Part shown: in pieces, positions 1 to 64,000 of the stretch
Position numbering within the stretch: position 1 is the stretch's first letter
Layout of the letters: each line of letters begins with the position of its first letter
Assembly (NCBI GenBank): GCA_963841915.1
Contig: CAWJEN010000006.1
Location: forward strand, 576,001-640,000
DNA from: an uncultured Planctomycetota bacterium
Lineage (GTDB): Bacteria; Planctomycetota; Phycisphaerae; Tepidisphaerales; Tepidisphaeraceae
Length of the DNA: 64,000 nucleotides
Direction: 5' to 3'
Position numbers and translations under genes: made by a program
Notes under the pieces: model-generated
Seen by the model: the letters and a program-made list of their open reading frames with translations, nothing else
What the model was told of the DNA's origin: nothing
Database searches by the model: none

Positions 1-282
1 GACCACCTCGGCGGCATCGACGACGCCCTCGCCGCCGCCGCCAAGCGGGCGGATCTCGGTGACGACTATGAGGTGATCGTCCTACCGGGCGAGCAGTCGA
101 ACCCGTTCGCCGGTGCAGGTGGCGGCTTCCCGCTCGGATCGGCCGTCAGCCCGCTCAACGAGCTCATGCGCCTGCTACCGGCCGGCATCCGCGACAACGT
201 CGGGCGGCTGATCGTGACGAGTGAACTGCTGGAGGATCGTCCCGTCATCCTGATGATGCCTTACGCCGTACGGATTCGCTAA
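1..282 (+). CDS. sppA: Signal peptide peptidase SppA (protease IV, S49)-like, C-terminal part (5' truncated by window)
   Basis: Frame 1 is open from base 1 and reads DHLGGIDDALAAAAKRA..., matching the typical SppA C-terminal 'D.LGG..DA...A' segment; TAA at 280-282. Confidence 0.7.
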   Translation, partial: DHLGGIDDALAAAAKRADLGDDYEVIVLPGEQSNPFAGAGGGFPLGSAVSPLNELMRLLPAGIRDNVGRLIVTSELLEDRPVILMMPYAVRIR

Positions 283-309
283 GTCAGGTCGAATTGGCTG
301 TTTTCCACG

Positions 310-337
310 GACGCCTCGGCCAGTGAGCCGGGGCGTC
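310..337 (+). terminator. GC-rich hairpin after sppA, probable terminator
   Basis: GACGCCTCGGC-cagtga-GCCGGGGCGTC followed by TACTTGTT. Confidence 0.5.
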
Positions 338-491
338 TACTTGTTGCGAGCTTGCCGTGGCACAGCATCTCAGGGCTCGTCTTATAGAAGAACGACATTT
401 TTAGGTACGAAGCTCGTAAATTAGCCACGTCTACCCGCGAGATCTGCCTGCCTCATTGGACAAGCGGCAGTCAGATGCCGAAGGTGTCATC

Positions 492-2402
492 ATGTGCGGA
501 ATTGTTGCCTACGTCGGCCGCTCGATTGCCCAGCCTGTTCTGATTGAGGGACTTAAACGCCTCGAGTATCGCGGCTACGACTCGGCGGGCGTGGCCGTCG
601 TCGGAACGGACGGGCAGCTTCATATCCGCCGCACGGTCGGACGAATCAGCGTTCTGGAAGCAGAAGTCGATCGCCGACGCGACATCGGCGAGCCGCTGCC
701 CGAAACAGCCAACGTCGGCATGGCCCACACACGCTGGGCGACCCACGGTGCCGCCACCCGAGACAATGCTCATCCGCATACAGACTCTGCGGGCAAAATC
801 GCCGTCGTTCACAACGGCATCATCGAGAACTACGCGGCGTTGAAGAAGTACCTGGCCCAACGCGGCCACTCGTTCGGCAGCGAGACGGATACCGAAGTGC
901 TCGCTGTCCTCATCGGGCACGTGTACGACGAACTCAAGGCCGAGCAGGCCTCAGGCAACGGCACGCCGACCAAGTCCAATGACGACGGCTCACTTATCCG
1001 GAAGGCCGTCCAGATCGCGCTCGGTGAAGTCGACGGCACGTACGGCATTGCCGTCGTCTGCGGCGACGAGCCCGACACGCTGGTTGTCGCCCGCAAGGGT
1101 TCGCCGCTCATCATCGGTGTGGGCGACGACGAGTACGTCGTCGCCAGCGACGCAGCGGCCATCGTGGAGCACACGTCGCGGGTGATCTACCTCAACGACA
1201 ACGAGATGGCGTTGCTCAGGCCGGGCGCGTTCCGAACATTCACAATCGACGACGTGCCGGTCTCACCGGTCATCGAAGAGCTCGAAACGAGCCTTGAGGA
1301 GTACGAGCTGGGCGAGTACCCGCACTACATGCTCAAGGAGATTTTCGAGCAGCCCGACAGCGTGCAGAACTGTCTACGCGGCAGGGCAGACGGTCGCGAA
1401 GGCCGCATCGTCCTCGGCGGCCTGACACAGTACGAGCGCGTGCTGACGCGAGCTAAGCGTTACATTCTGACCGGCCAAGGCACCGCCTGGCACGCAGGCC
1501 TCATCGGCGACTATCTCATGGAAGACCTGGCCAAGGTCGTCACCGAATGCACCTACGCCAGCGAGTTCCGGTATCGCAACCCGCTCGTCGAGGACGACAC
1601 GGTGGTCGTGGCCATCAGCCAGAGCGGCGAGACGGCCGACACGCTCAGCGCGCTGCGTGAGGCTCGTATCAAGGGTGCGACTGCTATGGGCCTCGTCAAT
1701 GCGGTCGGCAGCTCGATCGCCCGTGAAACCGACTGCGGCGTCTATCTACACGCCGGTCCAGAAATCGGCGTCGCCAGCACGAAGGCTTTTACCTGTCAGT
1801 GCTGCGTGTTGACGATGCTGAGCCTCTATATCGGCCGTCGGCGGTTTATGGGGCAGGAGGAGCACTCGCACCTCATCGAGGCGTTGAACAACATTCCGGA
1901 TCAGATGCGGACGATCCTGAAGGAGAGCGACTTCATCAGAACGGTTGCCGATGAGTTCTGCAACAGGGAAAACTGGTTGTTCCTCGGGCGCGGTTACAAC
2001 TATCCGATCGCGCTCGAAGGTGCGTTGAAGCTCAAAGAGATCAGCTATATTCATGCCGAGGGCATGCCGGCCGCCGAGATGAAGCACGGGCCGATCGCCC
2101 TCATCAGCCAAGGCATGCCCGTTGTCTTCATTGCGACCAAGGGCAGCCAATACGAGAAGGTCATCAGCAACATCGAAGAGGTGCGAGCCCGCGGTGGCAG
2201 GATCATCGCCGTCGCCACCGAGGGTGACACCGATATCGACCGGTATAGCGACCACGTCATCCGGGTGCCCGATGTTCCCGAGCCGTTGCAGCCGCTATTG
2301 ACGGTGGTGCCGTTGCAACTTTTGGCGTATCACGCGGCTGTGCTTCGGGGGTGCAACGTCGACAAGCCGCGGAACCTGGCTAAGAGCGTGACGGTTGAGT
2401 GA
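492..2402 (+). CDS. glmS: Glutamine--fructose-6-phosphate aminotransferase (isomerizing)
   Basis: N-terminal MCGIV (Ntn Cys, ATG at 492), LEYRGYDSAG, HTRWATHG, SQSGET, EGALKLKE, C-terminal PRNLAKSVTVE. Confidence 0.98.
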   Translation: MCGIVAYVGRSIAQPVLIEGLKRLEYRGYDSAGVAVVGTDGQLHIRRTVGRISVLEAEVDRRRDIGEPLPETANVGMAHTRWATHGAATRDNAHPHTDSAGKIAVVHNGIIENYAALKKYLAQRGHSFGSETDTEVLAVLIGHVYDELKAEQASGNGTPTKSNDDGSLIRKAVQIALGEVDGTYGIAVVCGDEPDTLVVARKGSPLIIGVGDDEYVVASDAAAIVEHTSRVIYLNDNEMALLRPGAFRTFTIDDVPVSPVIEELETSLEEYELGEYPHYMLKEIFEQPDSVQNCLRGRADGREGRIVLGGLTQYERVLTRAKRYILTGQGTAWHAGLIGDYLMEDLAKVVTECTYASEFRYRNPLVEDDTVVVAISQSGETADTLSALREARIKGATAMGLVNAVGSSIARETDCGVYLHAGPEIGVASTKAFTCQCCVLTMLSLYIGRRRFMGQEEHSHLIEALNNIPDQMRTILKESDFIRTVADEFCNRENWLFLGRGYNYPIALEGALKLKEISYIHAEGMPAAEMKHGPIALISQGMPVVFIATKGSQYEKVISNIEEVRARGGRIIAVATEGDTDIDRYSDHVIRVPDVPEPLQPLLTVVPLQLLAYHAAVLRGCNVDKPRNLAKSVTVE

Positions 2403-2438
2403 CATTGGCGGGCTCGCGACCGGTACGCCAACCGCACC

Positions 2439-2678
2439 GTGACCGAAGCAGACGGCGGCGTCTTCATGCAGTCGTTTGCGCTCGGCGGCTCCGGGCAGAA
2501 CTTCTTTACCATCGAGGCCATGTCGATCGATCCGCTGGCGAGCGTCGCGCTGACGACGACGCCCGGCCTCGTCAACGTTCAGCAGATCCGCATCGGTGGC
2601 GTGTCGATCCCAGAGCCGTCAGCCCTCCTGTCGCTTGCGACTGGAGGTCTGCTGGTGCTAAGTCGCCGACACAGCTAA
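2439..2678 (+). pseudogene. PEP-CTERM protein C-terminal remnant (no signal peptide)
   Basis: Ends in IPEPSALLSLATGGLLVLSRRHS (PEP motif, TM helix, basic tail), but is only ~80 aa with no N-terminal signal. Confidence 0.6.
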
Positions 2679-2712
2679 GCGACGATGGCCAGTGCGATAA
2701 GGTGACTCCGGA

Positions 2713-4089
2713 ATGATCCAGAGCACCCGCATTCGGCATCTGAACGACGGTGACATTCGCGAGAACGGCAAGTACGTTCTTTACTGGATGCAAGCCGCTC
2801 AGCGGACGCGTTACAACCACGCGCTCGAACATGCCATCGACAGGGCCAATGTACTTAACCTGCCGGTGGTGTGCTGCTTTGGACTGACCGATGGCTATCC
2901 CGAAGCCAACGCCCGGCACTATCAGTTCATGCTCGAAGGCCTTCGCGACGTCGGGGCCAATCTTAAGAAGCGGGGCATCGCCTTTGTGTTCGACAAGAAC
3001 GAGCCGAGCAAGGTCGCTATCAAGTGGGCCAGGGAAGCGGCAGAAGTGGTGGTCGACATGGGATACGTTCGGCCCTGCAGGCGTTGGCGGGACGAGGCGA
3101 GCGATGGGATCGACTGTCGGCTGACGCAAGTCGAAAGCGGCGTCGTGGTGCCTGTCGAGACCGTCAGTGATAAACGTGAGTACGCCGCCCGCACAATTCG
3201 GCCCAAGCTGCACAAGCTGTGGGACGAGTATCTCGAGCCGATGCAGGAGCTCGAGGCCAAGCACAAGTGCGACGGTCGACTGGCTAAGGGCGAACTGGAC
3301 GCAAGCGATCCGGCGACGCTGCTGGCGTCGCTGGACGTCGACGACAGTGTCCCCGGCAGCGAGCAATACGAAGGCGGCGAGAACAAGGCGCGGGCGATGC
3401 TCGACTCGTTCATGAAGCACAAGCTCGACGGTTACGCAGATGGTCGCAACGAGCCTTCATCTGACAAACACAGCTACATGAGCATGTACCTGCACTTCGG
3501 GCAGATCTCGCCGCTCGAGATCGCGCTGGAGGTGCGAGACGCCAAGGCGGGCGAAGACACGAAGAGTTACCTCGAAGAACTCATCATCCGCCGCGAGCTG
3601 GCGAAGAACTTCGTCTGGTTCGAGCCGGACTACGACAGCTACAAGTGCCTGCCAGACTGGGCCAAGAAAACGCTCGCCGAGCACCGCAATGACGAGCGGC
3701 CGACGGTCTACACCCGCGATGATCTTGAGAAGGCCAAGACCGACGACCCGTACTGGAATGCCGCGATGGATCAGCTTCGGCTGACCGGGTTCATGCACAA
3801 CTACATGCGGATGTACTGGGGCAAGAAGGTCCTGGAGTGGACCAACACGCCTGAGTACGGCTACGACACGCTTTTGTACCTGAACAACAAGTACTTCATC
3901 GACGGTCGGGATCCCAACAGCTACTCCAATGTCGCTTGGATCTTTGGCCTGCACGACCGGCCGTGGACCGAGCGAAGCGTCTTCGGCAAGGTGCGGTACA
4001 TGAATGCCAAGGGACTCGAACGCAAGTTCGACATGACGTCGTACGTGCGGCAGATCGACAAGCTGCGCAACGGCTCAGTCGCCAAGTAG
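2713..4089 (+). CDS. phrB: Class II CPD photolyase (deoxyribodipyrimidine photo-lyase)
   Basis: YVLYWMQ..QR...NHAL, YLHFGQIS, LEELIIRREL, GFMHNYMRMYWGKKVLEW, DGRDPNSY, HDRPW...FGKVRYM. Confidence 0.95.
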   Translation: MIQSTRIRHLNDGDIRENGKYVLYWMQAAQRTRYNHALEHAIDRANVLNLPVVCCFGLTDGYPEANARHYQFMLEGLRDVGANLKKRGIAFVFDKNEPSKVAIKWAREAAEVVVDMGYVRPCRRWRDEASDGIDCRLTQVESGVVVPVETVSDKREYAARTIRPKLHKLWDEYLEPMQELEAKHKCDGRLAKGELDASDPATLLASLDVDDSVPGSEQYEGGENKARAMLDSFMKHKLDGYADGRNEPSSDKHSYMSMYLHFGQISPLEIALEVRDAKAGEDTKSYLEELIIRRELAKNFVWFEPDYDSYKCLPDWAKKTLAEHRNDERPTVYTRDDLEKAKTDDPYWNAAMDQLRLTGFMHNYMRMYWGKKVLEWTNTPEYGYDTLLYLNNKYFIDGRDPNSYSNVAWIFGLHDRPWTERSVFGKVRYMNAKGLERKFDMTSYVRQIDKLRNGSVAK

Positions 4090-5232
4090 CTCGACCAGGC
4101 GGTCGGCGTTTTTCTGCAGCCAGACAACTTTGCGCTGCACCATGTTCAAAAAGCCGTGTCCCTCGAGCTTGCCGAATTGGCCGGTCGCGGCGATCGGGTA
4201 GACGGCCTCCGCGATGAGCGCCTCGACCATCAGCCAAGGCGTCGCCTTCAGCTCCGCATCGCTCAGGAGCTGAACATCGTCGTAGCCTCGCAGGAATCGC
4301 TTGAAGCGCGACTCGTCGAGATAGTCAGGCCAAGAGGCGACGTCTTCGCCACCGCCGAGGATGGAGAATTGCAGCGCACCGTTAGCCGAATCGATAATGC
4401 GAGGTAAGCGTCGGGCCGAGTCGTAGTCGATGACGGCCACGACACGACCTTGACGGAAGAGCATGTTGCCCGGGTGCCAGTCGCCGTGCACGATTTGCGG
4501 CGGCCAGTCACCGAGGCCAGCGTCGTCGGCGCTGTCACGGGCGTGCAGGTAGCTGTCGCGCAGGAAGCGGCAGAGGTTGGCGACCTTCTTGTTGCCGACG
4601 AAATGGGCGATGATGCGCTCAAAGCCCTGCTCGACGGCGGCTGCGCCATGGAAGCTGCCGCTCGGTGTTTCGTAGGGAGAATCGAGGTCTTCGAGCAGCT
4701 TGTGGTACAGAGCCAGAATGCGGCCTGCGTCGAAGGTCGAGTCGAGGCTTTGACCGTAGGGCTCGCCGGGGATGTACTCGAACAGCTCGTAGATGCGGCC
4801 GTCGAGGACGAGCATCGTGCTGCCGCTGACACGCTCGGGAATGAGGTGCGGCAGCGGAAACTGTTTGGCGGCCAAGTGGTTCTGCAGGTCGTGGCAGAAG
4901 GCGACCTTGTTCTGGTCTTCGCCACCGCGCCCGCGAGCGCGGCGTTTGAGCAGGAACCGACCATTGGCCGTCTTGATGACGAGTTTGGGTGCCTTGCGAC
5001 TGCCGCGGTGAAAATCGTCAAGAGCGTCGATGACGCCGAGGTCGAAGTGGCTTAGCACGCGGGCCAGCTCATCACGATCGAAGGTGTCGTACCCGCCGGA
5101 GCTGGGGCTGGTTTCGCGGGACGCATTACGGGTGGCCATCGACGCTGCGGCGGTCGGCGAAGGGCGTACCCCCGGCTTGGCTTGGGCTGGATCGACCGTT
5201 GCGGTCGCGGGTTGGGCGGTCGGCTGCGTCAT
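4075..5232 (-). CDS. APH/choline-kinase superfamily phosphotransferase, homoserine kinase type II-like
   Basis: HGDWHPGNMLF catalytic loop and VIDYD metal-binding motif; overall similarity to ThrB type II. Confidence 0.8.
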   Translation of the reverse strand: MTQPTAQPATATVDPAQAKPGVRPSPTAAASMATRNASRETSPSSGGYDTFDRDELARVLSHFDLGVIDALDDFHRGSRKAPKLVIKTANGRFLLKRRARGRGGEDQNKVAFCHDLQNHLAAKQFPLPHLIPERVSGSTMLVLDGRIYELFEYIPGEPYGQSLDSTFDAGRILALYHKLLEDLDSPYETPSGSFHGAAAVEQGFERIIAHFVGNKKVANLCRFLRDSYLHARDSADDAGLGDWPPQIVHGDWHPGNMLFRQGRVVAVIDYDSARRLPRIIDSANGALQFSILGGGEDVASWPDYLDESRFKRFLRGYDDVQLLSDAELKATPWLMVEALIAEAVYPIAATGQFGKLEGHGFLNMVQRKVVWLQKNADRLVELLGD

Positions 5233-5315
5233 CGCGGTCGGGTGTCTGACCGTAGATCGGTTGGCGCGGGTCCGCAGCGTTATCGGGCTGTGAAAGCTGC
5301 GGCCTTGGCCGAGGG

Positions 5316-6431
5316 TTATTGCAGGTCAACGAAGGGCACTGCTGCCGGGACCAGTTCGACCTCCAGAGGCAGCGTGCCACCTGGGTCGCCGTCTATCTGC
5401 ACATCGACTGGCTTGCTCTGGGGCGTGGTGACGGCGACGCGGGTGCCGCTGACGCTGACGACGCCGGGGCCGTTGACGTGCCAGCCTGCTGTCGTGGTGA
5501 CGAGCAGCTTCAGCAGGTCCCCGGCATGTCGGCAGGGCAGGCAGACGACGTCGAGCCTGCCATCGTCGCTGCGGGCGTGCGGGACGATTGGAATGCCTGT
5601 CCCGTACTCGCTGACGTTGGCAATCATAACGAGTGCCGGTGCTGGGCCGAACACGTGTCGGCCATCGACATGCACGTCGATCAGGGGGAACCGGCCACTC
5701 ATCATGGCAGCGGCCGTCGGGAGGGCGTAGCTCGTCAGGCCGATCGCGCCACTTCCCGACGCCCGCCGGCGATCGAGCTCTGCTACGACGTGAGCGTCGA
5801 AGCCGACGCCCGCCATCAGTAGGAACAGACCATTCTTCGTCCGCCCGACGTCAAGCCGTCTTGCGTTGCCGCGAAGAAGCGATGCGACCGCTGAGGCGGC
5901 GACCTGCCGTGCCTGGCCTTGCCGAGTCGGCAGCCCTTGACGACCAAACCGCACTGCACGAAACGCCACACGCCTAGCCGTGCTGCCGAGCAGTGACGCA
6001 GCTCTGACCGTCGTCCGCTCCATCGTGTCGCGACGGGCCCCGACGACCTCCCGAGCACCGTCGAGTGCAATGTGGGCCAGTGTGCGACGCAGCCCGAGGT
6101 GCTGGCCCATGAGGTTGGCGGTGCCCATCGGGACCGGCAACACGGGCGGGACATCAAGGCCGTACAGCTCGACGAGTCGGTCGACAGCCACCCGCAGCGT
6201 CCCGTCGCCACCGATCACGATGACGCAGTGTGGTCGCCAGGGCGGGGTGGCGTGGGTGGCGTGCTCGTGTGAGACGGTGACGTCGATGTCGAGCCGGCGA
6301 AGCCGCTTCGTTAGTTGGCGTTCCACGTGGAGCGCGGTGCCGCGTCCTGCACGTGGGTTGACGAGCAGCCAAACCCGCTCTGCATGAAAGCTGACATGGC
6401 GTGACGGCTGATCGGGATAAAGCCGGCTCAC
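5316..6431 (-). CDS. Diacylglycerol kinase family lipid kinase (DAGK/YegS-like)
   Basis: LVNPRAG, GGDGT, PMGTANL, MAGVGFDA, DDGRLDV, QIDGD; start uncertain (GTG 6431 chosen). Confidence 0.9.
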   Translation of the reverse strand: MSRLYPDQPSRHVSFHAERVWLLVNPRAGRGTALHVERQLTKRLRRLDIDVTVSHEHATHATPPWRPHCVIVIGGDGTLRVAVDRLVELYGLDVPPVLPVPMGTANLMGQHLGLRRTLAHIALDGAREVVGARRDTMERTTVRAASLLGSTARRVAFRAVRFGRQGLPTRQGQARQVAASAVASLLRGNARRLDVGRTKNGLFLLMAGVGFDAHVVAELDRRRASGSGAIGLTSYALPTAAAMMSGRFPLIDVHVDGRHVFGPAPALVMIANVSEYGTGIPIVPHARSDDGRLDVVCLPCRHAGDLLKLLVTTTAGWHVNGPGVVSVSGTRVAVTTPQSKPVDVQIDGDPGGTLPLEVELVPAAVPFVDLQ

Positions 6432-6457
6432 GGGCAGGACGATACCGCGGTAGACGC

Positions 6458-7849
6458 ATGACGGTGCCTTCCGACACAAATCGACCCAACGCCACCGCGG
6501 CGCCCGTGTTGAAGGCGCGGCCGTTCCGGGTGTCGCTGCGGGACAAGCTGCTGGCCAGCGTCTGCACGATCGTCATCGCGGCGGTGCTGCTGACGGCCGC
6601 GGCGGTGGCGACGCACACGGCCAACACACTCGCCGACGCCTCAGCCGGTTCAATGGACCCCGACCGGTGGGAGCAAGCAATGGACGCCGTCGCCCGGGCC
6701 GTCGGTGCCGCCGCGTTGGCAAGCCTCGCGTTCATCTTGCCGGTCGTGTACCTGCTGATCGCAAGGGCGTTCGAGCCGATCACGCGACTCCACGCCGCAG
6801 CGGCGGCAGTGGCGGAAGGGCATTACGCGACCGTCGACATCTGTCGTCCCGGCGAAGCTGTCGGCAAGCTTGCCGACACCTTCAACGCGATGGTGACGCG
6901 ACTCCGCGAGCAGAAAAAGATCGCCGACGACGCCAACGCCCGACTGCTGGCGACAAACCTGAACCTCGAAAAGCTCGTCGCCGATCGCACCCGCGATGCT
7001 GAGGCGACGAGCGACCGATTGGCCCGCGAGATCGACGAACGCGGCGACTTCTTCCGCGCGGTGAGCCACGATCTGGCAGCACCGCTTCGCAACATCGACG
7101 GCATGGTCGCCAGCGTCTTGCGCAAGCACGATCTACCCGAAGAAGCTGTCCGCCGACTCGAGCGGGTGCGTCACAACGTGGCCGTCGAGAGCGAGCTCAT
7201 CGGTGAGGTGCTGGAGCTGAGCCGCATCAAGAGCCGTCAAGGTGAGCGCGAGCCGGTGAACCTCGGTGAGATCGTTTACGACCTGCGCGGCGTCTTCGAC
7301 AACGACCTGCAGCAGCGGGGTATCGAGGTGCTCGTCGAGACGCAGCTGCCGACGATCATGGGCGAGCGTGCCCGGCTTCGGCAGGTCTTCCAGAACCTCA
7401 TCGACAACGCGATCAAGTACATGGGCGACGGACCTATCCGCGAGATCCGCATCGGATGTCTTGTCCGTCGCGACGTAGCCGACTTCTACGTCAAAGACAC
7501 CGGAATCGGCATCTCGCAGGACGAGGCGGAGAAGGTCTTCTACGCCTTCCGCCGCGGGACGAATCACACGGGCGTGGCCGGTAAAGGCGTGGGGCTGGCG
7601 GGGGTCAAGGCCATCATCGAGACCTACGACGGCGCGATCCGCTGTGAGCCCAACCCGACCCCGGAAAAGGGCACCACCTTCCGTTTCACGATGCACGCCA
7701 GGCACCTTGCTGGTGGCGGAGCGGGCGTGTTCCGTAAGCCGCTCATGGCCGAAGACATCCCCGCCGGCACCATCTCGGCCGACGGTGACGCGCTCTACGG
7801 CGGCGACCTCGTCAACGAGTCGCTGACTCCGATTAGCCACGCCGCCTGA
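6458..7849 (+). CDS. Membrane sensor histidine kinase (2 TM, HAMP, HisKA, HATPase)
   Basis: H-box VSHDLAAPL, N-box QVFQNLIDNAIKY, DTGIGI, GKGVGLA; two N-terminal hydrophobic segments. Confidence 0.93.
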   Translation: MTVPSDTNRPNATAAPVLKARPFRVSLRDKLLASVCTIVIAAVLLTAAAVATHTANTLADASAGSMDPDRWEQAMDAVARAVGAAALASLAFILPVVYLLIARAFEPITRLHAAAAAVAEGHYATVDICRPGEAVGKLADTFNAMVTRLREQKKIADDANARLLATNLNLEKLVADRTRDAEATSDRLAREIDERGDFFRAVSHDLAAPLRNIDGMVASVLRKHDLPEEAVRRLERVRHNVAVESELIGEVLELSRIKSRQGEREPVNLGEIVYDLRGVFDNDLQQRGIEVLVETQLPTIMGERARLRQVFQNLIDNAIKYMGDGPIREIRIGCLVRRDVADFYVKDTGIGISQDEAEKVFYAFRRGTNHTGVAGKGVGLAGVKAIIETYDGAIRCEPNPTPEKGTTFRFTMHARHLAGGGAGVFRKPLMAEDIPAGTISADGDALYGGDLVNESLTPISHAA

Positions 7850-7868
7850 ACTTTCTACTGCAGTATCA

Positions 7869-8372
7869 ATGTCTGCCCCTGGACCTCATCTTGCTCTCAG
7901 GCCGACCGTGCTGGTCGTTGATGACGATCCGGATTTGCGCATGCTCATCCGCGACGCCATCGAAGAGGCCGAAGCCCATCGCGGTGGCGGGACGACGCTC
8001 GACGTCGTCGAACTCTGCAGCGGCGAAGAGGCGACCGACTACATGATCCGGGCCAGTAGCGGCGAAGTTGACGCGCCCAAGCTGCCGAGCCTGATCTACA
8101 TGGACGTCGAGATGCCCGGTATCGGCGGGCTCGAGGCGGTTCGGCAGGTCAAAAGCGACCCACGCTGGCGTGACATTCCCATCGTCGTGCTCAGCGGCCT
8201 CAGCGACGCCGGTGCCATCGGCCGGGCCAGCCAATACGGCGCCAACAGCTACAACGTCAAACCCACCGACGCAGAGCAATTGGCCAAAACGGTCCTCTCG
8301 AGCACGGACTACTGGCTCAACGTTCACCAGACCCCGACGCACCATCGGCCCCAAGAGGAGTGCCGCCGATGA
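7869..8372 (+). CDS. Single-domain response regulator (CheY/Rcp1-like)
   Basis: VLVVDDD, LIYMDVEMPG, IPIVVLS, GANSYNVKP. Confidence 0.92.
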   Translation: MSAPGPHLALRPTVLVVDDDPDLRMLIRDAIEEAEAHRGGGTTLDVVELCSGEEATDYMIRASSGEVDAPKLPSLIYMDVEMPGIGGLEAVRQVKSDPRWRDIPIVVLSGLSDAGAIGRASQYGANSYNVKPTDAEQLAKTVLSSTDYWLNVHQTPTHHRPQEECRR

Positions 8373-9496
8373 CAACGCCCACTTCGCCTGACCCGTCCGC
8401 ATTTCAATCGTATTCATTTGGTCACGACACACCCATGCCGCACGCTACCGCTTCAACGGGGGACGTTATGAGCCAGCAGTCTGAAAAGCAGCCCACAACT
8501 GTCAGCCTCCGCCTGCTTTTGGTGGAGGATGATCCGGATCAGCGCGAGCTCATCAGCGAGATGCTCGAAGACCACTTCGGGGTCGGCTGCGTCGACTACG
8601 CCGCAACCTGCAGGCAGGCCGATGAAGTCGAGCTGCCCGGGCCGTACGCGCTCGTGCTGTGCGACGTGAACCTGCCCGACGGCAGCGGGCTCGACGTGCT
8701 CAAGCGGATCCGCATGCGGGCTCCGTGTCTGCCGGTGATGATGCTGACGGGTGAGAATGACTCGACGATTGCCCGTGAGGCAATTAAGCGTGGTGCGTGT
8801 GACTATGCGGTTAAGGCCGGCGCGTACCTGGACACGATGCCGCTGACGGTCGAGAAGAACCTTGCCGCCGATGCCGAGGCGAGCGTGGCCCGGCAGCAAC
8901 ACGAGGCCGAGGCCGTCCGGTTGCAGGACGAGAACAAGCACCTCACGCAAACGCTCTCCGCCACCGAGATCGCCCGCAAGGAGGCCGAACGTGAAGCGAG
9001 CCTCGATGCGATGACCGGCTGCTACAACCGTCGTGCGTTCGAGCGGATCGGCGATCAGCTTTTCTCCGAGGCGTACCGCACCGGTGGCGAACTGTCGCTG
9101 GTCATGATCGACCTCGACAAGTTCAAGCAGGTCAACGACACGTTGGGCCATGCCGTGGGTGACGACCTCATCCGCTGTGCAGCCAAGAGCATTCAGGCGA
9201 ACCTGCGGGCGATGGACGTTGCCTGCCGGTACGGCGGTGACGAGTTCATTCTGCTGCTACCTAAGACCAGCACTACGCAAGCCACCGCCGTTGCCTCCCG
9301 CATCGCTGACGACTTCGGCACCGCCTCCATGCAGTTGCTCGGCACCGGTGAACGAAAGACGATGAGCCTCGGCGTTGCAGAGCTTCACGCCACCGATCCC
9401 GAACCGGCCAACGTGGAAGCGCTCATGGTCGCCTGCGACCGCGCCCTTTACCGCGCCAAAGAAGGCGGCCGAGCCCAGGTTTGCGCGGCCGCGTGA
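8369..9496 (+). CDS. Receiver-domain diguanylate cyclase (REC-GGDEF)
   Basis: LLLVEDD...DVNLPDG receiver; DAMTGCYNRR, DLDKFKQVND, RAMD (RxxD I-site), RYGGDEF; ATGA overlap with upstream stop and GAGGAG RBS. Confidence 0.93.
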   Translation: MTTPTSPDPSAFQSYSFGHDTPMPHATASTGDVMSQQSEKQPTTVSLRLLLVEDDPDQRELISEMLEDHFGVGCVDYAATCRQADEVELPGPYALVLCDVNLPDGSGLDVLKRIRMRAPCLPVMMLTGENDSTIAREAIKRGACDYAVKAGAYLDTMPLTVEKNLAADAEASVARQQHEAEAVRLQDENKHLTQTLSATEIARKEAEREASLDAMTGCYNRRAFERIGDQLFSEAYRTGGELSLVMIDLDKFKQVNDTLGHAVGDDLIRCAAKSIQANLRAMDVACRYGGDEFILLLPKTSTTQATAVASRIADDFGTASMQLLGTGERKTMSLGVAELHATDPEPANVEALMVACDRALYRAKEGGRAQVCAAA

Positions 9497-9555
9497 GCTT
9501 CATCTGTTGCGCCGCGGCGGCCAAGTGGGGGGCGGCGGTGGGGCCGATCGACCAT

Positions 9556-9571
9556 TGTTCCACGTGGAACA
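9556..9571. promoter_or_regulatory. parS (ParB-binding) site
   Basis: Perfect palindrome TGTTCCACGTGGAACA matching the chromosomal parS consensus. Confidence 0.9.
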
Positions 9572-9573
9572 TT

Positions 9574-9610
9574 CGCCGACCCTCGCCACGCGTCGTGGCG
9601 AGGGTCGGCG
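9574..9610. repeat. Perfect 17-bp inverted repeat between the two parS sites (possible bidirectional terminator)
   Basis: CGCCGACCCTCGCCACG-cgt-CGTGGCGAGGGTCGGCG, located between convergent genes. Confidence 0.8.
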
Positions 9611-9630
9611 ACGTTGGCGAGACCTCAGAA

Positions 9631-9646
9631 TGTTCCACGTGGAACA
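9631..9646. promoter_or_regulatory. parS (ParB-binding) site
   Basis: TGTTCCACGTGGAACA; palindrome extends to 20 bp (AA...TT, 9629-9648). Confidence 0.9.
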
Positions 9647-9804
9647 TTTTGCAGCTCCCAATCACGTCGGCGGTCCGTCGGCCTTCATGACAACTCAAAT
9701 GGCAGCACGAGATGAAACGCGTCTCTATTTAAACACGTGTCGTCGCTCGTGCTGACGTTTCCGTCGCCGTACGCGCTGCGCCGCGGCGGCCGCCTTTGGC
9801 GTCG

Positions 9805-10500
9805 TCACAATCCGAACTCGAAGCCCAGCGACAGGATCACCATGATGACGCCGAAGGTCGCGATCCACTGCAGTGCGATGAAGATGATCGCAAAGATCTG
9901 AGCGTCGTTGCCGTCCATGTCGAGCATGACGTTCAGGCTGACCATGAGCACCAGGACGTAGATCGCAAAGCTGAAGATGCCGCCGATCCCGACAATCCAT
10001 TCCACCGTCCACTCGGCCGTCAACGCCATCGTGCTGGCGGCGCAGAGCTGCAGGATCGACATCCAGATCGTCCCACCGACCCCGACACCGATCGACGCGG
10101 CAATGAATGCGGCAATAACAGCCACGACGGTATAGACGACGGTCAGAACGAGAAAAACGACCGCGAACAAAGCCATTCCCGCCGGGCCGTCCGTCGTCAA
10201 GCCCATCAGCAGGAACAACACCGCACTGACGCCGATACCGATGACCGGGACAAGCCACTCCTTTCGTGCAACGTCGGCGGCGACGTCCTGCTCCCACTGC
10301 TGCTTGTCCCGTGCCGCCGCCAAACGGTCACGTTTCGATGCGGGACTCTTGGCGTTCCTGTAGTTGAGCGTCGGTGCACCCACGGCAGACGCACCAGCAT
10401 CGGCCGACGCAACGACCCTGCGACGCGGTTTCGGTTTCGGTTTCGGCGCAGGCGCGTCGTCTTCTGCAAAGTCGTACAGGTCAGCAGAGTCGTCAGCCAT
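9805..10500 (-). CDS. Hypothetical multi-pass membrane protein
   Basis: Low-complexity N-terminus (DLYDFAEDD, PKPKPKP) followed by ~5 hydrophobic segments. Confidence 0.75.
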   Translation of the reverse strand: MADDSADLYDFAEDDAPAPKPKPKPRRRVVASADAGASAVGAPTLNYRNAKSPASKRDRLAAARDKQQWEQDVAADVARKEWLVPVIGIGVSAVLFLLMGLTTDGPAGMALFAVVFLVLTVVYTVVAVIAAFIAASIGVGVGGTIWMSILQLCAASTMALTAEWTVEWIVGIGGIFSFAIYVLVLMVSLNVMLDMDGNDAQIFAIIFIALQWIATFGVIMVILSLGFEFGL

Positions 10501-10750
10501 AATCGGCCGCGAGTGTGACGCGTCGCCTCCTGCAATTCAAGAATGATCTATCGAAGCACGATCCGCCCAGCCGTTTCGGCGGCTTAATTGGCACGGACAA
10601 GCTTCTTTATCAAATCAGCTTTGACCGATCGTTACGCCCAGCCCGGCGGTTGACGCCAGGTGTGCGGCCGTGCCGCCTGACAGTGCAGACTGCGCCCCAC
10701 CAGGTTCAACACCCAAGGCCCCAGGGCGAACAACAGTCGTGGCATCAGGC

Positions 10751-11791
10751 TCATTGAGCGGCTCCTTCAAGCAGGCGTTGCCGACGCTTGTTCATCGGCG
10801 GAATCGGGTGAAATACAAACTCCACGCCCGCCGCCAGCGACGGGTCGGGCAGGTTGCGGGTGGCCAGCTCGTCGAGCATGGCGACGGCGTCGTCACGGCC
10901 GAGCTTGTCGGCGGCAAAGGCGTCGGCGGCGTAGATCTGCCACTTGCCCAGCGACGGCCAAAGCCCCAGCAAGCCCAGCCAGCACCACGTGCTCATCGTC
11001 GCCGCCAGCACGACGACCACGCCGGCCGCGCCAAGGTCGTCGGCCGCAAGCCAGCCTGCCAGCACGATGCCACCCACGATCCAGCCGGCCGTGCACAGCA
11101 TCGTCACGAGGCGATGCCTCAGCCGCAGGTGCCCGACCTCGCGGGCGATCAGGCCGGCTGCGACGCGTGGTTCGACCTGCGCCAGCGACGTCGCCAGGAA
11201 CAACCGCCGAAACGGCCCGACGCCGTTCCACCCACCGGCCAGCGACCGCTCGCCGTGGTCGTACCAGCTCACCGCCGGCACCGGCAGGTTCATCGCTCCA
11301 AGCTCCGCCTCGACCCGTTGCCACCAGTCGGCATCGGGCGCGGGTGCCCGCTTCGTCGGTGACAGCGGGTAGACGACGTGGAAGAACGACAGCCCCAGCA
11401 GCAACACCACCGCCGGGAGCCACCACCACGCGCCGGCGAGTGCGACGGCGATGCCGACGAGCAGGCCTGCCGAGGCGATCCCGCCGAGCCACTGCATGAC
11501 GTGCGTGAGGTAGCGACCGATCAGGCCGCCGGACTGTCGCTGGCCGTAGGCGAGTTCGGTTCTGGCGGCGTAGTAGTCAGGCCCGGCCTGCAGCAACGCT
11601 GCCCCAATGCCGAGCAGCAGCGCGGTGAAGAAGCCGGCGAGCACCGTCGGGAGCTTTTCGAAGAGTCCGTCTGCCGCCCGCGGCAGCCCGAGGCCGACGG
11701 CCACCCACAGAAGCACCAGGATCAAGCCGATGCCCGTGATGCCGCACCAGAGCCTGATCCGCTGATAAGTCGTCGCATCCGGCCGCGTCAT
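10751..11791 (-). CDS. M48 (Ste24/HtpX)-like membrane peptidase homolog with degenerate zinc motif
   Basis: Multi-TM; G.G..RRLFL, then IAREVGH (for AHExGH), QIYAADAFA (for ExEAD) and HPIP....R. Confidence 0.7.
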   Translation of the reverse strand: MTRPDATTYQRIRLWCGITGIGLILVLLWVAVGLGLPRAADGLFEKLPTVLAGFFTALLLGIGAALLQAGPDYYAARTELAYGQRQSGGLIGRYLTHVMQWLGGIASAGLLVGIAVALAGAWWWLPAVVLLLGLSFFHVVYPLSPTKRAPAPDADWWQRVEAELGAMNLPVPAVSWYDHGERSLAGGWNGVGPFRRLFLATSLAQVEPRVAAGLIAREVGHLRLRHRLVTMLCTAGWIVGGIVLAGWLAADDLGAAGVVVVLAATMSTWCWLGLLGLWPSLGKWQIYAADAFAADKLGRDDAVAMLDELATRNLPDPSLAAGVEFVFHPIPPMNKRRQRLLEGAAQ

Positions 11792-11843
11792 CGGGCGAGG
11801 GTAGTGAAGGCCTGCCCATCACGTTTCAGGAAGAGCGGAGAGC

Positions 11844-12045
11844 CGGAGGAACGCAAAGGAGCGAAGAGGCGAAGAGCCGCGAAGGTCAGAGAAAGAAGAA
11901 AGGGCGGCGTGGAATATGATGACCGGCCACGCCTTATCCAGGTCCTGCGACGGGGGTTTGACCCGCGGATCACGCACTTCCGCCACAAACGGTCATCTCT
12001 TTGCCTTCGCGCACCTTCGTCTCTTCGCTTCTTCGCGTTCCTCCG
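11844..12045. repeat. ~200-bp element bounded by ~49-bp imperfect inverted repeats made of GCGAAGA-like units
   Basis: Left arm 11844-11892 CGGAGGAACGCAAAGGAGCGAAGAGGCGAAGAGCCGCGAAGGTCAGAGA; reverse complement of right arm 11996-12045 CGGAGGAACGCGAAGAAGCGAAGAGACGAAGGTGCGCGAAGGCAAAGAGA. Confidence 0.8.
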
Positions 12046-12084
12046 CCTCTGTACCCGCCTAAAATCTGGATCGTGGCTGCCGTC

Positions 12085-13197
12085 ATGAACAACTCGATCG
12101 CCCACCTCGTGCAGGCGATGCAGGCCATCGCCCCCGAGCGGTTGGCCGAGCCTTGGGACAACGTTGGGTTGCTGATCGGCGACGAGCATCAGCCTTTGAC
12201 GGGCGTGATGTTGTGCATCGATCTGACGGTGCCGGTGATTGATGAAGCCGTCGCCGCCGGGGCGTCGGCGGTGGTGGCGTACCACCCGCCGATTTTCAAG
12301 GACGTCAAGCGACTCACGCCCGGCCGGCCCGAGTCGGTCGCGTACGAAGCTATGGTCGCGGGACTGGCTGTTTATTCGCCGCACACCGCGCTCGACGTCG
12401 TACCCGGCGGCACGAACGACGTGCTGGCCGACCTGATTTACCTGACCGACCGCCGCCCGCTCAAGCCGAAGTCGGCGTCGCTGGCCGACGTCTACAAGCT
12501 CGTGACGTACGTTCCCGGCGATAGCGTCGAGACCGTCGCCGACGCACTATTTGAAGCCGGCGCGGGACATACCGGTGGCTACGACCGGTGCAGCTTCCGT
12601 TCGACCGGCACCGGAACCTTTCGAGGCGGTGAAGGCACCAATCCGGCCGTCGGTGAGCCGGGACGCGAAGAGCGCGTCGGCGAGACGAAGCTCGAAGTCG
12701 TTGTGCCCAAGTCTGTCGCAGGCAATGTCGTGGCAGCCTTGCGGTCGGCACATCCCTACGAAGAAGTGGCTTTTGATCTGCTGCGCGTGGCCGACGATCC
12801 GGAGGACGAGATCGGTTTAGGTCGCATCGGCGAGTTCGAAGAGCCGGTGCCGCGAGACGTACTGTTCGGCCGAATCCGCCGGGAGCTGGGCGTGAGTGAT
12901 CTGCTCGTCGCCGGTCCGTTGGAGGGTGAGGTGAAGCGCGTTGCTTTGTGTGCCGGCTCGTGCGGTGAATTGCTCGACGATGCGGCCAGGCTGGGGGCGG
13001 AGTTTTACCTGACGGGTGAGCTTCGGCATCACGACGCGGTGCGGGCGGCTCGCATGGGCGTAACGGCCTGCTGCGTGCTGCACTCCAACAGCGAGCGGCC
13101 GACGCTGGAGGTGCTGCGTTACAAGCTGAGTGAGGCGTTGCCTGGCGTGTCGATCGAACGGGCGGTGTCGGATGTCGATCCGTTCAGCCTGCGTTAA
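12085..13197 (+). CDS. Nif3-like dinuclear metal-centre protein (YqfO type with PII-like insert)
   Basis: AEPWDNVGL, YHPPIF, HTALD, GAGH.GGYDRCSF, HPYEEVAFD, TGELRHHD. Confidence 0.93.
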   Translation: MNNSIAHLVQAMQAIAPERLAEPWDNVGLLIGDEHQPLTGVMLCIDLTVPVIDEAVAAGASAVVAYHPPIFKDVKRLTPGRPESVAYEAMVAGLAVYSPHTALDVVPGGTNDVLADLIYLTDRRPLKPKSASLADVYKLVTYVPGDSVETVADALFEAGAGHTGGYDRCSFRSTGTGTFRGGEGTNPAVGEPGREERVGETKLEVVVPKSVAGNVVAALRSAHPYEEVAFDLLRVADDPEDEIGLGRIGEFEEPVPRDVLFGRIRRELGVSDLLVAGPLEGEVKRVALCAGSCGELLDDAARLGAEFYLTGELRHHDAVRAARMGVTACCVLHSNSERPTLEVLRYKLSEALPGVSIERAVSDVDPFSLR

Positions 13198-13282
13198 GTT
13201 CGATTTTGGTCGCGATCGGACTGTCAAACAGGCTGGAACCTGTTAGGGTTCGTACAACCACCGCCCAAACGGCGGAGTTCGT

Positions 13283-14824
13283 ATGACGACAAACATCCTT
13301 TCCCGAGAGAACGACATCAAGACACCCGACACCGCCGGCCGCAAGCCGGCCATGCGTATGGTGCGCGACGCTTCCATGTCTCAAGCTTCTATATCTACCA
13401 ACACGCCTCTGCGTCGCAAGAGCGACCCGATCCCGCAGATCATCGAGACGCCGCCTTTCGCTGATGCGCCGGCCGACGGTTATCGCGGGTACATCTGCAT
13501 GCTCAGCACGCACGGCTACGTGGCCTCGCAGCCGCAGCTGGGCCAGCCCGATACGGGCGGTCAGGTGGTGTACGTGCTGGAATGTGCCAAGGCCTTGCGC
13601 ATGCTCGGTTACCAGGTCGACGTCGTCACGCGTGGCTTTGCCGACCAGCCGGAAGTCGATGACATGGGCCACGGCTTGCGCGTGCTGCGGATCCGCTTCG
13701 GCGGCGACGATTTTGTCATCAAGGAAAACTTCCACGACATCGTCGATGAAGGGGCGACCAACTTCCTGAAGAAGATCAAGGCCGACGGCATCGAGTATGA
13801 CCTCGTCAGCAGCCACTACTGGGACGCGGGCGTGATCGGCCAGAAGGTTGCCGAGGCGATGGACATTCCGCACGTCCACACGCCGCACAGCATCGGCGCC
13901 TGGAAGCAGGAGCAGATGAACGGCGACAACACGCCGCCCGAGAAGATCAAGGAATACCGCTTCGAGGAGCGGATCGCCGCCGAGCAGCGGATGTTCGAGC
14001 AGTGCGCGCACCTGATTGCGACGACGCACCAGCAGGAGGACCGCTTCATGGAGTACTACGGGGTGGCCGACGAGAAGATTACGGTCATTCCTGCCGGTCT
14101 CGACGAGACGCGGTTCAAGCCGCTGGCCGACGAGAAGATCCCGGCGATCCGCGAGAAGTTCGGCTTCAAGGAGAAAGACATCATCGCGCTGGGTCGCATG
14201 GCCCGGAACAAGGGCTACGACCTGCTGATCGGAGCAATGCCGCGGCTGTTGGAGCTTGTGCCGGACGCGCGGCTCGTGCTGGCCGTCGGGCACAACGACT
14301 CAAAGCAGGATCAAAAGCAAATCGACGAGCTGCGTCGTTTGGCGGCGACGCTGGGCGTGACGCAATCCATCGTGTTCTACGGCTACGTGGCCGATGAAGA
14401 CCTGCCCGATGTCTATCGCGCCGCGGCCGTCTACGCACTGCCGAGCCGGTATGAACCGTTCGGCATGACGGCCGTCGAGGCGATGGCCTGCGGCACCGCC
14501 AGCGTCATCACGACCCGAGGCGGCCTCAAAGAAAGCGTTGAGTTCGGCCAGCACGCCTTGTGGGCCGACCCCGAACGCGAGGGCGAGCTGGCCTACTGCC
14601 TGGCGCTGCCGCTTTTGTATCAGCCGATCCGCGACACGCTCGAAGAAGAGGGCAGCAAGTGGGCCCGCAAGAACTTCGCCTGGCGGGGCATTGCCCGGCA
14701 GCAGCTTGATGTCTTCAGCCGCGACGACGTGCTCAACCGCAAGCTGCCGACCGGTGCGCCGAGGAAGGGTGCCAGCACCCGACTTCCTGCCAGCCGCAGC
14801 GGGGCTGGCGAGTTGCTGCGGTAG
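13283..14824 (+). CDS. mfpsA: GT4 glycosyltransferase, mannosylfructose-phosphate synthase / sucrose-phosphate synthase family
   Basis: STHGYV...LG..DTGGQVVYVLE, SHYWDAG, HTPHS.G.WK, LGR.A.NKGYDLLI, GYVADEDLPD.YRAA, RYEPFGMTA.EAMA; start may be further downstream. Confidence 0.75.
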   Translation: MTTNILSRENDIKTPDTAGRKPAMRMVRDASMSQASISTNTPLRRKSDPIPQIIETPPFADAPADGYRGYICMLSTHGYVASQPQLGQPDTGGQVVYVLECAKALRMLGYQVDVVTRGFADQPEVDDMGHGLRVLRIRFGGDDFVIKENFHDIVDEGATNFLKKIKADGIEYDLVSSHYWDAGVIGQKVAEAMDIPHVHTPHSIGAWKQEQMNGDNTPPEKIKEYRFEERIAAEQRMFEQCAHLIATTHQQEDRFMEYYGVADEKITVIPAGLDETRFKPLADEKIPAIREKFGFKEKDIIALGRMARNKGYDLLIGAMPRLLELVPDARLVLAVGHNDSKQDQKQIDELRRLAATLGVTQSIVFYGYVADEDLPDVYRAAAVYALPSRYEPFGMTAVEAMACGTASVITTRGGLKESVEFGQHALWADPEREGELAYCLALPLLYQPIRDTLEEEGSKWARKNFAWRGIARQQLDVFSRDDVLNRKLPTGAPRKGASTRLPASRSGAGELLR

Positions 14825-14826
14825 CG

Positions 14827-16635
14827 TTACCGCGTGATGGCGACCACCGCCAGATCGGCGTGTCGATTGGGTTCGTCCGTCACGCGCTGGCCCGTCGCAG
14901 AATCGAGATAAACCGCTTCCCGAACCGCAATGCCGAGCACTCGGCACAGGTCGAGGAAGTCGTCGATGCTCGGATATCTGCGGTTGGGCGAGTCGTACCA
15001 CTCGTGGCTGAAGGGGCCCGGGGCCTTGGGGCTTCGTCCCTCGGTCGCGAGCATGTCGCGCAACGGCTGCCAGGCAAAGTTGGGAAAGCTGACAATGCCG
15101 ATGCGGCCGACGCGAAGGACTTCACGCATCACGTCGGCCGTACGTTCGACGCTCTGCAACGCCTGGCTGAGCACGACGACGTCGAATTGATCGTCGGCGA
15201 AAAAGGTCAGAGGCTTGTTGAGGTCGGCGTCGATGACGTCGAGCCCGCGTTGTGCTGCGGCAAGGACATTGGCCGTCCGCACGTCGACGCCCGCGATCTT
15301 GGCATGGCCGCGATGTCGAAGCCGGTCGAGCAGTCCGCCGTCGCCGCAGCCCAGATCGAGAACACTCGCCGCCGGATCGATGAGCGACAGAATCACATCA
15401 TGATCAAGCCGGCCGGCGTGGAAGATGCTCGTGCTGGCGTGTTCGAGAGATGAACCCTTCTCGGAAGTTTTAGACGCCTCTGTGTTCTCGTCGACACTGC
15501 AGATGGACTGCACGAACCGCCCATATTGGTCGGCCTCGGCCGGTAAAAGGAACGCGTCGTGCCCGCCGTCGCTGGCGATTTCGAGGTAGCTCACACGCCG
15601 ACCCGCGCGGCTGAGACCTTCGACCATCTGGCGCGAGCCTTCCGGCGGAAACAGCCAGTCGCTACTGAAACTGACGACGCCGAATCGCGTGCGGTGACTC
15701 GTTTTCTCGGCAAAGACGTTGGCCAGTTCGTCGGCACTGCCGCCGATGTCGAAGCGGTCCATGGCGCGGGTGAGGGTCAGGTAGCTGTTGGCGTCGAAGC
15801 GTTCGACGAATTTGTCGCCCTGATGGGCGAGGTAGCTGCCGACGCCGAAGTTGGCCTCGAAGGATCGGGCAAAGTCGCCGTCGAGGTCTCGCGGTTGGTC
15901 GCGTTGCGGATCAAACTTGGCGGTCATGCCGTCGCGTGACAGGTAAGTCACGTGGGCGAGCATGCGGGCCAGCGCCAGGCCGACGCGTGGCTGCTCCGGG
16001 CAATCGTGGTAGTCGCCACCGTTAAAATGCGGGTCGCGAAGAATGGCATTTCGGCCGACGACGTCGAAGGCAAGGGCTTGAGCTGTCAGGCGTGGCCCGG
16101 TGGCGACCAGGCAGCAGGCGTCGAGCATGTCGCCGTGATCGACCGCCCACTGCAGCGCCTGCTGGCCGCCCATGGATCCGCCGACGACGCCGGCGAGGCG
16201 TCGGATGCCGAGATGTTCGACGAGTTTTCGCTGAACCGCGACGGCGTCGCGCTGCAGGATGTCGGGGAACATCGCGCCGTAGCGCTTGCCTGTTGCCGGG
16301 TCGACGTCGCCCGGGCCGGTCGTGCCGCTGCAACCGCCGAGCGTGTTGGAGCAGAGGACAAAGAGCTTGTCCGTGTCGAGAAACTTGCCCGGCCCGATGA
16401 CCAGATCCCACCAACCGGCCTGATCGTCTGGGCCATGTCTGGCCGCGTGTGAGTCGCCGGTAAGGGCGTGGCAGATCAGGACGGCATTCGTGCGGCCGTC
16501 GTCGAAATGGCGAAGGGTGCCCCAGGTCTCGTACCGCACGACAAGGCGCTCGATCGTGCCCCCGAGATCCAGCGTGAGCGCCTCGTTGCTTTCGAACGTG
16601 TGTGCGTGCTTCGGCTCTCTGCAGGCGGCAGTCAT
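14827..16635 (-). CDS. metX: Homoserine O-acyltransferase MetX fused to methionine biosynthesis protein MetW
   Basis: CHALTGD, GGSMGG, RFDANSY, GHDAFLL followed by a SAM-binding MetW domain (VLDLGCGDG, IVSFPNF). Confidence 0.93.
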   Translation of the reverse strand: MTAACREPKHAHTFESNEALTLDLGGTIERLVVRYETWGTLRHFDDGRTNAVLICHALTGDSHAARHGPDDQAGWWDLVIGPGKFLDTDKLFVLCSNTLGGCSGTTGPGDVDPATGKRYGAMFPDILQRDAVAVQRKLVEHLGIRRLAGVVGGSMGGQQALQWAVDHGDMLDACCLVATGPRLTAQALAFDVVGRNAILRDPHFNGGDYHDCPEQPRVGLALARMLAHVTYLSRDGMTAKFDPQRDQPRDLDGDFARSFEANFGVGSYLAHQGDKFVERFDANSYLTLTRAMDRFDIGGSADELANVFAEKTSHRTRFGVVSFSSDWLFPPEGSRQMVEGLSRAGRRVSYLEIASDGGHDAFLLPAEADQYGRFVQSICSVDENTEASKTSEKGSSLEHASTSIFHAGRLDHDVILSLIDPAASVLDLGCGDGGLLDRLRHRGHAKIAGVDVRTANVLAAAQRGLDVIDADLNKPLTFFADDQFDVVVLSQALQSVERTADVMREVLRVGRIGIVSFPNFAWQPLRDMLATEGRSPKAPGPFSHEWYDSPNRRYPSIDDFLDLCRVLGIAVREAVYLDSATGQRVTDEPNRHADLAVVAITR

Positions 16636-16700
16636 CGGGGTCGTGAGGGTAGCCGATCAACCGCGTTCCTATGGCGTCAGCAGCAGATCATCCCGCGCGA

Positions 16701-17615
16701 CTACCCGTCAATGAACCGCCTCGTCAGGTCGCCGTACGCGTCGATCCGGCGGTCCCGCAGGAAAGGCCAGTGTGTGCGGCTGAACTCGACACGCGTCAAA
16801 TCACAAGGCACCACCAACGCCCCCGGCTCGTCGACGGCCGCCTCCGAGGCGACTTGGCCGTCGGGGCTGGCGACGAACGATTGGCCCCAGAACTTGATGC
16901 CTTCTTCCCCGAACGGCTTGCCCGCAGCGTCGAGCACGTGCTCGTGACCGATACGATTGGGCGCAACAACCCAACAGCCGTTGGCAATGGCGTGTGACTT
17001 CATCATCGTCTGCCACGAGGCGTGCTGGGCAACACCGAACTCCTCGCGTTCGCTCGGGTGCCAGCCGATAGCCGTCGGGTAAAACAGAATCTCGGCCCCG
17101 CCCATGGCCGTCAGACGGGCGGCCTCGGGGAACCACTGGTCCCAACAGATCAGCACACCAATCTTGGCGAACTTCGTGCGAAACGTCTTGAACCCAAGAT
17201 CGCCGGGCGTGAAGTAGAACTTCTCGTAGTAGAGCGGGTCATCGGGAATGTGCATCTTGCGGTACAGCCCCAGCACTTCACCACCGGCGTCGATGACGAC
17301 GGCCGTGTTGTGGTACAAGCCTGCCGCCCGCCGCTCGAAGAGGCTGCCGATCACGACGACATCGCGTTCCTTTGCCACCTCGATCAGCCGCCGCGTCGTC
17401 GGGCCGTCCGGCACCGGCTCGGCCAGATCGAAGAAGCGATGGTCTTCGCCCTGGCAAAAGTACTTGCTCGGAAACAGCTCCTGCGTGCAGACGATCTTGG
17501 CCCCCGCGTCGGCGGCGTCGTGGAGCAGCTTGATCTGCGCATCGACATTGGCCGCGACGTCATCGCCGCATGACATCTGCGTCAGGCCAATCTGAACAAT
17601 GCGGTCGGTTGGCAT
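16701..17615 (-). CDS. aguB: Carbon-nitrogen hydrolase, N-carbamoylputrescine amidase-like
   Basis: QELF, YRKMHIPDDPLYYEKFYFTPGD, ICWDQWFPEAAR, WPFLRDRR. Confidence 0.85.
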   Translation of the reverse strand: MPTDRIVQIGLTQMSCGDDVAANVDAQIKLLHDAADAGAKIVCTQELFPSKYFCQGEDHRFFDLAEPVPDGPTTRRLIEVAKERDVVVIGSLFERRAAGLYHNTAVVIDAGGEVLGLYRKMHIPDDPLYYEKFYFTPGDLGFKTFRTKFAKIGVLICWDQWFPEAARLTAMGGAEILFYPTAIGWHPSEREEFGVAQHASWQTMMKSHAIANGCWVVAPNRIGHEHVLDAAGKPFGEEGIKFWGQSFVASPDGQVASEAAVDEPGALVVPCDLTRVEFSRTHWPFLRDRRIDAYGDLTRRFIDG

Positions 17616-17647
17616 GGGCGAGGGTATGAAGCCAAAGACGCCTGACG

Positions 17648-17680
17648 AAAAACCGTCGCTCCGATGACTCGAAGCGACGG
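17648..17680 (-). terminator. Rho-independent terminator of the PEP-CTERM gene
   Basis: CCGTCGCT...AGCGACGG stem with a T-run following on the minus strand. Confidence 0.65.
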
Positions 17681-17711
17681 CCGGTTGTCAGAAGGTGTGC
17701 AGCCGATACGT

Positions 17712-18299
17712 TCAGCGACGACGCCGCAGCATGGCCAAGCCAACCAGTCCCAGTACCGAGGCCGAAGCCGGCTCGGGGACGTAGGTGGCAACGATGTTGT
17801 CCACCGTGAAGAAATCAACGATGGCCGGAGTGGCTACGAGATACGTGACCTCGGTGAAGGGTGTATCGCTCACGAAGCCTTGGAAGCCGTTGACCAGATT
17901 GAAGGTGGTTCCATCGATTTCAACGAAGATGCTCGGCGCCGGATTGGCCGCGACGGTCTCCGCCCCGTAAGCAAGCAGCGGCGAGTCGAACGTCAGCGTG
18001 ATGGCTGAAATGTCGCTGCCGGTGAGGAACAGGTCGAGCGCCTCGTCGTCGATGGCAAAGTCACCGCTGAACGTGGAGGAGCCGACCGCCGTTGCCGTTG
18101 CCGGCAGCGCCGGGTTCAGATCGACAGGTCCCGCACTCACGGCCGCCGTGTAGTCGACATCGGCGAACCCGGCAAAGTCCTGGAAGAAGTCGACGGAAAC
18201 GTCGGCCGGATCAAACGTCTGTGTCACAACGGCCGAAGCCGCGGCGGACAGACCAAGTACAACGGCAGTGGCCGCGAGTCCGAATTGAGTTGTCTGCAT
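17712..18299 (-). CDS. PEP-CTERM exosortase-target protein
   Basis: Signal peptide MQTTQFGLAATAVVLGLSAAASA; C-terminal VPEPASASVLGLVGLAMLRRRR. Confidence 0.92.
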   Translation of the reverse strand: MQTTQFGLAATAVVLGLSAAASAVVTQTFDPADVSVDFFQDFAGFADVDYTAAVSAGPVDLNPALPATATAVGSSTFSGDFAIDDEALDLFLTGSDISAITLTFDSPLLAYGAETVAANPAPSIFVEIDGTTFNLVNGFQGFVSDTPFTEVTYLVATPAIVDFFTVDNIVATYVPEPASASVLGLVGLAMLRRRR

Positions 18300-18361
18300 G
18301 GATTCTCTATCCCCCGCTGTGGCCGGCGGGAAGTTTCTGAGCGCGGTCGCAGGCGACATTA

Positions 18362-18399
18362 CAAAACGGAGCAGATGGTTACAAGTCCATCTGCTCCGT
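18362..18399 (-). terminator. Rho-independent terminator of the GlcG-like gene
   Basis: Perfect 13-bp stem ACGGAGCAGATGG/CCATCTGCTCCGT, followed by TTTTG on the minus strand. Confidence 0.75.
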
Positions 18400-18424
18400 C
18401 AAATGACGAACTGCGTCCTTCGTG

Positions 18425-18949
18425 CTACTTGAGCTTCTCGAGGCCGGCTTCAGCAATCATGTGGTCGTTCTCGACGGTCGATCCGCTGACGCCGATCGCG
18501 CCGACGACGGTGCCGTCGGCTGCCTTGATCGGGATGCCGCCGGGGAAGGTGATGAGGCCGTCGTTGCTGGCCTCGATCATGTAGAGCGGCTGGCCGGGCT
18601 GGCTGAGCTCGCCGATGTTGCCGGTGGGCATGTCGAAGTAGCGGGCGGTCTTGGCCTTCTTGATGGCGATGTCGATCGAACCGAGCCACGCGCCGTCCAT
18701 GCGGGCAAAGGCCTTGAGGTTGCCACCGGCGTCGACGACGGCGATGTTCATCTTGAGATCGTTGTCCTCACAGGCGGCGACCGCAGCATCGACGGCGGCC
18801 TGGGCCTGGGCCAGACTCATGTCCATCGTCTCGAGCGGGGCGACCTTGCCGGACGACTGATCGGCGTTCTGAGCGGAAGCGAAAAAGCCACCACAGGCCA
18901 GAGCGGCGGCGGCGGCGACAACAACGGTCAATCGTGCGTGTGCGTTCAT
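18425..18949 (-). CDS. Exported GlcG/HbpS (PduO C-terminal) family heme-binding protein
   Basis: [42 protein letters not shown]...DH; N-terminal signal peptide. Confidence 0.9.
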
Positions 18950-19056
18950 GACGGGACAGCATGTCACGAACCTCACGCCGCCGCAGCGGGTGAAGTTTGT
19001 GGGCCGGATCATCAAGCCGGAGCGTCCACCGCACCGAAGTGCGGGGCAGCTCCAAA

Positions 19057-19437
19057 TCAACTCGAGCTGTTTAGCTCTCTAGCGAGCTTCATCGCGAGAC
19101 GGCCGTAGTTGCTGGGCAGACGCGCCAATCGCTCTCGCCGAAGGTCGAGCGTCTCGACGCCACCTGCGGCATCTGTCACGTAGACGAACGGCAACGCGAC
19201 GGCGCGCACCTTGTACGGAACACCTGCCATGCAGCTGAGCGTCGTCCAGGTCACCGTGGCAATGGAACCACCGTCGTACGGCCGTTCTTCAGCCGGGCCT
19301 CGGTAGGTTGTCTCGGAGACGGTGACCCAGATGCCGGGACGAATGTCTTCAGGACCGATGAGCCGGCTCACGCCGACGGGCGCCTTCTTCTTCTGTTTTG
19401 TCTTTAACGCAGTCATGTCGAATCTCGTCACCGCCAT
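19057..19437 (-). CDS. Hypothetical protein
   Basis: Fills the gap between clpB and the GlcG-like gene; normal protein composition. Confidence 0.6.
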
Positions 19438-19704
19438 GATGGCGGTTATTCAGGTTGATCAGAACGCAAAGCCGCAGGACGGCTCAACGTGGGTCAAGAT
19501 GAATGCAGATGACTCCGCATGACAAGCTCCGGCGGGCCGGCAAGATAGCGGTCGCTGTCTTGATGTCAAGCTGATTCTTGCCAGAGTTCCTCGAGAAGCT
19601 GATGAGTGGTCTGGCCATTCGTCAGCCGGTGGTCGAACCGCCGTTGGATCTGGCAGAACGCCGCCGACCACAATTGGCCGACGGCGATGGGGCATGACAG
19701 TCGT

Positions 19705-22317
<2,613 letters not shown>

Positions 22318-22442
22318 ACCAATTCAGAAACAACCAGCGTGCCGGGATGGAACCTTGATTCAGGCCAGCTAACACCGATGGGTCGAATTGCGGGCTGCCA
22401 AACTGGCATAGATGTTGGAGCACAGAGCTCACCGCTTGTGGC

Positions 22443-23576
22443 TCAGGACGAGAACACGTCGCCAAGCTGCAACACGGGCAGCAGCACCGCCAGGGCGATG
22501 AGCAACACGACGCCGCCGAGGATGACGACGATCGCCGGCTCGATCAGCGAGCCGAGTCGTTTGGCCGTGTCGTCGACGTCGGCCTCGTAGCGTTTGGCGA
22601 GTCGTAGCAGGGCGGTGTCGAGCGTGCCGGTCGTGGTGCCGACGTCGACGGTCTCAATCATCAACGGCGGCAGCGTGCCGGCGTGGCGGATCGCTTCGGC
22701 TGGGTCGTCGCCTGCGTCGACACTGGCGTGCCAACGAGCAAGCGCGTCGGCAATCTGCGTGTTGCGACACGCCTCGGCCGCTAGACCGATCGACTCAATG
22801 AGGTTCAGGCCGCACCGCACGCACGTCGCCAGCAACACCAGCGACTGAGCCAGCGCGTGTTTTTGTAGCAACGGCCCGACCACGGGGATGCTGCCTGTGA
22901 TGATGTCGAAAGAGCGCTTGCCCGAGGCCTTCCGCAGCCAGTACCGGCCGAGGAAGAAGCCGGCAACCGCGAGCAGTATCAACAGCCAGCCGTAGCTGAT
23001 CAGCAGCGTGCTGATGCCACTGACGATTACGGTCGGCAGCGGCAATGCCCGGTTCGCCTCGCGGATCGGGCCCAGAATCGTCGGCACCACGAAGGCGAAC
23101 AGCAAGAGCGTGACGACCAGCGCGATTGACAGCACCACCGCCGGGTAGGCCAAAGCCGACGTGGCCGCCTTCCGCAGCCGCGCAGCCGACTCGCGGCGAT
23201 CTGCGAGCTGGCCCAGCGCCTCTTCCATGACGCCCGCCCGCTCGGCGGCGCGTAGCGCCGCGACGTCTGCGACGCCGAACAGCGCCTCATGATCGGCCAA
23301 TGCGTCGGCCAGAGAATCACCTTCGCGAACCCGTCGAAGCAGGTCCGACAGCACGTCGGCGAATCGACCGGTAACCTGACCGGCGAGCGTGGCGATCGAA
23401 CGCCGCATGTCGATGCCAGCGTCGAGCTGCGTGGCCAACAGGCGGTAAAACTGCGCAATGTCGGCCGACTTCACGCCGCGACCACCCACGGCCGAGGCGG
23501 TGACGTCACCGATGCGCTCGCGGATGCCCGTTCGCTTGGCGTAGTCCAGCGGCGTTGGTGGAGGAAATGCGTTCAA
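22443..23576 (-). CDS. Type II secretion/type IV pilus inner-membrane platform protein (GspF/PilC family)
   Basis: Two T2SSF repeats (LATQLDAGI...AERAG; SALAYP; LIEPAIVVILGG...AVLLP). Confidence 0.88.
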   Translation of the reverse strand: MNAFPPPTPLDYAKRTGIRERIGDVTASAVGGRGVKSADIAQFYRLLATQLDAGIDMRRSIATLAGQVTGRFADVLSDLLRRVREGDSLADALADHEALFGVADVAALRAAERAGVMEEALGQLADRRESAARLRKAATSALAYPAVVLSIALVVTLLLFAFVVPTILGPIREANRALPLPTVIVSGISTLLISYGWLLILLAVAGFFLGRYWLRKASGKRSFDIITGSIPVVGPLLQKHALAQSLVLLATCVRCGLNLIESIGLAAEACRNTQIADALARWHASVDAGDDPAEAIRHAGTLPPLMIETVDVGTTTGTLDTALLRLAKRYEADVDDTAKRLGSLIEPAIVVILGGVVLLIALAVLLPVLQLGDVFSS

Positions 23577-23652
23577 AGGTGTTTCACCCTACGAAGCGTC
23601 ACGCAATGGCAGCGACCCTCGCCTCCGGTGTCATGCCTCGTAACCTCGCGGC

Positions 23653-24633
23653 ATGGCCACTTCGCACTCCGTCGGCATCATCGGCGTCAGCGGCTACGGC
23701 GGGGGCGAAGCGCTTCGGCTGTTGGCACATCACCCGCAGTTCGAGATCACGCGCGTCTACGGCAGCGGCTCGACGGGCAAGCGGGTCGGCGAATTGCACC
23801 CGGCGTTGGCGAGCGTCGCGCCCGAGGTGGCGAAGCTACAGATCGAGGCGTTCGAGCCGGAGGCGTGTGATGTCGATGCACTCGTGGCTTCAATGCCGAC
23901 CGGCAAAAGCCGGGAAGCCTTGGCCGCGGTGCCGTCGGGCGTGAAGATCGTCGATGTCGGCGGCGACCATCGCTTCGTCGACGGCTGGACCTACGGCATG
24001 GCTGATCTGTGGCCGGAGCAGGTCGCGACCGCGACACGGATCAGCAATCCTGGCTGCTACCCGACGGCGACGCTGCTGGCACTGGCACCTTTGGCCGCGG
24101 CGAAATTGATCGAGAGCGGGCCGGTCATCGTCGATGCCAAGAGCGGCGTCAGCGGCGCCGGGCGTGGCGGCGGGGAGCAGCTCGGCTACGCCGACACGAA
24201 CGAGTCGATGCACGCTTACAAGCCGCTGGTTCATGGGCACGAGCCGGAGATGGCGAGCGGTCTCGCCGCGGCGGGAAGTGACGCGGGCGTGGCGTTCGTG
24301 CCGCATTTGGTGCCGATGACGCGGGGGTTGTTGGCGACGTGTTACGTTCGATCCGCGGCTGGCGCAGCGGCGTGTGCGGAGGCGGCACGTAAGACGTATG
24401 CGGCGTCGCCGTTTGTCGTGATTAGCGATCGGCCGCCGTTGACGAAGTGGGCGAGCGGGTCGAACTTCGCGTTCGTCCACTACGCGGCTGACGAGTCGCG
24501 CCGGTTGATTGTGGCGACGTGCGCGATCGACAATCTTGGCAAGGGCGCGGCCGGTCAGGCGGTGCAGAATCTCAACCTGATGTTCGGCCTCGACGCCGCG
24601 GCAGGTCTTGCGACACTGCCGCTGTGGCCGTGA
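23653..24633 (+). CDS. argC: N-acetyl-gamma-glutamyl-phosphate reductase
   Basis: GVSGYGG.E..RLL..HP, NPGCYPTA, SGVSGAGR, FVPHLVPMTRG, IDNLGKGAAGQAVQN.N. Confidence 0.95.
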   Translation: MATSHSVGIIGVSGYGGGEALRLLAHHPQFEITRVYGSGSTGKRVGELHPALASVAPEVAKLQIEAFEPEACDVDALVASMPTGKSREALAAVPSGVKIVDVGGDHRFVDGWTYGMADLWPEQVATATRISNPGCYPTATLLALAPLAAAKLIESGPVIVDAKSGVSGAGRGGGEQLGYADTNESMHAYKPLVHGHEPEMASGLAAAGSDAGVAFVPHLVPMTRGLLATCYVRSAAGAAACAEAARKTYAASPFVVISDRPPLTKWASGSNFAFVHYAADESRRLIVATCAIDNLGKGAAGQAVQNLNLMFGLDAAAGLATLPLWP

Positions 24634-24642
24634 TCGATCAAT

Positions 24643-25488
24643 TTACAGCAGTTCGGCGAGGCCTGCGTAGAAGTCGAGCCGGTCGAGGTCGACTGTGTCG
24701 GGGCCGTACCAGTTTCCAAAGACACGGATGACGTCTTCGCGGCCACCGTTGAAGCGGAGCGAGCGGTTGGCCGTCGCCAGATCCAGGTGTCGGTCGGCGA
24801 CGCAAAGCTCGCCCAGATCGATAAGCCCCGTGCGGTCGCCTAAGTCGGCCAACACGTTGGGCAGACAGTAATCGGCATGACTGACAACGTAGTCGGCGTC
24901 GGTCGGCACACGTTTCTGCAGCTTCGCAAGCAGCTTGGCCGCCGCCTTGGGATCGCCACCGACACGAAGGTTGCTGGAGTTGACAGACCCGTTGGCGACA
25001 CGCTTTTCGGCGGTTGCAATGAGATCATCAGGTGATTGCTTCGCCAGACCGTCGGTCGGGCGGCCGTGCAGCCAGCGGAGCGCGTTGCCCATGAGGCGAC
25101 CAACACGGATCGGCGTCTCGGCCATCGCCTCGTGCAACGGTCGCCCGGGAACAGCCGTGGTCAGCAGATACGACCACGTTCCGGCCACCAAGCCGGCTTT
25201 GCCAGCCTCTACACGGCGTTGTTCGAAGGCAAGGATCGACGGCACGTTCGGGTCAATGTCCGGATCCGTCCGGCTCACGAGCCAGCCGATGCGGTCACGT
25301 TCGTCGCACAACGGACAGTCTCTGCCCTCGGCCGCGAAAAACACCTTGAGAAATACGGGCCCGCTCTCGCCTTCGATGTGAAAGACGTCGGCACCCGAGC
25401 AGCCGTGGTGTCTGCGGCCGACGTCGGCCTTCAGGTGTGCACGGACCGACTCGGGAACATGACTCGGCAGGGGCGTCGGCAGCGGCAT
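24643..25488 (-). CDS. Aminoglycoside 3'-phosphotransferase-like kinase
   Basis: G.SGADVF, FLK, E..R..WL, VVSHADYCLPNVL, LIDLG....ADRH.DLA, FY..L.EL C-terminus. Confidence 0.8.
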   Translation of the reverse strand: MPLPTPLPSHVPESVRAHLKADVGRRHHGCSGADVFHIEGESGPVFLKVFFAAEGRDCPLCDERDRIGWLVSRTDPDIDPNVPSILAFEQRRVEAGKAGLVAGTWSYLLTTAVPGRPLHEAMAETPIRVGRLMGNALRWLHGRPTDGLAKQSPDDLIATAEKRVANGSVNSSNLRVGGDPKAAAKLLAKLQKRVPTDADYVVSHADYCLPNVLADLGDRTGLIDLGELCVADRHLDLATANRSLRFNGGREDVIRVFGNWYGPDTVDLDRLDFYAGLAELL

Positions 25489-25656
25489 ACAGCGGGGCGC
25501 GTCGGTGGTGGAAAGACACGCGGCAGGTCGCCAGCACCGTAGGTCGTCCGTCGCCCGGCGACGAAACACCTGCCAACGCTGTCGGTCGAGTGTCGCACGC
25601 ACCCGCCGCCGTCGTTCGGGACGACTGGCAGACAAAACGTCGAATGGGTCCGGCAA

Positions 25657-25695
25657 CAAGAACACGCGCCCCGCTGCATCGGCAAGCGGGGCGCG
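25657..25695 (-). terminator. Probable terminator of the lipoprotein gene
   Basis: CGCGCCCCGCT/AGCGGGGCGCG 11-bp stem with a T-rich tail on the minus strand. Confidence 0.6.
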
Positions 25696-25718
25696 CGACT
25701 TGATCAGCGAAGCTCAAG

Positions 25719-26141
25719 CTACTTCTGCAAGCCCCAACGGGCGTAGAAGGCGTCCTTCAACGCGTTGTCACCCAGGACCGTGATGCCGGGGATCGGGCTC
25801 TTGCTGCCCATAATCTTAAAGTCTTCGCCGCTGATCTTGCCGCTGTCGGCGACGGCGGCGAGGTCCTGGTCCTCGGGGATGACGACGAGCAGGCGGTTGC
25901 CCTCCGTGCTCTTGACCTCGGCGTAGCCAGGCGTCTCGTAGACGACCGCCCCGGCCTCTGCGTCAGTAAAGTCGCTGGGCTTGCCCATCTGCATGTCGAC
26001 GGCCATCTTGCCCTCGCTCAATTCCATCTCCTCGCCGTCGACGACGATCAGGTCGTCATTGTCGTTGGATGAGTTGGACGAACAGCCGGCGGTGACGAGA
26101 GCGGCGGCAAAGAGGGCGGCGGTGGTGAGGCGGTGGTTCAT
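25719..26141 (-). CDS. Hypothetical lipoprotein
   Basis: Lipobox (AALVTAG-C) after MNHRLTTAALF; divergent from pstS. Confidence 0.75.
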   Translation of the reverse strand: MNHRLTTAALFAAALVTAGCSSNSSNDNDDLIVVDGEEMELSEGKMAVDMQMGKPSDFTDAEAGAVVYETPGYAEVKSTEGNRLLVVIPEDQDLAAVADSGKISGEDFKIMGSKSPIPGITVLGDNALKDAFYARWGLQK

Positions 26142-26406
26142 GTGCTGGTGGTGCAGGTGCTTGGCGACGGAATCGTTGGACAAGCGTCCGTCGCGGCCAG
26201 TGTTGTCAGGTCGTCGCTCGCTCGCCAGCACGCGATGTTAATGTTCCGTGAATCCGGCAATCGGGCCGACCAATTCACGCTTCGACCTAAACAAGCCTCA
26301 GCTCCAACGCTCATCAAACCCTAACGGGCCTGCTTCTACTCTGCGAACGTCCAAGGTTGCGGCACCTGTCGCCGCGACGCCTAGGCCGACCCTCGTTACG
26401 CAGATT

Positions 26407-27384
26407 ATGACCAACACCACCACGTTTAAGCGCATCACCACCGCCGCCCTGACGGCTGTGGCCACCCTCGCCGTCGGCGCCCACGCCGCCAGCGAGATCG
26501 ATCCCAACCTGCCCAAGTACGAACAAGCCAGCGGCGTCAGCGGTGACCTCCGCAGCGTCGGTAGCGACACGCTGTCCAACCTCATGACGCGGTGGGGCGA
26601 AAAGTTCTACGGCTATTACCCGCAGATCAGCTTCGAGGCCGAGTCTAAGGGCTCCAGCACCGCACCGCCCGCACTCATCGAAGGCATTGCCGAGATGGGT
26701 CCGATGAGCCGGCGGATGAAGGGCGAAGAGGAAGACAAGTTCCGCGACGAGTTCGGGTACGAGCCGACGCTTGTCCGCACCGGCATCGATGCCATCGCCG
26801 TCTTCGTCCACAAGGACAATCCGGTCGAGAGCCTTACTGTCGAAGACCTCAAGAGCATCTACAGCGTCGAAGGCGCAGAGGGCATCACGTGGGGCGACGT
26901 CGGTGTGACCGACGCCGCCTTCAAGGACCAACCGATCAGCCTCTACGGCCGCAACGCCGCCAGTGGCACCTACGGCTACTTCAAGGAAGCGGCCCTCGGC
27001 AAGATCGACTTCAAGCCGACCGTTAAAGAGCAGCCCGGCAGCTCCGCCGTCGTGCAAGGCACCGGTAGCGACCGCTTCGGAGTCGGTTATTCGGGTGTCG
27101 GCTATGCGACGCCGAACGTCAAGGCCGTTCCAATCATCGGTGCCGACGGCAACGCCTACGACCCGCTCAGCGAGGACGACGTCTACAGCGACAACTACCC
27201 GCTGGCACGGTTCCTGTACATCTACGTCAACAAGGCCCCGAACCAGCCGCTCGACCGCAACGTCGGCGAGTTCATGAAACTCATCCTCTCCCAGGAGGGC
27301 CAGGAAGTCGTCGCACAGGAGAACTTCTACCCGCTCTCGGCCTTTATCGCCGAGGAAGAGCTGGCCAAGCTCGGGCTGAAGTAG
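26407..27384 (+). CDS. pstS: Phosphate ABC transporter substrate-binding protein
   Basis: Signal peptide; SVGSDTL, KGSSTAPPAL, DAIAVFVHKDNP, GRNAASGTYGYF, YPLARFLYIY. Confidence 0.95.
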   Translation: MTNTTTFKRITTAALTAVATLAVGAHAASEIDPNLPKYEQASGVSGDLRSVGSDTLSNLMTRWGEKFYGYYPQISFEAESKGSSTAPPALIEGIAEMGPMSRRMKGEEEDKFRDEFGYEPTLVRTGIDAIAVFVHKDNPVESLTVEDLKSIYSVEGAEGITWGDVGVTDAAFKDQPISLYGRNAASGTYGYFKEAALGKIDFKPTVKEQPGSSAVVQGTGSDRFGVGYSGVGYATPNVKAVPIIGADGNAYDPLSEDDVYSDNYPLARFLYIYVNKAPNQPLDRNVGEFMKLILSQEGQEVVAQENFYPLSAFIAEEELAKLGLK

Positions 27385-27460
27385 ATGTTGCTCTTTGTAC
27401 CTGAGCGTGGCGACGGTTAATGCCGTTGCCACGCCTTCTGGGAATGACCTGCTGCCGTCT

Positions 27461-30388
27461 ATGGCCGACACGAATCAAGACGAACAGACCAGCGGCTACG
27501 GCGGCGCCTTCACCGGGCGGCCGCGCAGGCGAACGACGCGCACCAGTGTCAAGGTCATCGACGCCGTCGCCAAGTACGGCATCACGGCAGGCGGGCTCGG
27601 CGTCATCGGCGCGCTCGCGCTCATCATGGTCTTTCTCGTGTCGGTTGTCGTGCCGTTGTTCGGCGACGCCGAGGTGGAAGGACAACTCGCGACGGACCTG
27701 CCGCCGAGCGATGGCAGACCCGTCGCCATGGCGCTCGATCGCAACCTCCGGGCGGCCTGGACGCTCAGCGCCGAGGGGAGCTTGCAATCGCTCATGGTCG
27801 AACCTGCCGACGACGAGGATGCACCGGGTCGCGTGACACCGGTCGCCACGCAAATGCTCGGTGGCGACGGGACGATCACCGCCAAGTCCGTAGACAAGGA
27901 CGCGATCGCCCTGGGCTTTGCCTCGGGCAAAGTGATGCTCGGCACGATCGGCTTTTCGCTGGACTACCTCAACGAGCGGCCGACGGAGCTGCGCCATCTG
28001 GAGTACGGCCAGGCGGTCAGCTACGACGGTGGCGTGGCCGACCTGACGCGGCAAGGCACGGTCCGCCTGACCAAGCTCGACGCACAGCTGGCCGACCCGA
28101 TTGATCTGCTCGAAGGTGGCCTGGTAGAGCAGCAGCCCATCACGCACATCGACTACGCGGGCGGAGCCGGCTACGGCGGCGGGACCGCGGTGCTCGCCGC
28201 ACGCCTGCAGGACGGCCGACTGTTCTGGGCGCAGTCGACGACCAAGCGGGACATGCGGACGGGTGAGCCGCGGACGACGCTGCGTCGCTATGAGCTGCCG
28301 TCGCCTCAGCGTCACGACGCCGACGCCGAAGTCGCCGGCCTCATGCTCGGCCGCGAGGGTGACTTTGTCTTCCTGCTTTTCGCCGACGGTCACCTTGTCT
28401 GGTACGACGCGACGGCCCTCAAGAAGGTGCGACGCGGGGTCGAGCCGCAAGCGATCATCGCCCAGGAGCTCGACACGCTCGACGCAAACTTGAGCGTCTC
28501 CGCCGCCGAGATGTTGGCCGGTGACTACACGCTGATTGTGGCCGACTCCGAAGGCGGCGTCAGCGGCTGGTTCCCAGCTGCGCCTGCCGAGGAGGGTGGC
28601 AGCTGGTCGGTCGAGCAGGTGCACGTCCTTGAACCTCAGCCGGCGCCGATCACGTCGATCAGCGTCAGCCAGCGCGACCGGCAGTTCCTCACCGGCGACG
28701 CCGATGGCAACGTGTGGCTGCGTCACATGACGAGCAATACGACGCAGGCGAAGCTCGATGGGGCTCGCGGCAACATCGTGGTCTCGGCAACGGCTCCGTC
28801 GATGGACGCAGCCGCAGTCATTACGGCCGACGGTCAGCTCGCGATGTGGCAGCTCGACAATCCGCACGCCGACGGCAAGCTGCGTCAGCTGTTTCTGCCG
28901 GTGCACTACGAAGGTCGGGCGGCTGAGAGCTTTGTGTACCAGTCGAGCAGTGCCGGTGACGACGCCGAGCCCAAGTACAGCCTCGTCCCGCTCGTGTGGG
29001 GCACGATGAAGGCGACCATCTACGCGATGTTGTTCGCAACGCCGATCGCGATCCTGGCGGCGATCTACTCCAGCGAGTTCATGCAGCCGGGCGTGCGGAG
29101 CGTGGTGAAACCGGGCATCGAGATGATGGCCGGCTTGCCGTCGGTCGTGCTCGGATACATCGCAGCTCAGGTGCTCGCGCCGTTCGCCGAAGACGTGCTG
29201 GGCGGCTTGCTGGTGACGTTCGCGGCAGTGCCGGTGGGCGTGATGGTATTTGGCTTCCTCTGGCAGCTCGTGCCACCGAGCGAGGTGAACAGGCAGGGCG
29301 GCTTCTGGGCGCTGGGCGGCCTCGGGCTCGTCGGCTTGGCCGGCCTTTTCTTCTTCGGCGGTACGGTGCCGATGCCAGTCGTGATTGTCTTCGTTGTACT
29401 CGCGGCGATTCTGGCCGGCTTTGTCTTCGGTATGGGCGAAGACGTTGGGCCGTTCATGCCGTTCATCGTGATGGCCGAGCTGGTGTTGGCGAGCATCCTC
29501 CTCGGTCTGGCGCTCGGCCCGGCGTTTGAGGCGATCCTCTTCGGTGGCGACCTGCGTGGCTGGCTGCGGGGCGACCCGAGCGGCTGGGTCGCACAGATGC
29601 CTTTGTGGTTCCAGGCCGTTCCCGGCTGGACGTTGCTGCTGACGCCGATCCTGACGGTAACGCTCGTGCTCGTCTTCAACCTCTACGTCCGTCCGAACAT
29701 GAAGCTGTTCGACGGCGTGAACCGGTCGCGGACGCAAATCGCCGTCATTGATCTCATTCGCTTCGTCGTCATCGGCATCGTCGGCCTGCTCGCCGCCGCC
29801 GCGGTTGGCAGCCTGTTCAGCCTCATCGGCGAGTGGACCGGTTACCGCTTCGACCTTCGAAGTGATCCGCTCGACCCGCTCACGGGCGGCGTCGTCGACT
29901 CCAACGGCGTCTTCGGCAGCTTCGACCCGCGCAACGCGCTCAACGTCGGCATGATCATGGGATTTGCTATCATCCCGATCATCTACACCGTCAGCGAAGA
30001 CGCCTTGACGGCCGTGCCCAACACGTTGCGGTCGGCGAGCCTCGGTGCCGGCGCGACGCCGTGGCAGACGGCCATTCGCGTCGTGCTGCCGGTGGCGATC
30101 AGCGGCATTTTCTCGGCCTGCATGATCGGCCTCGGCCGCGCGGTCGGTGAGACGATGATCGTCCTGATGGCTGCCGGTAATACGGCCACCATGAACCTCA
30201 ACGTCTTCGACGGCATGCGAACCCTCGCCGCCAACGTGGCGACGGAAATGCCCGAAGCGCCGCAGGGCGGCACGCACTATCGCATCCTGTTTCTCAGCGG
30301 CGTCGTGCTGTTCGCGATGACGTTCCTCGTGAACACGGCCGCGGAATTCGTTCGCATCCGCTTCAGAAAGAGGGCGTTTCAGCTGTAA
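27461..30388 (+). CDS. pstC: Phosphate ABC transporter permease PstC with large extracytoplasmic (beta-propeller-like) insertion
   Basis: PLVWGT.KA, KP.IE.MA.LPSVV.G, SEDAL.AVP..LR.AS..LGAT.WQT, GRAVGETMIV. Confidence 0.93.
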   Translation: MADTNQDEQTSGYGGAFTGRPRRRTTRTSVKVIDAVAKYGITAGGLGVIGALALIMVFLVSVVVPLFGDAEVEGQLATDLPPSDGRPVAMALDRNLRAAWTLSAEGSLQSLMVEPADDEDAPGRVTPVATQMLGGDGTITAKSVDKDAIALGFASGKVMLGTIGFSLDYLNERPTELRHLEYGQAVSYDGGVADLTRQGTVRLTKLDAQLADPIDLLEGGLVEQQPITHIDYAGGAGYGGGTAVLAARLQDGRLFWAQSTTKRDMRTGEPRTTLRRYELPSPQRHDADAEVAGLMLGREGDFVFLLFADGHLVWYDATALKKVRRGVEPQAIIAQELDTLDANLSVSAAEMLAGDYTLIVADSEGGVSGWFPAAPAEEGGSWSVEQVHVLEPQPAPITSISVSQRDRQFLTGDADGNVWLRHMTSNTTQAKLDGARGNIVVSATAPSMDAAAVITADGQLAMWQLDNPHADGKLRQLFLPVHYEGRAAESFVYQSSSAGDDAEPKYSLVPLVWGTMKATIYAMLFATPIAILAAIYSSEFMQPGVRSVVKPGIEMMAGLPSVVLGYIAAQVLAPFAEDVLGGLLVTFAAVPVGVMVFGFLWQLVPPSEVNRQGGFWALGGLGLVGLAGLFFFGGTVPMPVVIVFVVLAAILAGFVFGMGEDVGPFMPFIVMAELVLASILLGLALGPAFEAILFGGDLRGWLRGDPSGWVAQMPLWFQAVPGWTLLLTPILTVTLVLVFNLYVRPNMKLFDGVNRSRTQIAVIDLIRFVVIGIVGLLAAAAVGSLFSLIGEWTGYRFDLRSDPLDPLTGGVVDSNGVFGSFDPRNALNVGMIMGFAIIPIIYTVSEDALTAVPNTLRSASLGAGATPWQTAIRVVLPVAISGIFSACMIGLGRAVGETMIVLMAAGNTATMNLNVFDGMRTLAANVATEMPEAPQGGTHYRILFLSGVVLFAMTFLVNTAAEFVRIRFRKRAFQL

Positions 30389-30391
30389 CCG

Positions 30392-32794
30392 ATGGCCAGG
30401 CAAGATCAGCAAACTTCGGGTGCGTCTACCGCCGCCGCTTTGGGTGGCAGGCGTCGTCGGACGTCACTCGCGGCGCGTGGTCAGCCGGCCGTCTGGCTCA
30501 CCGGCGGGGCGGCAGCATTGTCTGTGCTCATGATCGTCGGCCTGTTCGTCCTGGTCGGCGTCTACGGCTTCGGCACGTTCTGGCCGCAGCCGGTCGAACG
30601 CGTTACGTATGAGGCCAAAGGCATGAACGGCCCGGCCACCATCGTCGGCGAGGCGTTCCGTCACGACGTGCAGTTCGTCAACGAAGAACTTGCCGGCCCG
30701 AACGACAGCGACGGTCAGCCGACGCCACTCGATATCAACGACGACGGCCTCATCGAACCACAGGCCGCCATCGACCTGACGCTTTGGCGTACAGGTAATC
30801 GCGACCTTGACACCGGCACGAGCAACTTCGCCTGGGTCCCCGACTACGCGGTGAGCGGCAAGGAATTGCCGAACGACGTGCTCATCGTCGAGCGACAAGT
30901 CGACGGCCGGGCGATCGGTCGGCTCGACGCTGTTGCCATCGACGGGCGTTTGTACGAAGGCTTCGACGCGGCCTGGCCTGCGATGCAGAGCGTGCTCGGC
31001 GATGTCCGTGAGCTGGGCCGCCGCATCGAGGCTATCAAGTCGGAGCGCGGCAACATCGGCGAGGATCGGAAGGTCATTGAAGACCGCCTTGCTGCCGCGA
31101 CGGGTGAAGATCTTGACAATGACGCCGAGCGGCCGGACGTGAGTCAGGAAGATGTTGCCAGGGCTGTCGAACGATCTATCACGGAGACGGCAGAGCTGCA
31201 AGAGCGTGACCGCAATCTTGTCGCCGAGCAGACGACACTCGAGGCCGAGGTCAGCCGATACCGCTTGTTCCTTCGCGACGAATCAGGGCAGATTCTCAGC
31301 GCCAGTCGGACGGGGCGGACGTTCAATGTGTCGGCCCGAACCGTCCTGCCTGCCGACGTGGCTAGCAACGTCGTCGGCGTGAAGCTCATCGACTTCGACG
31401 GCAACACCACGCCCGCCGACCCGACGACGCCGATCATGGGGCTCGAGTCGATGGCGTCGCAGGCCCAGAAGCCGGGTGCCGTCGTCATCAAGCCCAAAGG
31501 CGACACACGGCCGGCGTTGCAGTTCGTCGATGCGTCCGGCAACGACGTCGGAGAACCGTACCTGCTTGCCCCGCGCGCGATCGTCGTTGTCACCGACGGT
31601 GAAGCAGTCGCCGCCGGAAAGCGGGTCGCGATCGAGCCGTTGGCGATGACCATCGGTCAAGTCGTCCACGCTTACCCGCCCAATCAGCTCGGCTTCTTCG
31701 GCAAGCTCGGCGTCTATGGCTCGCGGTGGTGGGAGTTTCTTACGGACAACCCGCGCGACGCCAACATGGAGGGCGGCGTCTGGCCGCACATCGTCGGCAC
31801 CGTGCTGCTGACGTTCATCATGATCGTGTTCGTCGTCCCGATCGGCGTGATCGCCGCGATCTACCTGCGTGAGTACGCGAGGCAGGGGCCGCTGGTAAGC
31901 CTCGTGCGAATCTGCGTCAACAACCTGGCAGGTGTGCCGAGCATCGTCTACGGCGTGTTTGGACTGGGCTTCTTCTGCTACGGCGTGGGCGGTTGGATCG
32001 ACGGCGGTGCGGCGGGCGCGGGTGTCTCACCGCTGGCGGTTGAGACGTGGGTGCTCTGGCTCGGCATTGCCGTTGTGGCGACGGCCATCGCAATCGGTCT
32101 GGGCAGCCTGGCCGCCCGGGCCGACAAAGGTGCAGCCAGCGACGAATCGACGCTGCCGAAGCTGTTCCGTTTCGCCGCCGCCGCGGCCTGGGCTGCCAGC
32201 GCTGCCATCGTCTTCTACTACGTCATTGCCAGCATCCCGACGGACTTGTTCGGCGGGTTCTTCCCCGACACGGTCGCCAGCGGATCGAGCGAATGGAAGG
32301 GCCAGGCCTTGCTGTGGGCGTCGTTGACGCTCGCGTTGCTCACGCTGCCGGTTGTGATCGTCGCTACCGAAGAAGCCCTCGCCGCCGTGCCGCGTTCGAT
32401 GCGTGAGGGCAGCTACGCGTGCGGGGCGAGCAAGTGGCAAACGATCTTTCGCATCGTCCTGCCGCGGGCGATGCCGGGGATTATGACGGGTGCCATTCTG
32501 GCCATTGCCCGCGGGGCCGGCGAGGTCGCGCCGATCATGCTGGTCGGCGCGCTCAAGAACGTCGGCGACCTGCCGTTGAACACTGAGGCGCCGTACGTGC
32601 ACCTGGATCAGGCGTTCATGCACCTGGGCTTTCACATCTTCGACCTGGGCTTCCAGAGTCCTGATGCCGAGGCCGCCCGGTCGATGGTCTACACGACGAC
32701 GCTGCTGCTCATCGTGATTGTGCTGATGCTGAATCTGACTGCGATCTGGCTGCGTAGCCGCCTGCGTCGCGCGTTCGCCGGTGGTGCTTTTTGA
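30392..32794 (+). CDS. pstA: Phosphate ABC transporter permease PstA with large insertions
   Basis: [51 protein letters not shown]. Confidence 0.93.
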
Positions 32795-32805
32795 AGGAGA
32801 TCCGT

Positions 32806-33723
32806 ATGACTCAACTCATGTCCGCAGACGTTCAGCTTCGCCCCAGCAACGGGCAGTTCCGATCCAACCGGGTCTGGCCGCAACCGGCGGATAAAGGCCC
32901 GACGGTGCAGGACGCTATCGCCGCCGGAGGCAACTACGCGACGAACGTGCACCCTGAGCTCGCCAGCGAGGACAGCGTTGTCGACGTGACCGACTTCAAG
33001 CTCCACTACGGTCAGAAGCAGGCGTTGTGGGACATCAACATGAAGTTCCCACGAGGCAAAGTCACCGCACTCATCGGCCCTTCGGGTTGCGGCAAATCGA
33101 CGCTCCTCCGCAGCATCAACCGCCTCAACGACCTCATCGATACGGTCAAGATCGATGGCAACATGCTCATTAACGGCGACCCCATCTATGCCAAGAATGT
33201 CGACGTCATCGAGCTGCGCAAACGCATGGGCATGGTCTTCCAGAAGTCCAACCCGTTCCCGATGAGCATCTTCGAGAACGTCGTCTTCTCCCTCCGCATC
33301 GATGGCGAACGGAACAAGAAGGTCCTCCGCGCCGCCTGCGAGCAATCACTCCGCGGGGCGGCGCTGTGGGACGAGGTCAAGGACCGGCTCGACGAATCGG
33401 CCCTTGGCCTGTCGGGTGGTCAGCAGCAACGACTGTGCATCGCCCGGGCCATCGCTGCCGAGCCGGAGGTGCTGCTGATGGACGAGCCGTGCAGCGCGCT
33501 TGACCCGATCGCCACCGGCAAGATCGAAGAACTCATTGCCAACTTGCGAGGCCGGTACACCGTCATCATCGTCACGCACAACATGCAGCAGGCGACCCGC
33601 TGCAGCGACTACACCGCCTTCATGTACCTCGGCCGCCTCATCGAGTATGGGCCGACGGCGACCATTTTCCAAAACCCGCACCTACGCGAGACCGAGGACT
33701 ACGTCACCGGCCGCTTCGGCTGA
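32806..33723 (+). CDS. pstB: Phosphate ABC transporter ATP-binding protein
   Basis: [49 protein letters not shown]. Confidence 0.97.
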
Positions 33724-34769
33724 TACGGCATTGCGTCAAAGCGGTCGCCCGGCGTGCCGTCGTCGCTAATCTCGATGAGCGGCTTGCTGAAGGCGATGTG
33801 CTGTTGCACGTCGAGTCGCGCCTGCGGATCGGCAGGCAGGTCGAGGCGATGGCCGTCGGCGCTGTGCCACTCGTTCGACACATTGGGCCGCCAGGCATCA
33901 GCGGTGCTCAGTCGCGGCAGAACAGCGGGGCGAAGATCTCGCCGCACGAAAAACGCGTTGAGCCCGGCATGTCCGCAGCCGACGAGGTCGTATCCCTTTG
34001 CGGATCCCAGTCGCTCCAGCGCGGCCAACGACGCTCCGAAGTAAAAGAGAGACGCGTCGGCCTCTGCTCTGTGGAACGTCGGGTCGTACGGCACCGTCAC
34101 CGCCGCCGTGGGGCCGAATCGCGCGTTGTATTCAGCCACGACGATGGCCGGCTGAACGCAGTCGATCGCCCGCCAGATCCACCAGTCGACGCCGTCAACG
34201 TCGATGCTGAGCAAGCCGAGGTCGCCCGCAAAGCCGTTGTCGGTAATGAGCTTGTTGATGTTCTCGGCCGTGACGAAGGATTGCACAGCCGTCAGGTCGA
34301 AGACGTAGTGCGGCCGCCTGGCCCTGATCGATTCGATGTGCTGTTTGCTGCCATCAATGACGAGGCCGGACCACGGCCCGACGTCACTGCCGGCGGCGAG
34401 CCATCTGCAGTTGGCCTCGTGAAAGCTCTCGACGCCGAACTCGACAAAGCGACGCGTCTGAACCGGTACGTGGCGGAGCAGATGCCGCAGGATTCCGTCT
34501 TCGCCGTACTGACTGAACGCGCGGAAGCCATAGTCGGCTATGGGTTGATCTTGAGGGACGGCTGCGAGCTGCCGCGCTTCGACGCGACCGATCGCTTCAC
34601 GCAACACCTCGACCTCGCGGCGGAGCATGGCCACCTCGTAGAGCGTCTGCCCTGTATCTTTGGCCTCGAGTCGCTGGCGAGCGAGGGCGGTCGCTGAACG
34701 AATTTTGCCGAGAAAGCTGCTCAAAACGAGTGATCCAACGATGTCAGAAGATCCTGCGACATCATACAT
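33699..34769 (-). CDS. FkbM-like (Methyltransf_21-type) methyltransferase family protein
   Basis: [16 protein letters not shown]...[27 protein letters not shown]...KGY, NAFFV; only the 3' part of the 754-aa ORF looks real. Confidence 0.7.
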
Positions 34770-34816
34770 CGTAGGGAGCAGCGCGCCCGCGACCGGCGAT
34801 AGCTGTGCAGTGCGCG

Positions 34817-36049
34817 TCAAATCCGGATGTAGAGCTTCCGCCGGTGCATCCAGAGGAGCAGGAGCCACCAAAGCGTGAGCCAAAGCACCGGCCAAGCGAG
34901 GCCGCCGACGATGGAGGAGCTTGATCCGTATGCCACCCACGCGATGAAGCCGCTGGCGAGATTGGCCGTGTCGCCCGTGGGCGTGTGGATGCTCCAGCGT
35001 GAGATGATCGTCTTGAAGACGAGCTCGCTGCCGACGTAGAGCACGATCGCGTTGAGGCCGAAGACGCGCAGGAAGTCGAGCGACGTCAGCCTTTTGGCGT
35101 CGCAGATGAACCAGAGCGTCGCCAGGCAGATCAGACCGACGCCGGCGCTGAGCAGGCAGTAGGGCACGCTGAAGAACCACTTGCTGGCCGGTACGGTCAG
35201 GCGGCTCAGCAGTCCGCCACCGGCCGGGCCATAGCCCCACGACATCGCCTGGCTCAGTGCGACGAGTAGGACGCCTATCGCCAAGAGTCCGCCGAGTTTG
35301 CGGCCGGTCGAGCCTCCACCGGCAAGGAAGAGGCTCGCCCACCCGCCGGCCATGGCAATGCCGGCAGCAGGCAGCGCCTGTTGAAATCCGCCGAACCAGC
35401 CGAGCCCGCTGTTGAGCCATCCCTTGACGCCGTGGAAGTGCTGCCAGGTTCCGACGCCACCGACCGACTCGGCGGCAGCGCCGGCGGCTCCGAGCTCGGC
35501 CACCGTGTCGTATGGCACGAGCGTCATCAAGCCCCATTTCACCAGCAAAGTGACGCTGACGCCCGTCACCTGCGCCCATCGCGGCAGCAGGAACAGAGCA
35601 ACGCAAACGACATACGCCGCCCCGATGAGCTGCAGGATGTTCCAGCTCAACAGATCGGCCCAAACGAGCGGCCGGGTGTGGGCCGAGCCGGCGACAGTCA
35701 GGAGGACACCGAGCAGGTAGATGATCGTGCCGCGTCGCAACGCCGATAGCATTGTCCGCCAAGCCGGGCGATCCCGGCCGCGACCAAACCGCAGCGACAG
35801 CGGCACACTCGCCCCGGCGGCAAACAGGAACAGCGGAAACACCAGGTCGGCCGCCGTCGCCCCTTGCAACGGGTCGTTGAACGGCACGTGAAACCACTGC
35901 TTGTGCAACCCCTCGAGCGACGTGTCGTTGAACAGCTTCGGGTCGAAGGTGTGGTTGACCCAAACCATCAGCGCGATCGTCGCCCCGCGCAGCACGTCGA
36001 GCGACACGAGGCGGCTAGGTGCCTGAGGTTTAGGCTCTAGATCGCTCAT
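34817..36049 (-). CDS. Heparan-alpha-glucosaminide N-acetyltransferase-like membrane acyltransferase
   Basis: RLVSLDVLRG.T...M..VN, ADLVFP.FLF..G.S, ILQ.IG, FG.NAI..Y, ...RKLYIRI. Confidence 0.85.
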   Translation of the reverse strand: MSDLEPKPQAPSRLVSLDVLRGATIALMVWVNHTFDPKLFNDTSLEGLHKQWFHVPFNDPLQGATAADLVFPLFLFAAGASVPLSLRFGRGRDRPAWRTMLSALRRGTIIYLLGVLLTVAGSAHTRPLVWADLLSWNILQLIGAAYVVCVALFLLPRWAQVTGVSVTLLVKWGLMTLVPYDTVAELGAAGAAAESVGGVGTWQHFHGVKGWLNSGLGWFGGFQQALPAAGIAMAGGWASLFLAGGGSTGRKLGGLLAIGVLLVALSQAMSWGYGPAGGGLLSRLTVPASKWFFSVPYCLLSAGVGLICLATLWFICDAKRLTSLDFLRVFGLNAIVLYVGSELVFKTIISRWSIHTPTGDTANLASGFIAWVAYGSSSSIVGGLAWPVLWLTLWWLLLLWMHRRKLYIRI

Positions 36050-36672
36050 GGCTGCTCGACCATCCGCTCGAACAGGTACGGCCCGGCCTCTGCGCCCCAG
36101 ACCTGCTCGCCGTCCGCGCTGAATCCGCGGTCCCAGCTTTGGAGTTGATCGCGATTCAGCGTGACCTCGCTGGTGGCGTACGAAGCGCCGCCGAGGGTCG
36201 AGGCGCAGCCCTTACCCTCGGTACCGCCGACGAACGACTGGCCCTCTTGTGTCAGGTAGACGCCGCACCCGTCGCGGAGCGTCAGGTCGTCAGGCGACAG
36301 CTCATCAAACTTCTCCACAGCGCGGTAAGCACCGGCATAGGCGAGCGGGTCTCCGGGCAATGTGTAGACATAGCTCACGACCCGGCCGTCCTCGGTGGCA
36401 GCGACGCGGTAGATCCGCTGGCGGTACGGCCGCTCTACAGCACGGGCGGCTGCCTGCTCGACGTACAGCCACGGGCCATCGTCGCGTCCCTGCCAGATTG
36501 GGCGAACGTGCAACTCGATGGCGAAATACCGGTCGTCAGCCTCAGCCTGGGCACTGCTCGTGAAGTCGCCGGTGAGGTAAGTAGCCGCGGTGGCGACTAC
36601 TCGAGACGGGCCGGCGGCCGGCTGTGGTGACGGGGTGAGCAGGCAGACCGCGAGGAGGGCAGCGAGAAGCAT
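36046..36672 (-). CDS. Exported CpcT/CpeT family (T-type bilin lyase-like) protein
   Basis: LTGDF.S..QA, WLYVEQA, PYRQR.Y, GC, GASYA.SEV, SWDRGF...G.QVWG...GPY.F; N-terminal signal peptide. Confidence 0.85.
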   Translation of the reverse strand: MLLAALLAVCLLTPSPQPAAGPSRVVATAATYLTGDFTSSAQAEADDRYFAIELHVRPIWQGRDDGPWLYVEQAAARAVERPYRQRIYRVAATEDGRVVSYVYTLPGDPLAYAGAYRAVEKFDELSPDDLTLRDGCGVYLTQEGQSFVGGTEGKGCASTLGGASYATSEVTLNRDQLQSWDRGFSADGEQVWGAEAGPYLFERMVEQP

Positions 36673-36811
36673 GCAGCCATTGTAAATGATTGTCGTGGTA
36701 AGCGAAGCGGTCAGCAACGCCAGCCACACCCGTGCCTCAATCTCGCCGTTGATGTAGATTGTCTCGGATGTGACCTTGCAAAGAGTTAGGGTGGCAAGCG
36801 ATTGCACCACT

Positions 36812-37642
36812 ATGACTCAGCCATCAGCCACAGGCATCCGCCGCCCCGTCACCCGCTCCGCTGCCGTTGACGAAGCAGGCCCTGGGCTGCTGAAGCAGAT
36901 GCTGTTGCCTGTCCGCCAGGGCCTCCGATCGCTTGGCGTCGACGTGAAGCGGTATCAGGAGTCAGGGCCGGTGATGCGGCAACTCGATCCGGCAAGGGTG
37001 CCGGATGCGGACATGTATCAGCCGCACTTTCAGCCGTGGCTGTCGGACGTTTTTCAGGACATCTACGCGGGCATCAACCAGCACACGATCGTCAGCATCG
37101 ACCGGTGCTATTTGCTGGCGTCGTTGTGTGAGCAGGTGCTGGCGGGCGGCACCGACGGCGAGATCTGGGAGCGCGGCGTCTACCGCGGTGGGACGGGCAA
37201 GCTGCTCGCCGAGACCATTGCCGCGTCAGGGTCGCCGGTCACGCTTCGGCTGTTCGACACGTATGAGGGCATGCCGGAGACGGACGCGCAGCGTGACCTG
37301 CACAAGGCCGGCGATTTTGCCGACACCTCTGCCGAGGCCGTGGGTGCGCTGGTGCCGCAGGATTTCGTGTCGCTGCACAAAGGCTTCGTGCCCGACACGT
37401 TCTCGGGGCTGGAGGCGTCGAAAGTTGCGATGATTCACATTGATCTCGACATCTATCAGGGCGTGCTCGACGCAACGGCATTCGCCTACGACAGGCTGGT
37501 GCCGGGCGGATTTATCATTTACGACGACTACGGCCAGCCGTACACGCCCGGTGCCCGCAAGGCGGTCGACGAGTTCTTTGCGGGCAAGCCCGAGTCGCCG
37601 ATCACGCTCTGGTCGGGTCAGGCGATGATCGTCAAACAGTGA
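36812..37642 (+). CDS. TylF/MycF/NovP family O-methyltransferase
   Basis: GEIWExGVYRGG, LFDTYEGMP, KG.VPDT, HID.DIY, LVPGG.I.YDDY. Confidence 0.88.
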   Translation: MTQPSATGIRRPVTRSAAVDEAGPGLLKQMLLPVRQGLRSLGVDVKRYQESGPVMRQLDPARVPDADMYQPHFQPWLSDVFQDIYAGINQHTIVSIDRCYLLASLCEQVLAGGTDGEIWERGVYRGGTGKLLAETIAASGSPVTLRLFDTYEGMPETDAQRDLHKAGDFADTSAEAVGALVPQDFVSLHKGFVPDTFSGLEASKVAMIHIDLDIYQGVLDATAFAYDRLVPGGFIIYDDYGQPYTPGARKAVDEFFAGKPESPITLWSGQAMIVKQ

Positions 37643-37667
37643 GTTGCCGTCGCCCTATGGTGCGTCG

Positions 37668-39212
37668 ATGGGTAAGCCGACAGGATTCAAGGAAATTGCG
37701 CGAGAGACCCGGCCACGCCGCGAGGTGAACCTGCGCGTCAGCGACTGGCAGGAGATCTATTTGCCGCTCTCGGAGGAAAAACTTCGGAATCAGGGCGCAC
37801 GTTGTATGGACTGCGGCGTGCCGTTCTGCAACCACGGCTGTCCGCTGGGCAATCAGATACCTGACTGGAACGACCTCGTCTACCGCGGCAGGTGGTTCGA
37901 GGCGTACCAGTCGCTCATCCGCACGAACAACTTTCCGGAGTTCACCGGCCGCATCTGTCCGGCACCATGCGAAGAAGCGTGCGTGCTCAGCCTCAACGAC
38001 CGGCCGGTCACGATCAAGAGCATTGAGCAGGCCATTGCCGACCGGGCGTTCGAAGAAGGCTGGGTCGTCGCAGAACCGCCCAGCGAGCGGACGGGCAAGA
38101 AGGTCGCCGTCGTCGGTAGCGGCCCGGCAGGTATGGCGGCGGCGCAGCAACTGAATCGTGCCGGTCACGAGGTCGTCGTCTTCGAACGCGACGACCGCGC
38201 AGGCGGGCTGATGATCTACGGCATCCCCGATTTCAAGATCAACAAAAGCGTCGTCGACCGTCGCGTTCGCATCCTCGAAGAAGAAGGCATCGAGTTCCGG
38301 TGCGGCGTCAACGTCGGCCTGGACGTCACGACCGAAGAGCTTCGCGAGGAGTTCGACGCAATCATCCTGTGCAACGGCGCGACGAAAGCACGCGACGTCA
38401 ACACTCCCGGCCGCGATCTCAACGGCATCCACTACGCGATGACGTACCTGCCGCAGCAGACGCGGTTGAACATGGACGCGATCAACGCGGTTGCCGACGA
38501 AGACGGTGACGGGGCGGCAATCGGGCGACTCGGTAACACCGTGGGCGAGCAGATCTTCGCCGAGCAGCAGATCGATGCCAAGGACAAGCACGTCGTCATC
38601 ATCGGTGGCGGTGACACAGCGGCCGACTGCCTCGGCACCGCGCTTCGTCAAGGTGCCAAGAGCATCCGCCAGTTCGACATCAACGCCCAGCCGCCCGGTG
38701 AACGGGATCCAATGACCACCTGGCCGAATTGGCCAATGGTGCTGCGAACTAGTGCTGCCCACGAGGAAGGCGTCGACGTGTACGGCCGCGACTTACGGGA
38801 CTTTGCCGTTCTGACCAAGTCGTTCCTCGGTGACGGCGAGGGCAACGTCCGCGCGATCGAGGGCGTGCGCATCGAGAGCCACAAGGACGAGCAGGGCGTT
38901 CGGCACGTGAGCGAGTTGCCGGACGGCGCATTTGAGTTGCCGTGCGATCTGTGCCTGCTGGCCATCGGTTTCACCGGCCCCGATCCGGTCGGCCCGATCA
39001 GCGACCTTGACCTGAAGCTCACCAAACGCGGTGCGGTCGACGTCGGTCAGGATTACATGACCAGCTGCGAAGGCGTTTTCGCCGCCGGCGACGCAAGGCG
39101 CGGTCAAAGCCTCGTCGTCTGGGCGATCAGCGAAGGACGCCAAGCAGCACGGAGCTGCGACGAATGGCTGATGGGCTACAGCGATCTGCCGGAACTGCCG
39201 CTGGAGTTGTAG
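37668..39212 (+). CDS. gltD: Glutamate synthase small (beta) subunit
   Basis: MGKPTGF, RCMDCGVPFC, GCP.GN.IPDWN, GRICPAPCE, GSGPAG, GGGDT..DC, GQSLVVWAI.EGR. Confidence 0.95.
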   Translation: MGKPTGFKEIARETRPRREVNLRVSDWQEIYLPLSEEKLRNQGARCMDCGVPFCNHGCPLGNQIPDWNDLVYRGRWFEAYQSLIRTNNFPEFTGRICPAPCEEACVLSLNDRPVTIKSIEQAIADRAFEEGWVVAEPPSERTGKKVAVVGSGPAGMAAAQQLNRAGHEVVVFERDDRAGGLMIYGIPDFKINKSVVDRRVRILEEEGIEFRCGVNVGLDVTTEELREEFDAIILCNGATKARDVNTPGRDLNGIHYAMTYLPQQTRLNMDAINAVADEDGDGAAIGRLGNTVGEQIFAEQQIDAKDKHVVIIGGGDTAADCLGTALRQGAKSIRQFDINAQPPGERDPMTTWPNWPMVLRTSAAHEEGVDVYGRDLRDFAVLTKSFLGDGEGNVRAIEGVRIESHKDEQGVRHVSELPDGAFELPCDLCLLAIGFTGPDPVGPISDLDLKLTKRGAVDVGQDYMTSCEGVFAAGDARRGQSLVVWAISEGRQAARSCDEWLMGYSDLPELPLEL

Positions 39213-39296
39213 GAGGTGGCGATGATCGAAGCGGACGTTGCCGCGTCGAAGCTGACGCGCAGCAGACCGCCCGCGCTTTTGTAGTGGCTGCGACAA

Positions 39297-40778
39297 CTAT
39301 TCGACGACGTTGACGGCTGAGGCGACGCGGTCGATCAGGTCGAGCAGCCGTTCGTCCGTCTGCACGCCGTAGAACAGTTCGCGATCGAAGAGCACCGCCT
39401 CTCGCTCGCGTTGCTGCTCCAGTTCATCGCGGCGGCGGAGCCATTGCTGATAGCGGTCGTCGGTCGCGAGTCGCCTGTGGCGTTCGGCGTGCATGGCGTC
39501 GAAGATCTCGCGGCGGGCGCGGAAGGTGTCGGCGGCGATGATGCTTTTGAGCCAGGCTGCTTTATCGTCACCGAGCACGACATGGCGAAGACGGTGGCCC
39601 TCCTGCTCGATGCACGGCGGGCAGACCCGGTCGGCGGAGGCCGCGTCGGGGTGCACCAGCGTCGCCGTGGCTACCACGAACTGCGGTGGCTCCATGCCAA
39701 AGTAGCTGCGGATCAGGCGATCGAGCACGTCGTCGTAGTGCCCGCCACCGATGCCGTGGATGAACAGGTCGCTGCACATCAACCGCGCGAACATCGTCAG
39801 CGACAACGCCCGCGACGCGAGGCGGACGCGCTGGCGACGCATCGCCATGAGCAGCAGCATCGGCGAATCGGGCAGCGTCAGTCGATCGTTGATGACGAGC
39901 GTGTCGCCGTCGCGTTTCACGGTGGCCCGCTCGCGGACGCCGGTGTCGAGGTCGTCGAACCAGAATGGCAATTCGCCCGTCGTCAGATCCGGCATTGGCC
40001 GATCGGCGTCTGTGATGCCGCGGTCGCTGCGATGCCCGGCAAGCGCCGCGTTGTAGTGCTGCGCAAACCGCTCGGCGTCGCCTGCCACGTGCAGCACCGT
40101 GGCCGCCCAGCCGGGCGACTCAAATAAGCCCGAAGCCATGACCGTCGAATATCGCAGCCCCAGCGACCAGTCGAGCTTGTGGAACGCGTCTGCCATCGCC
40201 GCCGGCAGGTTCATCGGCGACGGGCCGTCCCGTTGGTCGATGAGGTAACGCCGAATGTCGAGCAGAAACGACTCGACGTTCTTCGGCAAGCCATCTGCCG
40301 CGAGCAGCTCGTCCAGATGGGCAGGCGTTGGCGGTTCGAGCTGTCCCGTCCATGCCGCCCCGTGCAGCCGCGGGTCGTCGCTGATCTTGCCAACAAATCC
40401 GGGCCACCTGAGCTTGAGATGCTTCGGCGCGTCCGTGTCGACCGCGACATGCCACGCGCTGCCACCGGCGGCCTCGGCGACGGCATGGATGACCGCATTC
40501 TTCACCCAAACGCCCGGGTGGTGCAGCTCACTCTGGTGTCCCGTCATCACGACCGGACCGTCGCCGGCACCGAGGAAACTACGCATCTCCGTACGCCACT
40601 CGCCCAGCGGGCGGTCGAGCAGCGCGACGAGTGCTGCGTCGAGAGCACGTCGAGTCTCTTTGGCTGTGTCGGCCAGCGATGCGGCGTCGGGCCAGACCAG
40701 CAGGTCGCCGTCAGACTTGGGTGCGATCCACTGGCCGTACGCCTGCCCGTGGTCGCTTGATACAACGTCGTCGACCAC
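39297..40778 (-). CDS. Conserved hypothetical protein, distant BshC-like (nucleotidyltransferase/ligase-like)
   Basis: VVMTGHQ....HPGVW.K and LFIHGIGG..YD motifs; C-terminal coiled-coil region; follows a GT2 gene. Confidence 0.55.
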   Translation of the reverse strand: MVDDVVSSDHGQAYGQWIAPKSDGDLLVWPDAASLADTAKETRRALDAALVALLDRPLGEWRTEMRSFLGAGDGPVVMTGHQSELHHPGVWVKNAVIHAVAEAAGGSAWHVAVDTDAPKHLKLRWPGFVGKISDDPRLHGAAWTGQLEPPTPAHLDELLAADGLPKNVESFLLDIRRYLIDQRDGPSPMNLPAAMADAFHKLDWSLGLRYSTVMASGLFESPGWAATVLHVAGDAERFAQHYNAALAGHRSDRGITDADRPMPDLTTGELPFWFDDLDTGVRERATVKRDGDTLVINDRLTLPDSPMLLLMAMRRQRVRLASRALSLTMFARLMCSDLFIHGIGGGHYDDVLDRLIRSYFGMEPPQFVVATATLVHPDAASADRVCPPCIEQEGHRLRHVVLGDDKAAWLKSIIAADTFRARREIFDAMHAERHRRLATDDRYQQWLRRRDELEQQREREAVLFDRELFYGVQTDERLLDLIDRVASAVNVVE

Positions 40779-40787
40779 GGCGACAGC

Positions 40788-41708
40788 TTACGGGCAGGGA
40801 ACAGCGGCGGCTTCGGCAAAACCGTCGCGCATCGCGTCGCGTAGTCGCGTGCGGCCGGGTCGGTCATCAAGCTGGTCAATCACGTCCCGCGCCACCGCCG
40901 ACACCGCGTCTCGCAAAGGCGGCAGGTCGAGGCGACACAGCTCGTCGCGCAGCACGTTGAGATAGTGCCGAAGCCGAACCCGCGAATCGTCCAGGTCGTC
41001 ACCGTCTTTCGTCTGCCCAAACGAGCGATCGGCGTCGTTGTAGATGCGTCGCACCGGAATCTCGCGAATCCGCAGCCCGTCGGCGTACGCGCGCGGCCAC
41101 AGCTGCATCGGGAACGCGTAACCCGCTTCGTCAAGGTCCAGCGCACAAGTGGGACCGACGCGGTGGGCTTTAAATCCGCAGAACGTGTCGCTCAGCGTCC
41201 AGCCGAACAAATCGTTGACGGTCGCGGTGAGGATTAGATTGACGAGCCTTCGTTCCGGTGGCGGAAGATCACCACCGGCCGCCTCGGGGCAGTACCGCGT
41301 GCCGCTGATGATGTCGGCATCGTCGTCCTGAATCGCCTCGACGAAGCCCGGGAGGTTGGCCGGGTCGTGCTGCTCGTCGCAGTCCATCGTGATAACCCAG
41401 TCGTACCCGCGGGCGTGTGCCCAGTCGAATGCCGTCATGAGCGCGCCGCCGTACCCGCGGTTGTTGTCGTGACGGACGTGGTGGATGTCACCTGTCTCTG
41501 CTGCCGACTCGAGCAAAGCCGTGGTGCCGTCGGTTGAAGCGTCGTCGACCATCAGCGTGTCGTACGGCACCTCCTCCAACAGCCGCGGCAACAACTTGGC
41601 GGCATGACCGACCTCGTTATGCACCGGGATCGCGACCAGAAGCCGCGGGAGGTCCGTTACGTCAAGAGCACCTGGCACAGCTTGAACACTACGCGACGAC
41701 CCGTACAT
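40788..41708 (-). CDS. GT2 glycosyltransferase (DPM1-like)
   Basis: AIPVHNE, VDDASTDGT, NRGYGGAL, TMDCDEQH, DTFCGFK; start uncertain. Confidence 0.88.
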   Translation of the reverse strand: MYGSSRSVQAVPGALDVTDLPRLLVAIPVHNEVGHAAKLLPRLLEEVPYDTLMVDDASTDGTTALLESAAETGDIHHVRHDNNRGYGGALMTAFDWAHARGYDWVITMDCDEQHDPANLPGFVEAIQDDDADIISGTRYCPEAAGGDLPPPERRLVNLILTATVNDLFGWTLSDTFCGFKAHRVGPTCALDLDEAGYAFPMQLWPRAYADGLRIREIPVRRIYNDADRSFGQTKDGDDLDDSRVRLRHYLNVLRDELCRLDLPPLRDAVSAVARDVIDQLDDRPGRTRLRDAMRDGFAEAAAVPCP

Positions 41709-41748
41709 CGGCCAACTGTCAGAAGTATGGCACGTCAAAGCGCCTGGA

Positions 41749-43143
41749 TCAGCCAGGGAGCTTGATCTGCCGACTGTTGCCTTGTGTGATGGTGACGTCA
41801 TCGTCCATCCACACGTCGCGGGCGAATCCGTTCGAGCGAACATCGTCGAGACGCATGTCGTCGATCGAAACGCCGCAGCTCAGCCGCAACGCCGCCGGCC
41901 AGTCGGCGGTGGCGTTGTCGCCGACGTAGTTGAGCTCAACGTCCTGCAGACGCACCGACTCGCAGCGCCCGAAATTGAAGGTGAGTGCGCCCAGATCGGT
42001 CTGCGTGAATGTTTGCGCGTACGAACCGCCGAGGGTGTAGACGTCGCCGGTGACGAGCTTTGCTAGGAAGGTCGTGTTGAGATCGTCGGCATCTTGTGCC
42101 AGGAGCGTCGAACGGATGCAGCTCATCGTCAGGCCGATGATGTCATGCTCGATGTTGAAGAAGAATGGCCCGCGGTGAGTCGCGTTGATGTTCCGCAGTG
42201 ACAAGTTCTTCACCGCGTGGTAGACGCAGATGACCGGGCCTTTCCAGTCGACGATGTGCACGTTCTCGATCGTGATGTCGCGATGCTCGTCCGGTGAAGG
42301 CCACTCCCAGTCGGGGCGAATCTGGGTGCCGCCGTCCCAGCCAATTTTGATGGCGGCGTCGGAACCCTTGCCGGGCGAATTGATGATCGTGAGGTTGGAG
42401 AAGTGGAGCCCTTCGAGCGGGCGACCTTTGCTGGCGATGGTGCGGATGATTCCGCTACCGTGCAGGTTGCGGGCGGTGACGTTGGAGACCTCGACGCCGC
42501 GGATCAAACCGCCCGGGCGTGCGCTGGTGAGGGACGAGTCGATGGCGATGGCGTCGTCGCCGAAGTCGCCGGTGATGCCGTTGATGACGACGCGTTCTGC
42601 GGGTCCGACGATGTGCACGCCATCCTGCCACGGGTGCTTACCGTCCTGGAAGAAGTTGATGTCGCGGATGTGGACGTCTTGCGCGTCTTCGACGCGCAGG
42701 CCCCACCCGGCGGTGCGGCCGATGCGGCAACCTGTGATCCACAAGCCGTTGACCCCGCGAATTAAAACGCCACCCGCACCTTTGCCGAGACCTTCGGTGG
42801 CGACACCGTCAAAACTCGATCGGCCGTCGCCGATGATGCTGATCTGATCATCACGGCCTTCAGGCTCGAATGAAGCCGAGTTTCTGAGAATGCACCCGCG
42901 CATGGTGTCAGCCGCTACGACCCGTGCCCCGCGGAGCAGCAGGGTGGTGTGGCTCGGCAGGACGATTGGACGATCCAGCACCCACGAGCCGTTGTCGCCA
43001 GGTCCGTCGGGTCCGATGCCGATGACGCGACTTGTCCGTTCGGCTAGAGCGGTCAGAGTGCGTTCGATAGCATCTGAAGCAGACTCTTCGCCCACGGGTG
43101 AGACCCAGCGAACCCCTTCCTGCTGGTGGATCATGATGCTCAT
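41749..43143 (-). CDS. Pectin-lyase-fold beta-helix protein (GH28-like)
   Basis: IVLPSHTTL.L.G, QDGVHI.G, GDDAIAI, repeated I..I.I.N beta-helix pattern. Confidence 0.7.
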   Translation of the reverse strand: MSIMIHQQEGVRWVSPVGEESASDAIERTLTALAERTSRVIGIGPDGPGDNGSWVLDRPIVLPSHTTLLLRGARVVAADTMRGCILRNSASFEPEGRDDQISIIGDGRSSFDGVATEGLGKGAGGVLIRGVNGLWITGCRIGRTAGWGLRVEDAQDVHIRDINFFQDGKHPWQDGVHIVGPAERVVINGITGDFGDDAIAIDSSLTSARPGGLIRGVEVSNVTARNLHGSGIIRTIASKGRPLEGLHFSNLTIINSPGKGSDAAIKIGWDGGTQIRPDWEWPSPDEHRDITIENVHIVDWKGPVICVYHAVKNLSLRNINATHRGPFFFNIEHDIIGLTMSCIRSTLLAQDADDLNTTFLAKLVTGDVYTLGGSYAQTFTQTDLGALTFNFGRCESVRLQDVELNYVGDNATADWPAALRLSCGVSIDDMRLDDVRSNGFARDVWMDDDVTITQGNSRQIKLPG

Positions 43144-43418
43144 GTGGCTTTAGGCTGAGTGTCGAGTGCGTCGGGGCGTCTTGAAGGCGGTGCAGCACCT
43201 TCCGCGGCACCTCGTCGGCAGGCTGCGGAGAGACCTTGTGGTCAGGAAGATTGGTACTGCCCCGGCTGCCGACGCGGCCATGTCCCATGGGCTCACACCT
43301 GCCGGTTGGCTGGTTCCGAGGCTTCGTGCAAGAGCAAACAACCTACTTCATGGACCCATATTGGTCAAGATGCCTGGCAGGCGAACCCAATTTGAGCATC
43401 ACGACGTGTTTCGTGGCA

Positions 43419-44069
43419 TCAGTCGCGTTGCAAGTCGGCAGGCTTGAAGGCGTCCGGTTCGAAGGTGAACAGGCGGACCTCGTCGATTGAACCTTCGAAG
43501 CCGCCTGTCTCCTTGCCCTGGTTGAGGGCGATGGCCGCGCCCTCGCCGGCCTTGTAGCCCCAAGGCACTGAATCGGCGGAGCCGGCGTCGCGACCGTTGA
43601 CGTAGAGAACCGATCGATCTTCATGAATGACGAGAGCCACATGCGACCAGGTATCGAGTGGAAGTTTGTGGAAGCCGACGGTGGCCCGGCCGTAGATCAC
43701 GCCCCAAACACCTTCGTTAAATTGCTCGATCCCGAACCCACCGTCGCCGCCGCATCGGACGATGAGTCGGGCGCCATTGGAGGCGCTTGGGCGGACCCAC
43801 GCCTCTATGCCGACGTGCTTAGCCGGATTTGCGGGCATCTCTAGCATTTCCAGTCCGGCCTCTCCGTCAAACGCAAAGGCATTGTCGGATGCCATAATGG
43901 GCGCTGAGTCGGACGTTTTGGGCTCACCGGTAACTCGCCAGATGTTGTCCGCATCGGGTTCACCGAGGCGGGCGCGTAGGACATCTTCAACTTCAGCCGT
44001 CGCTGAGCTGGCAATAGTGGCAGCGGTCAGCAGAAAGGCTGCGAATGCGGCGCGAGTCAGCGTGGTCAT
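43419..44069 (-). CDS. Secreted LamG/concanavalin A-like lectin domain protein
   Basis: Signal peptide; FDG, IEAWVRP, WSHVALV, LYVNG, FEGSIDEVRL. Confidence 0.85.
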   Translation of the reverse strand: MTTLTRAAFAAFLLTAATIASSATAEVEDVLRARLGEPDADNIWRVTGEPKTSDSAPIMASDNAFAFDGEAGLEMLEMPANPAKHVGIEAWVRPSASNGARLIVRCGGDGGFGIEQFNEGVWGVIYGRATVGFHKLPLDTWSHVALVIHEDRSVLYVNGRDAGSADSVPWGYKAGEGAAIALNQGKETGGFEGSIDEVRLFTFEPDAFKPADLQRD

Positions 44070-44170
44070 CGTGTATACTAGACCCAATCCGGGCACGGCG
44101 GACGTGTATCGGCAGTCAGGTTCTGTCGCAGCTTTAAGCTTGTCGGGTAGAAATCGGTTAGTCTTTCATC

Positions 44171-45325
44171 ATGCCGACCGCGTCCAACGCCGCCTCATCT
44201 GCACCGGGAAAGCTCAGTCGGAGCGAGATGGTGACCCGGTTGCGGGCACACGTTGACTCGGGCGAATTCGCCGAGTCGTTCCCGCTGCCGTCCGAGCGCG
44301 TCCTCAGTGACCGCTTTTCCAGCCACCGCACCACAGTGCGACGGGCGCTGAAGCAGTTGATTGACGAGGGTGTGCTGCGCCGCGAGGGCAGGCGGATCAT
44401 GATCACCGGCCGTACGAAAGGGTGCCTCAGTGGCACCGCTGCGCTGCTCGTTCCGCCGCCTGTCAAGGACCACGAGCCGGAGGTTTGGCGGAGCTGGTCA
44501 GAGTACATTACGCTCAACCTGTCACGCGGCATCAGCGAGGCCGGGCTGAATCTGCTGTCGCTGCACCCTGACCAATTGACGGCGGACACGCTCGTTCGGC
44601 TGGCTCAGATGCGGCCACTGGGGGTGCTGGTGCCAGAGGTCTTTGGGCTCAATACCGCAGCCGTCATCGAGCTCTGCGATGCGGTGGTCGCCCACGATCT
44701 TCGCGTCGTTGTCAGCGGCGGCGACCCTTTGTTTGGCAAGTATGACCGGGTCGCGTCTGATCACGTCTATGGCGGAAAAATTCTCGCAGAAGCTCTTATC
44801 GGGGAACATCGCACCCGCCTGGCTCACGTTGCGGCCGGTTCCTTCGACACGTACTGGATGAAGGCCCGTGCCGAAGGCGCTGCCGACGCCTGTGCGGCGG
44901 CAGGTGTGGCCGAACCGCGGCGGATCATCGTCCCGCCTGTCTTTGCATTGCGAACACAGGACTCGTTCGACGCCCACGTCAAGCTCATTGCCGGTCACCT
45001 CGTGTCTCACCTGGGCCCGCAGCTCGACGTCGACGCACTGATGGTGGCGAGCGATCGCGAAAGCTACGCCGTCGCGGCGGCGGTGAATTTGTTCGGCAAA
45101 GTCCCCGGCCGCGACATCGCGATTTGCGGCTTCGACAACATCTACTCGCTGTGCGAAGAGCGGCAATTCGAGTCGTTCACGCCGCACTTCACGGTCGACA
45201 AACACAACGAAACCATGGGACGGCAGATGCTCGAACTGCTTCGCGACCGGGTCGACGGCAAGTTGCCGCCGGAACCGCAGCTGCGACTCGTCGAGCCCAC
45301 GCTGCTACGCCCGGCGGCTGACTGA
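44171..45325 (+). CDS. GntR-family HTH plus LacI-type sugar-binding domain transcriptional regulator
   Basis: LPSER.LS......RTTVRRAL..L..EG.L; C-terminal VPGRDIAICGFDN. Confidence 0.9.
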   Translation: MPTASNAASSAPGKLSRSEMVTRLRAHVDSGEFAESFPLPSERVLSDRFSSHRTTVRRALKQLIDEGVLRREGRRIMITGRTKGCLSGTAALLVPPPVKDHEPEVWRSWSEYITLNLSRGISEAGLNLLSLHPDQLTADTLVRLAQMRPLGVLVPEVFGLNTAAVIELCDAVVAHDLRVVVSGGDPLFGKYDRVASDHVYGGKILAEALIGEHRTRLAHVAAGSFDTYWMKARAEGAADACAAAGVAEPRRIIVPPVFALRTQDSFDAHVKLIAGHLVSHLGPQLDVDALMVASDRESYAVAAAVNLFGKVPGRDIAICGFDNIYSLCEERQFESFTPHFTVDKHNETMGRQMLELLRDRVDGKLPPEPQLRLVEPTLLRPAAD

Positions 45326-45373
45326 AACCCGACATTGTCTGCCAACGGGCGTGGTGGCGGCAGCATTGTGAGT

Positions 45374-45392
45374 TGTGCCCAAATCGGGTACA
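45374..45392. promoter_or_regulatory. Candidate operator palindrome TGTGCCC-N5-GGGTACA
   Basis: Near-perfect 7-5-7 palindrome upstream of the large glycoside hydrolase; related copies elsewhere in the island. Confidence 0.5.
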
Positions 45393-45479
45393 GTCGACAA
45401 CTTCCTGGCGTGATGTGTCCGTAGTCGTTCCGTGCGAGCGGTGTCACCTCAGGAACAACCTGTATCCTGAGGAGGATCG

Positions 45480-48400
45480 ATGGCCGCCGACCAGATTATC
45501 AACCGTGCTTCTCCTAAAGCCGTCGCGTCGCGCAACATCTGCGAACCTCTCGAGCCGCGCCAACTGCTCGCCGCAGAGCCGGTTCTAGCCGAGAGGACGT
45601 GGGACTTCATCGATTCGATCGGCATTAACCGGCAGTATGGCGTAACAGAGGCCGACATCAGTGACGTCGGCATCCGCCACCTGCGGGGTTCGCTGATCGG
45701 TTTCACCCAAGGCTCGTCGCCTTCGGAGGATGTTGCGAAGCGGATCTACGACGACAATGGCATCAAGTCGACCATCCTGATCACCGGCGAGTACAACAAG
45801 TCTCCGCAGACGATGATCAACGAGATCAATCGCTTCGACCCGCAAGGGGTCAGCTTGATTGAGGGGATGAACGAGGTCGACAACAGCTTTGTCCCGACGT
45901 CGTTCTACTACCAGATGGCCGGTTTCGATCAGGGTGTCGACTCAGTCAAAGAATCGCAGCGACAGGTGTACGAAGCCATTCGGTCAGATCCCGACTGGGA
46001 CAACGTGATGCTGGCGAACTTCACGATGATCTTCGACCGCAGTCAGGCGGCGCCGTTCTACGACTACGACCTGCTCAACGAGCACAGCTATCAGGGGCGT
46101 GAAAAGCCTGAAAGTACGAATCTTGGCAACTGGTATGACGATGCCCGTGACGTCGAGCCGGACGGGCTGGCCAAAAAGCCGATCGTTATCACCGAGACCG
46201 GCTACACGACGAATTATAACGCGACGCGGCAGGTCCCGGAAGTCGCTCAGTCCAAGTACACGCCGCGTCTGTTTGCGTCGTACTTCAAGAAGGGCGTGGC
46301 CCGGACCTTTCTCTTCTCCTTCGGCAACTTGGAAGGTTACGGCCTCAAGCGCGATGACGGGTCGCTCAAGCCGTCTTACTCAGCTGTCAAGAACCTGATT
46401 TCGACGCTTTCGGAGGAAACATGGGACGTGGGGCAAAAGCGATGGGAACTGCCCAACGGTTCCCCTGCCGGCCGCGTCTTTGATCCGGGGTATCTCGACT
46501 ACGAAGTCACCGGCGGAGCCGTCGAGCAGCTCTTGCTCCAGCAGTCCGACGGTGACTTTTACTTGATGCTCTGGCAAAACAAGCGGGTGACAGACCCCAA
46601 TGCCAGCGACTCGAAGAATGTCATCAACAACCCCGACGTCAACGTCACGATCAACCTCGACACGGCGATCAATTCAAGCGTGACGAGCTACCGTCAGAAT
46701 GCAGACGGCAGCTACACCACGAGTGCTTTGTCTGCCAGTGGAGCTGCCGGAAGTCAGTCGGTGACGCTTCCTGTCGGTGATGCGGTCACGCTCGTGAAGT
46801 TGACGCCGAGCGGTGGATTAGCGGCGACGTTGGGGGGCGCAGAATTCGGTGCCCAGCTTGCCGCCGTCAACGTCGGCGGAGCACAAAACGGCGCTTTCGC
46901 TGCCGACGCGCCTGCGAACGCTTACACCTACGTGACCCCATCAACTCCGGGTGGCGTCGTCTCAAGGTCGAGAGCAATCAACATGTCCGGCGTCGCAAGC
47001 GGCACGCCGGCTTCGATCTTCCAGTCGGGCCGCGAAGGAACTTCGACCGTCAGCATTGATGGTCTGAGATCGGGTGAGACGTACAAGGTTCGACTCCACT
47101 TTGCCGAAGACTCGGCCGCCGTGACGGCGGCGGGACAACGCACGTTCCACGTCTGGATCAACGGCGAGCAGGTTCTGGAGAACTACGACATTTATGCCGA
47201 CGCCAACGGGGCGAACAAGGCGGTCTCACGGGACTTCTTTGTCGGCGGGCATCCGGGTGGTGCCATCAGCGTTCAGCTCTTCGATGGCGACGCCGGCAAG
47301 GCCCTGATCAACGGCGTCGAAGTCTTCGTTCGCGGCGACGACGGGCAACGGGCGCTGGTCCCGCAGGGCGAGGACGGCCGAATCTCGCGGAGCGACAACG
47401 GCGGCGGCCTGTCAACGTCCAGCGTCACCTCGTCGAGCATCCTGGCAGGCACCTACCAGAGCATTGATGCCAACGCTGTGCTCGTCTTCCAGCTGCCAAC
47501 GCTTGCCCCCGGAGAACTCTTCACTTCCGGGTCCTTCGGCGTGAAAGTCGCCGAGAACTTCGGCGGCTTGAACTCGTGGAACCTTGACCTCTACGGGCTC
47601 GGTGCCCGCGCAAGTGCCGATATTCTCGGCAGCGACTACTACAACGGCTCCGACGACACCACCGATGCCGTCAAGCTCAGCGACAACTTCATCGCCAGGT
47701 ACACCACGGGTCTTCCTGCAGTCGAGACATCGCCGTCGCTCGGTTCGACCATCGCCGACTACCTCAACACGCAGTACGCCGGTGGCGACAACGCGGGTAA
47801 GTACGTGTTTCTGCGTCTGAGCCCCGACGCATCGGGCTCGAACCTGCCCAATGACCGCATCCTGAAAGTGCTCAGCAACGAAGCATCGTCGATTCAGGAT
47901 CGGCCGTTCCTGCGCTACGAAACCAATCTTGCCGACCTCGGCGGGGCGGCGGGCGCTTTCCTGCAGGATGAATCGGGCAGCAACCTCGTCAGTATGGAGG
48001 CCGAGCACTACAGGTCCAACGTCGACGGAACTACCGATTTCTGGGTACAACAGACCGGCAGCGGGTCCGGAAACGCCTCCATGTTCGCCGGGCCGGACGA
48101 CGGCACGACCAACAATTCCAACTTCGTCTCCGACAGTCCGCGGCTCGACTTCGACATCAACTTCAAGACGACCGGAACCCACTACGTCTGGATTCGAGGC
48201 GCAGCTCCGGCGACCAACAGCGGCGGGGGCGATTCGGTGCACGTCGGTCTCAATGGCAGTGCCGTCGCTTCAGCCGACCGCATCTCCGGGTTTGGAGCCA
48301 ACGCCTTCAACTGGATCAGCCAGACCATGGACGGCTCGAGCCGTGCGACGATCAACATCACGAGCACCGGCATTCAGACGCTGAACGTCTGGATGCGTGA

Positions 48401-49076
48401 GGACGGCTTTGACTTCGACAAGATCGTCTTGACGAAGTCCTCGAGCTACACGCCCAGCGGCGTCGGGCCGGCCGAGAGTGACCGTGTGCCCAGTGTGCTG
48501 CCCGAACTACGCCAGGCCGAAGATGCCGTGCTGGGCGGCGGGACTGTGGTGGCGACGACCTCGGTCGGCTTCCGCGGCACGGGCTATGCCAATCCCGGTG
48601 CAGCCGGCTCCTACATCGACTTCACCGACGTCGTCGGCGGCCTGCAACGCACGTTCACCTTCCGGTACACCAACGGCTCGGTCGCTAGTCGCACCGCCGA
48701 CTTGAAGGTCAACGGGTCCGTCGTCGGCACCATCACTGCGTCTCCGACGGGTAGCTGGAACAACTGGTCAACCGTTTCTGCGACGCTCGATCTTCCAGCC
48801 GGTAACAACACGGTCCGACTCGAGGCGACCGGTCAGGACTGGGGTCACGTCGACGAGGTCGAGATCTCCGGAAACGCGGTCGCTGCCTCACCTGCAGGAA
48901 GGTTCGGCCAAGCCCGTGAGACAGATGTCGGCCGCGAATTGCAACCGGTCAGCTCCGGCCACATCGTTCGACCCGGCGTAGCGGCAACTCGCCTCTTTGC
49001 CGATGGAGCCAGCCCCCTTTTCCCAGGTTTTACCGATGAGGCGGTTCTGGACGAGCCGTGGGCCTTGTTTGCCTGA
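45480..49076 (+). CDS. Large multi-domain extracellular glycoside hydrolase (planctomycete LEPRxLL motif, clan GH-A barrel, malectin, CBM-like domains)
   Basis: EPLEPRQLLA; EGMNEVDN and IVITETGY putative catalytic Glu pair; YKVRLHFAE...GQRTF.V.ING malectin; WMREDG..FDKI.L domain; QAEDA...F.YTNG...TG.W..W CBM6/35-like. Confidence 0.8.
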   Translation: MAADQIINRASPKAVASRNICEPLEPRQLLAAEPVLAERTWDFIDSIGINRQYGVTEADISDVGIRHLRGSLIGFTQGSSPSEDVAKRIYDDNGIKSTILITGEYNKSPQTMINEINRFDPQGVSLIEGMNEVDNSFVPTSFYYQMAGFDQGVDSVKESQRQVYEAIRSDPDWDNVMLANFTMIFDRSQAAPFYDYDLLNEHSYQGREKPESTNLGNWYDDARDVEPDGLAKKPIVITETGYTTNYNATRQVPEVAQSKYTPRLFASYFKKGVARTFLFSFGNLEGYGLKRDDGSLKPSYSAVKNLISTLSEETWDVGQKRWELPNGSPAGRVFDPGYLDYEVTGGAVEQLLLQQSDGDFYLMLWQNKRVTDPNASDSKNVINNPDVNVTINLDTAINSSVTSYRQNADGSYTTSALSASGAAGSQSVTLPVGDAVTLVKLTPSGGLAATLGGAEFGAQLAAVNVGGAQNGAFAADAPANAYTYVTPSTPGGVVSRSRAINMSGVASGTPASIFQSGREGTSTVSIDGLRSGETYKVRLHFAEDSAAVTAAGQRTFHVWINGEQVLENYDIYADANGANKAVSRDFFVGGHPGGAISVQLFDGDAGKALINGVEVFVRGDDGQRALVPQGEDGRISRSDNGGGLSTSSVTSSSILAGTYQSIDANAVLVFQLPTLAPGELFTSGSFGVKVAENFGGLNSWNLDLYGLGARASADILGSDYYNGSDDTTDAVKLSDNFIARYTTGLPAVETSPSLGSTIADYLNTQYAGGDNAGKYVFLRLSPDASGSNLPNDRILKVLSNEASSIQDRPFLRYETNLADLGGAAGAFLQDESGSNLVSMEAEHYRSNVDGTTDFWVQQTGSGSGNASMFAGPDDGTTNNSNFVSDSPRLDFDINFKTTGTHYVWIRGAAPATNSGGGDSVHVGLNGSAVASADRISGFGANAFNWISQTMDGSSRATINITSTGIQTLNVWMREDGFDFDKIVLTKSSSYTPSGVGPAESDRVPSVLPELRQAEDAVLGGGTVVATTSVGFRGTGYANPGAAGSYIDFTDVVGGLQRTFTFRYTNGSVASRTADLKVNGSVVGTITASPTGSWNNWSTVSATLDLPAGNNTVRLEATGQDWGHVDEVEISGNAVAASPAGRFGQARETDVGRELQPVSSGHIVRPGVAATRLFADGASPLFPGFTDEAVLDEPWALFA

Positions 49077-49139
49077 TGGCGTCAATGAACCCGCAACGTG
49101 CCCTTGCCGCTGTATGAGTGCCCGATTTTGAGTGAACCA

Positions 49140-52100
49140 ATGTTTTCGAACCACCACCGCCCGCTGCTCGCCGTCGTTCTCGGCGCTGTCCTGCTTCTTG
49201 TCTTACCGGCGGCGGGGGCGCCATCCCGTGACTGGCGAGATACGCCGCTCGATGAGCTACGCGCGATTCCGGGCATCGATGTGGTGGAGGTGACCTTTGA
49301 CGGTCGCGAGCCGCAGGAACATGGCTTGGCTGTTCACGGGTCGCTGCCCAAGCCGCTCAAAGTCAGCTTCCCAAAGTCCGGGACGGAGATTGCTTGGGGC
49401 ACGCAGGCCAGTGCTGACGACCGGCCGTGGATGCGACACTTTCCGCTCGACATCACCGATGAAGCGTTTCGCGATGCCGATCACGCAGCCGTCGACATCT
49501 ACGTGACTTACCACTTGGCCGCCTGGTCCGGACTGCAGGTCGAGGCATCAACGTCCGAGGGCTTGAAGGTGGTCGACAACGGGTGGGGCAACACGTCGAA
49601 CTGGCGGACAGAATTCACTGCGGCGGACGATGTCGACTTCACCGCAGATGGGCCTCACCTGCGGGTCGCCGGGGCAAACGGAACCCTCTACATCAAACGT
49701 GTCCGACTCATCGGCTACAAGCGCAGCGGCCCGGACGTGCGTTGGGATCGCCTGTTGCGGCCACGGTCACTCGAGGCCGGTACGAGCGACGGCATTTTCG
49801 CTTTTGCGCCTGGTGAGGGACAAGCGCGTCTGGCTGTCGAGAATCTGGCGACGCAAGACAAGGACCTTGACTACACCTTCAGCATTTCGACGCTCGGCGA
49901 CGAATCGGTCGTGCACCAGTCGAGCGGGAAGGTGACGATCGGCGGGGCGTCGACGGAGTCGATCGACATGTCCTTCGACGCCTCGGACTGGAAGCTGGGC
50001 CCGTACGTCGGGTCGATCGTGGTCAATGACAGCGACGCAAGTGAGCCGATGCTTTCGCTGCCGTTGACGCTGGGCGTCATCGACGGCGAGACGCGACGTC
50101 TCGAACGCGCCCGCGGCAACGCGAGCTACTGGTTCGGCCTCGATGCGGCCAACAACGAAATATTCAAGACCGGCACCGACCAGTCGTTTGCCTACTACGA
50201 CCTGCTGGGCGTCGACATTCTGCGAGGCGTCCCGCATGCCAGCAAGGGCAAGGTGTCATCGGTCAGTCACATCTCGGACATGATGGGCAAGCTGGCCGAC
50301 CACGACATGCGCAGCGCCTACATCGCTTGGCCCGACGCGTGGCAGAAGAATGGGTCGGAGTACGAGAAGGATCGTGAGAAGCGGGTCGGAGCCCTCGCCG
50401 CCTTAGCCGCTGCCTACGGCGGCCGGGAACCCGGCAAGATTCCATACTTCGAGATCGGCAACGAGCCGGACCTGACCTTCTTCTACGGCCGACCTGCAAA
50501 GGACTACGTCGAGAGCTACCACATGGCCTACGACGCGATCCGCGACGCGGACCCGGAGCACAAGGCAATGGTGATGCACGGCGGCCTGTGCTTCCACGGG
50601 AGTGACGGTGACCGCCGGGCGCGCGAGATTATCCGCCTGACGGATCCGGACAAGGTCGATGTCTGGGCGTTTCATGGCCACGGTCCGGGCCTCGAATCTG
50701 AAAGAGAGGCCTACGAGCGGCATGTCGAGGCGGTCCGAAGCGAGGCCCAAGGCGACACCAACACTAATTTGGCCAAGCCGTTCCTGGAGACCGAAAGCGG
50801 CGTCAATCAGACTAACGCGGCAGGTATGGCCGAGCAGGCGCGGACAGCGGTAGAGAAGCAGCTGTACGCCATGAGCGTCGACATGCCGAGCTTGTACTAC
50901 TTCCGCCTGTACATGGAAGGTGGTGGCGATGCGGGTTACGGCATGACCCGCCGCATTGGTAGAGGCGACTTCAATCAACCGCTGCCCAGCGTTTTGACCT
51001 ACCGCCAACTCGTGCGGCGGCTTCGGCACACGCGATTCGTCAGCCAACTTCCGGTCGAGTCCGACGGCATCGTCGCATTTCTATTCGCACATGTCGACGA
51101 AGCCGGCCGCGACGACGGCACCAAGACGCTCGTCGCGTTCAACACCGATCCGCAGCAGACGACGCTGACGTTCCAGCTCCAGGAAGCGGGCGCGTCGATG
51201 AGGAACGAGCCCAATGCGTACGACATGTACGGCAACGGCTTCGAACTCAAGGCCGGTGTCGACAATGTCCGCGAACTGGATGTCGGGCCGGATCCGGTCT
51301 ATTTGACTTGGGCCGGCGACGGCGCGGTCGATGAGGTGCAAGCCCTGTCGCCGCTGCTGACGCTGGCCGATGCAAGCCAGCCACGCGTGCTGCTCGGCGA
51401 GGACAACGTGATCAAGCTACTCGTGGGCGGTAACGCCACGACAGTCGGTAAGGCGACCCTGTCCACGACGGCCACGGGCCGCATTGCCATGTCGGTCACG
51501 CCCGAGACGCAGCAGATTGATCTGGGCCAAGCTGGCGAGATCGAGCTGGTCGTGCGACCGGGCACGTCGGAGGCGCCGCTGAACGTGCCGACGTGGTGGA
51601 AGTCGTTCGTCGATGTCGACCTCGAACAACTCGAGGCCCAGCCGTCGTTGCTGGCCACCATCCCGAACACGCTGCCGAAGCTCGATGGCGGGCAGGTGAG
51701 CGGCTCACATATCAAGGGTGACGAGTCCAATCTCGTCGACTTCGATACCATCTCCACCGGTCGCAAGGAGAAGCGCCCGGCAGTGTCGTACGCAATTCTC
51801 GACTCGGCAGCAGACGCCACGGTGAAGGTCGGAGCACGGGCCGACTGGTGGATGAAGTGGTACCTCAACGGCGAAGTCGTCTACGACACGTTCGATCGAG
51901 GCAATCAGCACGGGACGGTGATCGACCACACCTTCGACCTGAAGCTGAAGGCCGGCCGCAACGTCATCGCCGTGATGGTCAAGAGCGGCATGAGCGGCTT
52001 CAACTTCACCCTTGCCGATGAAGGAGATCTCGCTTTGGCCCGGGGCGAGCTGGCGCCCGACACGGTGGCCGTGGACGTTCTTGACGAGTCGGGGTCGCTG

Positions 52101-52637
52101 CTGACCAAGGTGTACGTGCCGCTGGAGCTCGCAGCCGACGTGGCCGACCTGCAGGGCGTTCAGCCTCAAGACGTCGAAGCCTGGCGCAACATGGAACCCG
52201 TCGCTGTTCTGACGGACGAGGCTGTGTCCAACCCGCACTTGAAGCACCCGGACGCCACCCGTTGGTACAGCGGCTCGGATGACTTGTCGGCCGACGTCTG
52301 GCTGCTCGATGATGAGGAAGCAGACGCGACCCATGTCTTCGTCGAAGTCCGCGATGACGTCGCAAGCGCGGGAGACGCGGTGCGTGTGGTCATCATCAGC
52401 GACGCAGGTGAGACGCTGGTCGACGAGGCCCTCGACGTGCTCCGCACCGAGAAGAACAGCCTGATCTACCACCTGCCGATCTCGCGAAGCACGATGGCAG
52501 CGTCGCCGTTCCGGCTCAATCTAGAGGTGCAAGACCTCGACGACGGTGACGTAGGCGACGCCGCTTACAAGCAGATCGCAAGTTTCGGCTCGGTCAACAA
52601 CCCGGCCTTGGGTGTCCGATTCACGCTGCGGAAGTAA
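49140..52637 (+). CDS. Large secreted GH39-like (clan GH-A) glycoside hydrolase
   Basis: Signal peptide; FEIGNEPD, Y.AI...DP, D..AFH.H, FLETESG; C-terminal jelly-roll-like domains. Confidence 0.75.
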   Translation: MFSNHHRPLLAVVLGAVLLLVLPAAGAPSRDWRDTPLDELRAIPGIDVVEVTFDGREPQEHGLAVHGSLPKPLKVSFPKSGTEIAWGTQASADDRPWMRHFPLDITDEAFRDADHAAVDIYVTYHLAAWSGLQVEASTSEGLKVVDNGWGNTSNWRTEFTAADDVDFTADGPHLRVAGANGTLYIKRVRLIGYKRSGPDVRWDRLLRPRSLEAGTSDGIFAFAPGEGQARLAVENLATQDKDLDYTFSISTLGDESVVHQSSGKVTIGGASTESIDMSFDASDWKLGPYVGSIVVNDSDASEPMLSLPLTLGVIDGETRRLERARGNASYWFGLDAANNEIFKTGTDQSFAYYDLLGVDILRGVPHASKGKVSSVSHISDMMGKLADHDMRSAYIAWPDAWQKNGSEYEKDREKRVGALAALAAAYGGREPGKIPYFEIGNEPDLTFFYGRPAKDYVESYHMAYDAIRDADPEHKAMVMHGGLCFHGSDGDRRAREIIRLTDPDKVDVWAFHGHGPGLESEREAYERHVEAVRSEAQGDTNTNLAKPFLETESGVNQTNAAGMAEQARTAVEKQLYAMSVDMPSLYYFRLYMEGGGDAGYGMTRRIGRGDFNQPLPSVLTYRQLVRRLRHTRFVSQLPVESDGIVAFLFAHVDEAGRDDGTKTLVAFNTDPQQTTLTFQLQEAGASMRNEPNAYDMYGNGFELKAGVDNVRELDVGPDPVYLTWAGDGAVDEVQALSPLLTLADASQPRVLLGEDNVIKLLVGGNATTVGKATLSTTATGRIAMSVTPETQQIDLGQAGEIELVVRPGTSEAPLNVPTWWKSFVDVDLEQLEAQPSLLATIPNTLPKLDGGQVSGSHIKGDESNLVDFDTISTGRKEKRPAVSYAILDSAADATVKVGARADWWMKWYLNGEVVYDTFDRGNQHGTVIDHTFDLKLKAGRNVIAVMVKSGMSGFNFTLADEGDLALARGELAPDTVAVDVLDESGSLLTKVYVPLELAADVADLQGVQPQDVEAWRNMEPVAVLTDEAVSNPHLKHPDATRWYSGSDDLSADVWLLDDEEADATHVFVEVRDDVASAGDAVRVVIISDAGETLVDEALDVLRTEKNSLIYHLPISRSTMAASPFRLNLEVQDLDDGDVGDAAYKQIASFGSVNNPALGVRFTLRK

Positions 52638-52836
52638 GGCTGAAAAGAGCCGAAGCCACGAATGCCGTTGGAACCAAAGCGGGCACATAACGTGCAGCTG
52701 ACATACATTGTGCCCAATGCTATTGCATGCTTGCTCGTTCTATGTTAGCTTTAACCGGTCCGACCACACGCAACGACCTGAACGCTCGGGTAGCTCGCTG
52801 CGGACGGCCTTTAAGAAGATCCTGAGGAGGAAGCTC

Positions 52837-53766
52837 ATGTCTCGACTGTCCTATCTAACCCGCGCTCGCGGATTCACGCTGATCGAACTCCTCGTGGTCA
52901 TCGGGATCATCGGGTTGCTCTTGTCCATCCTGATTCCGACGCTCACAAAGGCCAAAGAGTCGGCCGTCAACGTCAAGTGCCTGTCAAACATGCGCCAGAT
53001 GGGCATGGTGCTGCACCAGTACGCCAGCGAAGATTCGTCGAGGGACTTCCCGATGTATGAGGCGTTCGGCATCGATCCTAAACTCTCGCTGGCGAAGCGG
53101 ACGAAGATCGATCCGAACACGCTCGGCGGATGGTCAGGCAGAATGAAGTTCCTGCCCAAGCTTCGGGAGGAAGGGTTCCTCCTCGACTTCGAGGTCGCCT
53201 TCTGCCCCAACGCCTGGGAGCAGGAGTTCGAGTACGTCGAGATCGGCCCCGATCAGTTCGAATTCAAGCACACCGGCCCGACGCCTGTCGATAAGCCGTT
53301 GTTCCACTGGACGCCCGCCTTCGCCCAGGGCGGCCCGGGCGGCATCGCACACCGCAGCCGCGGCGAGTACATGTACCTGGGCCCCGGCACGACCAACAGC
53401 GCCTGGGTCGAAAAGGTTGTCTCCAAGGAACTACTCGACCGCTTCCCGCACCAAGGGGTCAGGCAGCCGGGGCTCGATTCCTCGAATGCCAGCAACCGCT
53501 TGTGGTACGGCGTTCGATCCACCGGCCAACTCAATTCCATCGCGCTCTTCCCGTTCGCGGGCAGCGAAAAGAAGATCATCAATGCTGATTGGGGCAGCGA
53601 ATTGCTGCCACTGATGGGCGAAGCCGCCGTCGGCAACTACACCTCGACCTTCTTCGCTGGTCGTGCTCCGCATGGCGGTAACGAGGTCGGTACAACCAAT
53701 CAGCAACGTGACGGCACGGGCAACTACCTCATGGTCGACGCCAGTGCCTCCACGCTTCCCTTCTGA
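52837..53766 (+). CDS. Prepilin-type N-terminal cleavage/methylation protein (DUF1559-like)
   Basis: GFTLIELLVVIGII..L.SILIP.L..AKE.A....C.SN.RQ.G; C-terminal H...NYLMVD; GAGGAGG RBS. Confidence 0.9.
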   Translation: MSRLSYLTRARGFTLIELLVVIGIIGLLLSILIPTLTKAKESAVNVKCLSNMRQMGMVLHQYASEDSSRDFPMYEAFGIDPKLSLAKRTKIDPNTLGGWSGRMKFLPKLREEGFLLDFEVAFCPNAWEQEFEYVEIGPDQFEFKHTGPTPVDKPLFHWTPAFAQGGPGGIAHRSRGEYMYLGPGTTNSAWVEKVVSKELLDRFPHQGVRQPGLDSSNASNRLWYGVRSTGQLNSIALFPFAGSEKKIINADWGSELLPLMGEAAVGNYTSTFFAGRAPHGGNEVGTTNQQRDGTGNYLMVDASASTLPF

Positions 53767-53797
53767 GCCTCAGGCGACACTCGAGACCCATTAATGA

Positions 53798-53831
53798 AAC
53801 GACTCCGCCCGACGGCGGAGTCGTTCCTTTT
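53798..53831 (+). terminator. Rho-independent terminator (possibly bidirectional) between the pilin-like gene and nadA
   Basis: AACGACTCCGCC-cgac-GGCGGAGTCGTT followed by CCTTTT. Confidence 0.8.
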
Positions 53832-53852
53832 GTAGAGACTTCGCCTGTAGCG

Positions 53853-55007
53853 CTAGTCAACCACGGTCACCGCTGCCGCCGGTTGACTCTTGCCGACCGG
53901 GTTGCCGTTTCCGCGGAGCTCCAGCATGCGATCAAGGGCCACCATCGACCACTTGCGTGTCGCCGTGTCGACGCTGATCTGGTTCACCACATTTCCGGCT
54001 ACCAGCTCTTCAAGCACGTAACACAGGTGCGGCAAGTCGATGCGCGTCATCGTCGTGCACAGACACTGGCACTCGCTGAGGACAAAGATCGTCTGCTCCG
54101 GGTGCTGCTGCTTGAGCCGGTGGACGAGATGCACTTCGGTGCCGATCGCCCACACGGTTCCGGGCGGGGCGGCCCGTACCTGATCGACGATGTACGCCGT
54201 GCTGCCGGCCATGTCTGCCTTGTCGACGACCTCCTTCTTGCACTCCGGGTGAACAAGTACCTTCACCTCCGGATACTGCTCGCGAGCCTGATCGACGTGT
54301 TCCGGGCGAAACAGGGCGTGCACGCTGCAGTGGCCTTTCCAAAGCAGGAACGTCGCCCGCTTCAAATCTTCGGCCGTATTGCCGCCTAAATCTTTCCGCG
54401 GGTCCCACAGGACCATGTCGCGCTCCGGGTCGAACCCCATCGACGCGGCCGTATTGCGGCCGAGGTGCTGGTCGGGGAAGAACAGGACTTTCTGCCCCTT
54501 CGTCAGTGCCCAATCAAGCACGGTTCGCGCGTTCGAGCTCGTGCACACCGCGCCGCCGTGTTCGCCGACGAACGCCTTGATGTCGGCCGACGAGTTCATG
54601 TACGTCACCGGAACGACGGGCGGCTCGCCGCCGAACACCTCCGTCAGTTGCTCCCAGCATTCCTCGGTCTGATCCAGATCGGCCATGTCGGCCATCGAAC
54701 ACCCGGCCCCGAGGTCCGGCAGAAGCACCGCCACGTCCGGCCCGGTGAGAATGTCGGCCGTCTCGGCCATGAAGTGCACGCCGCAGAAGATGACGTACTT
54801 CGCCTCCTTCAGATCCGCCGCGAACCGCGACAGCTCGAACGAATCGCCTTGCTTGTCGGCAAATTCGATGACGTCGTCATGCTGATAATGGTGCCCGAGA
54901 ATGACCAGGTCATCGCCCAGCTGTTCCTTGGCTTCGGTGATGCGGAATCGCAGCTCCGGATCGGTAAGCTCGTTGTAAATCGACGGCAGCGGTCGTTGCC
55001 AGGTCAT
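53853..55007 (-). CDS. nadA: Quinolinate synthase
   Basis: ILGHHYQ, FCGVHFMAETA, AGCSMADM, TYMNSSA, CTSSNA, PDQHLGRN, CSVH, HPEC, C.C.TM.RI. Confidence 0.95.
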   Translation of the reverse strand: MTWQRPLPSIYNELTDPELRFRITEAKEQLGDDLVILGHHYQHDDVIEFADKQGDSFELSRFAADLKEAKYVIFCGVHFMAETADILTGPDVAVLLPDLGAGCSMADMADLDQTEECWEQLTEVFGGEPPVVPVTYMNSSADIKAFVGEHGGAVCTSSNARTVLDWALTKGQKVLFFPDQHLGRNTAASMGFDPERDMVLWDPRKDLGGNTAEDLKRATFLLWKGHCSVHALFRPEHVDQAREQYPEVKVLVHPECKKEVVDKADMAGSTAYIVDQVRAAPPGTVWAIGTEVHLVHRLKQQHPEQTIFVLSECQCLCTTMTRIDLPHLCYVLEELVAGNVVNQISVDTATRKWSMVALDRMLELRGNGNPVGKSQPAAAVTVVD

Positions 55008-55090
55008 GGGCATGCCCTTTTGTACGTCACCGGCATTAAAATGTGCAGCCGACGTCCGCTCGACGGGCCGGGCGGACATGAACCCTGTAC

Positions 55091-57031
55091 GTGCGGAACC
55101 TTCCCGAACAGTCTGACGACGCGGACCTGTTAAGGCAGTACGCACGGGATCGTGACGACGTCGCGTTTGCCCGCGTCGTCGCTCGGCACACGCGGGCGGT
55201 GCGGCACATTGCCTACCGGCACACGCACGACAACCACGCCGCCGACGATGTCACGCAGGCGGCCTTCATCGTCCTGGCCCGTCGGCCCAGGGCAGCCATG
55301 CGGTCGGCCAGGCGTCGCCGGACGGCGTTGCCTTGGCTGGCCAAAGTCTGCCGATACGCCGCCGGGAACTGGCGGCGCAGCGAGCGTCGCCGAAGCCGCC
55401 GCGAACAGGTCGTCGCCCGTGCCGACGTCTACCCCGACCCGACGGCCGGGCACGATCTGGCCGACGCAATTCGGTCTGCCCTCGCCTGCCTGCCACGCCG
55501 GGACCGCAGACTCGTCGAGCTTCGGCACGTGTCGCAGATGAGCTGGGACCAGGTCGCCCGCGAGGCCGGCACCTCACCCGACGCCGCCCGCAAGGCGACG
55601 TCGCGGGCGCTGGTTCGACTCCGTGAAGTGCTCGACCAACGCGGCGTGGTCACCGGAACGGCGGCCGTCGTTGCCGCACTCGCTCGATCCGCGGCGGCTT
55701 TACCCGTACCGCCTGCGACCGCCGCGTCGCTGGCCTCCTCCGTTTTACTCACCATGAAGATCAAGGCTCTTTCAACCGCCGCTCTCGCCACCGCAGCCAC
55801 GCTCGGCCTTGCCGCCAGCGTCTACGCGCTAGCTCCGGACAGTCCGCCGCCCGCCGCGACGCAGCCAATCGCCTCGTCAAAGCCGTTCGTCGTCGACCTC
55901 GGCGGCGGCGGAAGGCTCGAGGTGCTCTACGTCGCCGAGCACAAACCCGGCGGCCGCGTCTGGAACCCGGACGGCTCGCCGAGCGACCGCGAGCGGCTGT
56001 TCGCCGATGACGACGTGATCGAGAAAGGCGGCCTTTTAGAAGTCGCCGTTCGTGTCACAACGCCGGCGGGTCAGCCGTTCTTCACATACACGACGCAACC
56101 GACCGAAGCCGGCGTCGATGCCATCGAGAACTGGCGGTGGGGCGTCAACGAGGCAGTGCGTCAGCAACGCCAGCCGCTGCGCGATCGCGGCTTCGACCTC
56201 GTCGTTGTCGATCCCGCGGCAGACACTGAAACGGTCGCTATCAACACCACTGTGCCGCTGGGCGAATGGCAGGTGCTGCATCGATGGAACAACATCGGCA
56301 TCAGCGGCAACATGGACGCCAGTGCACGCGAGGCCGGCGGCATTGCGACGCCCGCCGCCGTCGGCACCTTCGCGAGTGACATGGCAGATGACGATGGCTC
56401 GCCGATGTTACAGACGCGGTGGTTCCTCGCCGACGCAGAAGCCTGGCAGCTCGACACCCGCGCCCGCCTGAGTGACGGCACGATGGTCGACATGGGCGAA
56501 GTCAGCTACTCCGGCTCCGGCGGGCACATCGGCGTCTCGACGCTGAAGGGCCATCACCGGGCGGCGGTCGAGTTCTTCGAGCTGATGGGCCGACCCAAAG
56601 GCGGCGTGTCGCTGAGCGGGCTGGCGGCTCGGCCGGACGTGGAGAGCGAACCGCTGGCCGAAGTCGACGAAGCGGCGACGCGCCCTGAGTCAGCGTGGCC
56701 CGAAGGCGGTCGGCCCAAGTTCGAGCAGGCGGTCGAGGTCGACGTCGAATATTTTAGTTGGTCCTTCTTCGCACTGCGGACGCAAGAGGCGATCGGCCTG
56801 CCCGTCGGCATCGACACCTACCTGCTCCGCGGCGCGGGGATCCGCGATCACGGCTCGACCGATGCGAAGTTCACTGCCGCCGCCGGTGACGACGTGCTCG
56901 ACACGCTCGATGCTGCCGTCAAACGGCACGACGAGCGCCTCGGCGTCATCTGGCAATCGGGCCGCTTCCTCATCACGCTCGACCCTGACCTGACGCCACC
57001 GCCGGTGAAGCCGGGCGAGTCGTACGAGTGA
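55091..57031 (+). CDS. ECF sigma-70 factor with TM segment and long C-terminal extension
   Basis: DDADLLRQY...D..AF...V.RH, ADDVTQAAF..L, region 4 L..LP...R; Ala-rich TM segment then ~400 aa extension. Confidence 0.85.
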   Translation: MRNLPEQSDDADLLRQYARDRDDVAFARVVARHTRAVRHIAYRHTHDNHAADDVTQAAFIVLARRPRAAMRSARRRRTALPWLAKVCRYAAGNWRRSERRRSRREQVVARADVYPDPTAGHDLADAIRSALACLPRRDRRLVELRHVSQMSWDQVAREAGTSPDAARKATSRALVRLREVLDQRGVVTGTAAVVAALARSAAALPVPPATAASLASSVLLTMKIKALSTAALATAATLGLAASVYALAPDSPPPAATQPIASSKPFVVDLGGGGRLEVLYVAEHKPGGRVWNPDGSPSDRERLFADDDVIEKGGLLEVAVRVTTPAGQPFFTYTTQPTEAGVDAIENWRWGVNEAVRQQRQPLRDRGFDLVVVDPAADTETVAINTTVPLGEWQVLHRWNNIGISGNMDASAREAGGIATPAAVGTFASDMADDDGSPMLQTRWFLADAEAWQLDTRARLSDGTMVDMGEVSYSGSGGHIGVSTLKGHHRAAVEFFELMGRPKGGVSLSGLAARPDVESEPLAEVDEAATRPESAWPEGGRPKFEQAVEVDVEYFSWSFFALRTQEAIGLPVGIDTYLLRGAGIRDHGSTDAKFTAAAGDDVLDTLDAAVKRHDERLGVIWQSGRFLITLDPDLTPPPVKPGESYE

Positions 57032-57100
57032 TGCCGAAGCCGACGAAGCGGCAGGCCGGTCATCGTGCTTCGTCGTGCTTGAACCGTTACGCTCTCTGGC

Positions 57101-58105
57101 GTGTCCCAGCCGCCGCCTGTTCCTGCACCTGCTGAGAATTGGTCCACCGGCATGCCGCAGCAGGTGGGGACGCTGGGGTATGCAAATTTCGCCGCGAAGC
57201 CAGCCATCGTAACGACGTTGTCGGTGCTGAGCATCGTCATCGGGTCGCTCGGCCTGCTGGCCAACGCGTGTGGCGTCGTTAGAGCGGCAGTCCTCATGTT
57301 CTTCATCGCCGTTGCGCCTGCGCCTGGTGGGCGACAGGCCTTCGGGTCCGTGGTTTCGACCCCGGCCGGGTCCATCAACCCTGTTGACGCCGCCATCATT
57401 GCCGATGCGTTTGAGCAGCATTTGCCCCTGTCAGCTGCCGACCGTGCCCGGTTGATCACGGCATTGCCTATGGCTGAAGTGCCACTGGCCCCGCCAGCGG
57501 GAAGCCAATGGTCGGTCGGCTGGGTTGAAACGCAGATTGAAGGCGGAAGCGCGCAGGCTCTATCCGGTGGCGCGGTGAGCACCTACACGATGAGCAACGG
57601 CGGAAGCGTGAGCATCGATCCCAATGTCATTAAGTTCATTGCCATCACGCCGAGAGGGCAGGTCAACATGACGATGGTAAGCAACGACGGCACGGTGACA
57701 GTCGGCGGGATTACTCCGGCCGGAGCTCCCATGGTGGGGGCAGGTGGCCGCTTCAAGGTAATGGCAACGCTCGGCGTGGAGGTGCTGGAACTGCTCTTAT
57801 CGGGCTGGCTGCTCATTGCAGGAATTCGCGGCGCGACGGGTCACCGCAGCTCGCTCACATGGCACCGTTAATGGGCCTGGTCTCGTCTGGCCGTCGGAGT
57901 CGTCGGTGCCGTCTTAATGATGAAGATGACGTGGAACCCGTTCGCCGGCTTGGTCTTGGGTAGTGGCTTGCCGGCCAATACTGCCGAGGCGCTGAAGACA
58001 GTTTTTTCTGGCGTCCTCGCATTCGCCTGGGCGGCGGCGTATCCGGTCGCGGTGTTGATCATGCTGCGGTCGACGCGGCTGCAGGCGTGGTACGGGAGAC
58101 CGTAA
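57101..58105 (+). pseudogene. Membrane protein interrupted by an in-frame TAA at 57869-57871
   Basis: The frame continues after the stop (WAWSRLAVGVVGAVL...) straight into ORF 57917-58105, completing further TM helices. Confidence 0.7.
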
Positions 58106-58216
58106 TCTGACTCGGCGTGACGCACCCGCACGTCACCAGCCCCGCAAACGGTGTCGCAGCGGGACAGAAACGCAAACGACGGCCGACGACCCGCCGACGC
58201 ACTCGGCGGAGCAAAA

Positions 58217-58232
58217 TGTTCCACGTGGAACA
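58217..58232. promoter_or_regulatory. parS (ParB-binding) site
   Basis: TGTTCCACGTGGAACA; 20-bp extended palindrome at 58215-58234. Confidence 0.9.
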
Positions 58233-58283
58233 TTCCGGCGGAGGTAAAAACCCCCGCCGCAGCACGCCAACGGGGTCGGCCGA

Positions 58284-58299
58284 TGTTCCACGTGGAACA
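58284..58299. promoter_or_regulatory. parS (ParB-binding) site
   Basis: TGTTCCACGTGGAACA. Confidence 0.9.
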
Positions 58300-58361
58300 T
58301 TTGGAGGTCACCGAGCCTTCGCCGCCCCCGTGCGCCGATTTGGCCGCCGCGGCGCAACAGA

Positions 58362-58389
58362 AGAGCGACGCCCGATCGGGCGTCGCTCT
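58362..58389 (-). terminator. Perfect 28-bp palindrome downstream of nuoB, probable terminator
   Basis: AGAGCGACGCCCGATCGGGCGTCGCTCT, followed by TCTGTT on the minus strand. Confidence 0.65.
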
Positions 58390-58409
58390 CGTCACAGCTT
58401 GAGGTTGTG

Positions 58410-58991
58410 CTACTTGCGGTTGAGCACCGTGCCGCCCAGGCCCAGCGGGACGGGCTGCGGTGCCGGGACGTAGCTGGGCTCGACGACGAGGTTGAGCGGC
58501 CGACGCTTGCCCTCGGGAGGCAAGCCGTCCTCATCGATCTTACGCTGGATGGCCATAATGCCCTCGATGAGCGTCTCGGGTCGCGGCGGGCAGCCGGGGA
58601 CGTAGACGTCGACGGGCATGAACTGGTCGATGCCCTGGACCGTCGCGTAGGCGTCGAAGACGCCGCCCGTCGAAGCACACGCTCCCATGGAGATGACCCA
58701 CTTGGGCTCGGTCATCTGCTGATAGATGTGCTGGAGGACGGGCATCATCTTGATGGTCACGCGGCCGGCGACGATCATGAGATCGCTCTGGCGGGGCGAG
58801 AACCGCATGGCCTCGGCACCGAAGCGGGCGAGGTCGTAGCGGGAGCTGGCGGTGGCCATGAGCTCGATGCCGCAGCACGCCGTCGCAAACGGCATCGGCC
58901 ACAAGCTGCTGCGGCGGGCCCAGTTGACGACCCGCTTCAGGTTCGTCGTCAGCACGTTGTCCGGCAGAGTCGTGACGTCCATAGATCCCAT
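58410..58991 (-). CDS. nuoB: NADH-quinone oxidoreductase subunit B
   Basis: [44 protein letters not shown]. Confidence 0.95.
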
Positions 58992-59048
58992 ACTACGCGA
59001 CCGCGACGGCGGGTGTTTGGCCGGGTGAAAGTGAAAGACAGGCTTCGC

Positions 59049-59717
59049 TCAAGCCGCTTCGGTCACCGGAACCCGCTTGCTCCCCATGAATGCCGCTGGC
59101 AGAATGCCCAGGCCGACGACCGTCAGGACGATGCCACCGATCAGCAGCATCGTCCTGCCGCCCCCGGTGTCGACGTCAACGGCGTAGGCCAGCACCGGCC
59201 GGCCGGCGCTGTCGGTCCGCTGGGTCGCAGCCTCGGCCCCGTCGGGCAGCGCGACCTTGAGGTTCATCAGCATGACCGCTGTAGGCCCCTCGGACTGCGT
59301 GTAGTTGTAGCGAAAGACGCGGGCCGCATCGTCGGGTTCGCCGTCGCCCATCTCCGGCTCGAGTTCGAACTCGTACCTGCCGTCACCCCGATGCCTGGCC
59401 ACGCCTCTGGCGGCGACGGACATCTTCATCGTGCGGTCCATCTCGTCCTGCTCGAGATCGAAGTCGTCGACCACATATTGGCTGACGAACTGGCCCATGT
59501 CGCGGCGGAGCAGAGACGGGTTGTCGCCGTACTGCTGCTTCCAAGCGGCCCAGCCTTTGGCCGACATCTTCATCTCGAAGGAGATGGCGGCGTCGCCAAG
59601 TTCGTCGAGTTCGATCGAGATGTCGACCGGCATGACGTCGACCTGCGGGGCGACCTGTGCAGAGGCCGGCAGGGCAAAGGCGAGGACGGCGAGAAACGCG
59701 AAGGTGATCTTGTTCAT
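59049..59717 (-). CDS. Exported protein with C-terminal membrane anchor
   Basis: Signal peptide MNKITFAFLAVLAFALPASA; hydrophobic C-terminal helix. Confidence 0.75.
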   Translation of the reverse strand: MNKITFAFLAVLAFALPASAQVAPQVDVMPVDISIELDELGDAAISFEMKMSAKGWAAWKQQYGDNPSLLRRDMGQFVSQYVVDDFDLEQDEMDRTMKMSVAARGVARHRGDGRYEFELEPEMGDGEPDDAARVFRYNYTQSEGPTAVMLMNLKVALPDGAEAATQRTDSAGRPVLAYAVDVDTGGGRTMLLIGGIVLTVVGLGILPAAFMGSKRVPVTEAA

Positions 59718-59737
59718 ATCGTTGAAGTCGAAGGTTT

Positions 59738-61429
59738 TCACTGGCCGGCGGCGATGGTGGTGGCGACCTGCTGCCACGAGGTGTCGCCTTGGGGCGACAT
59801 GACAGCCACACCGATGAGGCGGCCGTTGGTCGGGACGAAGTACATACCGCCCTCCAGGATCATGCCGTTGGCGGCCATCTGGACCATCACGAGGTTCGCC
59901 GGCTTCCCGGTGAACTGGGTTTCCTGGCTACCACCGAACTGAATGCCGGCGCCCATCTGTGAGGCAAAGTCGGCGAGTTGTCCGATCGCCTGCTGCTGAT
60001 TGACGGGGCCGAAGTCGTACGCCTCGATCGACCGCATGCCCGTGCCGTCGACGGCATTGAAGGCATAGCTGGGCAAGTAAGGTTTGACCTGCTGAACGAT
60101 CAGGCCGTTGGGTTGATAATCGAGCGGGTAGCGGACAGTCAGGCCAGCGACCATGGTCGAGGGCCAGTTGCTGACCGTCGGTTGCGGCGCGGGAAGGCCC
60201 GTCGGATTGACAGACAAGGTGGCGTCTGTCGAGGTGGTCGCATCGGGCGTATTGGTCGCGCCGGACCGGCTGTCTTTTACCCGCTGAGCGAGCATGTCGC
60301 TCAAGCCGGCCAAGTCAGCCTGCTGAAACTCGGGCGGACGGATGCCGCGCCCTTGCTCTGCGGTGACATCGACCAGTCGGCCCGGCAGCTTGCCTGCCAT
60401 GAGCTCGCCGAGCTGCTTGTTGCCTGCTTCGACCGCCTGTTCGAAGGTCATCGTCCCGCCGAGGTTGCTGCCACCGACGCCGGTCGACTCGATGGCGATC
60501 ATCGTCCCGTCTGCCGCCTTGAGCACCGGGTAGCAGTGACCGGGCACGAGAATCAGGTAAGCGTCAGCTCCGGCACCCTTGCCCAGCGCTGCCCAAAGCA
60601 TCGCCAGCTCGATGCAGAGTCCGCTGTTCTGATAGACGACGTCGCGTGGCAGGCGGACGCTTTGGACCATGCTCGTCGTGTCGCCGAGCTGCTCGGGCAC
60701 GCCCGCGTTGCCGGCATAGGTCATGCCGGTGTCGGCCATGAAGTCGTAGATGCTCCGCATCACCTTGGCCAGCTCCTTGGCGTCGCTGGTGATGGGCAGG
60801 CCTCCCTTGGTTTCACTGATCTTGCCGAGATATTGACGCACCACTTCGTCCTCGTGCGTGACGAATGCGGCCGTCAGCTCGGCGTTGTCGAACATGTCGT
60901 ACCAGCCGAGCACCTCGTCGGCGGGCAGGCTTGTGTACTCGATTTCGGTGACGCCGCGGAACTCGAAGTCGCGTCGCTCAATCTGCTCTTTGGGTTCGCC
61001 GTCGTCGTTCCAGGCGAGCTTGACCTCGAGGCTGGCGGGCGTGCGGGTGCGAATGGTCGTCACGCTGCGAGGCAGTCTCGGGTAAAAGACGACACCCGCG
61101 GTCTGACCCGGCAGCAGTTGTTCCGCCGCCTCGGGCGTGGTCCAGGTGTCGAGGTGTCCCGGAATGCGATAGCTGATTTGCAGATCGTCGAGCGGTGCGT
61201 CGCCGTCGTTGGTGAGACGTAGCTTGCCGAGCCAGTACTTGCCGTCGGCCGCTTCCTTGTTGCCGTACGCCTTGTAGGCGACGGTCATGACGGTCGGCTT
61301 GAGATCGAGTCGGTAGTTGAGCTTGCCACCCGATGGAGCGGCGACGATCCAGGCGGCGATTGCCAAAAGGCCGAGCAGCAGCGATGCTGCGCCAGCGATG
61401 AGCAAGGTTCGGGCGTTGCGTGAGGTCAT
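59738..61429 (-). CDS. Membrane-anchored transglutaminase-like (papain-fold) protein
   Basis: QSVRLPRDV....GLCIELA, LVPGHCY, IAIEST (Cys-His-acid triad pattern); N-terminal TM. Confidence 0.7.
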   Translation of the reverse strand: MTSRNARTLLIAGAASLLLGLLAIAAWIVAAPSGGKLNYRLDLKPTVMTVAYKAYGNKEAADGKYWLGKLRLTNDGDAPLDDLQISYRIPGHLDTWTTPEAAEQLLPGQTAGVVFYPRLPRSVTTIRTRTPASLEVKLAWNDDGEPKEQIERRDFEFRGVTEIEYTSLPADEVLGWYDMFDNAELTAAFVTHEDEVVRQYLGKISETKGGLPITSDAKELAKVMRSIYDFMADTGMTYAGNAGVPEQLGDTTSMVQSVRLPRDVVYQNSGLCIELAMLWAALGKGAGADAYLILVPGHCYPVLKAADGTMIAIESTGVGGSNLGGTMTFEQAVEAGNKQLGELMAGKLPGRLVDVTAEQGRGIRPPEFQQADLAGLSDMLAQRVKDSRSGATNTPDATTSTDATLSVNPTGLPAPQPTVSNWPSTMVAGLTVRYPLDYQPNGLIVQQVKPYLPSYAFNAVDGTGMRSIEAYDFGPVNQQQAIGQLADFASQMGAGIQFGGSQETQFTGKPANLVMVQMAANGMILEGGMYFVPTNGRLIGVAVMSPQGDTSWQQVATTIAAGQ

Positions 61430-61507
61430 CGTCCCCCACATGCGTCAGCGCGACGCAGGCGGGGCCAGACGATCGACAGATTGTGCGATTCGTCGCGACA
61501 GGCCTGA

Positions 61508-61792
61508 CTAAAGCAGCCCGACAATCTCCGCGGCCCGTCGCAACGTTGCGCGAGTCATACGCACGACGACTTCGGGTGGCAGCTCTTTGGCCTCGTCCGT
61601 CTGGTACTCGGCCGGGATGACGCTCAGCGCAAGGTCACGTACTTCGAGTTCGACGGACTGCTGACGTTCTTGCTGGCCCGCCAGGTCGTCGCGGCCGATC
61701 GGATTGATGGCGTCATGCGCGAGCATCAGCGTGCTGATCTGCCAGTCGTAGTAGCTGTGCGAGCCGCTATGAGACGAAGACGCGTCGGACAT
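61508..61792 (-). CDS. Hypothetical protein
   Basis: Short ORF with normal composition, co-oriented with its neighbours. Confidence 0.6.
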   Translation of the reverse strand: MSDASSSHSGSHSYYDWQISTLMLAHDAINPIGRDDLAGQQERQQSVELEVRDLALSVIPAEYQTDEAKELPPEVVVRMTRATLRRAAEIVGLL

Positions 61793-61883
61793 GCCGCAGC
61801 GTAAGCGCAGCAGGGCGCAAGCAAGCGGGGCGTGTCGGAACACGCCCCGCAGATGCCGCTCCTCTACAGCATCAATGCCGTGC

Positions 61884-62468
61884 TCAGTAGCTCACCCGCG
61901 TCGCCCGCTCGACGGCGTCGATGACCCGACGGACGTGGAATGGTTTCAGCAGAAACGCGTCAAAACCCTGACGTGTGAGCTTGTCGGCAGAGGCTTCGTC
62001 AAGCCGATCGCTCATGGCCACGAGCTTCGTCAGCTGCAGATCGGGCTGGCTCTTGACGAGACTGACCACCGTCTCAGGCAAAACGTCGGCCAGATGCACA
62101 TTGAGAAACAGCACGTGCGGCCTGAACTGGGCTGCCATAACACCCGCTGCAAAGCCGGTGGCGGCGACTTCGACCTCATACCGGGCCTCGTCTTCGAGAA
62201 TTTTCTCCAGCACGTCGGTGATGTCCGGCTCGTCGTCAACGATGAGGACCCGTGTGTTGCCGGTCCGCAGCCCGTTGAGCGGGATGTTGTGCTCCTTCAT
62301 GAAGCGGACGAGCCCGTTGAGCGGGATGCGACGGTCCTTGGAGCCGGGGATTCGGTAGCCCTTGAGGCTGCCGGTGTCGAACCACTTGCTGACGGTGCGT
62401 GGTGCGACATTGCAAATTTTGGCGACTTCTCCGGTCGTCAGGACGTCTTTGGCTTTAAGTTCTTGCAT
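61884..62468 (-). CDS. Excisionase-like HTH plus receiver-domain regulator
   Basis: VLTTGEVAKIC.VAPRTVSKWFD.G.LKGYRIPGS.DRRIP followed by VLIVDDE...KPF. Confidence 0.88.
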   Translation of the reverse strand: MQELKAKDVLTTGEVAKICNVAPRTVSKWFDTGSLKGYRIPGSKDRRIPLNGLVRFMKEHNIPLNGLRTGNTRVLIVDDEPDITDVLEKILEDEARYEVEVAATGFAAGVMAAQFRPHVLFLNVHLADVLPETVVSLVKSQPDLQLTKLVAMSDRLDEASADKLTRQGFDAFLLKPFHVRRVIDAVERATRVSY

Positions 62469-62691
62469 CGTGGTCTCCCGCCCCACCGACCGCCTCACCG
62501 CTTCGCGGCGGGGCTTCAGTGGATTCGGCTTAGGCATTTCTTCCGGCATTTTCGTTGATGCCGCGTCGGGCGGCAGGCTCGTTACGGCCGGAAGCTACGA
62601 CATGCCTCACGGTCGTGCGGAGCGTCGCAAGGTCCGATAGCACCGTTACAAGCTAACCTTTGCCGACACCGCCTTACCCAACTTGCCGATC

Positions 62692-64000
62692 ATGCACGTC
62701 CTGTTCGTTCACCCCAATTTTCCTGCCCAGTTCGGCCACGTGGCCACACACCTCGCCAGGGCAGAAGGATGGCGATGCACCTTTGTCAGCGAAACCCCAG
62801 CCGGCACGACGCAGCTGGGCGATCGCGGAGGCGTCCTGGAAAAGCTCCAATACAAGACGCGTAGCGGCGCGACGCGTTCCAATCATTTTTGCACGCGAAC
62901 GTTCGAGAACAGCGTCTGGCAGACTGACGGCGTCTATCACGCGTTGCTCGCCCGCCCAGACATCGAGCCGGACCTCATCGTCGGCCACAGCGGGTTCGGC
63001 AGCACGCTGTTCTTGCGAGAAATCTTCCCGCAGGTGCCGGTGGTGAACCTCTTCGAGTACTTCTATAGAGGTCACGACGTCGAGAGCGACATGACGTTTC
63101 GGCACGACCTGGGCTGGCCGGTAGAGCCGGAGAAGTTTCTGCGCAGCCGATGCCGGAACGCGATGATTCTCCTGGATCTGGACAACTGCCAGCTCGGCTA
63201 CTGCCCGACGCCGTTCCAGCAGTCGCGATTTCCTGAGGAGTATGCCGGCAAGCTTCGCGTGCTGTTCGACGGCATCGACACGACGCTTTGGAACGACGCA
63301 GGCGGTAACCTGCGGCACGACGGTGCGAGAACCGTGTGTGGCATCAACCTGCCGGCTGGGGCGAAAATCGTTACCTACTGCGCTCGAGGGTTCGAATCGA
63401 TGCGCGGCTTCGACTTGTTCATGAAGGCTGTTCGGCGGATCACCGAGCAACGGGACGACGTTCACGTCTTGATCTTCGGCACGGACCGCATCGCCTACGG
63501 CGGCGACGAGCAGCACACCGGCGGTAAGAGCTTCAAAAACTGGACGCTCGATCTCGACGACGTGCGCGGCTACGACGCGCAACGTGTGCACTTCCTTGAT
63601 CGACGACCGCCGAGTGATCTGGCACAGGCGTTTGCCTCAGCGGACGTGCACCTTTATCTCACGGTGCCGTTCGTGTTGAGCTGGAGTCTCATCAACGCGA
63701 TGGCCTGCGGCGCGGCCGTTGTTGCGAGCGACACGGCACCGGTCCGCGATGTTGTAACTCACGATGAGACAGGACGGCTCGTCGACTTCTTCGACCCGGC
63801 GGCGATGGCGGAGGAGACGCTGCGATTGCTTGAGGACACGACGGCAGCAAGACGGCTTGGCAGCAACGCCGTCGAACTCGTGCGAGGCAGATATGCCATG
63901 TCGGCCATCCTGCCGCAAATGACTCAAATGTACGACGAAGCCTCACGAATCACCCGAGGCTTGGAAGCACCGCGCCCACGACCCAAACCGGCCGTCTTTG
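62692..64000 (+). CDS. GT4 glycosyltransferase (3' truncated by window; absent from the ORF track)
   Basis: ATG at 62692 MHVLFVHPNFPAQFGH; GHSGFG, RGFESMRGFD.F, HLYLTVPFVLSWSL..AMACG; no stop seen before the window end. Confidence 0.9.
   Translation, partial: MHVLFVHPNFPAQFGHVATHLARAEGWRCTFVSETPAGTTQLGDRGGVLEKLQYKTRSGATRSNHFCTRTFENSVWQTDGVYHALLARPDIEPDLIVGHSGFGSTLFLREIFPQVPVVNLFEYFYRGHDVESDMTFRHDLGWPVEPEKFLRSRCRNAMILLDLDNCQLGYCPTPFQQSRFPEEYAGKLRVLFDGIDTTLWNDAGGNLRHDGARTVCGINLPAGAKIVTYCARGFESMRGFDLFMKAVRRITEQRDDVHVLIFGTDRIAYGGDEQHTGGKSFKNWTLDLDDVRGYDAQRVHFLDRRPPSDLAQAFASADVHLYLTVPFVLSWSLINAMACGAAVVASDTAPVRDVVTHDETGRLVDFFDPAAMAEETLRLLEDTTAARRLGSNAVELVRGRYAMSAILPQMTQMYDEASRITRGLEAPRPRPKPAVF

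Follow-up and report, generated by a model that had tools for sequence, protein, structure and literature searches.

Evenly spaced polar parS units along the genome of an uncultured Planctomycetota bacterium: a possible chromosome-wide ParB loading lattice

The parS palindrome is the centromere sequence of bacteria; a working rule places it near the replication origin and regards copies farther away as harmful. On plasmid P1 a single parS site combines ParB boxes around an IHF bend, and in eukaryotic holocentromeres, which employ CENP-A nucleosomes and spindles, centromere units run along the whole chromosome. The genome described here departs from the near-origin rule 64 times. S. coelicolor and L. 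innocua have up to 20-23 chromosomal parS sites (PMC7333895), and known sites cluster near the origin, with extra ones tolerated only within ~500-600 kb (PMC7333895, PMC5815017); a second, distant cluster is harmful in Caulobacter (PMC5815017).

Several described systems share part of the present arrangement. The ParABS/SMC systems of B. subtilis, C. crescentus and P. aeruginosa are alike in the 16-bp palindrome, a canonical ParB, ParA, SMC-ScpA and a site cluster at parB, whereas the sites found here are genome-wide and organized in polar, phased cassettes with one-sided satellites. Noc and its NBS sites in Firmicutes also combine a ParB-family clamp with dispersed sites and recognition-helix specificity shifts (PMC7383237, PMC7333895); in contrast, the present ParB is the sole one of its genome and its site is parS itself, in composite cassettes. 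ParB of P. aeruginosa is a genome-wide nucleoid organiser, but its sites are 7-bp half-parS heptamers (PMC5961200), unlike the full palindromes here, which are paired, scaffolded and evenly spaced. BIME-2/REP elements are, like the present units, dispersed intergenic repeats, and the 10.5-11-bp signal that the units show over 100-130 bp resembles the motif of strong gyrase sites; BIMEs, however, are built from hairpin REPs and are not known to be evenly spaced or parS-bearing (PMC6379681). Distant sites load SMC in engineered multi-parS B. subtilis (10.1101/2020.10.26.356329) and distal parS lies at chromatin boundaries in Neisseriaceae symbionts (10.64898/2026.07.20.739713); both have a handful of sites and no 64-unit lattice. 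No published account of chromosome-tiling parS units was found in the full-text literature searched, from which subscription papers were largely absent; supplementary tables could list dispersed-site genomes.

The window, meaning the whole 64,000-nucleotide stretch analysed, holds two copies of the unit, A and B (Table 1). Its four perfect TGTTCCACGTGGAACA palindromes (0.26 matches expected at up to three mismatches), the 22-mer and flank blocks common to both cassettes and their location between convergent genes are all as described in the first-pass annotation. Unit A fills the gap between the end of a GGDEF response-regulator gene (9496) and a convergent gene end (9805), and the L side of unit B faces the end of nuoB (58410). 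Both spans measure 181 bp because the modal L-to-R distance is 154-156 bp (32 of 55 units); 181 bp is not, however, the length of the whole unit, since a T motif beyond R had been missed. The probable satellite of unit A is weaker than most, and genome-wide 19 three-mismatch sites are seen against ~12 by chance. The L motif is conserved in the congeners G003 and G004.

Table 1. Coordinates of unit A, unit B and their parts within the window
Feature	Position	Strand	Remarks
Probable satellite parS of unit A	6319..6334	.	12-bp core intact despite 3 mismatches; on the L side at 3.2 kb
Unit A, complete polar cassette L-S1-S2-R-T	9505..9802	+	
L motif of unit A (TGCGC-N3-GGCGGCC)	9508..9522	+	48 bp ahead of site 1
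parS site 1, unit A	9556..9571	.	perfect palindrome
Inter-site spacer, unit A	9572..9630	+	ACCC-N19-GGGT dyad; hairpin here, not in most copies
parS site 2, unit A	9631..9646	.	perfect palindrome
R motif, unit A	9663..9678	+	4 mismatches to family consensus; 107 bp past site 1 start
R-T spacer, unit A	9679..9776	+	poorly conserved; fixed length class, phased AA/TT
T motif, unit A	9777..9802 (also given as 9777-9794)	+	dyad, L-like half-sites flanking GCGGCCGC
Unit B, L-S1-S2-R	58186..58359	-	without recognisable T motif or satellite
L motif, unit B	58342..58356	-	57 bp ahead of site 1, a helical turn farther than in A
parS site 1, unit B	58284..58299	.	perfect palindrome
parS site 2, unit B	58217..58232	.	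perfect palindrome
R motif, unit B	58186..58201	-	exact consensus

The units stand out by their number and even spacing, by their polarity and helical phasing, by satellites that lie to one side, and by the joint change of site and ParB. More specifically, the 121 perfect parS palindromes of the genome (0.001 expected by chance) are held in 64 polar units of ~300 bp, comprising 59 site pairs and five single-site or atypical units; these are intergenic by gene calls from the author's own script, so that coding and intergenic labels close to gene starts are approximate. Sites with at most one mismatch number 154 and are spread at uniform density over all five contigs longer than 100 kb. The unit runs in one direction through L, site, site, R and T, with T 104-116 bp beyond R in 49 of the 64 and no clear T in 15 (geometry tallies cover units passing the motif mismatch limits, 45-61 of 64). 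Distances between motifs vary in steps of 10-11 bp, or whole helical turns, and the R-T spacer, of fixed length class, carries an AA/TT signal phased at 10.5-11 bp, the periodic signal being confined to the interval between L and T. Together the distance steps and the phased spacer point to protein-wrapped duplex DNA. In this genome the outer arm of T is an imperfect inverted copy of L, and the L, R and T flanks look like a binding scaffold for a putative second factor. A parS-type palindrome inside a conserved module with second-factor-like flanks, as originally proposed, is supported; an origin-linked centromere pair is not, nor is the view that the units are chiefly a simple REP/MITE carrier.

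That the unit is instead a structured RNA, or a terminator between convergent genes, is scarcely credible. Copy A does fold strongly (z -5.4) and units are enriched at convergent ends, but folding is weak in copy B (z -2.3 / -0.4), only 9 of the 59 copies reach z < -2 and 50 fold no better than chance, so the hairpin ascribed to each copy holds for A and fails as a family feature or functional part. Covariation, suggested as a check on the stem, is absent among the 29 of 59 copies covered: arm pairing is 2.48 of 7 within copies against 2.90 of 7 between them. With no Rfam match near its gathering score and no terminator-like site, a hairpin or small RNA was rejected, and distances that shift in helical turns also speak against it. 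Pairing of L with T as RNA is likewise not supported (N3 complementarity 1.29 versus 1.14 of 3, n=35, p=0.06).

Units occur about every 54 kb along the whole genome. The coefficient of variation (CV) of their spacing is 0.53 against 0.96 by chance, and spacing this even did not arise in any of 20,000 uniform or 5,000 gene-boundary simulations. Counted in 250-kb bins, the 12 that are full or nearly so have 4-5 units apiece; density is even throughout contigs C5 and C6, and C1, C3 and C4 carry units as well. Genome-wide scatter had been anticipated as the sign of a generic repeat. The scatter is real, yet the units are spaced more regularly than random placement would give, and also more regularly than five REP families of the same genome, which are random or clumped (CV 0.79-2.22). 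Copies A and B are also not a special pair, for the genome has 59 such site pairs. Their inverted orientation is no more special: direction switches in 32 of 59 neighbour pairs, as random orientation would give; this, with a third exact 22-mer at C5:739842, rules out a dedicated inverted pair.

Orientation nevertheless bears on spacing: T-facing gaps average 77 kb (n=14) versus 42 kb for L-facing gaps (n=18; permutation p=0.0015), with a best-fit offset of 9 kb (p=0.0007). No tie of orientation to replichore or local gene direction was seen, and no link of units to strongly biased genes (p ~0.18). The sites are not restricted to an origin region, and no region is spared, five gaps between contigs being out of view. 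The origin itself was not located (weak GC skew, two dnaA genes, no DnaA-box cluster), and multiple replication origins were rejected with 0 of 30 DnaA boxes near units. Because parS is carried in units along the whole genome, ParB likely loads chromosome-wide and not only near the replication origin.

Satellites, single sites 0.3-3 kb off units (median 1.4 kb, close to the ~2-kb ParB spreading range given for Caulobacter), are almost entirely one-sided. Of 51 non-unit sites with up to two mismatches, 43 lie on the L side and 4 on the T side, the latter without exception at parB, while the remaining 4 are elsewhere; with the parB locus excluded, the binomial count is 41/41. No L motif is near any of the 43, and 17 fall in coding sequence across all three frames; 21 of the 64 units have no satellite. 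In G004 the bias recurs, with 9 satellites on the L side versus 1 on the T side. A satellite in miaA occupies the same codon in this genome (G000) and in G004, each in its own palindrome variant and accompanied by amino-acid changes in MiaA, and is found in 0 of 12 other relatives. The satellites arose separately, in unrelated genes and outside the element.

A single ParB_N gene (C5:833353-834327), surrounded by the densest site cluster, encodes a protein with a CTPase motif (GERR), a helix-turn-helix and an N-terminal LGRGL peptide of the ParA-stimulating type; its best PDB matches are Spo0J/ParB. The same palindrome stands beside parB in 9 of 12 GTDB loci. In G004 the variant GCGCTCCACGTGGAGCGC occurs 44 times, both next to parB and within 20 units that bear L. 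G003 uses a variant of its own and another geometry in at least 7 units with L, so that tallies of relatives without units are to be read as lower bounds. In both congeners the palindrome of the units agrees with the one beside the genome's own parB. For the recognition helix, G000 has ERTSVANY, G004 ERATVNNH, and G001 and G003 DRGTVNAH; by these comparisons the palindrome changes jointly with the predicted recognition helix between species. Among close relatives there were no matches in JGI metagenomes and 12 isolated single loci in GTDB, own genome excluded. Across the class, 393 of 400 other genomes have 20 sites or fewer (a tally that counts G006 as a low-count genome), and a few show site expansions on unrelated scaffolds.

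The distribution could also have arisen if a selfish, REP/MITE-like repeat acquired parS at the parB locus and then multiplied, with binding by ParB incidental or just tolerated. This is quite improbable, although one unit lies immediately downstream of parB, the ends are imperfectly inverted, convergent gene ends are favoured (25 of 64 units versus 79 of 580 gaps) and the genome has two Y1 transposases. Positions also turn over between species, with about 4 of 21 sharing a slot in G000 and G004 (the latter too diverged for empty-site comparison), and in G043 parS sits inside near-identical repeats with REP-like hairpins. Against it, the REPs flanking the Y1 transposases are unrelated to L, R and T, the hairpin lacks covariation and the REP families lack even spacing. 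In the spacers, pairwise identity between copies has fallen to 32%, yet the sites are perfect and indels amount to whole turns; G004 units show no T end; the sites follow ParB specificity; and satellites outside the element came with changes to MiaA. Selfish spread is largely disfavoured as the reason for unit retention and may be the mode of spread.

An equally improbable alternative is that ParB has acquired a new function, Noc-like or regulatory, keeping division or budding off the nucleoid, or insulating or silencing neighbouring genes. The dispersed sites do resemble the Noc/NBS layout, and P. aeruginosa ParB is a nucleoid protein at hundreds of half-sites (PMC5961200) and Neisseriaceae parS sites coincide with chromatin frontiers (10.64898/2026.07.20.739713). 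However, the protein scores 198 bits against the Noc model TIGR04285 (cut-off 315), has no paralogue and keeps the ParA-type peptide. It has R at the position equivalent to R173, and its helix changes, placed by eye near 174, 177 and 178, do not coincide with the four residues that switch ParB to Noc. Nor is any region of the genome spared, and flanking genes do not differ between sides in codon bias or direction signal.

The explanation somewhat favoured here, from sequence comparison, is that the cassettes belong to a 64-copy, evenly spaced polar unit that forms a lattice for loading ParB, probably together with SMC, along the whole chromosome, as an analogue of holocentric organisation. In each unit, the two sites are very probably both bound by the single ParB of the genome, which would load there as a CTP clamp. 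A second protein would probably bind L, R and T on one helix face and bend or wrap ~260-270 bp, giving the unit its polarity; in this respect the units are like P1 parS, being composite and helically phased with a putative second protein. Gyrase is an unlikely candidate for this binder. Its motif spans 130 bp with a 10.75-bp period, and gyrase sites are without long invariant motifs of the L, R and T kind (PMC6379681). An extra type IIA topoisomerase was rejected, as the genome has a single GyrA-type gene like most relatives. Repeated chromosome-long, the units also resemble holocentromeres; a histone partner was rejected, with HMf-type PF00808 in 0 of 20 genomes searched.

With such a loading lattice, ParB may or may not, in about equal measure, slide chiefly out of the L side, with the satellite ~1.4 kb away reloading it or bounding the ParB-coated patch. 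It is similarly balanced whether these patches load SMC-ScpAB, each unit serving a domain centred ~9 kb to its T side, so that selection would keep units evenly spread; recruited SMC would then fold the chromosome into ~50-kb domains. Copying or conversion would multiply the units, which would also be subject to turnover, their positions edited by selection. SMC and ScpA genes are present and unusually divergent in the genus (SMC of G000 and G004 42% identical versus 68% for MiaA), and the divergent SMC could be decaying rather than adapted. SMC divergence extends to G001, where dispersed sites are almost lacking, but not to G407 with its 75 sites, and this makes the SMC step a weak one; the SMC tree is without G407, G002, G030 and G043.

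True holocentric segregation, in which ParA would move each small centromere unit after replication so that the chromosome segregates piecewise with a minor part for SMC, shares all of this sequence evidence and is unlikely. It fits the even spacing, which would suit serial segregation, the highly diverged SMC, the LGRGL peptide kept in ParB and a ParA (C1:88887, not adjacent to parB) whose deviant Walker A is intact; loss of ParA is thereby ruled out. Nonetheless, ParA is alike in relatives with and without the lattice, and orientation-dependent gaps are not explained by segregation itself. Distant parS with ParA is moreover harmful in Caulobacter and Pseudomonas (PMC5815017, PMC7333895). For the lattice model, too, the harm in Caulobacter means that pulling by ParA would have to be kept in check in this bacterium.

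The regularity, polarity and co-evolution of the units point to selection. A fuller picture, offered tentatively, is of a holocentric-like chromosome with ~64 oriented centromere units, one per ~54 kb, whose wrapped second-protein scaffold would make loading one-sided, as oriented CTCF does for cohesin; the lattice, in-gene sites included, would have been rewritten as ParB drifted, with several origins in the class. If ParB occupies the sites, this bacterium would be a natural example of loop domains programmed by sequence along a whole chromosome. Such a case would make parS clustering, the limits on ParA pulling and one-sided SMC loading open to test, and the genus offers a natural series of specificity shifts between ParB and parS, a site usually held to be near-universal.

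The two cassettes that the first-pass annotation had described in the window, as homologous 181-bp double-parS modules inverted ~48.7 kb apart, are real features, and its four palindromes, the flanks common to both copies and their convergent gene settings stand as described; the family is larger than it had them, comprising 64 units genome-wide. The window spans C6:576001-640000 of the genome (3.63 Mb in 6 contigs, 93.8% complete, contamination 0.03%), in which the palindrome occurs 121 times without a mismatch, 33 times with one and 21 times with two, where an order-5 Markov model predicts 0.001, 0.03 and 0.8 respectively. These sites make up the 64 units, 59 of them pairs and 5 of them single-site or atypical, on five of the six contigs, the 40-kb C2 being the sole exception. 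Every unit core (64 of 64) is intergenic, with 25 in convergent, 31 in co-directional and 8 in divergent settings, and convergent gaps are over-represented (p=4e-8). Features with coordinates are collected in the table.

Coordinates of units, motif fragments and associated genes
Feature	Location	Position	Remark
Unit A	window	9505..9802 (+)	
Unit B	window	58186..58359 (-)	
Histidine kinase, response regulator, receiver-GGDEF operon	window	6458-9496	stops 12 bp short of the L motif in unit A
Satellite	window	6319	probable; just upstream of this operon
Alpha/beta hydrolase (MetX-like) fused to MetW methyltransferase domain	window	14827-16635	
First dnaA (L002)	C6	371843	
Second dnaA (L003)	C6	510955	
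Orphan ParA-like gene (L119)	C6	379336	7 kb from first dnaA
ParA-like ATPase (L115; also L113, L114, L116)	C6	204737	C-terminal extension resembles, by eye, a glycogen-binding domain; conserved in genus
Y1/RAYT-type transposases (L107, L108)	C6; C3	1463088; 48278	each with own REP families; one within an open frame of 1,365 codons
L/T motifs, or fragments of R plus spacer, lacking a good parS	C5	586859, 615760, 679556, 1030757	several of the C5, C6 and C3 fragments fall within the longest inter-unit gaps
As above	C6	1187149, 1183781	
As above	C3	172977	
G004-type unit in congener G002 (L190)	C57	4503-4590	

The arrangement of the units along the chromosome is far more even than chance would give. 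The 59 inter-unit gaps average 54 kb (range 11-130 kb, CV 0.53), an evenness reached in 0 of 20,000 uniform and 0 of 5,000 gene-boundary simulations, and unit density is 4-5 per 250 kb over both large contigs. Five REP families of this genome have CVs of 0.79-2.22 versus 0.53 for the units, and a selfish repeat carrying parS is an improbable explanation of them. Orientation switches at 32 of 59 neighbour pairs, as at random, but carries information on gap length: where two T ends face each other, the gap is twice that between facing L ends (p=0.0015). Spacing is most even when each unit centre is shifted 9 kb toward T (p=0.0007). These orientation-dependent gaps and this offset suggest that the reach of a single unit is tens of kb and is greater to its T side.

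Each unit is polar, running from L (TGCGC-N3-GGCGGCC) through site 1, an ACCC-N19-GGGT dyad, site 2, R (TGCGTCGGCGGGTCGT) and a ~95-bp spacer to T, a dyad with L-like halves around GCGGCCGC. The L core occurs 98 times within units and 9 times elsewhere. Motif distances fall into classes one helical turn apart: 36-40, 47-49 or 56-58 bp from L to site 1; 96-99, 106-108, 117 or 127-128 bp from site 1 to R; 104-106 or 113-116 bp from R to T; and 248-251, 257-262 or 268-272 bp from L to T. Identity of the R-T spacer among copies is as low as 32% (n=17; shuffled control 26%), and its retained AA/TT signal, phased at 10.5 bp (z 8-9), is absent beyond L and T. Judged from the distance classes and this phasing, the unit is predicted to behave like a bent, protein-bound duplex. 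An RNA role is extremely improbable; folding exceeds chance in only 9 of 59 copies, with no covariation and no Rfam family, and the hairpin is not supported as a part of the module. The motif fragments without good parS are possible decayed or nascent units.

Satellites, single parS-like sites outside the units, lie mostly on one side of them. Of 51 near-perfect non-unit sites, 43 lie on the L side (0.3-3.0 kb from the unit, median 1.4 kb), 4 elsewhere and 4 on the T side, all of the last within the parB cluster; with as many as 3 mismatches allowed, a satellite accompanies 43 of 64 units. The scaffold is absent from them (L in 0 of 43, R in 1 of 43), and 17 of 43 lie inside genes, in all three frames. 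In miaA, the same codons read MFRVEH in G000, the window's genome, and ALRVEL in its congener G004, each encoding its own genome's site variant, and neither variant was found there in 12 of 12 other relatives. Because scaffold-less, in-gene sites are not placeable by a mobile element, the simplest reading of the satellites would be that selection favors ParB sites to one side of the unit. Their median distance is on the scale of the ~2 kb over which ParB spreads from one site in Caulobacter (PMC5815017).

Comparison of congeners is revealing of the history of the units. G000 has one ParB, and sites cluster most densely around its gene. Next to parB, G000 and G002 carry the canonical palindrome, G004 carries GCGCTCCACGTGGAGCGC, and G001 and G003 carry mostly GCACCACGTGGTGC. 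The ParB recognition helix changes in step with the palindrome: the genus has three parS dialects (parB loci L001, L009, L011, L012, L013), each with matching helix changes. G004 has 44 variant sites. Of 24 stretches examined there, 20 are L-bearing units; they show 52/62 and 64/74 bp steps and a phased arm downstream, and satellites number 9 on the L versus 1 on the T side. G003 has at least 7 units, and in the 6 measured, two variant sites abut each other 176-198 bp from L. Only 4 exact sites occur in G001 (80% complete), and G002 has 2 canonical sites and, despite its canonical ParB, one G004-type unit, which may reflect bin contamination (4%) or transfer. About 4 of 21 units in G004 occupy the same slot as a unit in G000, and of 79 flanking orthologues, 25 are no more than 3 kb away from one (12% expected). 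Taken together, units and ParB of G000, G003 and G004, three related and non-independent genomes, indicate an old unit family whose positions turn over and whose sites follow ParB.

Such abundance is rare in the class. The 12-bp core has 163 matches in G000 and at most 20 in 393 of 400 other class genomes, the outliers being G043 (116), G407 (75), G004 (46), G066 (31), G218 (29), G083 (29) and G334 (24; control 12). Among 400 phylum genomes, the next highest site count is 26 versus 155 for G000, and an exact search across GTDB for two sites together with the L core yielded 12 single loci, 9 adjoining a parB homolog. Outliers inspected, in fragmented assemblies, carry sites over many contigs in unrelated flanking sequence, which suggests repeated origins of parS expansions. 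Probably independent expansions of canonical parS on other scaffolds and many contigs were seen in G043 (L065-L079), G407 (L080-L094), G083/G066/G218 (L153-L167) and G032 (L042-L043); the copies in G043 have REP-like hairpins in common and, upstream, a near-identical block of ~90 bp.

Earlier reports place parS near the origin, count no more than 20-23 sites and find that insertions far away are badly tolerated (PMC5815017, PMC7333895, PMC7383237, PMC7022226, 10.64898/2026.07.20.739713, 10.1101/2020.10.26.356329, PMC5961200, PMC6379681). A search of full texts found no description of an evenly spaced chromosome-wide parS lattice. The units lack the origin proximity of chromosomal parS and do not class with Noc, REP/BIME or structured RNA; a Noc-like or regulatory role is unlikely.

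The segregation machinery of G000 includes an SMC with a 1,197-codon open frame, above the family cut-off and with intact ATPase motifs, together with ScpA and ParA genes; one GyrA-type gene was found, and no ParC or HMf-type histone. No two of parA, parB and dnaA share a contig. Throughout the genus, G001 included, SMC and ScpA have diverged far more rapidly than in its sister genera (17-39% identity among congeners in coiled coil and hinge; loci L100, L101, L104, L105). This pace would fit adaptation as well as decay, and it does not go with presence of the lattice. The reading frame of smc is broken close to the beginning of the gene in G001, and no smc was found in G002 (89% complete).

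On sequence evidence, ParB very probably binds the sites, and a ParB lattice covering the chromosome is likely functional. In the best supported model, given somewhat better than even credence, ParB would load at every unit, a candidate second protein would wrap the phased L/R/T scaffold and so make the unit polar, ParB would spread toward the satellite, and recruited SMC would fold ~50-kb domains. Piecewise chromosome segregation driven by ParA, which shares the claim of a functional lattice, is unlikely. The feature is built from known parts and is a variant of ParABS; that the lattice is a new organizing principle falls a little short of an even prospect. The genus offers a natural ParB-parS specificity series that lies off the known path from ParB to Noc.
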